A DNA stretch of 61,551 bases, the filler included, from Asterionella formosa (Eukaryota): assembly GCA_002256025.1 (NCBI GenBank). It is 8 parts of 8 records of this genome, joined end to end, with 100 filler letters (N's around TTAATTAATTAA, not from the genome) between each part and the next. Parts side by side here need not be neighbours in the genome. Positions count along the whole stretch, not along the records: positions 1 to 7,629 come from NKIB01012416.1; positions 7,730 to 15,355 come from NKIB01012417.1; positions 15,456 to 23,079 come from NKIB01012419.1; positions 23,180 to 30,788 come from NKIB01012420.1; positions 30,889 to 38,475 come from NKIB01012421.1; positions 38,576 to 46,175 come from NKIB01012422.1; positions 46,276 to 53,870 come from NKIB01012423.1; positions 53,971 to 61,551 come from NKIB01012424.1. One strand, 5' to 3'. Under the pieces are notes generated by a model. The model searched no databases and was not told where the DNA came from. It saw nothing but the letters and a program-made list of their open reading frames with translations. Positions 1 through 61,551 of this stretch are shown here, piece by piece (position 1 is the stretch's first letter; every line of letters starts with the position of its first letter). Both the position numbers and the translations under genes were made by a program.

Positions 1-995
1 TGTTCGGGATTACATGAGTAATCAGGCAAGAACAAGACCTAGATAGACTATTAACAGAAAGCTCACAATATTACAAAGTGTAAAGTGAAAATACGTTTTC
101 AGCTTTAGAGATCTTAAAAGTAAGATCTGTGATATTTCAACTAGACAATTTAACACAGTTCGGTGATATCATGCATGGGATATATTGAATCCTGCTATGC
201 CATGGAAATATCCCGCATTTACAAAAAGGGCGGAATCCAGACTGTAATTATCCTGTCACTAACAATTGATATTAATGTGATGACTGACATGAGACATATT
301 CAATGTTTCATCATTTATATATAATAATAGCATTGCTATTTTTGCACATGCGCAATCTGTTCAGCATTCCGCTGGTTTTTGTTAGAAACATAGGCCATTA
401 GCTGACAAACAGGAAGGTTCGTGACCACTAAAATTTCCTGGGCAGATTCATAAAAGTTGGCAGGTATCATGGCCCTTGGTACAGTACCCTAACCAGACAT
501 CGTCATAGGGTTGACCCTTGGATTTGTAGAAAACATGCATGCAAGAAACATGAACAGGGTTGCTTACCAGCTCTGAATTCCATAACCAAAATGTTAAATG
601 ACCTGTTAGGTATGAGAAAGGTCTGAGTCTTGATGTTAAGTATGCTTTAATCCTTGATCAAAGAGACCAAGAAAACTTAGAAAATACATCGACATTATTA
701 ATTATAATTTGACTCTGTTCTGAATTCAAAGTGAAGTATCTAACTAGAAGTAGTAGTATTTGTTGAATATATGAGCTTATTAGTTAATATTGTGTGCAAC
801 TCAATCTCTAGCTAAAGAGTTCTCTCCTGATAGAGTTCTGATATAATCTATGTAAACCAAGCCCTATATATATTAGCTATATATAGCGATCCTACTAGCA
901 CTGGTAATCACCCCTTCTCACCATGGAGGGCGATGTATATTTACAGCAGCACAATCAAATCAGACCTCACTTGCTACCCAATCTTTACAATGTAT

Positions 996-1314
996 GCAAT
1001 GAGCTAGCTACAAACATATGAAAGAATCAACAGAAAGAACAAGAAACTCAAGGAGCTTGAGGAAAATGAATGGAGCGCAACAGCATGCATCATTCAATTG
1101 AAGAGCGCATTTGTCGATGTCCTGGCATCGGAATCGGGTTTGCACCGTGGCTTTCAACTAAACAATAACTACAGCATCGGCAATGAGCTACAAACATATG
1201 AAAGAATTAACAGGAACAACAAGAAACTCAAGAAGCTTGATGAAAATGAATGGAATGCAGCAACATGCATCATTCAATCGAAGAGCGCATTTGTTGATGT
1301 CCTGGCATTGGAAT
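996..1314 (+). repeat. Imperfect direct duplication (~135 bp; 996-1134 and 1180-1314)
   Basis: The block gcaatgagcta...aaacatatgaaagaat...catgcatcattcaat...gatgtcctggcat.ggaat occurs twice with scattered substitutions. Confidence 0.9.
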
Positions 1315-2555
1315 TGCCCAGATTAGGTACCGGTACCTGGAAGGCCCGGTAGCGCACATTTTATTTGCACTTATTCAGTTTCGACTCACTCCCAATGACT
1401 CGTCCCATGCCTACCAGACGAGATTGGCTGGCTTTCCATTCCAAGCTCTCTTAAGTAAATTTCTATCATGTTAAATCATCAATCCTCATTTAATCCAAGT
1501 CATGCTCTGATCATCGAAATCATGCTCACCTACTAATGCTGGTAATGTTATTCAGCAATTGGAAGACGATTTACTTATGGAATTCACCAATCAGTAACTT
1601 CTAGTTGTAGTCAGCAATTTCTACCGGTAGTCATTGTCAGCACATGCATTCTAGTCGTTTTCAGCAACTTCTAGTCGTTTTCAGCAGATTTCTAATCATT
1701 TGTAGTCACCAACTGCATAAGTAATCATAAACAAAAGAGTCATTTTGAAACTGTCAATGAATTATTAATTGATATGGTTATATATAGAGAATCAACAAAA
1801 ATGAATTAAACCAGTACTAATTGTGTCCATTTTTTCATTTATTTGGGCACAAGTGCGATTATTGGATGGCTTTAGCTAACGTACTTTAAGATTTGATTGA
1901 TAATTTTAAAAGTGTTAAATCTCGTCGTAACTTCATCATTTTGAATTGTGCATCATCTAGAGTACATGACGAAATGCGCCATCAGCAACTTCAATTTTAG
2001 AATTATTATAATTAATTTTTATGATTGTATTATCTATGTCGTGTTAGATATATGTAACTAATAGCAAAGCATCATTCTCATTTTTAGTGGAGAAATTCGC
2101 TATTTTCATCATGGTCAAGGCGGAGACGGCATGGTGCAGGATTCCCAGCCGCTCAAAATAATTGCACTGTAGCGTTTTTGATTTAGAAATAAATCGAAAC
2201 ATCTAAGCTAATTCATTTTATACTAGCGTCTACAAGGGCTACCTCAGGTACCCTGAGCATATGTCATCTGTGCATAGCCATCATAGCATATGTAATATGT
2301 ATGATATTACAAATATACTGGTACCCCGGTAGGATGTTGCATCAGACGTGACAGTGACTGGGACTATGTATATAGATATAACATTTACGTATGTTCATAG
2401 TATTGGCAAGGCTATCAGGGGTTAGTGGTTTTGTCTGTTCATGTACTGGTATACACTTGATAGGCAAAAGGGTCATTCAGAAAATCTTATTTGCATCCAC
2501 AAGCAAATTCTAGCCATGTTCAGCAAATTCTAGTCATTTTCAGCAAATTCTTTAT

Positions 2556-3769
2556 GGTTGCTGCATTTGAACCCCTAGCTCGAGGTAGGGTTTATAAAAT
2601 AATATTGAGTCAGACTAATCAAACACAAACTCTTCACATATAAATCAAATATGTATAACGCTCAACGGAGCTTTCACCAATACACACCCTTTCCATATGC
2701 TTACATACAGTCTTCAGACAAAGTAGGGGTGTAGGTCCACTCTATATATTGTCAGTATATAGGATCTGGTCAGAAACTGCAGAATGGAAATTCGGTTTTT
2801 AAACTATGCTAAAAAGACTCGAAAATTCGGGGGGAAATCTGTTTATTTGGCATAGTTAAAAACCCAAGTTCCTTTCTGCACTTTCTCGCCAGAAGTTATA
2901 TACTGATGCTATGTGAAAGTTACCTATGTATCTAAATCGCCGTCAGACCCAGCCAACGTTTAGCTATCGTCGTCCAGAAACTCGACAAAATCGGCCTTTT
3001 CTACGGTCGCCAAAAAATCGGAATCAGAATTATTATGTGCCGAAACGTCATCATCGGAATAGTAGTCGTGTGCCGGAATTTTTAGTCCTAAAATCTCCTG
3101 TGTAAGAAATTCCATTGTAAGTGCCCGCTTCCACTTTTTTAATATGATTGGTGAACGTGAATTACATTCCTCTGTTTGATTGGCCTGGTTTGCGAGGTCT
3201 TGCAAACCCACGCCGGCCACATTGGATTAACATGTAATATTCTCTTGAGTGTTCTGACAGTCCGGTACTCTAGTCACGATGGGTACCGGTTGATGATCAT
3301 CATTGGACATACGCGTACCGCTCCTTGAGTGCACTTTCAAATTTTTGCCGAGCCGCCGGGTCGTATACATGACCCATAGTCGTCGATCGGAGTATAGATG
3401 ATTGTGGTACTGGTGCACATGAAGCGATGTAGAGTGCATATTTATATATGTATATATTAAAGTATTTGAATATGTGGAACGGATTCAATGCATAGCATAT
3501 AAAATCGTCAATCGGAGTATAGAGTGTCCATGCACATGTGTTGATCGTATTTTTAGCTTATATATGCATACAGCGACAATGAGTGTCAATACACATATTT
3601 GGCGATTTCGACAAGGAATCTATGTACATATTTGCTAATTTCCACAGATTTAAATATTTCAAATGGAATCACGTCATTCAAGAATAGCTAATTAAATTCT
3701 TAATTCCAGGGAATTTTCGCAACCCTAAGCAATATTTTAATTTTGCCTAGGGTTTCAAATGCAGCAACC
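2556..3769. mobile_element. Non-autonomous TIR DNA transposon, Kolobok-like
   Basis: 23-bp terminal inverted repeats GGTTGCTGCATTTGAA(C/A)CCCTAG at 2556-2578 and 3747-3769 (1 mismatch). Flanks are TTAT (left) and TTAA (right). Purine-purine termini with a TTAA target fit Kolobok. Internal parts recur at 23790-24345 and 59550-59921. Confidence 0.7.
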
Positions 3770-5350
3770 TTAATTTAGAACCAAAGAGATGATTCCTATT
3801 TGTATTCCGAAGCTAGACGACGGTATGCTGAACAGGTTCATCAGTCACCAAATCCTAGTCATGTTCAGAGACTGATTCTGCAAATCGTCATCGGTCAATA
3901 AGAGTAATGTTTTACTAAATTACTTAAGGATTAAATTGTTAGCGTAGGTAAGTCGCCAACCATATTTCGCGAAAGGTGATCATCTTAGCGTCAGTATTAG
4001 GGGAAACTACGACCGCCTAGGAAGGCAGCCCACTGCTTGTAAGGGGGGTCCGTTACCATATTTGCACAAAAGTGTCGCAATCTGCACAATGAGTTAGTCA
4101 AATACCCTGCTACTATCTGGTCATGGGGCATCACAGCTCTACGTACGGACAGTATGTTAGTCACATCCTAATGCATACCGGTATACGTCCTGTTTGTTTA
4201 TCTCAACGCTTACATTTCCGCATGTTGGACTACTACCAGTTCATTATAATGGTATATATTCTCGTACGAATATATACACCGGCATATATGTTTGGTGTAC
4301 ATACCAGTACCGGCACTAACTACGTAATTTTGATTTTGTATTCTTGCCGTGCGTAGTAGTACCTGGTACCGGCAGGGGGTTGATGATCTAAACACCTCCA
4401 TCTTGACCATGACGAAATTATTGGACTGAATTTCTCATCGAAAATTGACATCGAAGTATTCCGATTTCGTAAGTATATCTAGCCTAACATAGATGAGATA
4501 ATCGTTTAATAATGGAAAATTTTGCGCTTATATTGACAACAAAAATTTGAAATTGCCACTAGAATTTGTTTTCGTCGTCGTTTGCTCAGTTCTCAAGATA
4601 TGAACAAAAACGAGACATCGTTAAGTCCGCGATGACTAGTTTAATAACTTTTACTAAATAATTATTTCTATCTAATGTACAAATTAACGAGAAAACTTGA
4701 GCAATAGTAATCTCGGAGAGGGCACAACATCTCAAAATGCAAGAAAATACCTCAAGATATGATTTTGTACTGAGTTTCATGTACGTACTAATTTTCGTGT
4801 TTCATATTTCTATGGGATTATGGAGTAGGTCATTTCATTGTCCAATATAGACATATATGCAGACATCCAACAATGAACTGCTTGTAGTATACACAACTAG
4901 AAACTTCGCATCCCGAAAAAAATCACGAATTCCTATGACTATCTCATTGTCCACATAGCAACTCTTTTGTGCAAATAGACAATTAAGAACTCCTTGTAGG
5001 GGGGCAACCCACTTTTCCTTGCACACTAGGCAAGACCACGCGGGACGGTGAGGAGTGTGGCAGTTGAACCCAACAACTGTTTCTCAAAATACTGCGGGAA
5101 TCGAACCAAACAACTTCAAATCAAAGGCAATGTGCCCAACCAACTGAGCCATTCCCCAACTTCAAGCTCTCTCACTATGTTGTTTAGAATGATCTGTGTC
5201 GTTTGCTGTTCCTTGAAAGGTATCCTGCTCTTCTTTGCAGCCTGTGAGTGTTTCTCGTTCTTAGAAGCTCCCAACTTCATGATGGTTTTGAGGGTGATTG
5301 TGGTATTTTTCATTATAATATTTCATGACACTTTAGTTAGGTGCGCCAGG

Positions 5351-5700
5351 AAACATGCACCCCATGCGTGGACTCCTCCCATCTATGGTGCCCGCCAATA
5401 ATTTCGTGTTCATGATATCACCCAGCCCATGGTCGATTTGACGGACTAAAAATGTATTCAAGAGATCCTAGGTACCCTCTTATACTATGCCCATGCAGTC
5501 AACAGCACCATGTTGCCAGCAATTGGAACTCTTGCAACACAACGAGCTACACCTAGTACCACTGCCATGCTGGAGGCCCTACACAACTCTTAAATTATTG
5601 CGCCACACATCTCGAGGTAACCCTCCATTACACAAAACGCTCCAAGGCAATGGATATGTGTTTTTATTGGGTATGCGATTGTGTCCGCCAAGTTCAACTT
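5351..5700 (+). pseudogene. Degenerate Ty1/Copia pol fragment (RT C-terminus fused to RNase H C-terminus)
   Basis: Hand translation gives HAPHAWTPPIYGARQ*...IQEILGTLLYYAHAVNSTMLPAIGTLATQ.../TQLLNYCATH..., then KRSKAMDMCFYWVCDCVRQ. These match Copia RT and RNase H motifs. Stops, a frameshift and an internal deletion are present. Confidence 0.85.
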
Positions 5701-7103
5701 TTAACGACTAGGTTCTTGTCAACACATGCATCCCATTGTACAGGAAGGTCCAGTAATCAGCATATTGCGCGCACTTTTTATCGAACCTGCCACCTCATGA
5801 GGTGTGGTTACCAATTGAGCCATTCCCCTACATAGTAGAATACGAAATTTTCAAAGTACGCTTTTATTGAGACTTGAATATGGAGTTCATTGAGTTGCGC
5901 TAGGCCCAAATGGGCCCCAAAGGAATAACGAGTGAGAGCGAGTCCATTAAGGGACTCTTAGGGGTTGCAGACTAGGTAAACGAGATTACATTTCAATGGG
6001 ATCATGCACCCAAGCGGCTGGGGCTTTCCAGTTTCGACCGAAGTTGCAAATACAGACTTGGATGAATTGCATGGGGGATGAGCAGGAGTGAAGGAGAAAG
6101 TGTCAGCCATAGGAATATTCAGGAGGAGCAGGAGTGAGAGGAGCAGCATGGGCGGAAAGCGCCATGGTCAAGGGTGATTAACAAAGCAGCAGCAGTGCCG
6201 TGGGAATGGCTGTTGGTCGTGTACCAGAGTAGTATTAATAGAGGGCAAGTATCTCGGAAAGTTCAATGTTGCATTGTTGAAAAAGCGCCTTTCCCCAATA
6301 TATATATATCCATATATTTATGTGGTCATAGAAAAGAATGAGTCATCCTACATATAAAGGGTCATTCATGTGGAAAACGTATACTATGAGCTATAATTCA
6401 ATTCAAAGAACAATTCTTTACTGGTATTCACCAGATCTCATTAGTAGCTCATCTAATTTCTGCTGAGCGAATTCTAGCATTCATCAGAACTGAAATGACA
6501 GGTCGTAGTTGCCATATACCAGTACTCCAGTATCAGTTACTATAGCTATGTATCATCATGGCCCCGTCCGCCCTGCCAGCAACAGCCCAGTGCAACCTGC
6601 CACTTTGCACGCCCTTGATATTTTCTGAATATATAATCTAATACAGTATAGCTGCACTATGAATGCTGTTTGCAAAAAGTCATCATCTTGTTTTCGTTAG
6701 TTTTCTAGTATCAAATGTTCCAACATACACTCTGATTGACAATATCTTTTTCGATTTTTGCTTGTAGTTTCTTTTCTTAGCAAGAATGTGACTGCGGCCT
6801 GGCCTTTTGCTTCGGAGAGAGCAACTTTATTGCAGAGTGTATATTGACAGTATTTTGTCGATTTTTGCTTGTCGTTTCTTGTTTTAGCTAGAATGTGACT
6901 GTGTTTTTCATTTTGATAACATTGTTCAGCCATGTATAGCTTGCTTGTGACAAAATGCTTTCCCTTAGTCAACAAACTAGGAGGGAAAATGTGAGATATT
7001 GATAGGTGCAAGGAAAAAGTGTTGCTAAGTTGAATTTTTATGTGATGAACACATGCACCCTCACATTGGATGCAACCCAGATAGGTTAACAATGATGCCA
7101 AAT

Positions 7104-7629
7104 CTATTTAATAACGAGCTTCTTGTTTTCCCATCCATAAAATTTTTTGTTCCTCTCAAAGACATCGTCCATTCCCTTCAATAGCTGTTCTTGAATTTCC
7201 TTAACTTGTTCAGCTGTGGGCTCTTCACATTGCATATGTTTTGTCGAAATCGATTTTCCAGCCACGCCAAGGACAGGCACACGATATGGTATGGGTAATC
7301 CCCACCGTCCAAATATCAGAATTAAAGCAAATCCAATCTTTCTTGATACTTTCTCCAAAATATACCTTCCACCGGGAATGCCTTCTCCAGCCCAGCAGCT
7401 CAAGACTTTAGTATTTCCGAATAAATAACAGGGCACCAAGTCTGCCCCTGTTCGAATAGCTAGTTTGACCAGTCCCACACGCTCTCTCAGCACAATGCAC
7501 TCATCTCCCGCATTTGTTTCAAATACTTCAGCAACGCCTCCAGTGGAAATACCCAATGAGTTTCCCTTTTCCAGTACTTTCCGAGCAACATGTCTCGATG
7601 CGTCGGTGACACCCATGCTTCGCAATATT
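7104..7629 (-). CDS. DGAT2: Diacylglycerol O-acyltransferase type 2 (DGAT2/MOGAT family), C-terminal part; 5' end cut by contig edge
   Basis: Motifs GISTGGVAEVFE, RERVGLVKLAIRTGADLVPCYLFGN and GRWGLPIPYRVPV match the DGAT2 GGxxE / RxGFVKLA..G..LVP...FGEN / P-rich blocks. Confidence 0.88.
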
Positions 7630-7729
7630 NNNNNNNNNNNNNNNNNNNNNNNNNNNNNNNNNNNNNNNNNNNNTTAATTAATTAANNNNNNNNNNNNNNN
7701 NNNNNNNNNNNNNNNNNNNNNNNNNNNNN
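7630..7729. other. Artificial contig spacer (N-run, TTAATTAATTAA, N-run)
   Basis: 100-bp N-padded linker with stops in all six frames; the same design occurs 7 times in the window. Confidence 0.98.
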
Positions 7730-8199
7730 GCACATTTTGCGATTCGATGTGGTTGTTCATTAGGCTTGAATTCCAAAGAATATCAACTCCCAGTTGTGGC
7801 ACTTGTTTGCAACTTGCAAGCGCCTCAAACTGGTTATGCTGCACTGTTGAGCCATATTGAAGTCGAAACGTTGTTTCATGAATTTGGTCATGCCTTTTAA
7901 TACCGGTACCAGGGTTTTTTGTAGTTTACCTTTGTACACAGTGCTAGTTGACTGCTAGTACACTAGCTTTCACTACGGTCTTAAAAGGTTGCACTGGGGG
8001 TTGAATTTTTTGCATGTACCACCCTGGTATTTCTTGTCCCGCACACTATGATATAACGGCATTCTCTGTGGTGAGCGAATTTTTGTTCAGTTTCTACTTC
8101 CATGCTGTCATAAAAATAATTCAAATTGTTGTTGGCATTGCTTTTATACATAGTAGTAGCAATAAGCAAACCTATTCTCCTGTTGTTTCGAGCGGACAG

Positions 8200-10480
8200 A
8201 TGATGAGCGCTTCCTCCAAAGTCGCCGGCAGTACGGCCACCCTTCGCCGTGTCGCGAGCAACAAGCCTCGATGGACAAGTCAATTTGTCCTTGCCTCCTC
8301 CTCACCTTGCAACACAATGACGACAATAACTAGCAGGCGTTGGATCGCAACGGCGCTACTAGCGACTCAGGAGGCCAGCAGCCGGGAATACTACTGGCAG
8401 AATCTGCAATCGCAGTGGCAACTGGCAGTAGCAGCGACAGCGGGAGCGGTAGGATGCGTCGCCCTGGCTCAAGATGACAGCAAAGTAGAATGCTGCGGCA
8501 TTGCCGGAGTGGTTGGGACGAACGATCATGATGCCAGGTACGTTCCGCTCGAGTTCCGTTTAGGCGCAGCGGGTCGGCTGGTACAGCTACAGCTCCAACA
8601 CCGGTAGACACGCACGCAAACGCTCACTCCATCATACACACAGAGACTTCTTGTTGGAGGGATTGACTGTCCTCAAGAACAGAGGTTATGACAGTGCGGG
8701 GCTTGCCACGATGCCAGAAGCAGGAGGGATCATGACAGTTACCAAGTTTGCGTCGGACGGGGACAATGCAGACGGAATAGAGCTGGTTAGAATGCATTCA
8801 TCGGCATCTTCGGGACATAGTGTGGGAATCGCGCACACTCGATGGGCCACTCACGGAGGAAAGACCGACGAAAACGCACACCCGCACAATGACTCCTCAG
8901 GCAAAATTGCATTAGTGCACAACGGCACACTCAACAACGCAAATGAATTGCGAAGAGAACTGCAAGCGAAGGGACATATGTTTTCATCACAGACTGACAC
9001 GGAAGTTATTGCCAAACTTATCGGCTACTACAAAGACCTGGACAACTCGACGGTCAAGGCAGCCACAGAAAAGGCACTGGCCAGGTGCGACGGCACTTGG
9101 GGACTGTGTATCATGTGCACTGACACACCACATGAACTAGTGGTGGCATGCAATGGATCGCCCTTGGTTATTGGGATTGGAGACAATCGCACTTTTGTTG
9201 CATCGGAAACATCAGCATTCAACCGATACACTAAGAATTTCATCAGCATGAAGGATGGAGAAATAGGAGTTTTGCATGCAGATGGTCGAACATTGGATCT
9301 GAGTAGGAAGCAAATTGCGCCAGACCAGCAAGTCAAGTTGAGCCCAGAACCTTATCCACATTGGACCATAAAAGAAACCATTGAACAACCAGAAGCAATT
9401 GCTCGGGCGTTGGGCTTTGGTGGACGACTTGGTGCCAACAGGGTATACTTGGGAGGATTGGATAGCCACTACGAACAAATTTCGAAAATCAAGCACATGA
9501 CGTTGAGTGCTTGCGGAACTAGTTTGCATGCGTCCAAGTATGGTGAACGACTCATGAAACACCTGGGATGCTTCGAGACAGTCAATTGCTTGGATGCTGC
9601 AGAGACAGAAACCAAGGACTTCCCATCCAGAGGAAACCCTGCTGCGGCTGGATTGATTGTGGTGTCACAGAGTGGAGAGACCAAGGACGTTGCACGCGTG
9701 GTTAATAACGCAATGGATCAGGGAGTCACTGTCTTGAGTGTCGTTAATGCAGTGGGAAGCCTCATTGCCCGCACCACCAAATTGGGAGTCTACTGTAATG
9801 CTGGACGTGAGAATGCTGTCGCCAGTACCAAGGCATTTACTACTCAAGTAACTGTTCTTGCATTGATCGCATTGTGGTTCCGCCAAGTGAAGGACACTCG
9901 TGAAGGACGGACTCGTCCTAGTGTGGAGACAAGTGAATTGAAAGAGGCATTAATGAGATTGCCCATTTCCTTTGGAATGGCATTGAAGACACGAGACCAA
10001 TGCAAAGAGATTGCAGAGCAATTAAAAGACAAGCAGCACTGCTTCATTTTGGGCAAGGGATATGCCGAACCTGTTGCATTGGAAGGAGCTCTGAAGATTA
10101 AGGAGATGTGTTACCTGCATGCGGAAGGTTACAGTGGAGGAGCTTTGAAGCACGGGCCATTTGCTCTTATTGAAGATGAAAGGGGAAAATCAGGGGCAAC
10201 CCCCATCATTCTGATTATCTTGGATGACCAGCATGCACATCACATGAGAACTGCTGCTGAAGAAGTCAAGGCTCGTGGAGCGAAACTGATTATCATTACA
10301 GACAAGGCTAGTCTTGCAAGGGACTTGTGTGACTCTCCAATCATTATTCCAAGCAATGGGCCACTGACGGCCTTGGGAGCAGTGCTTCCTTTACAGCTCA
10401 TTGCTTATGAGCTTGCCCTAATCCGAGGCATTAATCCTGATACTCCTCGCAACTTGGCCAAGGCAGTAACAGTAGACTAA
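8200..10480 (+). CDS. glmS: Glutamine-fructose-6-phosphate transaminase (isomerizing), GFAT/GlmS; exons 8200-8537 and 8644-10480
   Basis: CGIAGVVG N-terminal nucleophile motif, [54 protein letters not shown] and terminal [16 protein letters not shown] intron at 8538-8643 (gtacgt...gctcac...cacag) restores the frame (HDAR/DFLLEG). The start Met is inferred. Confidence 0.96.
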
Positions 10481-10523
10481 TTGGAAAACAATAAATATTA
10501 TCACGCTTTTTCATTCTATTTGC

Positions 10524-10556
10524 CTCCTCGCAACTTGGCCAAATCAGTAACAGTAG
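10524..10556 (+). repeat. 33-bp copy of the glmS 3' coding end
   Basis: ctcctcgcaacttggccaa(gg/at)cagtaacagtag occurs at 10443-10475 and at 10524-10556, with 2 mismatches. Confidence 0.92.
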
Positions 10557-10619
10557 GTTACCAGTAGAAGTGGCATATACGCCTGAGGTGGTCTCTTGCC
10601 TGCAAGTACACCTGATAAC

Positions 10620-10890
10620 CCCTCTCCCCTCCTGCTGGATATAATTGCCAATAAGTTTGTTCTTGCCTCTGATGGATCCATTTGTAACACCAGTAGCTCA
10701 TTTTGCTTGGATTCTATATGGCACAACAAGCACCCTTTAAATTACAGGGATGAATACTCTAGTATCCACCGCAACTCCCCTTACCTCATTCTGCGCCAAG
10801 GCTGCTGGTCTTCTTTAGATCATCTATGCTCTTTGCGCTATCTCACACTACCACAACATGCTCACTCCCTGTGCCCCCTACACCGCCAGG
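10620..10890 (+). pseudogene. Degenerate RNase H-like fragment of a non-LTR (LINE) retrotransposon
   Basis: Hand translation across a frameshift: FVLASDGS...SF/AWILYG...LTSFCAKAAGLL*IIYAL. This resembles the SDGS...FAW...SFRAE RNase H pattern of LINE ORF2. Confidence 0.55.
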
Positions 10891-12184
10891 GCACACAGCA
10901 ATAATGGGCGCGCTCGTCTGATAATAAAAAATTATTATATCATGTGTGTATTATAACACAAATTATTTTGGTGATCTGCTACATAATATCATCCTTGCGC
11001 TCTGATAATAGAGATATTTTAGATTACTTCTCTGACATTAGATATATTTTTAACCTTAATTTTCAACAGTTAAATTTTCATATTGATGTATCCTCTTGTA
11101 TGCTATGCCGCCACTTGTTCATTATATTCATGAGTTCTATATATTCATCCTCATTGTCAGTCACTGACATCTAAGCCGCGTATTACGTGAAGTGACCATC
11201 ACATAAATAAGCCTAGTTGATTTTGAATGGATCACATGAATTAGTTGAATAAATCAAAATGCTTACTTGAATATAGCTATATATTATCTGAATACATCAC
11301 GTTAATTATTTGATCAGAGTATCATGCATGCATTCCTGATCAGCCATCACTATATTACGTGATCACCTTCACATATTTATTTGAAATACTGCATGTAATT
11401 ATTTGAAATCCTTCACGTTATTATTTGAAAACCTTCACTTAATTCTGTAATTTAGTTCACATTGCCTTATAATTTTGTTCGCTTAATTCTATAATATAGT
11501 TCACGTAATGCTTGAAATTTGTTTATGTAATTTAAAAGTAGTACAATCAAATATGTTGATTTCTAATTCAACTGCCGGTATTTCACATTACATGGGAAAC
11601 AAATCTCGATATGCAATCAAACAAAGCAGTTCTTTCAGAATGGCATCTTCAGTCTTGAGAAGGCAGGCATCATGAGACGCATCATGAGACGTCTGTAAGG
11701 ACAATGCAAGACAAACAGAAACCGTTCATTCTGAATGAAAAAATTATTCATTCTTGAAAAGGCATCATGGTGCGAAATCGCAACAAGAATGTATCATACT
11801 GGCTTCCTCCTTTTCCTCAAAATGACTTCTTCATTGACCTGCAAAGATTTACAAAAGAACAGTGGGTCAGTAATTCATTTAATAGAACTAGCAACAGCAG
11901 AAAGCAACACACACATGTGCTATTCAACTGTTTCACGGAGCAGTTAAATTGACAGGAGCAAGACACCGGCATTAGCCAGCCACCAGGCAGCACCGCAACT
12001 CACTGATGCATTCAAAATAATGCTCCTGTTGTGAAATGGACGGCTAAAATGTAAAATAAATGTAGTGAACAATAATAGAACCAGCCACGTGATTTATCGC
12101 TCGCTTTGCTGATGTGATGACAAAAACTGAGGATTAAGCTTACCTTAGTAAAATCTTCCATTGCAGGTCTCCATATATACAATA

Positions 12185-13074
12185 AAATGTTATTGTCATA
12201 TGATGTACCGGTACACATGAAGAGCTCCCAACCAAAAAAGGGGCTTAAACAATTTGCTACCAAAATCCTTGCGGTTATGACTTACACCAATTGAATGGTC
12301 TAAATAATTAGTTCCAACGGACGTAGAAAATATTGATGCAAACAAATTTCAGAAAAAATACCGGTACACGTAATTGTGGAAAACAATGCACATATAGTGC
12401 AATATTTTCGAATTATGTTTATGCCAATATGATCATCTCAACAATATCAAATGTTCCATATTGAGAATATCTTTGAAAATTAGAAATGTACAACACTTGA
12501 TATATTTATTTATGTACAAATTATAATGCTATATACATGGCAGATATATTTGAAATCGTTCTGTCATGTTAACAAACAATGCCTGCTTCATGAAAAGAAA
12601 CATCGTAGTAAAGCACATGACAAGAAAGGAAAGTTTACGCAATACATAACGAAAAACATTGTGGCTTCGACACATTGCGCATTCGAAGGATGGAGTATGT
12701 TTAAGCTAATGAAGCCATCAATGTCGTGGTACGTGGATGACAATCGTTGGGAGGCAGGACAACAACAAATTGTTAACTAAACGCAGCCACATTTCCTTTT
12801 TTCTCAGTTGATTCAACAGCTTGTTTCGCTTTTTGGGGAGCACCAATGTAAAACAAAACAAAATTGGTAAGTGCTCTTGTTGTTGGACCTATTCACTTCT
12901 GATGGAACATAACTGACAGACACGTTTACCTTCTCTCAAACTTAAGCTAACGAAAATGAATCGGTAAGTTTTACTCGATAACATTGGAAACCTGAAACGT
13001 ACTTATTCAAGAATTTACTGACTATTTACTGTTACAGACTAATGCATCCGTTGCATTGATTTGTGGTAAGTGAA
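12185..13074. repeat. Dispersed ~890-bp repeat (inverted copy at 54380-55305)
   Basis: Long colinear reverse-complement match, e.g. gaaaatgaatcggtaagtttta and gtggcttcgacacattgcgc are shared with contig 8. Confidence 0.9.
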
Positions 13075-13590
13075 AGTATCATCACCATGGCCGCCGCACT
13101 GCGAATCGAAGGTAGTCCAATGTCCAGTGGGTCATAACCAAGGAGGTCCTGTCCAAGCGTTGTAGCCAGTGTGCGAACTCTTTTTATCGTGGTCTCGGCT
13201 TTGAGTGTGTAAGTTTGTGTCCCTGACATGTAGGTGTTAATCGCCGAGGAGGCGTTGGTGCCTGCAATGTTCAGTATTTTGTTGACAATACAAGCCCCTT
13301 GGCGTACCGGGCACATGATGGGGTCCGAAGTGCGACTTAGGGTGATGGCTTCATCCTTTTCCCCATTCTTCTGATCGCGAAACGTGATGCAGATGATGTC
13401 GGCAAGATGATTGGTTGTGTGGTCATGGGTGATGTCAGTGCGGTCCTGAAAGAAGCGTAGATCCTGGACTCGCAGTAATTTGGTGCGGCGTTCTCCGGTG
13501 ATTGTCAGGTATTCGCAGGAGCGCATTGCGAAGAAAAAGGCTAGGATGGTGGCTAGAGGACCCAGGCAAGCATCAACCGGTGTAGCTTGG
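13075..13590 (-). pseudogene. Truncated tyrosine recombinase of a DIRS/Ngaro-type YR retroelement
   Basis: FFFAMRSCEY (catalytic Arg box), ITFRDQKNG (Lys), MCPVR, and IGLPSIRSAAAM (HxxR box with H>P). The GRW/Tyr box is missing because the 12185-13074 repeat replaces it. Confidence 0.85.
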
Positions 13591-13680
13591 TAAAAATACA
13601 ATTTTAACATAAAGTCAATTGTTAACGCCTGCTGGTGTTAGTGAAATAAATTTTTGTTTAACCCGAATAAATTAGGGAAA

Positions 13681-13772
13681 AAGTAGCATAATATTTCAAA
13701 AAGTAACATAATATTAAAGTAACATAATATTTTAGAAAAGTAACATAATATTTTAAAAAAGTAGCATAAATA
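13681..13772. repeat. Short degenerate tandem repeat (AAGTARCATAATATTT-like, ~5 copies)
   Basis: aagtagcata/aagtaacata units are visible at ~17-21-bp spacing. Confidence 0.75.
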
Positions 13773-13824
13773 CGTCACTTTAGACATAAATTCGAAAAAG
13801 TGCCGTAAACGGCGTCATAGATGT

Positions 13825-14150
13825 AAGAAATGCTTTGATGAGAGTGACATTGATCCCATTGTACATTGATCCCATTGTACTTTAAGTCTTCTGGGTTTGT
13901 GTGTTGGAAAAAATTTGGGTTTCTTGCATGCTCTTGAGGAATTGAAATAACTCCACCTGCTGCAGTATACTGAGGGTATTGCTCTTTCAACCATTGAATT
14001 ATTACCTTCAATCTGTTGCGGTGTTCCTGTTTTGTTTTCAGCTTTCGCCTGTTATCTTCTGTCTCTTGAATTTGACCCAAGTGCTCATCATGGACATAAA
14101 TATTGCCTCCTATTACTACAACAGGTTCATCTGTCCCTTTAGAACAAAAT
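13825..14150 (-). pseudogene. Probable N-terminal fragment of a Crypton-like tyrosine recombinase
   Basis: KTKQEHRNRLKVIIQWLKEQYPQY...EDLKYNGINV/TLIKAFL. A 16-bp tandem duplication (caatgggatcaatgt) shifts the frame. The family call is from recalled similarity to stramenopile Crypton N-termini, not from a search. Confidence 0.5.
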
Positions 14151-14558
14151 GCAGGATGTCTACAGCTTTGTTGTCAAAAGCACAAGTTTTGTGGTATGGT
14201 GATTGTGACTTTCCTTTTTGTATGAGAGATGAAGGAGTCAGAACAATAATTTACAGTGGCGACTATGCTATAGTACATAACACCCGTACATTCCTCTACC
14301 TCCTGCACGGTACCAGTAGGTCTATGGTAGTGCAATGTGGTGCAGCGACAACATGACGTCACGAAGTCATTTTGAAATATTATTGTTGCGCATGTGCACC
14401 TTTTCAATATTCATCTCCAACGTTGCATCTTGCACATCACCACACAGAAATGCAAATAAACAGCAAACTCACCAAATGTGATGATTGAAAGTGGTCACTG
14501 GTTCTTGCTATCGCTAACATGCAATTTCTTTTGTTTTACTAACCAATTTACTCTACAA

Positions 14559-15355
14559 TCAACCTTTGCTACATCCGCAGCCTTTGGAGAATTTTGAGTG
14601 GAGGAACTGGGGATGGAGACTGTGGAAAGTGTCTTTGTTGCTGTCGCAATGATTCAGGAAGCATGCGATGATCGGCTTGATGAATTTTACATCAAAGAGT
14701 CGCATCCTTTCAGTGACATCTGAGTGGAGGAGACGCTCCATTTTTCTTGCAAGATTCAAGATCAAGTCAAGCTTCTCATGAGAATTTTTCGTTTTTGCAA
14801 CCTCAAAAATCTCGTCTGATTCTATGGACCCACTTTTCCGGTTTTTCTTTGGTGCTGTGGGGATGGTAGCAGCATCCGTTATTCCAATTGCATAAACTGT
14901 GTTAGTAAAACCATTTTCCTTTGTTGAATCTTGATAACTCGTAGTGGCAGCAATAGCATTCATTCTTCATAACTCGTGCATGTACCACAATGTTGATCAG
15001 GCTGCGTAATTTTTCTGCACGAGGGGTAGCTAGCTTGTTCAAAAATAACTCGAGCTGTTCATTGGCATTCTGCGGCTGTACGTAGCTCATAGCAAGGGTA
15101 CATATGTGCGCAGGACTGAAGGAGCTTGGGTGTGACCTTGGGACATTCAATCGATCATGTACATACCTTGTAGAAAGCTCCGAAATTTCGCACTGAAAAA
15201 CCACCGATGGTAGGTTTAATACTAGTGTAGCTGTAGTCACCTTGACAAATATAGACTTGAATGTACGCACTTTGTTTAAATGATTGTTGTGTATGTGGGC
15301 AATTGCTAGCTCGGAATCCGCATCCTCAACATATAACATTGCAGTCTTGAGTGAC
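14559..15355 (-). pseudogene. Frameshifted ORF of unknown, probably transposon-derived protein (C-terminal part)
   Basis: Two overlapping same-strand ORFs (14902-15339 and 14559-14963) with protein-like composition, ending in a Cys/His-rich tail (CFLNHC...HPQFLHSKFSKGCGC). Cut by the contig edge. Confidence 0.4.
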
Positions 15356-15455
15356 NNNNNNNNNNNNNNNNNNNNNNNNNNNNNNNNNNNNNNNNNNNNT
15401 TAATTAATTAANNNNNNNNNNNNNNNNNNNNNNNNNNNNNNNNNNNNNNNNNNNN
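15356..15455. other. Artificial contig spacer
   Basis: N-run/TTAATTAATTAA/N-run. Confidence 0.98.
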
Positions 15456-15855
15456 AGTGAATCAACCATATTACTCACTTATTTGCAGCGACAATAGATG
15501 GATTCGATTCCGCAATCATTTCTATACCATAACATCGTCAATATTCACTTTCTTCTTTCAACAAAGTCAAATAAGACAAGTACATCTACCGTGCTTTTAT
15601 TTGTTTCTATTTCTCCGGTACTTAGGGCGTGGTACTTGGCGAATTGGTAAGGATTCTGGGATTCCCGAAAATGGACGTTTTTGCGGAAACGAGCATGACT
15701 TTATAATTATGCAATCTTTTTCAAAATAGAAGAAAGGTTTAGATCTTCCGAAGGGTCAGCTATCGATTCCGCACTTTAAATTCCCTTTTCGAAGAAAATG
15801 GAGGACACACGAATTTTTGCCCCAAGAGTGTGTTGAACCTGTCAGGTCAACTCTA

Positions 15856-16098
15856 CTCCCTCTGTTCAACTATAGTTGCAACAATTCTTTTCTAGGCCTC
15901 CTCGATCTACTTTTGTACTTTGTCGGAGAATAGTCAACATACTGTACTTCATATGTTTGCTGGCATTATAGATGGGCTGATACTGTTTGTTACCAGCCAG
16001 TATATAATTTTGGAACAACGTTTGGCATCATGCTGGAATCGAATATCCATTAGGAATCGATTTTCCTTTTCGAGTTCATGACCCACATACATAGGGAG
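15856..16098. mobile_element. Stowaway-like MITE abutting the mariner element
   Basis: TA|CTCCCTCTGTTC...AGTTGCAAC at the left and a degenerate ACATAGGGAG|TA at the right. It shares the TA at 16099-16100 with the next element. Confidence 0.55.
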
Positions 16099-16100
16099 TA

Positions 16101-17361
16101 CTCCCTCTGTTCCGGTACAGTTGCAACACTCTCAGCAACTAACCCGGCTAAATCCATGTCCTTCAAAGAAGCCCTCTGTAGAAGCAATGTGCAATTTCTA
16201 CGCAAGACGATGCAGGCTACGGGTACTACGTTGGTTAGATTAGTATATTGAGGCAAGCATAACACTAAATAGCAATCCATGTGCTTTGTTTAGGGCTATT
16301 GAATTTACTTAAATTTCGCTAGCCAGCATAGCTGTTTTGCTCTACATGGAGTGGTATGCAATATTCAAGATTGGCTTACTTGTATCTCGGTCTCACAACA
16401 GCACTTATTAACATGACTTTTTGAATATGAGACTTGTGACTAAAACATTCCTTTCTGGTGGCACCTCATCTTAAGAGCTAAATATATGAGAAGCCTTTGA
16501 TGCAAAGAACCATTTTGTATATATGGATATCATGATAGAAGTGATCAAAGAAACCAAACTTACTGGGATCAAACAGTTCATGATTCATTTGAACAGGGTG
16601 GTTTAATTGCAAATGATTAATAGCATAAAACACAAGATTCACAGCATTGTTGGGTGTTAGCAATGGTTTGATTGCATTAGTGTGAGGCTGTATCACTTCT
16701 ATCTTGGTTGAACAGGTGTAAAAAAAGAGAGTAGTGACTGGGAGTCCAAGCTTCTTCCCTAATGTGCAGTAAGCTCATTGCTGATGGTGAGGAATCAACT
16801 TGACAGCTGCTATAATATCATCAGGAGAATATTTAATATCTCCACCACTCTTATACTTCCGGGACAGAGCCTTGTATGATTCACTATCCCATTCGTGAAC
16901 AATTCGAGCGCACGCTTCCAGATGCGATAAATTGTGATTCTACTGACGTCGAATTTTCTAGCCAACTGGAGGTGAACATCCGGATTTACTATGAGCCAGT
17001 CGTCAATTTCGTTGCCTCCGATCTCGTCCCTTTTGAGGCTTCGAAGCAAACAATCGATGATGTAGTGTCGCTGTTCTGGTGTCAAATCCTTCTTTTTATG
17101 CCTATTGACTAATAACGAAGGGTCAACGAAAAAGGGGGGTGGTCCCGAGCAAACATTCCAATTGGGGTGCGATTCTACGAAAACTGCGCCAAAAGAACCC
17201 GAAGTCAGGTTCACCTAATTGTAGACTATTTAGATAATGCTCGGAATAATTTTTGCTACCAGTACTGGACGGAGAATTTTTGGAGGTTGCCCTTCATATG
17301 AGGCAGTGAACTAAAGCTTGGTTGCAACGTTGCAACTACGTATATACCGGAACAGAGGGAG
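16101..17361 (-). mobile_element. Defective plant-type (DD39D, Stowaway-related) Tc1/mariner transposon
   Basis: Perfect 17-bp TIRs CTCCCTCTGTTCCGGTA with TA duplication on both sides. The minus strand carries transposase relics: LTPEQRHYI..LARKFDVSRITIYRIWKRA (HTH), HTNAIKPLLT, FYHDIHI.KKWF and KSHIQKVM..AVVRPRY. Multiple stops and frameshifts; catalytic core partly deleted. Confidence 0.9.
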
Positions 17362-17517
17362 TACCAGGCATCATAGCTACCGGTACTTTTCCCCATGATA
17401 GCGTCTAAGATTTTTTTGAATGTGATTTGCTGCGTTTGTTGAACTGACAACACATCCTAAATCTTAGCACACGACATATTTAGTTCCAGGGTACCCTTCC
17501 TTGCTCTCAACAAGATC

Positions 17518-19732
17518 ATGTCAGGATACGACTTCGCAACAATTGGTGGGCCGCCAGACCCAATCTCCCTTTTGCGACAGCTCACTGTTTCCGACTCGAG
17601 TATCCCGGTAGAACCGGCAAATGGAATTGACGATGGAGGGAAGCATCAAGAGCCTCCTGCTCGTTGCCGTCCGGAGGTACGCAATTACACTGGCATCCGT
17701 TTGGACACTTTCCCGCGCTAACACATTTGTCAGAATGGACTTTGGCCACATCGCGACATGTTGTCCTTTACTCGATCCTTGATTTTCTATGGTGCTGGCA
17801 CTGTGACAGACGAAAATGTACAGGCGTGCCAGCATATTCAAGAAGCAAGAGCCATGAGACAGAAATATTTTGGTAGAAAAGGGATGTCAGCCGGCATGGA
17901 CATTCTCAAACAGAATCATGGACTGACTTTTGCCTTTGGAACAAATGGTGTTGTGGAGATTTTTCATCAAAGCGGGCCCTATACTACCAAAAATCTATGT
18001 CCAGTTCCCAGTATTGATGAATTTCACAAAGATTACAAGCGCTTTGTACATATGCTGAATGACGGCGCCATGAGATCGTTTTGTTTCCAGCGGCTACAGT
18101 TGTTATCAAGTGCATTCAAAATGCATGTCACGGCTAATGGAGCAATGGAAAGTCAAGAGCAAAGTCAGCTGCTTGGAACCGATTTTTACCGGACCATGAA
18201 GGTCGACAATCATATTCATGCCGCTGCCGCTCCGAGTGTGAAGCATTTTGTTAACTTTGTAAGGAACAAGTTGGAGAATGAAGGAGATGTCGTGGTGTCA
18301 GAAAATGGAAAAACTCTCGTGGAGATATTCAGTGATGCTGGTATGGATTCTGATCATCTGACTATAGATGCATTTAATGTATTGGCTGATTACTCGGTCT
18401 ATCAACGATTTGACAACTTCAACACAAAGTACAGTCCCTTTCGAATGGCTGATATGCGAAGAATCTTTCTGAAGACTACCAATCACATGGATGGCAAGTA
18501 TTTTGCTGAACTCCTTAAGGGCGTCTTTGCTCGCCACGAATCATCGAAAGGACATAAATCCGCGGTTGAGATGAGATTAAGTATTTACGGTATGGAACGT
18601 CACGAGTGGTTGGACCTGGCAAAGTGGATGTTGCGTGATTGGGACGGGGACTACCCGGGTCCAGTTCTATCGTCTCATAATCGATGGTTGATCCAAATAC
18701 CTCGACTTTGGCGTATCTACCGAGGCAAGGCGTCAGACCGGTCATTTCAAGAAATGATGGATAATCTATTTGTTCCCATTTTTGAGGCCACAATGTGTCC
18801 ACAAGAACATCCTGAGGTGGCTGAATTATTGAAGAACATTGTTGGCTTTGATTCTGTTGATGACGAAGGAGCACACGAAGAAAACTGTAGCAATGAGCGT
18901 CCTACCAAATGGACGCAAGAAAGCAATCCGGCTTACTGGTGGCAGCTCTATTATATTTGGGCGAATTTGGAAGTCTTGAACCAGCTACGAATTGCAAAGG
19001 GCTTGAACCCCTTGGCGTTCAGGCCTCATGCTGGTGAGACGGGAGACCCAATGCATCTCGCGGCCACTTATCTACTTTGCCCATCTATCAATCACGGCAT
19101 TAATTTGCACAGTCAGGTTTCTCTTCAATATCTATACTATCTGGATCAGGTTAGTTGAAACATTTATTGTTTTCACCATGTTTCAACTTTTAATTCTGAC
19201 TTTTTCTCCTTAGGTTGGTCTTTCTTTGTCTCCCTTGTCAAATAATTTTCTCTTCCGAAAGATTGCTACGAACCCATTTCCAAAATTCTTTCGCCGTGGC
19301 CTAAATGTTACCCTTTCCACGGATGATCCCCTCCTTTTTCACATGTCTGATGATGCCTTGCTGGAAGAATATGCCGTAGCTAGAGCGTCGTTTGATCTAT
19401 CCATGACGGATGTTGCTGAAATCGCCAGAAACTCTATCCTTCAATGCGGTTTCGAAGATTCGCTGAAGAAGGAATGGCTCGGTGAAGAATACGCTCGAGG
19501 GGTTACGTTTTGCGATGAGAGAAAGACACATGTTCCATTGATTCGTGCTAAATATAGAGCAGAGCATCTTGCCATCGAACACATGTTAGTGCACCTGATC
19601 GGGGCTGGAAAGGGAGATGCTGTTCTTGACGAAATGAAGGTTCAGTTTGGCTTGGCTCGCGACGCTCATCGAAATGTCTTGTTTGACAATATTGAGGATG
19701 TACCCTCCTTCCCAGAACAAGGGCAGCTCTAG
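17518..19732 (+). CDS. AMPD: AMP deaminase; exons 17518-17676, 17734-19149, 19214-19732
   Basis: KVDNHIHAAA (Zn ligands), GFDSVDDE, FRPHAGE, INHGINL, SPLSNNFLF and LSTDDPL. Two GT-AG introns (57 and 64 nt) keep the frame. Confidence 0.95.
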
Positions 19733-19908
19733 CGTAAAAAACGATAAAATTGTTACCGGTAGCATTGGTCAATCACAAGAGTACCATGCGCTTATGATGG
19801 CAGGAGAGTACCGGTACTTGAGTATGGTTCACTTAAGGGTATAACAACCTTTTACATTTTGGTGCCTTTGTTGGGCTTATTATTTTTTTCTACGTTCTTA
19901 CTGAAGCC

Positions 19909-22671
19909 CTAGCTATGAAGTGAACTCGCTGGGGCGATAGGGCGTCCTTTTTGCTGTCCTGCTATTAGTTGAATCAAAATTTCTTTCGAATATTTTATTC
20001 GCTTCGCCACTTCAGGATTGGTGCCCACGAGTTCGTCGGTGAGGAAGTAAGTTGCCCGATTTCGGTACTTGTCGACATAAGTGACAAAGCGTTCGTCGGG
20101 AGTTAACAAAATTTCGGTCTGATCGTAGAAGACAATTTGAACAGTGTTGTTGCTGAGACGGAAAAGAACGGCGTGTTTGGTTCGCACCCACTTCTTCAGG
20201 TACACCATCGGAACTCCTTCCGTACGAACATTTACGCTATCAAAGACAGAGTCCACGTCGTCAGCTACGGCCTTCTTTTGTTGCTCAATTAGATAATTGC
20301 GAAAATGTTTAAGAAGCGTAACCTTCTTCTCAAGGCTTTCAGGATAGGTGTTGAGCGTATATTTTTCGCTGGTTGGATCGTTGCGACGTGTACTTGGTTC
20401 TTTGTAATCAACTTTTCGTCTCTCAATGAACTCAAAGCCGTCTCCCTCTGGTTCGAGAACAGTCTTTGTAGAGTCGTTGAAATAAACACCGGAGCAGCCA
20501 TTGTTTAGCAAAAACCCAAGTCCGTATTTACTGGTATAATCAACGTATCTTGTTACCCAAATTCCCGGGCCACCTCGAGACGTCGCTCGGGGTGCGCGTC
20601 CGCGATAGCTGTTTTTTCGTAAGTCGGTCACATCCAGCACTGAAGAGAGTCGTTCTAACATTTGATACAGGATCGCTGAGTCATGATCATTCGAGCGAGG
20701 ACTCGATTGGGCTTCGCTACTCGCTTTGGGTTCTGACATCGACAAGGCATCGGCTTTAGAAATGATGCCATCCATACCACTAGGAGTGGCAATTTGAGGT
20801 GATTTCAAATGATGATGTTTTACCTTCTCAGTTTCATCAAAAATCTCAAAAGCTGGAAGAACGCTTGATTTTCCATGCACTGACGACAACATTGTCTTTG
20901 ACATGTGTCGAGCTAGCAATGCACCCCTTTCACTGGCAGCGTACTCTGCTTTACATTTGCCCGCTTCAGGCTCGGCGTTAAGGTCTTTGATACTGAAGGG
21001 GAAACATTTTCTTGTTGACGATGGGCGAGGCAGGGCAGAATGAGAGCTCGTGCGATAAAGTGTGTCGTCTTGGTCTGTCGTGCTCTCTACAACTTTGACT
21101 TTACCATCCTCATCACGTGTCCATTCTGGTTCCATATGCAGTACTCGCAACGGAAGAAAAGTCGGGACCATCGCACTTTCAGAAGTGAAGAATTGATGTT
21201 TCCTGATCTCCAACAGAGTTGGTCTGGGTATAGGAAGATATGCAATTAGGAATGGACTTGTGAAGGGGTATCAGCATATGAAAGAAAACTTACCGATCTT
21301 CTGGCTTCGATTGAAGCATGAGAGATATTAGGTCCTTGGCATCACCACTGACATCGATATGACTCGGGAAGCTGTACTGGTTGGCAATGATACGCTGATA
21401 GGTTGCCTTCACATCCTTCGCTTCGTACGGCGGCTTTCCCACTATAATAGTATAAAGAATCACTCCCATTGACCAAATGTCCACTTCAAATGAGTGCCCA
21501 CGAGTCTCCTTTGTCCCCAGGATGACTTCTGGAGCAATGTAATTCGGCGTACCACAAATTGTCTGTCTTTTCTCTTCAACAGACTCTAGTTTTGTTGCAA
21601 GCCCCAAATCTCCAACTTTGATAACAAGGTCTTTGTTCAGGAAAAGATTTCCTAGCTTCAAGTCACGATGAATGACGCAATGTCCGTGCATGTATTCCAC
21701 AGCATCGACCATCTGAAGTAAGTAGTAAGCAGCTTCTGGTTCTGTTAGCCGTTTTCTTCGCTTAATCATTTCATTCATACTCTGATTGTGGCAGAGTTCT
21801 AGCAAGATGTAGCAGTTGATTTTATCTTCAAAGAAATGCTTGTATTCACAGATATACTTATGCTTTAGAATACGATGAATCTTGATCTCTGTTTGGAGCT
21901 GTAGAATGAGGTGTATGAGTGCGAATGCTGTGCAGAAAAACTAAAAAATAATGTGTAGGGCGGATGTGTTTTTCAATTTGGAAAAAGCAACCTTACCTTT
22001 TGTCGAGCTCTTGTCTTCACGAGGTTGGCTTTTGGAACAACCTTCACAGCATAGTTTTTGTTCGTCTCCAAAGCAGTGCACAGGTATACCTTAGCAAATC
22101 CTCCTTTTCCGAGTAAACGACCACGAAGATAACGATGAACAGTATAACCGTCTCCATTGATCTTTCTTCGTTTTTCCTCGATCACAATGTTTTCGTCTGT
22201 TTCAATCTGTGAAGCATTGGAGGACATACCGGATGAAGTCAGAACTGAACCTGCTAGCGGTGGTGTAGAAGAAACGAGGCCAGCGGATAGGGAACGTTGC
22301 AAATGAGGAGGAAGAAGTGGCGTTCCTTTTAAACCTGCCCCAGTGTGTGTAATCAAGCTTGAATCTCCATTGTCCGACCCTACCTCCGCTGGATATGATA
22401 GTGAGTTGGTATTAGAAGAACTCGAATTATTTATGCGAGCTTTGTTGTTTTCATTGTTGCTGGATTCCAACGTTGACAAACGAGTGGCAGCATTTTCTTT
22501 GTGTAATGATCCCTCTGATGAGCCAGATAAGGACTGCGGTACCGTGTTTGGGTTTCTGGCTTGAAACGGTTTCCTCGACGATGCAGAGTTCCTGAACGCC
22601 ATCCTTGATGGTTGGCAATGCTCGTTGTTTCCTGCAACACCGTTCAATCCAATCTTCTGGATATCGATCAT
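19909..22671 (-). CDS. PLK1: Polo-like kinase; exons 22671-21997, 21898-21294, 21223-19909
   Basis: Kinase motifs LGKGGFAKVY, AVK, HRDLKLGN, GDLGLA and ICGTPNYIAPE. C-terminal Polo boxes WVTRYVDYTSKYGLG and YLKKWVRTKHAVLFRLSN. GT-AG introns at 21899-21996 and 21224-21293. Confidence 0.95.
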
Positions 22672-23079
22672 TCGAGGCGCGACGGAAAAAGCGATCGATT
22701 CGAATCAGAGCCAGCACAGCGCTAATCGATGTCAATTGCTCGACTAGAAACGCAGACTCAGACTCAGACTCAGACTCTGCTCACTTGTTTTGTTCAATTC
22801 GATGAAGCAACAAATGAAATTGATTGTGGCGGGTATATGTATATATATATATGAACACAAAGGAAGTGAAGAAGAGGTGGCAACGAAGTATCGTTTACGA
22901 AGATAAGCCTTCACTTAAAAAAGCGTGGCAAGTAGAGTTGCGCTATGTTGACAAGCGTGCGAGCAACACAAACATCGAAAACGTCGTTTGAATTTGAGTT
23001 CAGAAGCGAGACCACCAACGGTGGACGCGAGCCAACGGCATTGCATCCTTGATTAAGTAATCAAAACAGCTAAACTTTT

Positions 23080-23179
23080 NNNNNNNNNNNNNNNNNNNNN
23101 NNNNNNNNNNNNNNNNNNNNNNNTTAATTAATTAANNNNNNNNNNNNNNNNNNNNNNNNNNNNNNNNNNNNNNNNNNNN
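23080..23179. other. Artificial contig spacer
   Basis: N-run/TTAATTAATTAA/N-run. Confidence 0.98.
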
Positions 23180-23789
23180 GATACAATGCAGTCTCTTGCT
23201 ACAGATACTGAAGTCGATCGATTTGTTGACTCCCTCATACTTCCTGATGACTTTGTGCTTGATAGTGAAAGGACAAAGGTGATTTTCATCAAAGGTGTTG
23301 CAATGAAGCAGATCTCGGTCAAGGTTTCAGTCCAATGTTGATCCACTTGTTCGTCATTGTGCACTGACAATGATGACATGGTGCTGATTGCTTGTAAACT
23401 TGAAAGGGGATGATGGCAAGCGGAAGTGTAAGAAGAAGTGTATAGAGGATCTTGCATGTCTGTGTTGACTCATGGCAAATCAAGAATTAAGCAGGTATGT
23501 CAGCTATATATTCCATACTGCTACATAATACGCGTAGTTTTCCTACATGGTTTTAGTAATGGAAAATTATCGAAATAGTCTGGAGGGAAGCCTGGAGGGA
23601 AGCCTGGAGGGATATGCACATGATTGTAGCCAGCCCGTAACCGTTGAATTTTCGTGATACTTTTTGGGTGATACAATTTCATTTTTATTTTTGTGGAGAA
23701 TGGATTTTTTCGGTTTAAATCGAGTAGCCGTTACATGATACTTTTTCAAAAAAAATGATACCTAATCGAAAATGATAAGAACGACCCTA

Positions 23790-24345
23790 ATACATGTGGT
23801 TCAAGTATGGCTGGCGTAATTTTACAAGACCGGGATACTTCGGCCGATCTGGAGCAGGTGAGTAAATTCAATTCAACCAATCAGAATATGTGTGGTGACG
23901 CGGGAACTCACCCTGGAGTCTTTTCGGACTGAGAATTATTCAGCAAAACATACCTACGCAAGACTCTAAGTCTACGAGGACGTTTTTGCACGTTCTAATT
24001 CCGATTCCAATATTTTGGCGACTGTTGAAAAAGCCGATCGGGTCGACTTTTTGGAAGAGGATTGCTCTACATCTACGGTGTTTCATGACGATGAAAATAT
24101 ATTGCCGTGTACCCTACAACGTCAGGAGTTAACTTCTGGAGAGAAGTGGCAGTCATGTATCGTAGATTTTTTCAAAGCTTCGCAACCCCTTCTATGAGTA
24201 GTTTTGCAGTAGTTACGAATCTCTGATACATAACTGCCGCTCCTCTCCAGAAATGGGGTCCTTACCATATCTGTGTAAAGATCATACCCCTAAGTCGAGC
24301 AATGACAGTATTTAAGCATATGCAAAATGATCGTCATGGTGAAAA
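23790..24345. repeat. Diverged relative of the internal part of the 2556-3769 element
   Basis: ttttggcgactgttgaaaaagccgat..gtcgac matches the reverse complement of ~2980-3030. atacccctaagtcgagcaatgac..taagcatatg..atggtgaaa matches 59780-59850. Confidence 0.65.
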
Positions 24346-24881
24346 GTAATTTTATCTTTAACTATTATATTTACTTGTATGTGATGTGTGGATTGAAATA
24401 CATCATAAAAATATTTTGGGAAAAAAGGACCTCGCAATGTGTAACTGCGGGGCAGTATACCGGTTCGCCATGATATATATGCACACGCTACCCTGGTACT
24501 GCAGTACCTGGTACCGGGCACAGTGTATGGTTCATATTTGCTTACCGGGGTAGAGGATACCGATATACAGTTTTAAATTCGACCGGACCTATTTTATGCA
24601 TATATAAAAATATATACCGGTACATCGAAACTAAAGCCCAAAAAACGGCTTACGGTAGTGTACCAGGTAGCATCAAGAAGTACCGGTAAGTACCCGTATA
24701 TTTGTTGTATGTCATCGCGGATTGGTATGTAGTAAACTGCATGGCATCATGATCGGTGTTCGAGACGTAGAGGAAACAGTTCTACCTTGTAGTGGTTGGA
24801 TGTATGAGCTAAAAATTGATTAGTAAGTCTTATCCAAGAGCTTTACTATGACAACCTCATCTAGCAGCTCACTTAGCTGTG

Positions 24882-25979
24882 TTATTTTTTAGACAGACCT
24901 GCATTGTATGCCTGCACCACCTGCAAAGTGCCACCAATATTCCAAAAGTTAACAGCGATAAAGTTTACATGTGATGGTAGCACCTTGTTGCAAGCGTTAA
25001 GCCGATTTTGCACTTGTAACCGGGTGTTCACAACACTTGCAACTGCTTCACTTGAAAGCCCAGATGATGAACCATGGGTAAAGTGATTTGACACTCCAAA
25101 TGCTGCATTTGTTGGACCCCTCAACACAACACATGATAAGGAATAATTCTCCAATTCAGCTGCACCTGTCAGGTCAAAGGGTGTTTCCCACATATAGTCA
25201 AATGTATTGTGAATAAGGGGAGGACACACACCTACCACGTTGCAGTTGCCACCATCATGTTGAAAAATAATCAGACGTTTATTAGCATTGATAAGTTCTC
25301 CCAAAGTAGGCCAGGCTTGCTGCTGATTTGTATGTTTGTAAATCAAATCTTTGAAGCCTGACACAGAAACCATTTTGTTCCAATTGCCCCACAAGAAAGC
25401 GTTCTTGGAATCTGTGACTTGCAATTCAATGATAACCACTTCGTTCACATGTTGCTTCATAAAATTGACGATCCCTGTGGCCACCCCCACTGCACTTCGT
25501 GATCCCGAAATGCACGAGCCGTGACAGAATCCACAATCGCAAACATCGATTTGCAATGCACGAAATCCAGCGGTTAGGGCATCTTCCAAGGAATAAATGT
25601 TATTGTAGCCTGCAAAATTATCTGCTTTTGTTGACATTGCATTGTGGACAGTAGCATAGACAATGTCATTGACGCGCTGATTGCAGTTGGAAGCAAGACC
25701 ATTGCATTTTCGTGCTTGTGGAACTGTGATTTTTGTTGGATGCTTCGTTGGTGCCTTCGTGTTGGGTCTCACAGTTGGACGCTTCGTGAGTGCCTTGGTG
25801 TTGGGTCGCCTAGTTGGACTCCTCGTGGGTCTTGTGGTAATTGTCTGTGCCGTAAGTGAGGTTGCTGTCTGGACCCTTGGTACCTGATGGATTTCTCTTT
25901 CCTCGCCTATCAATTCCATGGAAGTGGTCATGGTAAGAAGGAGGAGAAGTTGAACGACAACATGAAGGGGGAGCTTCAT
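24882..25979 (-). CDS. Secreted PI-PLC X-domain (PLC-like phosphodiesterase) protein with PT-rich linker
   Basis: Signal peptide MKLPLHVVVQLLLLLTMTTS and PTRSPT/PT repeats. Domain motifs CNGLASNC...YATVHNA, GFRALQID, CHG, EVVIIEL, WPTLGELINANKRLIIF, WETPF and NFIAVNFW. Confidence 0.85.
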   Translation of the reverse strand: MKLPLHVVVQLLLLLTMTTSMELIGEEREIHQVPRVQTATSLTAQTITTRPTRSPTRRPNTKALTKRPTVRPNTKAPTKHPTKITVPQARKCNGLASNCNQRVNDIVYATVHNAMSTKADNFAGYNNIYSLEDALTAGFRALQIDVCDCGFCHGSCISGSRSAVGVATGIVNFMKQHVNEVVIIELQVTDSKNAFLWGNWNKMVSVSGFKDLIYKHTNQQQAWPTLGELINANKRLIIFQHDGGNCNVVGVCPPLIHNTFDYMWETPFDLTGAAELENYSLSCVVLRGPTNAAFGVSNHFTHGSSSGLSSEAVASVVNTRLQVQNRLNACNKVLPSHVNFIAVNFWNIGGTLQVVQAYNAGLSKK

Positions 25980-26380
25980 CTGGTACCGGTTTGATCTTTG
26001 GAAATAAAGCAATTGAACAAAATCAACAAGGTAACAATATATATATATATATATCTGAAGAATGGTATCTCATGCTTTTGCTTAAATGGTTTGGATCGGA
26101 CTACCGGTAGCTACATGTGGGTCCACCTACATCATACAGATAATCATATATGTATAAATGCTCATATCTATTCACATGTGGACGAATTCATGTATGCAAT
26201 GATTGCGATTTGTAATTACTGTACCGGTAGTAGCAATTGTTCACTATTTATGAATTATGTCGAGCGAATAAGATAAAACACGACTGCCTTTTAGTGGTAC
26301 TACAAGGTAACAGGTACCACCAGGTAGTTGTACCCTTTTCGCGGTGCACGCTGTACATTGTCTTATGTAGTAAAGGATAA

Positions 26381-28088
26381 CAGCATCTCCACTGCTTCGA
26401 CCAAATACCAAGCCAATTGCAGTTGGGAGTCATTACACGTCATGATGTTGTCTTGGTCGAAAAAGCAAAAATATTTTAGCCACCGTATCGACCAAGACCA
26501 AATATGCTTTGGTCTTGATTGAGAATGACCCCCTTATCGACCAAATATCAGGTATTTGGTCGATTAGACTCCGACCGCAGCCAAACAAAGGAAGCGTTTC
26601 TATTGGTCTAGATTATGGCTTGTGCCGGCAACATAATGTTGACTGTTTAATTGATCCACAAAGGCTTACAATACACATTTACTTTACTCTCTTGATAAAG
26701 AAAAATAATAAACTTAAGTACAAATACCTTTGAATAATACCGGCAGCTATCTATAAAACTATCTCATGCATAAAATATGACATCTTGCTGAATGTTGTCC
26801 TTCAAGTCTTTGATGGTCCCAATATGATGATATCGTCATCCATTGGTGTCAATGCAGGATGCTACATGAGTAGGAGCAGCAGCAGGAGCAGCAGCAGGAG
26901 CAGCAGGAGCAGCAGCCAACGAGGATGATTCATCGTCGATTTCAGACAAGACCAAAGTTGGATTATTTTGCCGCTGTCAAGAGTGACAATCAATAGCGAT
27001 GTGCGAGTTTTGTCAAGGCAGCATTGTTCCTCATGTACCATGATGTGTCATCATTGGCAGACTGCTGCATGTCCCTGGCTAGTATTAATATCTCCTTCCC
27101 TTGCCTGCAGATCAACATTACGCTCAAGTTTGCTCAGCATTATGTGAAGTTATGCCATGGGTATATTGTGTAACAGTTTACAGTTTCGATGGTCGATTAA
27201 TCAGCTGAAGGATTAAAAAAAGTATCCAAGAGAGTTGCGCCATTTAATGAAGGGTTTCACGCCAATAAAGGCAATGTCGTTTAAGGAACAAAGTGAAGGA
27301 GGGATTAGGTGTGATCCAATAGCATCTCAATAATTCAAGTGCTTCGAGTACTCCACTGTCCCACCTGTCATCCACCACTGATGATTTTGATAAAATAGAT
27401 GATTCCAAATGAAGAAAACTAATATAGATTACATGTCGATGCTAGTATGATTGATTAGAAAGCTATCACTCTAGCTAATTGGAAAAACAGAAGGGTTTAT
27501 CTGTTCTAGAATACCAATATACAAATGGACAGTCATATTAGTTTTGATGGGCAGTTGAAATAGGCGTAGTACTAGCTGCGTAAGAATAAGGAATTTACAG
27601 GAAATGTGATGCTACTAATATTCAAAAATCTACAGGTACAGACTAGCCAAGCAGCTTCCTTTGATCCTCCGCCACCTCCTTCGGTTGCCTTTTCTCGTTT
27701 TCTTCCTGTATATGTATAACCATTATGTACAGAAGTGTTAGGAGCGGTTGTCATCTGATGAGTTGCTATCGTTGCTCATTTCATCAGGCAGATATGTATG
27801 AGTACCTTGGTACCATACACCACACAGTCCCATCATTTTCTTATTGGTAGTACCTGGTACCGGTAATCTGGTTTACCAATATAACGATACACATTCAACA
27901 ACATTCTAGTGCTATTTCTATTTGCTAAAAGTTTCGGCGCAAGATTTGACTATTCTAGGATTTGGTTGATGCGGTGGGAAAAAACATGAAAAAATCGACT
28001 ATTGATAAAAAAGATTCTCAACCAAGTGACGTGTATTGATATTTTCAACTGCAATTGGCTTTGGTATTTGGTCAATGCAGTGGAGATG
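26381..28088. mobile_element. Non-autonomous PIF/Harbinger (Tourist-like) element
   Basis: TAA|CAGCATCTCCACTGC...CCAAATACCAAGCCAATTGCAGTTG at the left, inverted copy at 28046-28088 followed by TAA. The left ~260 bp is shared with the Harbinger at 40097. Confidence 0.8.
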
Positions 28089-29508
28089 TAAACAACTGCA
28101 TTGCAAATCATGACAAACCCAATCGTTGCCGGACACAGAGAAAAACGTTTACCAAATGTTTCATTCTACTAATGTGTGCTACATCATTAATTTCATACCC
28201 TGTTGGTTTTACTGCTGGCTGATACCAGGGGGGGGGGGCTACCAGCCAGGTAGCTGTTGGCTGCCCGGTATAAATCCATGGGTTGTTCAACATACATAAA
28301 TGTATTGGTCTGTCATACATATTTCCACCATACTGTGCCTGTTCACTATTGAATGACTTTGCATACCTGGGGCATGTTGCCTGTAATATTTCTCTGCTAT
28401 TATGCATCAGTTGGACCTGAAATTGAATGAATACGCACGGTAGGAGTGGCAATCTCACAATATTCATGTGTTCGCACATCCTTTTATATGGATATGACTG
28501 TGCGTAGATATAAGATACCAGGTACCGGTATATACTAGATATGCCGATTTTGGGGCTTGAAGCCTGAAAAGGCGCAAGTGAAAGTATTAGAAGAGCAGCT
28601 GGATTTGACGTAGATTTTGCTGAAGCAAGCTCAAGTAGAAGCATTAAAATTTGGATTTGTCAAGCTGCCAGAAAATGAAGCCAATAATGCGCGAGCGAAG
28701 TTAGAATGTAAACGCAAGCTATAATCGGCCAATTCTGCGTTCATAGCGCTGAGATGTCAGTGTCCGAAAATCTAGGTGATGCATGGCCGCTGGTGCAATG
28801 GCCATGATGAATTTGTTGGATGTGATGTGTTTGGAGAATCTGGTACTGGGTTAACCACGAGTCCAGATAGGCAGTGCTATTGATGAGATGTTGAGGGAAT
28901 CGGAACATGAAAATGGTTAAGTTCAGCTTCACTTGATTTGCAAAGTATGCATCGTCTAGAATTGCTGAGTGGGCTTGAAGTTGGGTTGCAAAACCATGGA
29001 AGAAAATCATTCCAGTGGAGGAGGGGATCATAATGTCAGATATAGCCTAGCCTCTTTTTATATACTATGAACTGGGATACCGGTACCCATCTATAATTTG
29101 TTATGTTAATTTTATAGAATACTATTGTTAAAGAACTCGACATTGTGGAGGTTGTGACATCACACTTGGCCTCCCAGAGGACCTTAGACCTGCTTGTTGT
29201 CTGCCATACACCCCAGGAACCCTAGGGACTACATAAACAAAGCAGGTGAAGAATGTGGGTACCGGCACCCATATACGGTATATACTGGCTATGTCACTCA
29301 AGGGTTCTCTCAAGGAAAAAAAGGTTAACATGTCAATATTATAAATGTAATTGGTACCATGTACTGAATCACAACAATGTTTGTACAATATGCACATCCT
29401 TGTCTTTACAAATTAAGTGGAGCTGGGCATGTAAGCAATACTTCTGGAGACATTCTTCTTGCTGTTCTCGCGATCTCAAATCTCGATACCCCAGTCAGGC
29501 TTTCCTTG

Positions 29509-30429
29509 TCAGTTCTCACCGTCACAGACAGGTGGAATGGAGTCTTGCTCATTATCAGCACGGACACATGGAATAGAGCCTTGTTCATGATCTGACGCTT
29601 GCCTGGTGCCAGTAGTAAAGCTAAGTCGACTCAAACTTGTTTCCAAAGTCACTTTCCTATTGGCGTAATCATTTTCTTTCCATTCTGGAATCCACCTCAA
29701 AGCTCCTTTCACAATCTCCGTGGCACCTTCGCTGGCACATTCCCCGCTGGCAACAATTAGCCTTGTCGGTTTCCATTGATTCAAAATCGTTTGTACCGCT
29801 CGACTTGCCATTTCTATATTCCCACTCCACCACACCGAGAGTTGAAAGTCCTTGGGTGTTTGCGAATTGGCATATCCGAATTGATGTTTTAGATACCCTA
29901 CAATGGAGTACGTGTCCGCCACATGGCGGTGAATCAAATCACAAAAAATCACAGTGCTGGAACATTTGTGAAAGAAGACGATTTCGTCTTTGCTGCTGCC
30001 TCTTATTAGTAGTTGATCTATCTCCATGCCATACTCTCGCATGGGAGTATCCGAAATAAGGAAATCGACAGTTTCTTCCACTATCATGTGACATTCCACG
30101 TAGAGTTTGGCAGCAGGATAGGCGCCACGCCACGACGATAGATGTGGATTTGGTTTGGGAGCCACAATGTGCCGTACTCCGCCGCACCTAGCCTCAATCT
30201 CCTCCGCCACGTCTTGACGATATGGCGTTGGATTCCAAATCCACGCTCCGCCTCCTCCCTCGAGAGCAATCACAACCATACGCGAGTCCATATCGTCAAC
30301 TTTCCAAATGTTAGAACCAAAGGGAATCATAAAAGACGTCTGCGGTGTTATGAGTTTTGGATCCTCTTGGTAACCGTCAAGGTCTAGAAGCTTGACGCCG
30401 AAGCCGTGGTCCTCATAAGGGATTGCCAT
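29509..30429 (-). CDS. DUF4336 family protein (metallo-beta-lactamase-like fold)
   Basis: SRMVVIALEGGG.WIWNP, GGVRHIVAP, W...YP.AKLY, EIDQL, EIVFFHK.SSTVIFCDLI, and W.PTRLIVASG. Confidence 0.8.
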   Translation of the reverse strand: MAIPYEDHGFGVKLLDLDGYQEDPKLITPQTSFMIPFGSNIWKVDDMDSRMVVIALEGGGGAWIWNPTPYRQDVAEEIEARCGGVRHIVAPKPNPHLSSWRGAYPAAKLYVECHMIVEETVDFLISDTPMREYGMEIDQLLIRGSSKDEIVFFHKCSSTVIFCDLIHRHVADTYSIVGYLKHQFGYANSQTPKDFQLSVWWSGNIEMASRAVQTILNQWKPTRLIVASGECASEGATEIVKGALRWIPEWKENDYANRKVTLETSLSRLSFTTGTRQASDHEQGSIPCVRADNEQDSIPPVCDGEN

Positions 30430-30788
30430 TGTCTATCGAATGCGTGCGATTGCTAATGTACATCTGATTGCCATAATGTACCTTCTGACAGCTTGCTTAT
30501 TTTAGAGCTTACCCTAAATATAAATACGATACTGGTACTGTACTTCCAACGAGCGAATCTTGTCGAACAACGCCCGTGCACTTTTTATATTGCCTTCATT
30601 GCGGTGAATGGTGGACTAGACTACGGTACCTGGTACCGTACTATTATATTCCTTACATACCGGGAACGTAGTCGTAAAAAATTAAACTCCCAGTTAAACC
30701 CGTAGTGGAAGCTAGCACTAGTAGTTCACTCGTACTCCAGTACTGTGCACAAAGGTAGCGACAATACCGGTACTGGTAGCAGGTACCA

Positions 30789-30888
30789 NNNNNNNNNNNN
30801 NNNNNNNNNNNNNNNNNNNNNNNNNNNNNNNNTTAATTAATTAANNNNNNNNNNNNNNNNNNNNNNNNNNNNNNNNNNNNNNNNNNNN
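30789..30888. other. Artificial contig spacer
   Basis: N-run/TTAATTAATTAA/N-run. Confidence 0.98.
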
Positions 30889-31375
30889 TTGTCAAGAGTC
30901 CAATCTCTGTGGGAAGTGTACCTGTGAAAGTATTGGAGGACAAACCTAGATAGTTGAGACTTGTCAAGAGTCCAATCTCTGTGGGAAGTGTGCCAGTGAA
31001 AGTATTGACAGACAAATATAGATCAGTGAGACTTGTCAAGAGTCCAATCTCTGTGGGAAGTGTGCCAGTGAAAGTATTGTCAGACAAATATAGATAATTG
31101 AGACTTGTCAAGAGGCCAATCTCTGTGGCAAGTTTGCCAGTATTGCCACCAAACAGTAAATAATTGAGACTTGTCAAGAGTCCAATCTCTGTGGGAAGTG
31201 TACCTGTGAAAGTATTGGAGGACAAACCTAGATAGTTGAGACTTGTCAAGATTCCAATCTCTGTGGGAAGTGTGCCAGTGAAAGTATTGCCAGAAAAATC
31301 TAGATCAGTGAGACTTGTCAAGAGACCAATCTCTGTGGGAAGTGTGCCAGTTAACCGATTAGGACCCAATGATAA
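30889..31375 (-). repeat. Coding 72-bp tandem repeat (LRR units LTSLxxLxLxxNTFTGTLPTEIGL)
   Basis: About 7 near-identical units of ttgtcaagagtccaatctctgtgggaagtgt...; one unit is 6 nt shorter. Confidence 0.92.
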
Positions 31376-33371
31376 GAATGTTAAACTTGACATGAGTCCA
31401 AACTTAGTTGGAATTCTTCCGGTCAGATCGTTTCCATTTCGAATTTGATGATCTCCATGTCCAAAGTTCAAATGTCCTGTATTCATAAAAAGTGTACAAA
31501 AATGACATGTCAATATTTTTTTTGCCACAATAAATGCCCTTCAAAGTTTTTAATTACTTACGTAGTTTTGTCAATTGAGGCCAATTTGAACTGATGTTTC
31601 CGGACAATAAAACATTGTCACCAAAGTCCAATGCAACTGGGACAAAGAAATAATATAAAATTAAAATCTCATGTCAATTCATCATAGTAATCATAACTTG
31701 TACTTACAAAGATTCGTCATATTTCCAAAAATGGATGGTAATACTTCAATAAAATTAGCTGAGCAGTTTAAGTATTCTTTCAAAGGAGATTGAAAAAAGA
31801 GATGTTGTATCAGATCATAAATCCTGAATTCTCAATTTTCTGATATTCTTGTTACTTACTCAAGTTTGAAAATTCACTAAAGCTCAAAGGTATGTCAAAA
31901 ATTGTATTATTGCTCAAGTCAAGGTAATCTGTTTTAGATGATGAACAAAGCAAAATCAATTTGTTAGATTGCAGGTTTGTTATGCAAAGCACTTATTAGC
32001 ATTGTGCTTACTCAATCTTTCACTAAGAACTGCTATTTCTGGGGGAATGGATCCAACAAGACCTTCACCACTTAGCTGCAATGATGTTATAACTGTTCCA
32101 CTGCAACCAATTCCTTTCCAATAACAAAAGGAATAAGTCCCATAGTTTTGTTTCAACCAAACCTCTTCAATGTCCTTTGATTGAGACATAGTGCTTACCC
32201 AGGTATTACCAACTGCTTCAAAATAGATTACAGCCAAAGCATAGAATTGTAGCAAGTTGAAATCCATTCCAGTACCTTGGATAGGCAACAGCTCAGTTTC
32301 TAACCATGACATTGCTCTTTCCTGAGATGTGCCAGGTCTATTAAGTGCTGCACCATTATCAAATGTATTGTCAGCCAAGAAACCAAACAAATGTGAAGAA
32401 GGGCTTTGTGATGGAGTCATTGATTGTGCTTCTGTGGTGGTTTTGTTATTCTTTTCTTTATTGACCTGAACGGTAGTTGCAATGATGGTGACTAACAAAC
32501 CAACTACCAAGAATAGCACCAAGGCAGTTCGTTTACATTGAGCTCGTTCTTCAGCCTTAATGTCAACAACAGAGGCACTGGCAAGTTCTGGGTCAACCAC
32601 TAGCTCTGCATTAAATAGTGTTGCATGTTCCAGCTGGCCATTGTTCGTGTCAAAATCAACATTACCATTCACATAGGAATTGTTCTGTGAAGATGTCACT
32701 AATCCCTGAACTGGAAATGCACCAGGAAGTACCTGATGTGGTGGTGTTGCCACAACTTCTTGAGCCGGAACTATTGATGAGAATTCTGCGACAAAGATAC
32801 CAGATGTATGGTTGTCTTCGTGAGGCACCACTGGTATCTCGTGCAAGGTATTGGCTTCTTGGTCTTGTTGTTCAACCTCTGCTGCCTTTGGAAAATTGGT
32901 TTCATTGCTGTAGTCTACAGACTTCTTGGAAACTTTAGGCACTGCTGCCAAATATTCTAATAAAGTAGCCTCTTCCAACTCATCCTCCTTTGCTTCTTCT
33001 GCAAAAGGGTGAGCATGATATTGACCAGCGGTTGCAGGAGTAGCAGCAACTGCATATGAACTTTTGTCCATATTGTTTTGCAAGTCTTGGAGAGTTAGGA
33101 TATCTGAATCAGACATATTGGCAGAGTTTGCATATCTGCTGGAATCTTGATCCTCCTTTTCTGAAGATGTGGGTGCCAGCTTCTTTTCCATTTGCACTGT
33201 CGCACGACTTCTCTCAGCAATAAGGCGCTTCTCTACGGGGAACGAAGATACTTCTTCGTCACAATGAGTCGACAAAGCAGGGGGCTTCTTCACATCGAGG
33301 GTGTCAGTGGGTTCCTTCTTCTTGCTTTCACCTTCATCATTCTTCTTCTTGTTATTGTTGCTTGACGACAT
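30889..33371 (-). CDS. LRR membrane protein (disordered N-terminus, single TM, LRR N-cap, plant-type 24-aa LRRs); exons 33371-32012, 31928-31860, 31776-31708, 31636-31562, 31476-contig end; 3' truncated
   Basis: PGAF motif, TM ALVLFLVVGLLVTIIA, SQERAMSWL..QFYALAVIYF..CYWKGIGC cap and LxGxIPxEIG repeats. Four phase-1 GT-AG introns fall at LRR boundaries. Confidence 0.88.
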
Positions 33372-33659
33372 GGTTTGCCTTGTTTGTTGTTAACGGTCTC
33401 GAAGGCGAAGAGAGGACGAAATCAATGGACGATGATGAATTATGACTCAAAATCTAATATATTCGTACCGGTTCCAATCTTAGGGGTACGCAAGGCTTAT
33501 CGCTCAATATGGATGCATAAAATAATCACTCCCAAAGTCATCGTCAAACCAGCACACGCATGAGAGTATTCCAAGAATATACTGTTGCCCGTTAAAGCAC
33601 TCCAAATAGCATGCTTAGAAGCAAAGAAGATTGTGCATATGATACGATGAAAAATCCAT

Positions 33660-34150
33660 GGGAACGACTTGCCTGGCGCAAGTCATGATTAGTTGCACAT
33701 GCCGGTGAATTTTTAGTGGACACTTGAATATTAATAATTCTGTTGGAATTTTATGTGAATAATGCTTACACCGAAAAATTCCATTGGAATGATTTGAAAA
33801 AAATGAACAACTTGCCTGGCGCAAGTCATGATTAGTTGCACTTAGATTTTTAACGGACACTTTGAATATTAATAATTCTGTTGGAATTATGTGAAAACAA
33901 AGACTACCGGTAACCTGCCTTGCTCAAGTGAATATTAATAATTCTTTTCGAAAAATGTGAAAAAACAATGATTAACCTGCCTTGCGCAAGTAATGAAGAG
34001 TTGAACATGTCATTCAAATTATTTGAAAAATTGAATGGCCTGCCTCGCGCAAGTCATGGGAAGATGCACAACAACTTTCTTCACACGTGTTTGATAAGAT
34101 TGGTAAAATTCCGTTGGAAATAATTTGAAAAACATGAATGAACTGCCCTT
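33660..34150. repeat. Degenerate minisatellite upstream of the LRR gene
   Basis: Recurring (c)ttgcctggcgcaagtcatgattagttgcac and tgaatattaataattct blocks, 5-6 decaying copies. Confidence 0.75.
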
Positions 34151-34646
34151 GGATACCGGTAACTAATAATAATACCGATTATTCCTTTGGAACTCTTTGA
34201 AAAGGATGAAAGTAAACATATATTTATATCTGTTTACACATATACCGTTTGTATGGTCAAAAAGTAGCAGAGTGAAACCAAATGACAAAGATCTGAATCC
34301 ACCAGCACCTGCTAATAATAACAGCTGCTCGTAGTCTACAAGGAGTACATAATAGCAACAGTACACCACTACCGGTAGTTCCATCATTTTATTTTTTCAT
34401 CGTCATATGACGGTATTCATATCTTCCAGAAATATCGGTACGTGTACCGGGAGTTCCGGGAAAATCCAAATATTGCGAATATTTGTCCGTAAACCTTAAA
34501 AATGACTTACCGTTTTGTTCATTATGTGGCAGTACGGCGTGGTTTTACCGGTAGGTAACTTTTGTTCAAGTTGTGTACATACCATCGTGATGGGTACCTG
34601 CTACCAGGTACTGGGAGTTGACGGAAACTCCGAAGTACGAAACTTA

Positions 34647-34810
34647 CGAGGACAAAAAAGAATTATTGCACTTTACTTTGTCTATGACAAGAAAATATTT
34701 GGGTGTTTGGTTCCACCTCGAGAAAAATGTACAAGGGGGTCCAGCAACCAAACACCCAATAATTTTCTTGTCATAGACAAAGTAACGTGCTATATTTCTT
34801 TTTGTCCTCG
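34647..34810. mobile_element. Foldback MITE with TA flanks (Tc1/mariner-type end CGAGG)
   Basis: ~66-bp imperfect inverted arms TA|CGAGGACAAAAA...GGGTGTTTGGTT and AACCAAACACCC...TTTTGTCCTCG|TA around a ~33-bp loop. Confidence 0.8.
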
Positions 34811-35369
34811 TAGGCACTACTAGTATGTAATAATTTAGCTACCATTTTGCGATTCTTTTTTACATACAAAACACAAGAGACGACAGGTAGTGGCTGTGAG
34901 CAGTTGGAGAATCCTTCATGATGTTGTCGCAACCTTGACCATGACGAAAATACGAATTATCTCCACGAAAATAGAGAACGACGCTTTGCTACTTGCTACC
35001 TGTATTAAGAACGACATGGAAGAAAATACAATCGTAAAAGAAGTAAAGTAATAACACTAATAATGACAACGAAAATTGAGATCGCCGATAACAACATGAA
35101 GTCGCGTTTTTCTTGCGAGGTGAAGAACTCTCTCATTTTTCACAAGACGGAAATAATTGTCATATTGATACATCTTAGAAAAATTTGCGCTATCCTGTAG
35201 AACTAAAGAAATTTACTTCGGTCCATTATAAGGGAAATCTCTTCATTGTCCTGGGCCCCCCCTTAAGTAAAATCAGTCAAATTCAGTCACGGCAGTATAC
35301 ATTGGGGGGTCCAGGACAATGAAGTATACGGTACTCCATTTAGATGGATTTAGGTAATGTTGTTTCTCT
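34697..35369 (+). repeat. ~670-bp direct repeat, copy 1
   Basis: Near-identical to 36157-36823; contains a hairpin at 35241-35324 (CTTCATTGTCCTGG arms). Confidence 0.95.
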
Positions 35370-36156
35370 GTTGTTGATGACTTGCTCTTGTCATGATCAT
35401 TGCTGATTCGACTTGATCCGTTCTCATCATCTTGCCTTCATTCATTCATTCACTTCCTTTATAATTTGCTGTGATACCCAAGATGGTTCATCCTCGTCAC
35501 TGTCATCAGCATCTTCAAAGACGGAAAACGGGTCGTCGACGGCAGCCATGATGGATGTAACTGTACCGGTCAGTACAGTTTTAAATTCATGACATATTAG
35601 GCCGTTGCTAACCGTTGACCCAAACCAAAACCCAAAAACTTTTTTTTGGATTGGTTTTGGTTTTGGTCAACTGACGAAAAAACGATGCTATCGGTTTTTG
35701 GGAAATCCTAAATGCTGTCAACCACCCATCTACTGTGACGTAGGATGACAAAACCATTATAAAAAAAGTAAAATATTTCTATTAGACTAGTTATATAAAT
35801 GAAATATTATGATTCCCATTTGGGAATTAGTTAGTTTTTCCCGCAATTTGAGCGATGTTGCTGTCTTGTCATTGAACGACCTGGTACCTGGTACCGGTAC
35901 AATGGTAGTACACACCGGTAAATGTACCAACAATCCTTTGCTGGCCTCATCCTGTGGTGCGATCCACAAAAAATCTTTTCCTTGACACGAAATATACATG
36001 TATGGCATCATGAGAATCACAACTGTTTCTGCCTTCACATTGAAGGAACCAAGAAAGAAGTTACCAATCAAAAGAAGGAAGATATTGATCGTTTTGGACC
36101 TGCAAAGTGGGACAAATATGCTGACTTTGGAGATGAATTCGATGGAGGTGATGGCC

Positions 36157-36823
36157 ATTTGGGTGTTTGGTTCCACCTCGAGAAAAATGTACAAGGGGGT
36201 CCAGCTACCAAACACCCAATAATTTTCTTGTCATAGACAAAGTAATGTGCTATAATTCTTTTTGTCCTCGTAGGCACTAGTACATAATAATTTAGCAACC
36301 ATTTTGCGATTCTTTTTTACATACAAAACACAAGAGACGACAGGTAGTGGCTGTGAGCAGTTGGAGAATCCTTCATGATGTTGTCGCAACCTTGACCATG
36401 ACGAAAATACGAATTATCTCCACGAAAATAGAGAACGACGCTTTGCTACTTGCTACCTGTATTAAGAACGACATGGAAAATACAATCGTAAAAGAAGTAA
36501 AGTAATAACACTAATAATGACAACGAAAATTGAGATCGCCGATAACAACATGAAGTCGCGTTTTTCTTGCGAGGTGTAGAACTCTCTCATTTTTCTCAAG
36601 ACGGAAATAATTGTCATATTGATACATCTTAGAAAAATTTGCGCTATCCTGTAGAACTAAAGAAATTTACTTCGGTCCATTATAAGGGAAATCTCTTCAT
36701 TGTCCTGGGCCCCCCCTTAAGTAAAATCAGTCAAATTCAGTCACGGCAGTGTACATTGGGGGGTCCAGGACAATGAAGTATACGGTACTCCATTTAGATG
36801 GATTTAGGTAATGTTGTTTCTCT
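36157..36823 (+). repeat. ~670-bp direct repeat, copy 2
   Basis: Near-identical to 34697-35369, with few substitutions and small indels. Confidence 0.95.
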
Positions 36824-36857
36824 TATGTTAATCTCTTCATACATAAATATACAGGTA

Positions 36858-37059
36858 TGTTGATCAGACCGGCCGAAATTCTGACGTGGTCACCTCGACA
36901 GAATTCTTCTTCCCGATTTTCCTCGGAACTAAATATTGCATGGTTTATAACACTTTATAATTTTAGTTTGTGTTTTCTCCTTCTTTGATCGTCGCTTCAT
37001 ACTCTTTGTATTCCTCATGAGCCTCTTCAATCGTTAGTGTGTTTGTTGAGATCGGAACA
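36858..37059 (+). mobile_element. Probable 5' LTR of a Copia retrotransposon
   Basis: TGTT...AACA ends, followed directly by GTTTATCAGACCC (PBS-like) and a leader before gag. The second LTR is not on the contig, so the left boundary is uncertain. Confidence 0.55.
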
Positions 37060-37377
37060 GTTTATCAGACCCATCGCACTCGAAAGAGGGAAGAAGAGGT
37101 TTGAGAAGAATCGGACGATAGCAACTGCGATTGCGCCATTGTGAGCAACAAGTGCCGGAAGTTGCGCCGGTGACAAGCATAACAAACAGTCACAGTATCT
37201 CACTGTCTAAACAGCAGATCATCCAACTTTGGAGTGACAGGTCAAAGGGACCGTAAGACACAGGGTGTCATCGTTCACACATTTTGTCATTGTGACATAA
37301 AATCCCACCGGAAGAGGGATTGTGTGCTGGTGTTGTTGGATAGATTCCACTCATCAAAGAACATATATAAAGTCGGC

Positions 37378-38475
37378 ATGGCCGAACAAAACGACGATCG
37401 CCCAGGCGAAAGAGAACATTTTAAAAATGCACTGATCCACGTGGTGCAATTAAATGAAGCACAAGCAGATCGTTTGATCATGCAAGACATTTCAATGTCA
37501 TCCGAGCTCTCATATGTTGATGACGAGACTCTTATGTTATGTTTCCAAGCTAATAATCGTCCTACAGCTGGAAAGAAAATGCGACTGATGGCATTTAAGA
37601 TGTGGATCAGAGAACAACAGGCAAATGAAGGTTTCGGAAATGTTTCTTCAAACTATTTTACAAATGAAGAACTAACAAAAATGCTTGAACAGGTTGGAAA
37701 TGGCCAAAAACGCACCATTGACGCATCACAAAGAAACAATGTCCGTGATATTAAAGAACCTGAACCATGGCTTGGCAAACCACAAGATTGGCGTAAGCGA
37801 AAACGAGAGCTCATTGCTTATATGGCTAAACGCCGCAATTGCAACAATGTCCCTTTTCTTTACCTCATAAGAGAAGAACAAGGATATATTGAAACTGATG
37901 ACAATGACATGAGTGTGATCATCAGGGATACACCACATCACGGAAGTGTCTATCAAGCAGACAACTATGAATTCTTCCAAGTGTTAATTAGCTGGACAAG
38001 TGGTGGCACGATGGAAGCACTTGTTGACCGTTACCGTTCCACCCAGGATGGAAGATCAGCATGGCAGATGATTATAACGATGATGGACGGTCAAGATTCA
38101 CGCAATGCTAGGATTAAGGATGCAGATGCGAGAATTGATAATGCATTCTACAGAGAAGACAGATCTCAATTCACATTCGAACAATATTGCGCAGTCCATA
38201 TAACTTCCAACATTGAAATGGAAGAATTAAATGTCCAACGTGATGGTTTTACACAAGTTCGTAAATTTCTGGATGGTATCAAACACCAGAGCATGCAAGG
38301 ACTTAAATTCCTAATTATGGACAACGAGAAAACAAAAGCAGACCTCCAAGCTGCAGTAATCAAAATGAAGGACCTCTGGAACCAGTCAAAGCCTGCTGCT
38401 GCCTCATCCTCAAACACACGTAATCGTGACGAACGAAATATAGGCAACGCAAACTTCCGCGCATTCAGGGGTGGC
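37378..38475 (+). CDS. Gag of a diatom-type Ty1/Copia (CoDi-like) LTR retrotransposon; open to the contig end
   Basis: Uninterrupted ORF with NVPFLYLIRE, YQADN, QDGRSAW, FTFEQYCAVH and QVRKFLDGIK, typical of diatom Copia gag; preceded by LTR/PBS-like sequence. Confidence 0.8.
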
Positions 38476-38575
38476 NNNNNNNNNNNNNNNNNNNNNNNNN
38501 NNNNNNNNNNNNNNNNNNNTTAATTAATTAANNNNNNNNNNNNNNNNNNNNNNNNNNNNNNNNNNNNNNNNNNNN
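38476..38575. other. Artificial contig spacer
   Basis: N-run/TTAATTAATTAA/N-run. Confidence 0.98.
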
Positions 38576-38744
38576 GATCACATCCGTTTGCTTCGTGGTC
38601 AAAACTTGTACTTCCGCAACAGTCACAGACCATCTTTGAGCACATCGAATTGTCGGTGCTTCCAGTTGAATCAGCGCGTAAGGTTCGACTCTTTGTTGTC
38701 TCTTCCACCGCCTTTGCTTGGTTGTTGTCGCGCTTGATTGGCAT
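38576..38744 (-). CDS. 5' end of a gene with a probable zinc ribbon (TFIIB/BRF/RRN7-like), truncated
   Basis: MPIKR...MVCDCCGSTSFDHEANGCD runs to the contig end and fits the first half of a CxxC-(x)-G-CxxC ribbon. Only 56 codons are visible. Confidence 0.4.
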
Positions 38745-39589
38745 CGTCTCTTCCTTTACTCAAAAAAGGATTTTCAAAGTCAAAGCAGTGTCACGATGAT
38801 TTGTGATAATGTGTCAACAATAAGTGCTTCTACATAACATATATCTTTACACAGAGGTACATCTATTTGGAGTGCAGTACCGGTAGTACAAGCAAAAATT
38901 GAAAGAACAATTGTTGCTGTCATATACCTGTGTCTATCTTACCTCGTAACTATACCCGTTATACATAGGTCTACTGTAGAACTACATAGTTCAACATCCT
39001 AAGTACACATGCATACCTGAGGATATTCTGACACCAATTCCTGGTAGTAATATGACACATCACCTTCGTATGTGTTGTCAGGTTGAGGAACATAACCGTA
39101 ATATACCAATAAAAGTAATGGATATAGTACCGGTAGGCATTTTTGAATGAATATATTGGTACGGTTGGTAAAAAATACTACTGGTATTCTCTTGTTGGAA
39201 TGGTCTAGTAAGTACAAAAACAGAGCTGCAAGGAATCCACTGGTAGTCCTTCGGGTATTCTTCGGGAAAAACACAGTCATCACCATTACGAAAACGCAAG
39301 CGCTCATAGCGGTTTATGAAGATACAGGCAAACCGCCAACATCATCATCGCTTATTAGTGGAGCATAGAATGTAAAAAGATGCGATCTAATCACTGGCAA
39401 AAAATGGAAAATACAAGCACTAGCCACGATGTTGAACTACAATCATAATGATCTGTAGATGGCACTAGCGCCAAAATGAGAGAAATTTTCATTGCAGCTT
39501 GCCAAATCAAGAGAAACAGCAAGAAATTATATTGAAATGATAGAAAAGAAATCACGAACTAATGGTGAAAGCCAAGCAATGACACCAGC

Positions 39590-39985
39590 AAAAAAGGTCT
39601 ACTGGCAAAAGCAAAGGAATGACAAAATGAAGGACAACTGGTGCAGCTGAATGATGATATGAGAGACAGTCAAGGACTACTGGCAAATCAAGGACTACCC
39701 AAGAAATCCACATGACATGAGACAAATTAAGGACTACCAGAGAAAGCCAAGCAGAAGACATGAGAGTCAAATCAAGCAAGGAATACTACTCCCGGCAAAA
39801 TCCATGTAATGAAATGAGAGACAATTCAAGGACTACTGGCAAAAAATCCCAACACTGGTATTAGCGAAAAAGCAAAATCTACTGGCAAAAGCCAAATGAA
39901 ATGAGTGAAAAATCAAGACCAAGCTGTTACCAGAAAAAACAAAGCAGTGAAATAATAGAACAATCAAGGACTACTGGCAAATGCC
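39590..39985. repeat. Cluster of short dispersed motifs AAGGACTACTGGCAAA
   Basis: Full or partial copies near 39597, 39672, 39690, 39729, 39827, 39879 and 39966. Confidence 0.7.
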
Positions 39986-40499
39986 ACACAATGACATCAG
40001 AAACAAATCAGAATCCAAGGATTCATGAGAAACAAACCAATCCAGAAAACTTGACCAGGCATAGTGGGGCCAAAACGGAAATCTTCCACCCAATAAGAGC
40101 ACCGCCACTGCATCAACCAAATACCAAGCCAATTGAAGTTGCGGATCATTACACATCATGATGCGTTGTGTTGGTCGAAAAAGCAAAAATATTTTAGCCA
40201 CCGCATCGACCAAGACCAAATATGCTTTGGTCTTGATCAAGGATGACCCCCTTATTGACCAAATATCAGGTATTTGGTTGATTAGACTCCAACCATAGCC
40301 AAATAAAAGGAGCATTTCTATTGGTTTAGATTGTGGCTTGCGCCGGCAACCTAATGTTTATAGTTCAATGAGTGCATACATAATTACAGTACATTCACTA
40401 TAGTCTCTTCATGTAGAACTCTATAGGCCAATGTGATCTTGGTGTGCTGTATACATCATATTGAGTCAACATCATAAAACAACAATCATCATTGTCAGG

Positions 40500-41257
40500 A
40501 TGGATTCCGGTGTCACGCGGGAGAAGGAAGAGGACGAAGCACTCTCTCGGGCCTGGGTAGCTGCAATTGAAGACGCAATCACTGGGACTGGTCAGAAAGC
40601 AAGCAAGTTTTGGAGCAGGGTATTTGAAATTTATGTTGAGCTTATCCCAGATGGGAAGGATCGCACCTCAACAGCGTGCACTGCTCGATGGGGAACAATC
40701 AATCAAGATGTGACAAAGTTTTGCGGCTTCTATTCACAGGTTACGTCCATTTGACGAAGCCAGGGAGCTATTTAAATTAGAGGGAAAAGGAAGGAAACTG
40801 GGTAGAGAATTCCTGTTCGAAGGGTGTTGGCGAATTTTGAAGGATGCCCCAAAGTGGAAGGGTGGGTGTGGATATGTCCGAGATCAGCAGCAGTCCTGCG
40901 TTACTAGATGTTCATCCCATGGGGAAGAAAGCAGCAAAAGATAGTAAGCTGCTTGCAAATGCTCAGCTTGTCATTGAACAAAAACACGTGCAGATGTTGG
41001 AAAGAAAGGTGAAGACGCAACGTGATGAATTTTTGTTTAAGATTTTCTCTCTTAATACTAATTCAGAGGAAGCTATTTTGTGGTTTTCTATGAAGGCTCA
41101 AGAAGCTATGGAGGAGATGGAGGATAGTTCAAAACCATCACGCAAAATAGCCAAGACCGGTTCTTTGAAGTCAGGCAGTTCAGTTGAAATCGATATTTCA
41201 ACTTCTTGTTCATCATTTACTGATGATGAGGTTTCGATTCTAGAGACTGGACCATAA
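40500..41257 (+). pseudogene. Harbinger Myb/SANT-like DNA-binding protein (NAM-associated type), disrupted
   Basis: EEDEALSRAW...GTGQKASKFWSRV...RWGTINQDVTKFCG, then FLFEGCWRILKDAPKW and HPMGKKAAK in shifted frames. Confidence 0.85.
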
Positions 41258-41373
41258 GAGTATTAAACTAGTTTGATTATAGTGACATTACATTACTCTA
41301 ATCCTTTCATTATTTCCAATCTAGAACTTGTATTTTACAGACTTAAAAAAATCTAGAATCAAGTTATTATCTT

Positions 41374-41600
41374 CTATTTGTTCTCGTTTTGAATCCACAA
41401 GTGCTCAATCAAATTGTTACGCAATTGAAAGTGCTCACCTTCACTCATGTAGTTCATTCTAATATTCTTGAAATCAAGAAATGTGTGTACATTGTCATGA
41501 TTCACATTGTCAACCAAAATTCCATCCTGAATATTGTCAAATAGATATTTATTTGTATTTTCAGTTTCCTATTCATCTTCTATGATCATGTTGTGCAATA
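41374..41600 (-). pseudogene. C-terminal fragment of a Harbinger (HARBI1-like) nuclease
   Basis: Hand translation LHNMIIEDE*...HFQLRNNLIEHLW. Confidence 0.85.
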
Positions 41601-42149
41601 ACCATTTTTCTTCCCAACAGAATAGTACATTAATTGCCTCCTCTATTGTATTCACAGCTACTCTGAGTCATCTTCCAAAAAAGATTTCTCTCAGTCCAAC
41701 TGCCACTTACATCATGATATTTCACCCATGATTTACATATTCGGATATCTCAGTCTCACCCATGACCTTTCTAGAAAGTTTATACTTAGTCCTTCTTGAC
41801 CCCAAAATGTACACTCTGGCCATGACTCAATTTTGCATATTTTTACCAACTTTTAGGGACCAAAGTGGTGTTAAATCTTTCTAATTCTAGCCTTGTTAAT
41901 ATATTTCAGTCCTATAGGAAGTCCAGGCCATTGGATTTTAGCAATGCTGCATTTTTTCACATGACACGTGTTGGTAGAAGAAGGCCCTCACAGAGCCGAG
42001 GAAAAGCATATTTTACAATCGGACCATACAACAATGGAAGTAGAATTATTTAGCTCAATTTTCCGAGTTCCATATAATATATTCAGAGAGCTGGCTGTGT
42101 ACATCACATTTGCAAATGGTTGATATGATCCATTCAGCCAAGAAAGGAT

Positions 42150-42890
42150 TGTATCCAACTTCCATGGAAAGACCTTGAGTTGCTCATACTTGGTGGTGTG
42201 TTGTATTCACTAGAGAAGGAACAGGTGCTATTTCTTTATATGTTTTCCTTCAAGCAAACATCTCCAAAGAGATGCACCGGAAAGTTTCCTTTTCTGGATT
42301 GTGGAACAGTTTCAGAAACGAAAGACGAACACATATACATATTGAGACGAGACAAGGAGTAGGATGAACAGCTCCAATGAATTAATGATTACACTTTACT
42401 TGGGCTTCCAGGGTGTTATAGGCTCAGTTAATTATGTCCCCACTGGGTGGAATAGATGCTGTCCATCCCAACAAAAGAACTTATACAAAGGTTCCAGGGG
42501 TATCCATCAGTTGTTTTCGAGGTGGTTTCAGATCACAGAAGAAATACTTTGTCAACCAGCTTGCTATTCCATTCCGGGCAGACAAGAGTGGTATGTGCTC
42601 TCTGAGGGTTCATCAATTCCATATACAGGTTTTGCTATTCTGTATGTGATGGAGGATACCTGCAATGGCCAGCATCGTCGATTTGTCCAATAAAGTGTGG
42701 TGGAAATGAAAATGGAAAAGAAAGAACATGAGGTAGAATTATATTGAATGTACTTTCAGCATATTGAAAGTTTGATGACTATTCCTGGAACAATCTGTCT
42801 CAACGTGAGCACATCAAAACTTTGTTCACAACATTGTTCACAACATGCTGTACTATGTTTCACAATATTCTATTAGACAGTGATGGATAC
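42150..42890 (+). pseudogene. Second, distinct Harbinger-type DDE transposase relic
   Basis: LELLILG, LGFQGVIGSVN, WNRCCP..KNLYKG../GYPSVVFEVVSDH, VCDGGYLQWP..ICP and TCC..FHNILLDSDGY, read across frameshifts. Confidence 0.75.
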
Positions 42891-45366
42891 CTTGACTGTG
42901 AAGCTTCTGACACACAACATGTGGCAGTTACATTGTAAGTGACTGCATGGAATTGCATGTTTCTAATCCGCACAGCAATTTGAATGAAAGTACTGCTGGT
43001 CTACAAAGCCAGTGGTGTAATCTAGTTCAACTACATGACATCATTATGTCGACTTTCATAAAAAATAGTTAATAGCAAGATAGCTCAATATTGATTCAAG
43101 TTAGTACTATATAGTGAACTATATTCATGGTATTTTTGTTGCCTAATGTTTTCCTGCAAATCTGAGCCGTTGTGGAAAAAGCATGCATCACAAAATCAAA
43201 TGTTCTGGAGATTTCAACTGTCATCATAGCAAATGGAACAGACAGCTCACTGCAACCAATGCAAATGTGTTCACTGTTGATGACTTGGCAGTCAATGCAA
43301 ATCCTACCAAGTCCTGCCTTGAGAGTCATGTTGATCATCATTACGAAAAAACAGGGAATTGGTTGTATTTGTTAAAGTGAGGAAAATAGCCAAAGTAGTA
43401 GGAGAAGGCTCATTTCCCAAAGCACGTGTTACAATGATGAAATTTTTGTCAGCCTTAGCTAACACTTGCACTCTCAACATCATAGCGCTATTGGTAAGGT
43501 AATTTATAAAACAATTCAATACTACAGCTGCATGATATATGTCATCAGGCACTATATATTTGACCCTCTCATTAAGATCAAGATGAGGAACAATCTGATC
43601 AAATTGGCCCATTCAAGTTTCATGTGCTGTCTGGAAATCAAGCATGATTGACATGATTCCCATCATGGTAGGTTTTTTCTGGGAGATGAGTTGTCACTAT
43701 CATCATGGTGCTTTCGTGAATGCTTTGTCCGTTCGTTGCTGCTCCTTCCATGCTCCGTCTGCCTCTTCTCTTCTTTATAAGCAATCTGCATCGCTCATCG
43801 ACTAATATGGTCAGCATCACTGTGGTATTGTATTCCCATTGAATAGAAGGACTTGGAACATCGACAATACAAAGTGGACGACTGGTTGATTGACCAGGTC
43901 GATCTGCCCTATAAATCATGATTTGACAGGTTTAAATCTTCTTCTGGAAACTTTGCTTGTAAATGCTGCACAGGAATTTGAAGTATGTACCCTTCATGCC
44001 TTGTCCACTACTAGAAGCAAGGCCGAAGTTTGTGCAAATCTTGGGTGATGTTTGTACTTAAAATGATAGTGCCGTATGGACAAATAAAACCGGTATGAAT
44101 TGTTTCCATTCAAAATATGCACATGGGATGAGTGCGATTATTGGATAGCTTTAACTTTTAAGATTTGATTTCAATTTTTTTAATTGAAATGATTGTTTGG
44201 TGGCAACGCTTGTTCCTAATCTCCTGTCACTTTATCCAACAAGCAAGGTATCGCCTGTCATGCTCAATGTTTACCTGGATCCCATGTACATCGCAATTTC
44301 AATTGCAGTTGCTATCACACATATCATCCTCTCCTAGTAGCTAGGTTGTCTTCTTTCAGAATTCGAAAATACAGATCAGCCATATGTTGGTGGTGATATT
44401 TCTTCTTTTCCTCCTTATGGCGATCTGCACACGATGGATCATCTGAACTTGAATGGAACCACAAATCTAGCATCGAAGTTGGTCACAAAAGGAATGCTCC
44501 TTGTCAGTTGTGTACTCAGTTGGTCCTTGAGCTGCCATACTAGGAAGGAGGCCAACAATTTCAACAAGAGCAATAGCATGAGCAGCAATGATGATGATGA
44601 AAATGTTGAATATCAATGATTTTAATTATGGTATCGATGAATGTCAGAATATACATATAATGTTACAAGTCTAAATGGGTGACATAAAATGGCTTAGATA
44701 TCTATAACTGTATGTTCTACCTTCTTAGAACTGATTACAATAGCTATCCCCTTTCTATTGTCTACAATGTTCGTACTTGGTTCGAATTTTATAAAATTTT
44801 AGAAACTTCGATAATTTTAGTCGGAAGATGGGGTTGGGGTTATGAATTGTTGGCTCTCAGTTTTTTGGTGGTGGTTTAAATCGGAGTACCGGTATTACAT
44901 TCGAGCAACAGGAGCTGTATACAGTAATACACATGTGATATCAACGAGGATAGTGTTTTACTCTAATACTATAATTATGATCTACGACGTAGCGAACACG
45001 AATGCCGCTGAACACGGAATGACGCACGGTCATAGCATCTTTTTTTGTGCATCGTTCCATCCTTCGCGATTTTTATCATCAGTGCCACTGAAATCGATCT
45101 TGATGGTTCACATTAACAGAAACCATTATAAACAGCACAAAACCAAAATTAATTGACTTTCTTGTTTGCTGTTCTTGATATTTGTCATCTTTCCCCGACC
45201 CCACAAATAGAAAGCTCAAGGTACGCACAACGATCGCTTCGATGTGCCTCCCAACACTGTTGAGTGCCATGGGGGTCGATCAATAGAGCAGAGCCTTGGG
45301 ACGCTCTTGGTTTCGTGTTCAGTGAATTTGGCGCCGAGCAGGAACTTCTTATTGAATCAAGGTGAA

Positions 45367-46175
45367 ATGGACATTGTTACTAACTCGTTCGCACAACTTT
45401 TCAAGATGATGGGCAGTTTATCGTTGATGCTAGACGAAGCAAGTCTCAATGCTGACTATGACTTTGACATGGATCCTATTCCTGTGGAAAGCACCGAGTT
45501 GTTGGAATACACAACTCTGTTTTTCAATGAAAACAATCCAAAGATGACATGGTTGTGCGATCCTTCTCATTTGATGGCGGCGCATCTTCTTGATATTCAA
45601 TGTCTCGTGCCTGTCCCGACTGAACGCCGATGGTGTAGTATTGACCAGCATTCAGAACCAAATCATGCACTGAGAAATAACAGATCCTTGGAAAAGCCCA
45701 AGAAGCCTCTGTCTGCTTACAATCTCTTCTTTCAGCATGAACGGGAGAAGATCATTACAAGCAGCCCTCTCATGACGTTCGAGGAGAGCATGCAACGGAT
45801 CCATCATAGCAACACGAGGCCGATCAAGAGAAAGCATCGCAAATCTCATGGAAAGATTAGCTTCGGTCTGCTTGCACGAACTATTGCGGATAAGTGGAAG
45901 AGTCTGGATGCTGCAGGCAAGGTGACTTTTTTGGAAGCGTCAGAAGACCAGAAGGCTAGCTACAATTCTGCATTGGAGGAGTGGACAAGGAACGAAGAGA
46001 GAAAGGCTACACATCATGTCAATGAAGCTCGCCGTGAACTCGCCCGAGTTGAACAAGATGTATTTGCCCCAAAACCGCTGAGGACGATGATGGAGGATGA
46101 CATTGCCAAAATACCAACAATGGAACGGCAAACCTCGGCTAATTTCTTGAATAACGTTGCAGCTCACGATTCGCC
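45367..46175 (+). CDS. HMG-box transcription factor (diatom-type with insertion in the box), 3' truncated
   Basis: KPKKPLSAYNLFFQHER...KRKHRKSHGKISFGLLARTIADKWKSLD...ASEDQKASY. The start Met is inferred; the ORF runs into the spacer. Confidence 0.88.
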
Positions 46176-46275
46176 NNNNNNNNNNNNNNNNNNNNNNNNN
46201 NNNNNNNNNNNNNNNNNNNTTAATTAATTAANNNNNNNNNNNNNNNNNNNNNNNNNNNNNNNNNNNNNNNNNNNN
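46176..46275. other. Artificial contig spacer
   Basis: N-run/TTAATTAATTAA/N-run. Confidence 0.98.
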
Positions 46276-46466
46276 CTGCTTCTTCTGGCGAACGTGTCCT
46301 GTTTAGGCAGGTGGGTGGTCAGTGGCAGGCGGAACTTCAGGCTGGCACAGGTACTACCACTACGCGCAAGCTCACCCTGCGTGTGGTGAGCTCCGGTGAC
46401 ATTAGGATGCTGCTTGCAGGTTTGCAGCGCCAAGACGTTTGGGCATGTTGATCTCGCATTCATATC

Positions 46467-48701
46467 ATGGCTACTGCCAATCCTCCCTACACGCCGTGTG
46501 TGTACTTGGGCAAGAGCGGCTTGTTAGGGGGTGCGCCTACGCAACAAGTGCCGTCACCAGGAGAAGAAAAATGGCGTTCAGGGCCCTTCATGAAACTTGA
46601 CAGTGATGAAAGAAAGACAGTGGTATTCCACATACCATCAGGTCGTCGTTACAAAGACTATCGGTTCAAGACAGACCCAGTGATACAGCGTGCTAGCTTA
46701 ACGATACGCTATGTAGAAGCGAACAACGAGGAAGATATTCGCAGGTTAGTAGCCTCCAACGACGACACTGAGTTAAAGACACAACTTAATGCCGGTTTTC
46801 AGGCGGTTCCTTTGGGGACGTTCGAGGGAGGCTTTCAGAGTTTATTGAACAAGTGCCATCAAGAAGTACATGTACAGCGAACCAAACATGCAGGGTTGGT
46901 GTTATTCGGCAAGACAGAGAAGAATGGACTGGGCTGCAAGGAGAGTAATAAGAGTATAATTAACGTACAACTGGAGATCTGCGTTGAAGAAATTTTTGAA
47001 GATGTAAAGCTTCCTGCTAGGCCTACACTTCTGATACCACCAGCGCCCATTCCTGGAACAACAACAAATGATGATCATCTTCCTTCCCCTGCAACTCCAA
47101 CACCAAGCAGTATCAATTCCACTGATCCCTTTTCTGATGTTCGGTCGAAAATGGAGGAAGCTATGCAGAATGAGAATTCCAGACCAATCGAGCTTCCTGT
47201 GGAATTCATTTATAGTTGTACAAACAACTTGAATGATTCCTTGAAACTTGGTCAAGGAGCTTTTGGTGCTGTCTACAAAGGCGAGTATGGCAATCGGGTT
47301 TTTGCTGTTAAACGTATCCTTGATGGCATCGCTGTGAAGAAAGATGAGTTGCTTGAAAAGACTGCCCCTTACCGTACAAATGTTAAAACTGAATTGGAGG
47401 TGAGCTCATTCGTGGTATCAAATATTTATGTTTTCAAGACTTTATGTTTCTCATTCTACTGTCATACTGTTTTAGGCATTAACGAGGTTCCAACACCCCA
47501 ATATTGTATCCTTGTATGGCTATCATTTGTCCCCTGATTCGTCTAATCAATTCCTTGTATATGAGTATGCATCCAAGGGTTCTCTTGATACATTATATAA
47601 GAGTGAACAAAAAATATCAAGTCTCTCAAGTAAGATCCGACTTCGAATCATGAACGAAATTATTTCTGCCATCTACTTTATTCATACTATAAAAAAGAAC
47701 GGCCACACTTTGTTTCATCGTGACATCAATCCATTTAATATCTGCCTTGATCAGAACTATACTGCCAAGCTGATTGATTGTGGCCTAGCCAAGTTTGTGC
47801 CTAAGGGTAGTTCAGTCAAAACCAATCCAATTCCTTCCTCAGTTTGTTACACAGCAGGTGATGGAACATATGGGACACCTGGCTACATATGTCCATATCA
47901 TCTTAAGGGTAACAAATATGCTCCTGCATGTGATGTTTACTCGTTTGGCATGGTCATGGTTGAGCTTGTGACAGGCTGCCTCCTGATTCGTCTAATCAAT
48001 TCCTTGTATATGAGTATGCATCCAAGGGTTCTCTTGATAAATTTTATGAGAGTGAACGAAATAGATCATGTCTCTCGAGTAAGATCCGATTTCAAGTTAT
48101 GTTCGAAATTATTTCTGCCATCCACTTCCTTCATACTGATACAAAGGATAACTTCATTCTGTATCATCGTGACATAAAATCGGCTAATATCTGGCTTTCA
48201 AATAACTATACTGCCAAACTGATTGATTGTGGCCTTGCCAAGTTTGTGCCTGTCGATGACTCATTTTCTACCAATGCAATTTCGAGCGCAGTTCGGAATT
48301 CATCCAATGGTGTAGTCTTTGGGACACCTGGCTACACATGTCCATTTTATTCAAAGGGAGGTAAAACATTTGAAGCATCATGTGATGTTTACTCATTTGG
48401 GATTGTCATGATTGAGCTTGTGACAGGCTGCCTTCAAAATGATAGGACAAAGTTGGGAGATTTCTCTGAACGCTACTTCCCAAATAATTTTGATGGAACT
48501 CCAGCAGAGGCATTGGTGTTGGCAATTCCAAAATTGGTAGAGGATGCTGATTCTGAAGCAGAATGGGAAGATGGAATGCTGTCCTCTGTGTGCTCATTAG
48601 CCATTCGTTGCATTCAGAAGAATCGCGAGAAAAGGCCAAAGACTCTTGAATTGATTCAAGAGTTGGGTCAACTTGCAAGGCCAACAGATCATATTGAGTG
48701 A
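46467..48701 (+). CDS. IRAK/Pelle-like (TKL) protein kinase with unknown N-terminal domain; intron 47400-47475; frame disrupted by a 449-bp internal duplication
   Basis: LGQGAFGAVYKG, FAVK, ELE/ALTRFQHPNIVSLYGY, LVYEY, HRDI, AKLIDCGLAK, GTPGY and CDVYSFG. Subdomains V-IX occur twice (47533-47981 and from 47982). Confidence 0.8.
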
Positions 48702-49225
48702 TGTGAATCACCACAAATGATAATTGCCTTTGACAATCCTAACATGAATGAAAGCACTAATAATGTGCCTTGTGTGCCAAGATTCTATTTTGTGGTTGCA
48801 ATGCAAAGCTGATATAGGCATTGTAACAATTATCGAAAATAACTATAGTGAATAAGTGAAGTTGATCAGATTGTGCCTTTATTAATTGTGAGCTCTCTAT
48901 GAACCATCACTTCTGAAAAGGCAGCCATTGTCCCAAAGACTTTGCCAAACCAAAAAGGGCTGTTGCCAACACAATTCAGTGCAAAAATGGAAAATAATAT
49001 AATTGCACTGAATGTGAAAATTGAATTGAAACATTGAATTTGCCATTTGTTGCATTCAGACCAATCACAAAAGTAGACCAACAACTATTGAATTGATTGA
49101 AATATTGGGTTGACTTCTAGGATCATATTATGAAATGTGAATTGTCACAAATGATAATTGCCTTTGACAATCTTGACCTAAATGAAAGCAGTTAACTATG
49201 TGTCTTTTGTGCCAAAGATTCTACT
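48701..49225 (+). repeat. Imperfect ~88-bp direct repeat (48701-48787 and 49134-49223)
   Basis: atgtgaat...cacaaatgataattgcctttgacaatc...aatgaaagca...tgtgcca.agattcta occurs twice. Confidence 0.8.
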
Positions 49226-49715
49226 CCTGTTTTCACTAGCCAAAACCATTCCACATGCAAATAATAATGCTTTGAGGATCATGTACAGTTCTGCACATGT
49301 GGAAAAGTAAAGAGCATACTGAATTACTGCACTCAAAAGGTAACTATGAGTTTACAGGTGTACCTACTATGTAGTGCTCAAGTTGAATGGTACCTCCATC
49401 TGACCATGTTGATAGACACCTCTTCTTTCCATGATACCTGGTATGATGGCTGATTGATGTGGTAATGCAAGATCTGACTTGTTGGATTATAATTGGATTA
49501 TAATTGAGTCCACACTCCCTGTGAATCAAGCTAATATTCTTGACAAAAAAGGGGCTACGAACATTTTAAAAAATCCAAAGCTTTGGACAATTCGAAACAG
49601 AGATACAATAATGATACTACAAGTTTTTTCGGAGTATATGCAGTTAGTCTACAGAATGTGTGGTATGCACAGTTTATTGTAACATAGCAGTACCAGATAC
49701 CAGATACCAGTTAAA

Positions 49716-49921
49716 AATGGCTTTGAGCCACAATATTCTATTATTTTCCGACTGATTCTAGAAGTATGCTAAAATCGATCCCCTCTTTCGCCCTTTGGCA
49801 CGATATTAGTTAGTTCATTAAGCTACATGAGAATTAGATCATTTCTTTATTTGAACATATTTTAACTGAGATCTATCCATTTTAAAAGTGACAAAAACGG
49901 CCGAAGTGGCTCAAAGCCATT
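49716..49921. mobile_element. 206-bp MITE-like element
   Basis: Perfect 16-bp inverted ends AATGGCTTTGAGCCAC (49716-49731 and 49906-49921); no clear TSD. Confidence 0.65.
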
Positions 49922-50157
49922 GATTGAATTTTAACATGCATAATACATGAAGGTTTTTTTATAGGCAATGGTTATTTAGAAAATATTTTATCGTTTGCGT
50001 TTTTTTCGCAGCCAGAAGCCGCATCTTTCTTATATTGGTGGAATCACTTGCTTCAATTTTATGTAATTGGCGTGAGGGCTGCACATACGGACTGCATGGA
50101 AGGGTTGGATGAATATGGTCCTCTGGGTATTGAGATTCAACTTAACCTGACAGTCAA

Positions 50158-51517
50158 ATGGCAAAAGGAGACATTGAATTCAATCATCTCCTAGTCATGG
50201 AGTGCGGGAACAAGAATGACCTCAGTGATGTTATATCGCATAAAAACATTGCAGGCAATGACATTTTCATGGTGCGTTTCATTGCAATCCAAATTGCTAA
50301 GTGCCTTCAGTTTCTAAATGAAGAGTGTAAGGTTATGCACGGAGATGTGAAGGCTCGAAATTTTGTGTCTGGTAGCGAGGGTGTTGGATATGCTGCAATT
50401 GATCTTGATAATGCGGCATTAATTGACAAAGAAAATGCTGGTCAGAAGCGAACAAGCTCTGGATACATGCCTCCCGAACAGGCTACTGTTGAGTACCATA
50501 TTCGAATAGAGCAGGTTGCTGCAAAGGGAGTTAAAACCAGTCCCATGCTTCCCGAACAGGCTGCTGTTGAGTACCAGATGCAAAAGAAGGAGCAGGGGTG
50601 CTGTAGTCGTTAAAGCCAGTCCCTAATATGACATGTGGTGCTTTGGAGCCCTTCTATATAATCTCTGCACTGGTCGTCAATTTTTTGAAGTGGATACGCG
50701 TGAAGAAGTATTGCTGGACGAGCTTAAGAAAATAAAAGATTGGAGTGACCAAGTTTGTGAAGAAAAGGTCGAAACATTTTTGCCAAAAATCAAAGACTGG
50801 ACTTTTTTGAAAACTCTGCTTAAAGGATTGCTGAAGAGGGATCCAAACGAGCGCTATCATTGGTGGGGGAATATTATTAGCAAGCTTGAGAGAGATCCAG
50901 GAAAAGGCTATCACTGTTGAATTGATAATTTTAGTAAAGGTGAAGAAGGTGATATTAATAAAAAAAATTTAACCTCAATGCAAGTGATTGCAACTGAAGT
51001 GAAACAAATAAATCGTGAAGTGCAAGGTCTGCCAACTGAAGTGAAACAAATAAATCATGGAGTTCAGGGTTTGCAAGGTTTGCCAACTGAAGTGAAACAA
51101 ATAAATCTTGGAGTGCAAGATTTAAAAACTGAAGTGACACAACTAAATCAACAAGGCCAGGCCATGTTCTCTTATTTGAAAGCTTAAATACCACAAATAA
51201 TGAAGATTCTTCGTACTATCGATGCTGAATTAAAAGAGAGCTGTCCCAGAATTGTTTATATTAAACAACTCAGTAAACAAGCAGGGGCCTCAAGCAACCT
51301 CACGACTTGTCTAAGCAACCTGGTAAAATTTGAAGTGGAGATATACTTTGTTTGTCAGCATTCATTTACAGTTGTTAAAGAAACCAGAATTACTATCAAG
51401 GTAACCCGGCAGTGGGTGAAATATATTGTACCTGTCATAGCTGTGGTAGGTCTATCACACACTCTACTGTGTCACTTCTCTTGTCTCTTCCAATTAAAAA
51501 AGATTATTGAGTCATAA
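50158..51517 (+). pseudogene. Ser/Thr protein kinase pseudogene with C-terminal repeat tail
   Basis: LLVMECG, MHGDVKARN, AIDLDNA, SSGYMPPE, then a frameshift and stop (ASP*YDMWCFGALLY) and LLKRDPNER. Followed by PTEVKQIN repeats and a CPRIVY...IYFVCQHS segment. Confidence 0.8.
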
Positions 51518-51639
51518 ATTTGATTTGTTGAAAATAACTGTTGACTTTGTGTAGTTGCTCTAAGAGGTCATCAGATCTGCTCCAAATGATCCAGTATCAA
51601 TGATGAATAATGGGAGAAGTTGTGAAGGAAGAAGACTAC

Positions 51640-51860
51640 GTACCTTGTCTTTACCAGGGTAGACAAGAATGAAAGTCTCATCCATGTTGAAAACATTATC
51701 CACTTGGATCTTAATGGTAATGACTGACTCCGGGCAATATCAGCCCACCATTTAACATGGACCTTTTGTGAAATTATATTTACACGCTCAGAAAACTGAG
51801 TCCTTGAAAAAACTCTTCTAGCCCATTTACGAATACTTCCAGGATCTTTCAATAACTTAT
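51640..51860 (-). pseudogene. pogo/Tigger-like transposase relic
   Basis: WARRVFSRTQFSER...SQK (end of a CENP-B-type HTH) and VFNMDETFIL (first Asp of DDE_1) in different frames. Confidence 0.65.
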
Positions 51861-52727
51861 GAAAATCTTCAGAGTAGTTCTGTTGACCAAACCGATGTCA
51901 CAGTGGAACAATTACTAGCTACTTCAAATGAAGCAGCATCACTGACATGAATCTGGGAATGCGTCAATTAGCGGATCCAATGTATAATGCATAAATTTTT
52001 TCTTTGCTTGTGATGCTGCCAATTGTGGAGAAAATTATTTGTATTTTGGAAAACAAGTTGCTTCAGGCTTCCACTTCTTTCCAGTTGTTGCACTATTAAC
52101 AAATACTTTTTCAAAAATTTTGATTTGATCAAATCTTGTCTCCTGGTTTTACTAGTATGCATGACAAACAAATATTGCTTCCTCAATGGAACAATTTTCA
52201 TTATACCTTCTGGGTTTGCGGGCTTGGCAAGAATTGAAATCCATTTGTAAATGTTCTCCTTTCATAACCAGCTCCTCAGAGTTTCTGTTCTTACCATGAA
52301 CCCAAAAACTGCATCAAACAATCTTGATAGATGAGAGGTTCCCTAAATGTTGATATAGACTGGTAGATGCTCCTATGTTGTATTATGTATACCATTATGT
52401 ACAACATGTATGTACCCCAATGTAACAACAATACACCCGTACCAAGTAGCTGTGGACTGTGTTTACAATGTATTTGTACCGGCTATTTATAATGGCATAG
52501 ACCGCCCAGACTGCGCTGTACCTGAATGTACCAGGTTCGGGGGTAAAGTAGTAGAAACAACCGTATTCCTACTATCGGGTATGAAAACAACACAGATGCA
52601 TGCATGCATGATAGTGGGTTGATCGTGAGACAGAAACATGGTACCGACCGGTAAGCAAGGTTACTTTCTCACTTTCCACTTTGTCTGGGAGGCTTTTGTA
52701 TCAACATTTTTTCAGTACGAGTGGAAA

Positions 52728-52937
52728 GGGAAAAATTCTCAATCCATTTCCGGAATTTTGCTTAGCAGAATATCGGGTAAGCTAAAATGACCCTCGGGGT
52801 TATTAATCTACCGGTATGTTAAATACTAATTTGGGAAAAATTCTCAATCCATTTCCGGAATTTTGCTTAGCAGAATACCGGGTAAGCTAAAATGACCCTC
52901 GGGGTTATTAATCTACCGGTATGTTAAACACTAATTT
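52728..52937 (+). repeat. 105-bp tandem duplication (2 copies)
   Basis: 52728-52832 and 52833-52937 differ at about 2 positions. Confidence 0.95.
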
Positions 52938-53870
52938 ATGTACCTGTTGTACTGATACCAGTGTACCAGTACACTGTAAAAAAAGTGTTTTATTTTTTAA
53001 TAGCTCATAATTTCTCAAAATGTCCTCATCAGTCATGGAACGTTTTCATACAAGAAGATCCATTATGTATTCTATATAAGTTTATATGAAGATATGCAAA
53101 ATTGATAAATATCGGTAGTAGATGATATGTGTGACTGTTTTCTATCATTTACACAAAAGCCCTTTCAACACCATATTTTATTGCTCACATATTGCACATA
53201 TCACGAAGGGCATATGTATGTACAAACAAATTATGAGGGACAAAAGTTCCGGCATCATGGTGATGACTGAAAATGAAAAGAAATTTAGAGCTTTCATGTA
53301 GAACTCAAGTGTTAAATTCTTCTGCAGTCTGACTGCAATGCTAGCTCTTTCTAGACAAGCTCAGTGTATTAAAACCTTCTGTTCTAATCCCACCTTATTG
53401 TGAGCTTATTTGATCTATCTTGTAATCGTTCACATGACCAATTATTAAGGTTCTCTTCCCAAATTTGTATATAGATATTCATTGTGTTGTTAGACATTCA
53501 ATTCTCAACTGACAACTCAACTCCACTCACTTAGTAGAACAATCGTGAATATTCAATGCTATCTGCATTGCGTATATACCTTTCCTTCATTGAAATATTT
53601 ATTACTTAGAACATTCTCCATTCGAATATTTACCTTGGTTTGCTGATATAGTTCTTGGCAATCAATGCTGTTCAAATTCTCACAGCATTTCAATACGGGA
53701 TTTTGGCTGGAATATTATTCAAGATTGATTAGTTCGACTGAACTAATATGCACGCAGTACTAAATCTTGACATCCTCCCTGTTCCAGTTCCAACAATCCA
53801 TTGTCCCATTGCAAATATCATATGCATGCGATTCATGCACCTTCTGAGTTACATTCTTTGACAGCAGGTC

Positions 53871-53970
53871 NNNNNNNNNNNNNNNNNNNNNNNNNNNNNN
53901 NNNNNNNNNNNNNNTTAATTAATTAANNNNNNNNNNNNNNNNNNNNNNNNNNNNNNNNNNNNNNNNNNNN
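53871..53970. other. Artificial contig spacer
   Basis: N-run/TTAATTAATTAA/N-run. Confidence 0.98.
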
Positions 53971-54379
53971 TAAATTGCTTCATCGTAAATCTATCGTAAA
54001 CATGATCATAATTCTAATCACAAGCATTGTTCAAAATAGATTGAAATGGATCGTAATTTAACTATCAAATTTAGCAATGCTATCTATTAATCTACATGCC
54101 AGCGACCCAACGTTTCTCTCTCTACTCGGCTCAATGTATATTGTTCCTGTCTCGCCCTTTTCTTCCTCTGTTCTGAATCTTGTGCCAAGCTATGCCTTCC
54201 TAATGTTGCGTCTCTCTCCCTGCTGTTAGTGTCATTCTGAACTCGTCGACAATTCCGTTGTTTGATCGGTTATATTGTCCTATGCAGTTACAGTTACAAT
54301 GAGAAGGAACGACTTGTTTGCTAGACATGTTACACTGACACCACAACTTCACGCCATTCCATCGTATCCTCTTGCTTGA

Positions 54380-55305
54380 TTCACTTACCACAGCCAAATC
54401 AAAGCAAGTGATGCATAAGTCTGTAAAAGTAAATTGTCAGTAAATTCTTGAATAAGTAAGTTTCAGGTTTCCAATATTGACGAATAAAACTTACCGATTC
54501 ATTTTCGTTAGCTTAACTGTGAGAGAATGTAAACGTTTCCGTCAGTTATGTTCCATCAGAAGTGAAAAAAACCAACGACAAGAGCACTTACCAATTTTGT
54601 TTTGTTTTGCTTTGGTGCTCCGCCCCCAACAAGCGAAACGAGCTGTTGAATCAACTGAGAAGGAGAAGGAAATGTGCATTTAGTTTACAATTTGTAGTTG
54701 TCCTGCCTACCCCCCAACGATTTTCATCCAAGTACCACATTGATGGCTTCATTACCTTATACATACTCCATCCTTCGAAGGCGCAATGTGTCGAAGCCAC
54801 AATGGTTTTCGTTATTGCGTAAACTTTCCTTTCTTGTCATGTGCTTTACTACGATATTTCTTTTCATGAAGCAGGCATTGTTTGTTAACATGACAGAACG
54901 TTTTCAAATATATTTGCCATGTATATAGTTATAAAATTTGTAAATATATAAATATATCAAGTGTCATACATTTATAAAAATCAAAGGCACTCTCAACATG
55001 AAACGTCTGGTATTGTTGAGATGATCACATTTGCTTATAGATAATTCGAAAATAATCAATGCACGATGTGTCCATTGTTTTTCACGACTTCGTGTACCGG
55101 TACTGTTTCTGGAATTTGTTCACATCAATATTTTTTTACGTCCGTTGGAACTAATTATTTAGACCATTCAATTGGTGAACTGAGTCATAACCCATTTGTA
55201 TCATTATTTATACGCGAGGATTTTGGTAGCAAATTGTTTAAGCCCCATTTTTGGGCGCGAGTTCTTCATGTGTACTGGTACATCATACGAAAATCACAAT
55301 TTATC
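54380..55305. repeat. Dispersed repeat, inverted copy of 12185-13074
   Basis: Colinear reverse-complement similarity throughout. Confidence 0.9.
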
Positions 55306-55362
55306 ACATATATACAGAGTACCAGTAGCAGGTACTAGGAAGTGATATACTGGGGGTACCAG

Positions 55363-55923
55363 GTAGTAAGCGAGCAACAGAACACCATGTGTTCATGACT
55401 GTTGCCACTGCAGTGAGACAGTAAATCATCATAGCTTTAGGATCGTATGATCATAAAATTGAAAAGGGATAGTCGGAGTAGTAAGCGAGCAACAGAGCAC
55501 CATTTGTTCATGACTGCTGCTACTGCAGCGGGACATTAAATCATCATTTTTTTAGGATAGTATGATCATAAAATTGAAAGAGGATAGTCGGAGTAGTAAG
55601 CGAGCAACAGAACACCATATTTTCATGACTGTTGCTACTGCAGCGGGACAGTAAATCATTGTAGTTTCAGGATTGTATGATCATAAAATTGAAAAAGGGT
55701 AGTCGGAGAAGAAAGCGAGCAACAGAACACCATATGTTCAAGACTGTTGCTACTGCAGCGGGACAGTAAATCATCATAGTTTCAGGATTGTATGATTGTA
55801 AAATTGAAAGAGGGTAGTCGGAGTAGTAAGCAAGGAACAGAACACCATATGTTCATGAATGCTGCTACTGCAGCGGGACAGTAAATTATCATATTTTAAA
55901 GATTGTATAATCATAATTGAAAA
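55363..55923. repeat. Tandem array of five 115-bp units
   Basis: Units start at 55363, 55478, 55593, 55708 and 55823 (gtagtaagcgagcaacagaacaccat...actgcagcgggacagtaaatc...atgatcataaaattgaaa...tagtcgga). Confidence 0.95.
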
Positions 55924-56842
55924 CAAGATATGCTATAGGCAGGACAAGCCATGGAGAACCATTTTGTACAGGAGACAAATCTGGAGTGACTAAATTTCAA
56001 CTAAGTCTTCGGGCACAGTGTGAATTGCAATCACGTTTTGTTGGTTCGCTGATCAATGCCAGTACAGAAGCCTTTTGATTCTTGGTGCTAAAAGGAAAAT
56101 TCCGATTGCAACAAAAATATTTGGGTTTCAATCCAGATGATCAGGAAATTTCAGAGAACGATATTCGTCATTCTACTAATTTTGTCGACATTGGTGGGAA
56201 ACCACTTATCAAAAAATGTGTGAGGGAAGAAAGTTCAGTTTCAAATGGTCTCACTGATCAATGGACTGATGATGTTAATTTACTCGGCTATTATAAGGAA
56301 ATCTACACTGGACTTTCACAAAAGAATCGATCTGAATATGGAAGGCAGGAATCCTAGTGGAATCGCTACTTCCACCACCAATAAATATCATCTACTCACA
56401 CTCATACTTCTCATTTACCAATGTAAGTGAAGAGGATATGCATCAATATGCTGAACCACTTCAATCAAATGTTCCTGAAAAGAATACTATTGATGACAAT
56501 GAACGCATTAATCAACAGGTCATTGATGACGACGTTGATTTTGAATGGATCTAATAGAATCCAATGCATGCTTAGTAGTTAAATAATACATATTATAGTT
56601 AGTGTGAGACTTCTACAATGCACAAACCATATCACAGATGTTAGGAAAACATTGATGTTGCTCTATACTACTAGTAATACTACTAGTAGTGGCGCCTGTA
56701 CTGTATGTAGCGGTATACCTCCATTTTTACTACTATGGTGGTGAGATAATTTCACGACTCTGTATTGTCCAGCACACCAAAATTCTTCTTATTAAATCAT
56801 TTTCATTCTATCCTGTTCATATCCTGCTGACTTTGTCATCAT

Positions 56843-59145
56843 TTGGAATTTGCAATGTCTTTGCGGACATTGCAATGGTGTTATCTGTGTAACTACAAAT
56901 TTCGGAAGAACAAATCCCCATCTGAGTCTCACAATCGAAATTGTAGTAACCGTGCTTTTTATGCATATGGTCACTGTCGACATTGCATGCAAGAACATCG
57001 AGTTCCTGGAATACATAATGAAACTATGTATTGCGGTAGTGCATCGAATCATTCAAGGAAAGAAGTTAATGGCAGTGTAACTGATGCAGCATTTAGGGAG
57101 AGTACTAGACAACAAAAAGAGATTATGTGTCCTTTCTTGGAATCAAGTAACAATCACAACAAGACGAACATTGAGACTAAAAACTCTCCAAGGATTGAAT
57201 TCAGAGACCATGCAGTATTCAGATTTCCAAGATCACACCAGCTTTCTCCCTGCCTTGAAAATGCAATGGAAATGCCCCTTCCTCCTCAATTTCAACTTAC
57301 AAGTAAACATTCCCTAAACATGCATCCAATCGAATTAGAAACCATTTTATTCCTTAACAAGAACAACCTACCTTCCACCAGTTTACTTTGATCATCTAAT
57401 GAAATGGCTGTTCAAGGCCAAAGCAATTAAATATTTTGATGGAAGGCAGGTATCAAGCTCCATCCTACCTATCAATTCAAACATGATCATCCCACGCACA
57501 CTCCATTATTTCGAACCAGTACAGATCATGGCAGGATTCTTGTGTGATTCTGATATCATGCAACATTTTGTAAGTCACCCACAAGTGAAACTTACAACTT
57601 GTGGAGAACGCATGCATATATGACGAAGTGTCTTCCGCAACTTGGTTTGAAAATGCATTCAACAATTCTCCTGCATCAGAAAATGGAGTGTTGAAGACAG
57701 AGTGTTTATTTGTTGCCCTAGCAGTTTTCAGTGATGGTTCACCTATTGATAAACAAATGAAACATTCCGAGCATCCGTTTTTGTTGACCACAATGTTAAA
57801 CTTAACGTTAGAAGGAAGGAAAAAAGTTGATGGATGGCAATCGGTATCTCTTTTGCCAGACATTGAAGTCAGTGATCTGGAGAAACAAATGAACAATAAG
57901 TTATCTGGTGACAAGCAACGTGTCCTTATGTAGACTCAAACATACCATTCTGTTACAGGATTTCTATTGTCGCCTTCCGAAGAGCGATCCAAACAAGTCA
58001 TACGATATTTGGGTTAATGGTCTTGGTATGACAAAAGTTTATTTCCAAATTAGAATGGTCATTGATGATACAGAAGAGCACAAAAAAATTGTTGTTTTAG
58101 GGGGGTGGTAATGGATTATATCGACAATATGTTTGTCTTGATTGCCTGGTTTCAACTGAAGATGCTGATAATCCCGATATTGGATTTGAACGTCGTAAAG
58201 TGTCTGAGTTAAAAAGGTTTTAGCAAATTTCTTGACAAAAATGCATATCCCAATGGAAAATTACCAGGTATTCCACCTGAGTATTGTGTCTCCCAATGAT
58301 TCCAGATACAAGGATGTTGCCTAGTACTAGTACGTCGCCTGATAATTTGGGAATATTTCCTACCAACATCCATTCATCATCCCTTCCTGTTAAAGTTCAA
58401 CTCTCTGATTCATCATCATATGGTCTATGGACTATAGCAGGAGGTGTCTCTAATAAGATTTGGCATGTATCACGGAGTAAGGTTGTACCCTTGTCTCAAT
58501 TGGTTCATCCTGATTTACCAAAGGGGGCCAACTACGTAAAGAGCATTGCAAAATTAAGAGTCTTGAAGATGGGGTTGGGCCTGATAATGTTTCCATTGTA
58601 AGGATAGACTTTTATTATCATGTTAAAATTGAAAGTAACGTTCACGGCCAAACTACTATTTTCAGATGCTATCTGAAATGGAATAATGATTCAAATGCAG
58701 GAATCTCTGGTCGTGAATGGTTTGACTGGTTCGAAGTGGAAGTGGACTGGGAGAAAGGAGATGGATCAAGTTCCTACACAGTTCAGTTCCGGCAAAACTA
58801 CTTCTTTGGGGAAATGTTATTTTCTCCAACACAACAACCTTTCTCTTAGCGTGTATTCGTTCCTTGAAAAGTTCAACTGAAATGAAAATTCATAAACGTA
58901 TGTTTTTTGCTAGAGGAGACACCTTATGCAATTATACAACTGAACTGAGTGTTGTTGAATTTCATAACATACTTTCGGCAGCATTTGTTGTTCCTGATTT
59001 GAAACCACAGGAATCAAGGAAATCTCTGAAACCGCAAGAAATTTCGGAACAGATACGGACAGATAATTTTTATGTTGCCATGCTGCCTCCTCGTCATTTA
59101 TGGAAATCAATCGGATGGGACCAAAAACTAACAAGCGAACGTTGA
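56843..59145 (+). pseudogene. Degenerate Plavaka-like (CACTA-related) transposase
   Basis: Consecutive frameshifted segments IYDEVSSATWF, LAVFSDGSPID, HPFLLT..NL...R....WQSVSLLP, MVIDDTEEHKK, GREWFDWFEV..VPAKLLLW and ILSAAFVVPD. An upstream Cys/His-rich segment may be its N-terminus. Confidence 0.65.
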
Positions 59146-59549
59146 TAAATACACAAGAATACAGAGGCGTAATTGCATATTTCTTGTGGGGTATGTGAGT
59201 ACAAATCTTTCCACAATTTTAGTTGTCCATGCGTTTTCGGCAAACTCTAGTAAAATGCAGTTTGCTTTGGCATAATAACTCTACACATTTCACATGCTGA
59301 CTCTTCACAAAAGGAGACTAGCTGCCTTCGGGATTATTCTCGATGATTTTACAGAGAAATTCTAATCTTTTTCTTCCATGTATACTATGATTTGGAAAAA
59401 GATGATTCAATTTTGTGCATCAAACTTCAATCCCGACTCAGTGTATCAATTGCCTTATCCAGCATCACATGCATCTCTGTCTGCATTGATCTTCTTGAAT
59501 TCAAGGTCTTGATCTAGCTCGTACGTTTTCTTTGAATATCTTGCATTTC

Positions 59550-59921
59550 TAGCTCAACGTTGGCTGGGTTTGAAGAGGAGTTAAGTACACAAGTAATCTT
59601 CATATAGCCCTAGAAGTGAACTTTCGGCGAGAAACTGCGGAAAGGAACTTCGGTTTTTACTAGGGCAAATAAACGAGTTGGCCTGGTCAAATCCACTATT
59701 TTCAGCAAATAGTTAAAAGACCGAAGTTTCTTTCTGCAGTTTCTGGCCAGATCCTATATCCTGTCGTTTCATAGAGTTGACCTATACCCCTAGTTCGATC
59801 AATGACGGTACTGGTATCTAAGCATATGGAAAGGGTGTCCAATGGTGAAAGCTCCAAGTAGCGATATTCATATTTAGTTTTGACGTGAAAAGTTCGTGTT
59901 TGATTAGTCTGACTCAATATT
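59550..59921. repeat. Inverted partial copy of the 2556-3769 element interior (matches 2601-2965)
   Basis: aatattgagtcagactaatcaaacac, ggagctttcacca, caccctttccatatgctta and acccagccaacgtt are shared in reverse complement. Confidence 0.88.
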
Positions 59922-60474
59922 TGCATCTGATACAAGATCATCACACCGGTGGGCATTCACTACTGTGAGTTAAGATAATTATATTGTGAATTTTCAAATT
60001 TGCATTCGCTTTTGAATTTACTTTGTTTACAATCTCAATTGTAATTAACTAATTTATCAAGTGGTTCCATAGATTGTATTATAGCATGAATATGACCATT
60101 AAACTGGGGAAAATACAAGGTATTTCATTGCATGACAAAACTATTAAAGGGAATGGTATTACCCAGACTTTACTGGTATATCATGAGCTTTGTAGAAGGT
60201 GCAAGTTAAGTACCAGTGCGCTACATAGCTGTGACTTCTGTATGGCCATAAAAAGGTTGCAATGCGAGTTATTTTCAGGTACATTCACAGAACAAGAGGA
60301 TTATTGAATGAAGTCAATCGTTTGAAATGTTTTCAGTGATTCCCCTTCTCTAGTGAAAAACTTCTCCAAATCACCTCAACAGGCAAGCAGCTAGATACAA
60401 TGCACAATCAACTTCTTGCTAGTCTACTCATTTCACTTCATCTACCCTCGCTTCGTCTATGATACTATATTCGC

Positions 60475-61545
60475 TTAGGACCAACACTGAAACGCTACTT
60501 CACTCAAGTGATCTCGCGAAACGACATCGTCACTGCTTGATGAATGAGTTTGCTGTGATGACATATACTGTTCCCCCTGACTTGCAGAACGAATTAGCGT
60601 ATGCTGCTGCTTGCGTCGGCGAATCTTGAGTTTCGGTGATCGAAAGGTTCGTTCCCAGGTTTCGTCAAAGTCAGCGAGTTGACTCTCCGACACATAGACC
60701 CCCATGTCACCCAACGACTGTCGCATCCAATCCTGCATTTGCTCCAATTGATACGAGGGAATTCCCAGGGAAGAGAGTTCAGATTGACTATTGGGGTTAA
60801 CGGCTTTTTGAGCAATGAGCAGAGATGTCAGCAACAACCGATGCACAGTTCTTGGTACCAAGAACGGACACTTTTCTTGTCCATGACTCCTGGGTGTTTC
60901 CACACTGCAGGCGCGATCCAAATATAAAATTGCCAATTTCAAGACGAGGGGATCGTCTTGAATATTAAGAGCAGTCGTCAAGTGTTGCAAATACAACAGC
61001 AAGTCGGGTCCCCATCGCTTGACCCCAGTTCGTGAGTCTCGCGGTGCATTTGCGTGGAACAGAGTCAAGTCATCAGATTCGTCCGAGGCAACGCGGATCG
61101 GTGGTTCCCATTGCTGAGATGGATGCACGTGCACCATTTGACCTCCTCGATGTATAGATACGGCAGGGTTTGTGTTGTGTGGACCGCGAGTGCCTTCTAG
61201 AAGGGAGTCATGGATGCTCGCTTGCATCTTGACGGCGGCATTCAGTCGTCGGTTCATTTCGCACGTGTATCGCAGCGACAGAGAAACGTCGTTTAGCTCG
61301 AGGCGGCATTCATCATCACTACCAAAGCCGTTAATGCTATTATGGACCGCGGTGGATGCAGCCACGAGCAAGGCCGATGCGCCTCCACGCAACACTAATA
61401 AATCTCGGCATGGATACGATTCGTCCCATGAATGCCAACACGAGGCATCAGCGACGGACGGTAATGACGATATAGCTGCTGCCAATCGCAATATAATGCT
61501 TAAGCTGGTGACAGTAGAGACTCTCATGGTGGTAGCTCGTCTCAT
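60475..61545 (-). CDS. Cyclin-like protein (PHO80/cyclin P-U family domain) with N-terminal signal-peptide-like segment
   Basis: LLLYLQHL...LKLAILYLDRA...LVPRTVHRLLLTSLLIAQK...LGIP..QLEQM matches the PHO80-type cyclin box. The ORF is intact (356 aa). Confidence 0.72.
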   Translation of the reverse strand: MRRATTMRVSTVTSLSIILRLAAAISSLPSVADASCWHSWDESYPCRDLLVLRGGASALLVAASTAVHNSINGFGSDDECRLELNDVSLSLRYTCEMNRRLNAAVKMQASIHDSLLEGTRGPHNTNPAVSIHRGGQMVHVHPSQQWEPPIRVASDESDDLTLFHANAPRDSRTGVKRWGPDLLLYLQHLTTALNIQDDPLVLKLAILYLDRACSVETPRSHGQEKCPFLVPRTVHRLLLTSLLIAQKAVNPNSQSELSSLGIPSYQLEQMQDWMRQSLGDMGVYVSESQLADFDETWERTFRSPKLKIRRRKQQHTLIRSASQGEQYMSSQQTHSSSSDDVVSRDHLSEVAFQCWS

Positions 61546-61551
61546 AATTGA

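Follow-up and report, generated by a model that had tools for sequence, protein, structure and literature searches.

The window analysed is a 61 kb sample of DNA from a diatom, a stramenopile like the oomycetes, and is made up of eight contig pieces of ~7.6 kb with N spacers between them. Confident coding ORFs cover 32.6% of the window, a share that rises to 48.5% if every ORF of at least 100 aa is included, and its CpG observed/expected ratio is 0.71. The genes resident near the sites described below are GFAT, AMP deaminase, Polo kinase and an HMG-box ORF; no MYB gene was found among the genes of the window. A mariner-like element is also resident.

An over-represented palindromic octamer

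The palindrome TACCGGTA ranks first in frequency among all 8-mers of the window. It occurs 28 times, on all eight contigs (3, 3, 3, 8, 5, 3, 2 and 1 sites per piece, in order), and every site counted by hand in the first-pass annotation was recovered at its coordinates. The first-order Markov expectation is 0.25, which corresponds to a 110-fold excess, and in 100 dinucleotide-preserving shuffles the word appeared 0.29 times on average and at most twice. This excess is not inherited from shorter words, since 28 of the 41 ACCGGT sites and 28 of the 111 CCGG sites in the window fall within the octamer; the enrichment resides in the full 8-mer. This amounts to 0.68 sites per kb of non-coding DNA, a high density for an ordinary transcription-factor site.

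No single repeat family accounts for the copies. Each has its own flanking sequence from about 3 bases outwards, with a preference for C or G at position +1 (C 23, G 15, T 12 and A 6 of 56). Only two pairs are homologous: the sites at 52809..52816 and 52914..52921, in copies 1 and 2 of a 105-bp tandem duplication, and those at 12359..12366 and 55095..55102, in a paralogous segment, where the octamer is intact in both paralogues and several bases within 10 bp differ. The neighbouring site at 12206..12213 has TACCAGTA at 55273..55280 as its counterpart in the paralogous copy. The combination of a sharp 8-mer excess and unshared flanks is the profile of a recognition site rather than that of a repeat family.

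Variation of the word is restricted to its centre. The form TACC(A/T)GGTA (TACCWGGTA, the W-variant), put at about ten copies in the first-pass annotation, occurs 11 times against 0.26-0.29 expected: as TACCTGGTA at 4360..4368, 24505..24513, 27851..27859, 30627..30635, 35885..35893 and 49435..49443, and as TACCAGGTA at 24661..24669, 28516..28524, 34602..34610, 55357..55365 (directly preceding a 115-bp array) and 58262..58270. Inverted half-sites are in excess only at centre gaps of 0, 1 and 2 bp, where they number 28, 12 and 6, the 2-bp fillers being heterogeneous in sequence; larger gaps give 1-4, and about 1 is expected throughout. Everted half-site arrangements are not enriched in the window, and insertions at internal positions other than the centre are nearly absent.

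The 46 sites that differ from the octamer by one substitution fall into 12 strand-merged words. Only the CpG-transition word TACYRGTA, a sign of CpG decay, is common among them, with 17 of the 46 sites; each of the remaining 11 words accounts for 0-5 sites. Besides the paralogous counterpart at 55273..55280, its members lie at 2316..2323, 2444..2451, 4302..4309, 6419..6426, 6517..6524, 10559..10566 (about 80 bp beyond the GFAT stop), 14311..14318, 17257..17264, 20529..20536, 30530..30537, 30771..30778 (its TA overlapping the exact site at 30765), 39179..39186, 52964..52971, 55320..55327, 59809..59816 and 60171..60178.

Position relative to genes

None of the 28 exact sites (P=1.6e-5) and none of the 11 W-variants lies in a confident coding ORF, in agreement with the absence from exons noted earlier, and 7 of the 28 are inside an ORF when all those of 100 aa or more are counted. 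Yet the octamer could be read through in two of its three frames, which have no stop codon. The sole family member within confident coding sequence is the TACYRGTA at 20529..20536, in the Polo kinase gene.

This exclusion bears on the first-pass proposal of a eukaryotic analogue of HIP1, the highly iterated palindrome GCGATCGC of cyanobacteria. The likeness stands statistically, as both are palindromic octamers with a central CG-containing core, in orders-of-magnitude excess and dispersed in unique contexts. It breaks down at coding sequence, because the prokaryotic word is common inside genes whereas the eukaryotic, diatom word has no exact copy in confident coding sequence. A HIP1- or VSP-repair-like drive, in which an enzyme that targets CCGG/CCWGG between flanking TAs biases mutation or repair towards the word, would fit the cores of the family, as CCGG and CCWGG are classic targets of cytosine methylases, and also the predominance of the CpG-transition form at a CpG observed/expected ratio below 1. 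However, such a drive should also hit coding DNA, at least at silent positions, and none of the 39 exact sites and W-variants is coding; its prospects of being correct are slim at best.

The sites are clustered in intergenic islands that flank genes 5' and 3' alike. Adjacent exact sites lie within 300 bp of each other in 10 cases, where 4.7 are expected (P=0.006); an exact site is also no more than 150 bp away from 7 of the 11 W-variants, where 1.8 are expected. The top 6-mers within 60 bp of the sites are themselves half-site-like (GTGTAC, GGTAGC, TTGGTA, AGGTAC and TGGTAC). Sites on the 5' side of genes include 7901..7908, 409 bp ahead of the GFAT start codon (ATG at 8317); 17378..17385, 76 bp from the first AMP deaminase ORF; 26102..26109 and 26222..26229, upstream of the minus-strand ORF 24885-26069; 30765..30772, upstream of the minus-strand ORF 29512-30432; and 44887..44894, 317 bp before the HMG-box ORF. 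The 3' flank of ORF 24885-26069 holds the sites at 24615..24622 and 24681..24688. Further exact sites are at 1328..1335, 1622..1629, 4176..4183, 29078..29085, 33905..33912, 34154..34161, 34370..34377, 34546..34553, 38878..38885 and 39128..39135.

Two further sites, 19754..19761 and 19809..19816, occupy the 176 bp that separate the stop codons of the convergent AMP deaminase and Polo kinase genes, 25 and 96 bp past these stops, and others lie 197-427 bp past stop codons. Such positions could reflect a signal acting in transcripts or, between packed genes, an element for bidirectional termination or polyadenylation, for which a palindrome would serve either strand. Yet sites are at least as frequent upstream: of the 10 that are no further than about 350 bp from a gene end, 6 are at 5' ends and 4 face a 3' end, and the GFAT site lies somewhat further out on the 5' side. 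The distances to stop codons also vary and an 8-bp palindrome alone is unable to form a hairpin, which makes an RNA-level or 3'-end role very unlikely. The sites are equally not promoter-specific.

Repeat boundaries and composite sites

The first-pass annotation placed the octamer frequently at repeat junctions and considered it a possible filler left by repair or transposon excision. The positional part of this claim was not borne out, as an exact site lies within 50 bp of 4 of the 39 repeat boundaries, where sites placed at random in non-coding DNA would give 2.7 (P=0.29), and the whole motif family gives 7 of 39 against 5.3 (P=0.28). The site at 17378..17385 is 15 bp beyond the end of the mariner-like element.

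Excision footprints of Tc1/mariner elements consist of TA, terminal nucleotides and TA, and the octamer has the corresponding form TA-CC-GG-TA, with a variable centre base and TA-sharing chains. It could thus be a TA + CC(W)GG + TA footprint of TA-targeting excision or a double-strand-break filler, and repeated events at a regenerated TA would build chains. Three exact TACCWGGTACCGGTA composites are present, in which the W-variants at 27851, 28516 and 35885 each share a TA with the exact sites at 27858..27865, 28523..28530 and 35892..35899, and more have a decayed second unit; the W-variant at 4360 is followed by TACCGGCA with a TA in common. These chains and the tolerance of a 1-bp centre insertion are equally expected from a junction-forming process, and the exclusion from coding DNA and the presence of a mariner-like element are also compatible with one. 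However, the resident element terminates in CTCCCTC, and a scan of the window for terminal inverted repeats (TIRs) found no element with TA|CCGG, TA|CCAGG or TA|CCTGG ends; the lone, weak 'CC' candidate (13/16 matches) is AT-rich and within the control-prefix range of 0-4. The heterogeneity of the 2-bp fillers and the chance-level association with repeat and transposon boundaries also count against such an origin, as does the behaviour of the same word as a conserved promoter motif in oomycetes. The repair or excision idea is weakened accordingly, and is unlikely to account for the word.

Slippage could also generate related patterns; the sites would then be seeds or remnants of slippage-prone (CCGGTA)n or (CCWGGTA)n and would lack any sequence-specific function. 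Direct arrangements of the half-site are enriched, with 11 cases of GGTA-N2-GGTA and 14 of GGTA-N3-GGTA where about 2 are expected, 7 of 56 flanks go on with CC, and in other organisms the octamer is found within tandem arrays with periods of 21-46 bp and as TACCGGTACCGGTA (loci L073 and L074). In the window, however, no two exact sites are 6 bp apart and 49 of the 56 flanks break the period. Slippage does not explain why isolated copies of 1.3 units, each in a unique context, are in 110-fold excess across all eight contigs, and a neutral micro-repeat is quite improbable.

Oomycete counterparts and candidate protein recognition

Short palindromic or near-palindromic words that are dense in intergenic DNA are known from several eukaryotic systems, such as the Drosophila DRE TATCGATA, bound by DREF/BEAF-32, the sites of yeast Reb1-type Myb-like general regulatory factors at promoters and terminators, and the plant P1BS GNATATNC, bound by the MYB-CC dimer PHR1. 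Their sequences are unlike the diatom octamer, and the likeness is functional only.

A much closer match is found in the distantly related oomycetes (water moulds). Whether the word had been described before was left open in the first-pass annotation; it has been in oomycetes, and no diatom report was found in the literature searched. There, TACCGGTA is M94, a conserved, 'high-confidence' motif of Phytophthora infestans promoters (Roy et al. 2013, PMC3597505), GTACCGGTA is motif-9, present in the upstream regions of 1,284 Phytophthora genes (Seidl et al. 2012, PMC3520976), and ATACCGGTAT is streme-5 in Plasmopara halstedii (PMC10031896). The oomycete motif is tied to infection-stage and effector genes (PMC3597505, PMC3520976), and the sections available of the oomycete motif papers report no binding protein for it. 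The octamers are identical and over-represented in non-coding DNA beside genes, both hosts being stramenopiles, and the preference for C at +1 in the diatom (23 of 56) fits the form GTACCGGTA. In contrast, the oomycete motif is defined in upstream regions only, whereas the diatom word is also at 3' ends and is the commonest 8-mer of its window; its density is 3 to 20 times that in the P. infestans promoter sets, for which 0.03-0.22 per kb is given (PMC3597505).

A sister motif, TACATGTA (M93 / AM-20), is also a palindromic TAC-NN-GTA octamer and differs from TACCGGTA in the two centre bases only. It is abundant in promoters and is bound in Y1H and EMSA by the MYB-related protein PsMyb37 of Phytophthora sojae (PMC11134190). 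It is not enriched in the diatom window, however (2 sites against 1.3 expected), so the diatom and oomycete systems are not simply the same.

Because the same word is an oomycete promoter motif, the likeliest role of TACCGGTA is that of a docking site for a protein, not a scar left by repair. A protein site, one of the options raised in the first-pass annotation, is the favoured one, given the identity of the octamers and the PsMyb37-bound sister motif. Also in its favour are the sharply bounded excess, the avoidance of confident coding ORFs, the homotypic clusters with half-site-like words nearby, the inverted half-sites at short centre gaps and the intact paralogous pair at 12359 and 55095; the lack of promoter specificity, the high density, the unenriched sister motif and the TA-sharing chains count against it. 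On balance we see about an even chance that the word is a clustered candidate binding site for a dimeric DNA-binding protein. We infer that such a protein, if abundant and sequence-specific, would recognise the octamer in cis on duplex DNA in diatoms, reading the two inverted half-sites TACC|GGTA, most probably as a dimer. The binder could be a MYB-related factor, by analogy with TACATGTA. Since the sites are clustered between genes, at their starts and ends alike, binding may more generally mark or organise intergenic regions (as promoter, boundary or terminator) rather than serve a single pathway. Among additional metagenome loci, which were chosen because they carry motif pairs, three other eukaryotic ones (L057, L022 and L027) have the seed pair on the upstream side of a gene, in line with the protein-site reading.

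Enrichment and anatomy of the octamer

A pattern search of the window recovered, position for position, all 28 exact copies of the palindromic octamer TACCGGTA (inverted half-sites TACC and GGTA) counted in the first-pass annotation. In 100 dinucleotide-preserving shuffles of the window the mean was 0.29 copies and the maximum 2, and the first-order Markov expectation of 0.25 corresponds to a 110-fold excess. The octamer is the top 8-mer of the entire window, with a both-strand count of 56 vs 28 for TATATATA, and the eight contigs, pieces of about 7.6 kb separated by N spacers, carry 3, 3, 3, 8, 5, 3, 2 and 1 exact sites in window order. The enrichment also survives a check against shorter words, which the annotation had named as a possible source of the signal: the octamer accounts for 28 of the 41 ACCGGT sites and for 28 of the 111 CCGG sites. 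Maximum-order Markov ratios of 1.1 at k = 7-8 were dismissed as counter-evidence, because most occurrences of its sub-words come from the octamer itself. Two further palindromes of the TAC-NN-GTA type show a mild excess in the window (TACTAGTA, 5 sites vs 0.5; TACGCGTA, 2 vs 0.2), and half-site words are enriched well past the contribution of the exact sites (GTAC, 243 vs 141; TACC/GGTA, 490 vs 295).

The W-variants, TACC(A/T)GGTA, number 11 in the window vs 0.26-0.29 expected; counted as one-base insertions at the octamer centre, these 11 sites are all A or T (0.25 expected), and insertions at the non-central internal positions are nearly absent from the window. Among substitutions, the 12 strand-merged one-substitution words total 46 sites, and 11 of these words have 0-5 sites each. 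The commonest, TACTGGTA/TACCAGTA, has 17 sites, 13-fold above expectation, and is what TACCGGTA becomes when the C of its central CpG mutates to T. The window has a CpG observed/expected ratio of 0.71 and a TpG/CpA ratio of 1.27, so CpG decay is at work in it, and in one paralogous pair an intact site at 12206 is aligned to TACCAGTA at 55273. A methylation-linked drive as the source of the octamer is less likely than its recognition by a protein, the reading preferred here. Exact sites, W-variants and decayed forms (TACYRGTA) are together referred to as the family.

Inverted half-site pairs TACC-Nk-GGTA occur 28, 12 and 6 times at k = 0, 1 and 2, and 1-4 times at k = 3-12, with about 1 expected; everted arrangements show no enrichment in the window. 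Three W-variants overlap an exact site by their last TA (TACCWGGTACCGGTA), and a decayed copy follows another three. Within 60 bp of exact sites, the strongest 6-mer enrichment is for words that are themselves half-site-like (GTGTAC, GGTAGC, TTGGTA, AGGTAC and TGGTAC). Given this spacing, the TA-sharing pairs and the half-site-like words nearby, the motif islands are accumulations of a GGTA(C) unit in complete, spaced and partial form. Slippage, by which the copies would be a micro-repeat, is likewise a less likely explanation than a protein site. The W-variant comes first on the + strand in all six pairs in which it shares its TA with an exact or decayed copy (4360, 24505, 27851, 28516, 30627 and 35885); contig orientation should be arbitrary, and this order (about 0.03, two-sided) is probably chance.

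Placement of the sites in non-coding DNA

Confident coding sequence was defined with a codon-usage score trained on Pfam-supported exons, taking ORFs of at least 12 bits together with Pfam-supported ORFs; this set covers 32.6% of the window, and the gene models are approximate. None of the 28 exact sites lies within it (P=1.6e-5), in agreement with the absence from exons first reported, and the same holds for all 11 W-variants and all but one of the 17 decayed forms. A looser coding set (ORFs of at least 100 aa, 48.5% of the window) contains 7 of the 28 exact sites.

Within non-coding DNA, where exact sites reach 0.68 per kb, the copies are clustered. Adjacent exact sites lie within 300 bp of each other in 10 cases vs 4.7 under random non-coding placement (P=0.006), and for the whole family the figure is 29 vs 17.4 expected (P=0.0005). 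Seven of the 11 W-variants are at most 150 bp from an exact site (1.8 expected); the association is looser for decayed forms (5 of 17 vs 2.7 expected, P=0.13).

Exact sites occur at both ends of genes. With the approximate gene models, six are found about 350 bp or less from the 5' end of a confident gene and four at a similar distance from a 3' end. A further site, 7901, precedes the GFAT ATG by 409 bp. Two of the four at 3' ends, 19754 and 19809, lie between the AMP deaminase and Polo kinase genes, whose convergent stop codons leave a gap of 176 bp. TACCGGTA is therefore intergenic and not strictly promoter-specific. Both the sites beside 3' ends and the very high density suggest that the role is a general one in intergenic DNA, not that of a pathway-specific switch; such marking would serve promoters, boundaries or terminators. 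A signal acting at the RNA level is less likely than a protein site.

The ORFs of the window encode eukaryotic proteins, including GFAT, AMP deaminase, Polo kinase, DGAT2, an HMG-box protein, an LRR protein and kinases. The GFAT ORF is 100% identical to a metagenome-contig protein, and its nearest named relatives, at 80-83%, carry truncated transcriptome labels that read as araphid pennate diatom genera, with raphid pennates next. With diatoms as the nearest relatives of GFAT, the window is diatom DNA, as the first-pass annotation had assumed. Elsewhere in the window, the kinase genes at 47476-48700 and 50146-50917 are tandem duplicates (DNA repeats about 80% identical, separated by 449 bp); a third kinase and a coiled-coil repeat region (50979-51161) come next.

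Repeat boundaries and a possible excision footprint

The copies had also been described as lying often where a repeat starts or stops. The four examples named are real, and the general association is at chance level: an exact site lies no more than 50 bp from 4 of the 39 repeat boundaries (2.7 expected, P=0.29), and a family member of any kind from 7 of them (5.3 expected, P=0.28). Chance neighbours are expected because non-coding DNA carries 0.7-1.4 family members per kb. Extended alignment of the paralogues further revealed that the duplicated segment runs 40-60 bp past the motif, which is therefore not the segment boundary.

Nor do the copies belong to one transposon or repeat family at homologous positions, since their flanks are unique. 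Across the 56 outward flanks, composition matches background past the third base, and the preference is confined to position +1 (C 23, G 15, T 12, A 6). Repeat finding identified only two homologous site pairs: 52809/52914, contained in a 105-bp tandem duplication, and 12359/55095, held in an inverted paralogous segment of about 0.9 kb (12150-13080 / 54395-55330, about 90% identical). The latter segment has GT...AG intron-like boundaries along with two motif positions, and probably corresponds to the 5' portion of a gene that was duplicated. A palindromic octamer in orders-of-magnitude excess in unique contexts is also what characterizes the highly iterated palindrome HIP1. HIP1 occurs genome-wide, inside genes too; of the 28 TACCGGTA sites, in contrast, none lies in a confident coding ORF.

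An origin of the octamer as a junction or excision footprint was weighed against the protein-site reading. The footprint left by Tc1/mariner excision resembles the form TA-CC-GG-TA, and both the restriction of variability to the centre of the octamer and the chains sharing a TA are consistent with such an origin. In a Tc1/mariner footprint, however, the internal bases should equal the termini of a resident TA-targeting element. The mariner/Stowaway-like non-autonomous element of the window (16099-17363), with TA-flanked inverted ends CTCCCTCTGTTCCGGTA matching at 18 of 20 positions, ends in CTCCCTC, not in CC(W)GG. A scan of the 61 kb for TA-flanked elements with inverted ends CCGG, CCAGG or CCTGG returned no candidates, and the prefix CC gave a single weak, AT-rich one (13/16), within the 0-4 range of other dinucleotide prefixes. 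In the sole paralogous pair, both motif positions are substituted or unchanged, and none of its indels touches the motif. A junction or footprint origin is unlikely, and the chance-level association at repeat boundaries counts against it.

The fuller form of this alternative is equally improbable. A process at TA dinucleotides in non-coding DNA would write CCGG or CCWGG plus a new TA, so that a self-extending palindrome accumulates; the agent could be excision of an as yet unseen transposon family or templated break repair, and the oomycete words TACCGGTA and TACATGTA would have begun likewise and been co-opted later. If true, TACCGGTA would be a true eukaryotic counterpart of the highly iterated palindromes, and writing by transposition or repair would represent a way of shaping genomes that is new for eukaryotes.

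Several other repeats were recorded in the window. The mariner-like element has a third, partial left end at 15854, and an ORF at 16813-17214 (-) gives a weak helix-turn-helix match (HTH_7, E=0.0012). A 107-bp TA-flanked element with perfect 20-bp inverted ends (34674-34784) adjoins two direct repeats of about 625 bp (34697-35321 / 36157-36775; 97-99% identical, 1.46 kb apart), an arrangement that resembles a recent duplication or a composite transposon; a related piece (76%) is present in inverted orientation at 2017-2144. A tandem array at 55363-55937 comprises about 5 copies of a 115-bp unit, 82-89% identical, with TACCAGGTA directly before it.

Oomycete counterparts and metagenome loci

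The same palindrome is catalogued in oomycetes. The Phytophthora infestans promoter study lists TACCGGTA as motif M94, a 'high-confidence' palindrome, beside the sister word M93 (TACATGTA), which differs in the two centre bases and has 4150 promoter occurrences (PMC3597505); in its Table S1, M94 ranges from 0.03 to 0.22 per kb across promoter sets, with conservation flags of yes/no/yes. In Plasmopara halstedii, ATACCGGTAT is equated with GTACCGGTA, the 'motif-9' of Seidl et al. (PMC10031896). Seidl et al. describe motif-9 as an inverted repeat that is abundant, occurs ahead of 1,284 genes and correlates with infection-stage expression (PMC3520976). The core of M94/motif-9 is thus the same palindrome as the 28 exact sites of the diatom. 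A binder is described for the sister word: PsMyb37, a MYB-related protein, was shown by yeast one-hybrid and gel shift to bind TACATGTA, and effector genes are expressed at lower levels when PsMyb37 is knocked out (PMC11134190). Unlike in Phytophthora promoters, where it is abundant, TACATGTA is not enriched in the window (2 vs 1.3 expected), and none of the 98 ORFs scanned in the 61-kb window has a MYB domain. TACCGGTA is absent from the main text of a 2024 P. infestans binding-specificity paper (PMC11267843), and a match in bioRxiv 10.1101/116012 was rejected as only part of a primer.

The best reading of TACCGGTA, held at roughly an even chance from sequence evidence, is that it would be the recognition site of a putative DNA-binding protein. 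This reading rests on the sharp octamer, the exclusion from coding sequence, the homotypic clusters with weaker half-sites and the inverted-only spacing and, above all, on identity to a promoter word conserved in a different stramenopile lineage. A random draw of the top palindromic 8-mer from the 256 possible has a chance of ~2% of matching one of the five palindromes in the P. infestans catalogue. TACCGGTA is a known cis-element now seen in an additional lineage, where it is much denser and spreads more widely through intergenic DNA. Very few cis-regulatory words are known from diatoms; in the literature searched, which is poor in subscription journals, no diatom report of TACCGGTA was found, nor any diatom cis-regulatory word at such density. 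If the same word marks Phytophthora promoters and diatom non-coding DNA, the factor-site pair may have persisted across stramenopiles over hundreds of millions of years. A shared pair would offer a handle on the diatom binding protein, on promoter and terminator delimitation in compact genomes, and on synthetic regulatory parts.

A metagenome scan for two TACCGGTA copies 40-70 bp apart matched at least 118 distinct loci (491 kb), selected for the motif and thus biased in density; among the matches listed, none overlaps the window. The seed pair is the only occurrence in 55 of the 118 listed loci. In three gene-carrying eukaryotic loci among the listed matches, the pair precedes a gene. L057 has sites 155-405 bp ahead of an arrestin/C2 ORF, L022 has a split carboxylesterase gene with three sites ahead of it and two behind it, and L027 has four sites 371-1478 bp ahead of a 1508-aa zinc-finger ORF. 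The best named relatives of L057 include both ochrophytes and a green alga (30-37% identical); those of L022 are mostly diatoms (53-61%), with an opisthokont scoring similarly. Because the loci were chosen for the motif, these three show only that similar clusters adjoin genes in other eukaryotes.

Several of the richest listed loci, and several short ones, are tandem arrays, the former with periods of 21-46 bp. Arrays with one TACCGGTA per unit occur on the unrelated contigs L110, L100, L092, L099 and L029 (periods 21, 27, 30, 46 and 34 bp, respectively). Irregularly dispersed copies are found in ORF-poor DNA of L073 (11 in 3.8 kb) and L055 (11 in 1.7 kb), surrounded by GGTAC-like debris and by unrelated repeat words of their own. 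Both L055 (1-1704) and L073 (300-3100) are non-coding DNA of another eukaryote, very rich in TACCGGTA; they also contain the words GGAGCCGGAGCC and GGATCCGGATCC, and in them a sequence similar to CAGTGTTGCGGAGCCGG, reminiscent of a transposon end, recurs.
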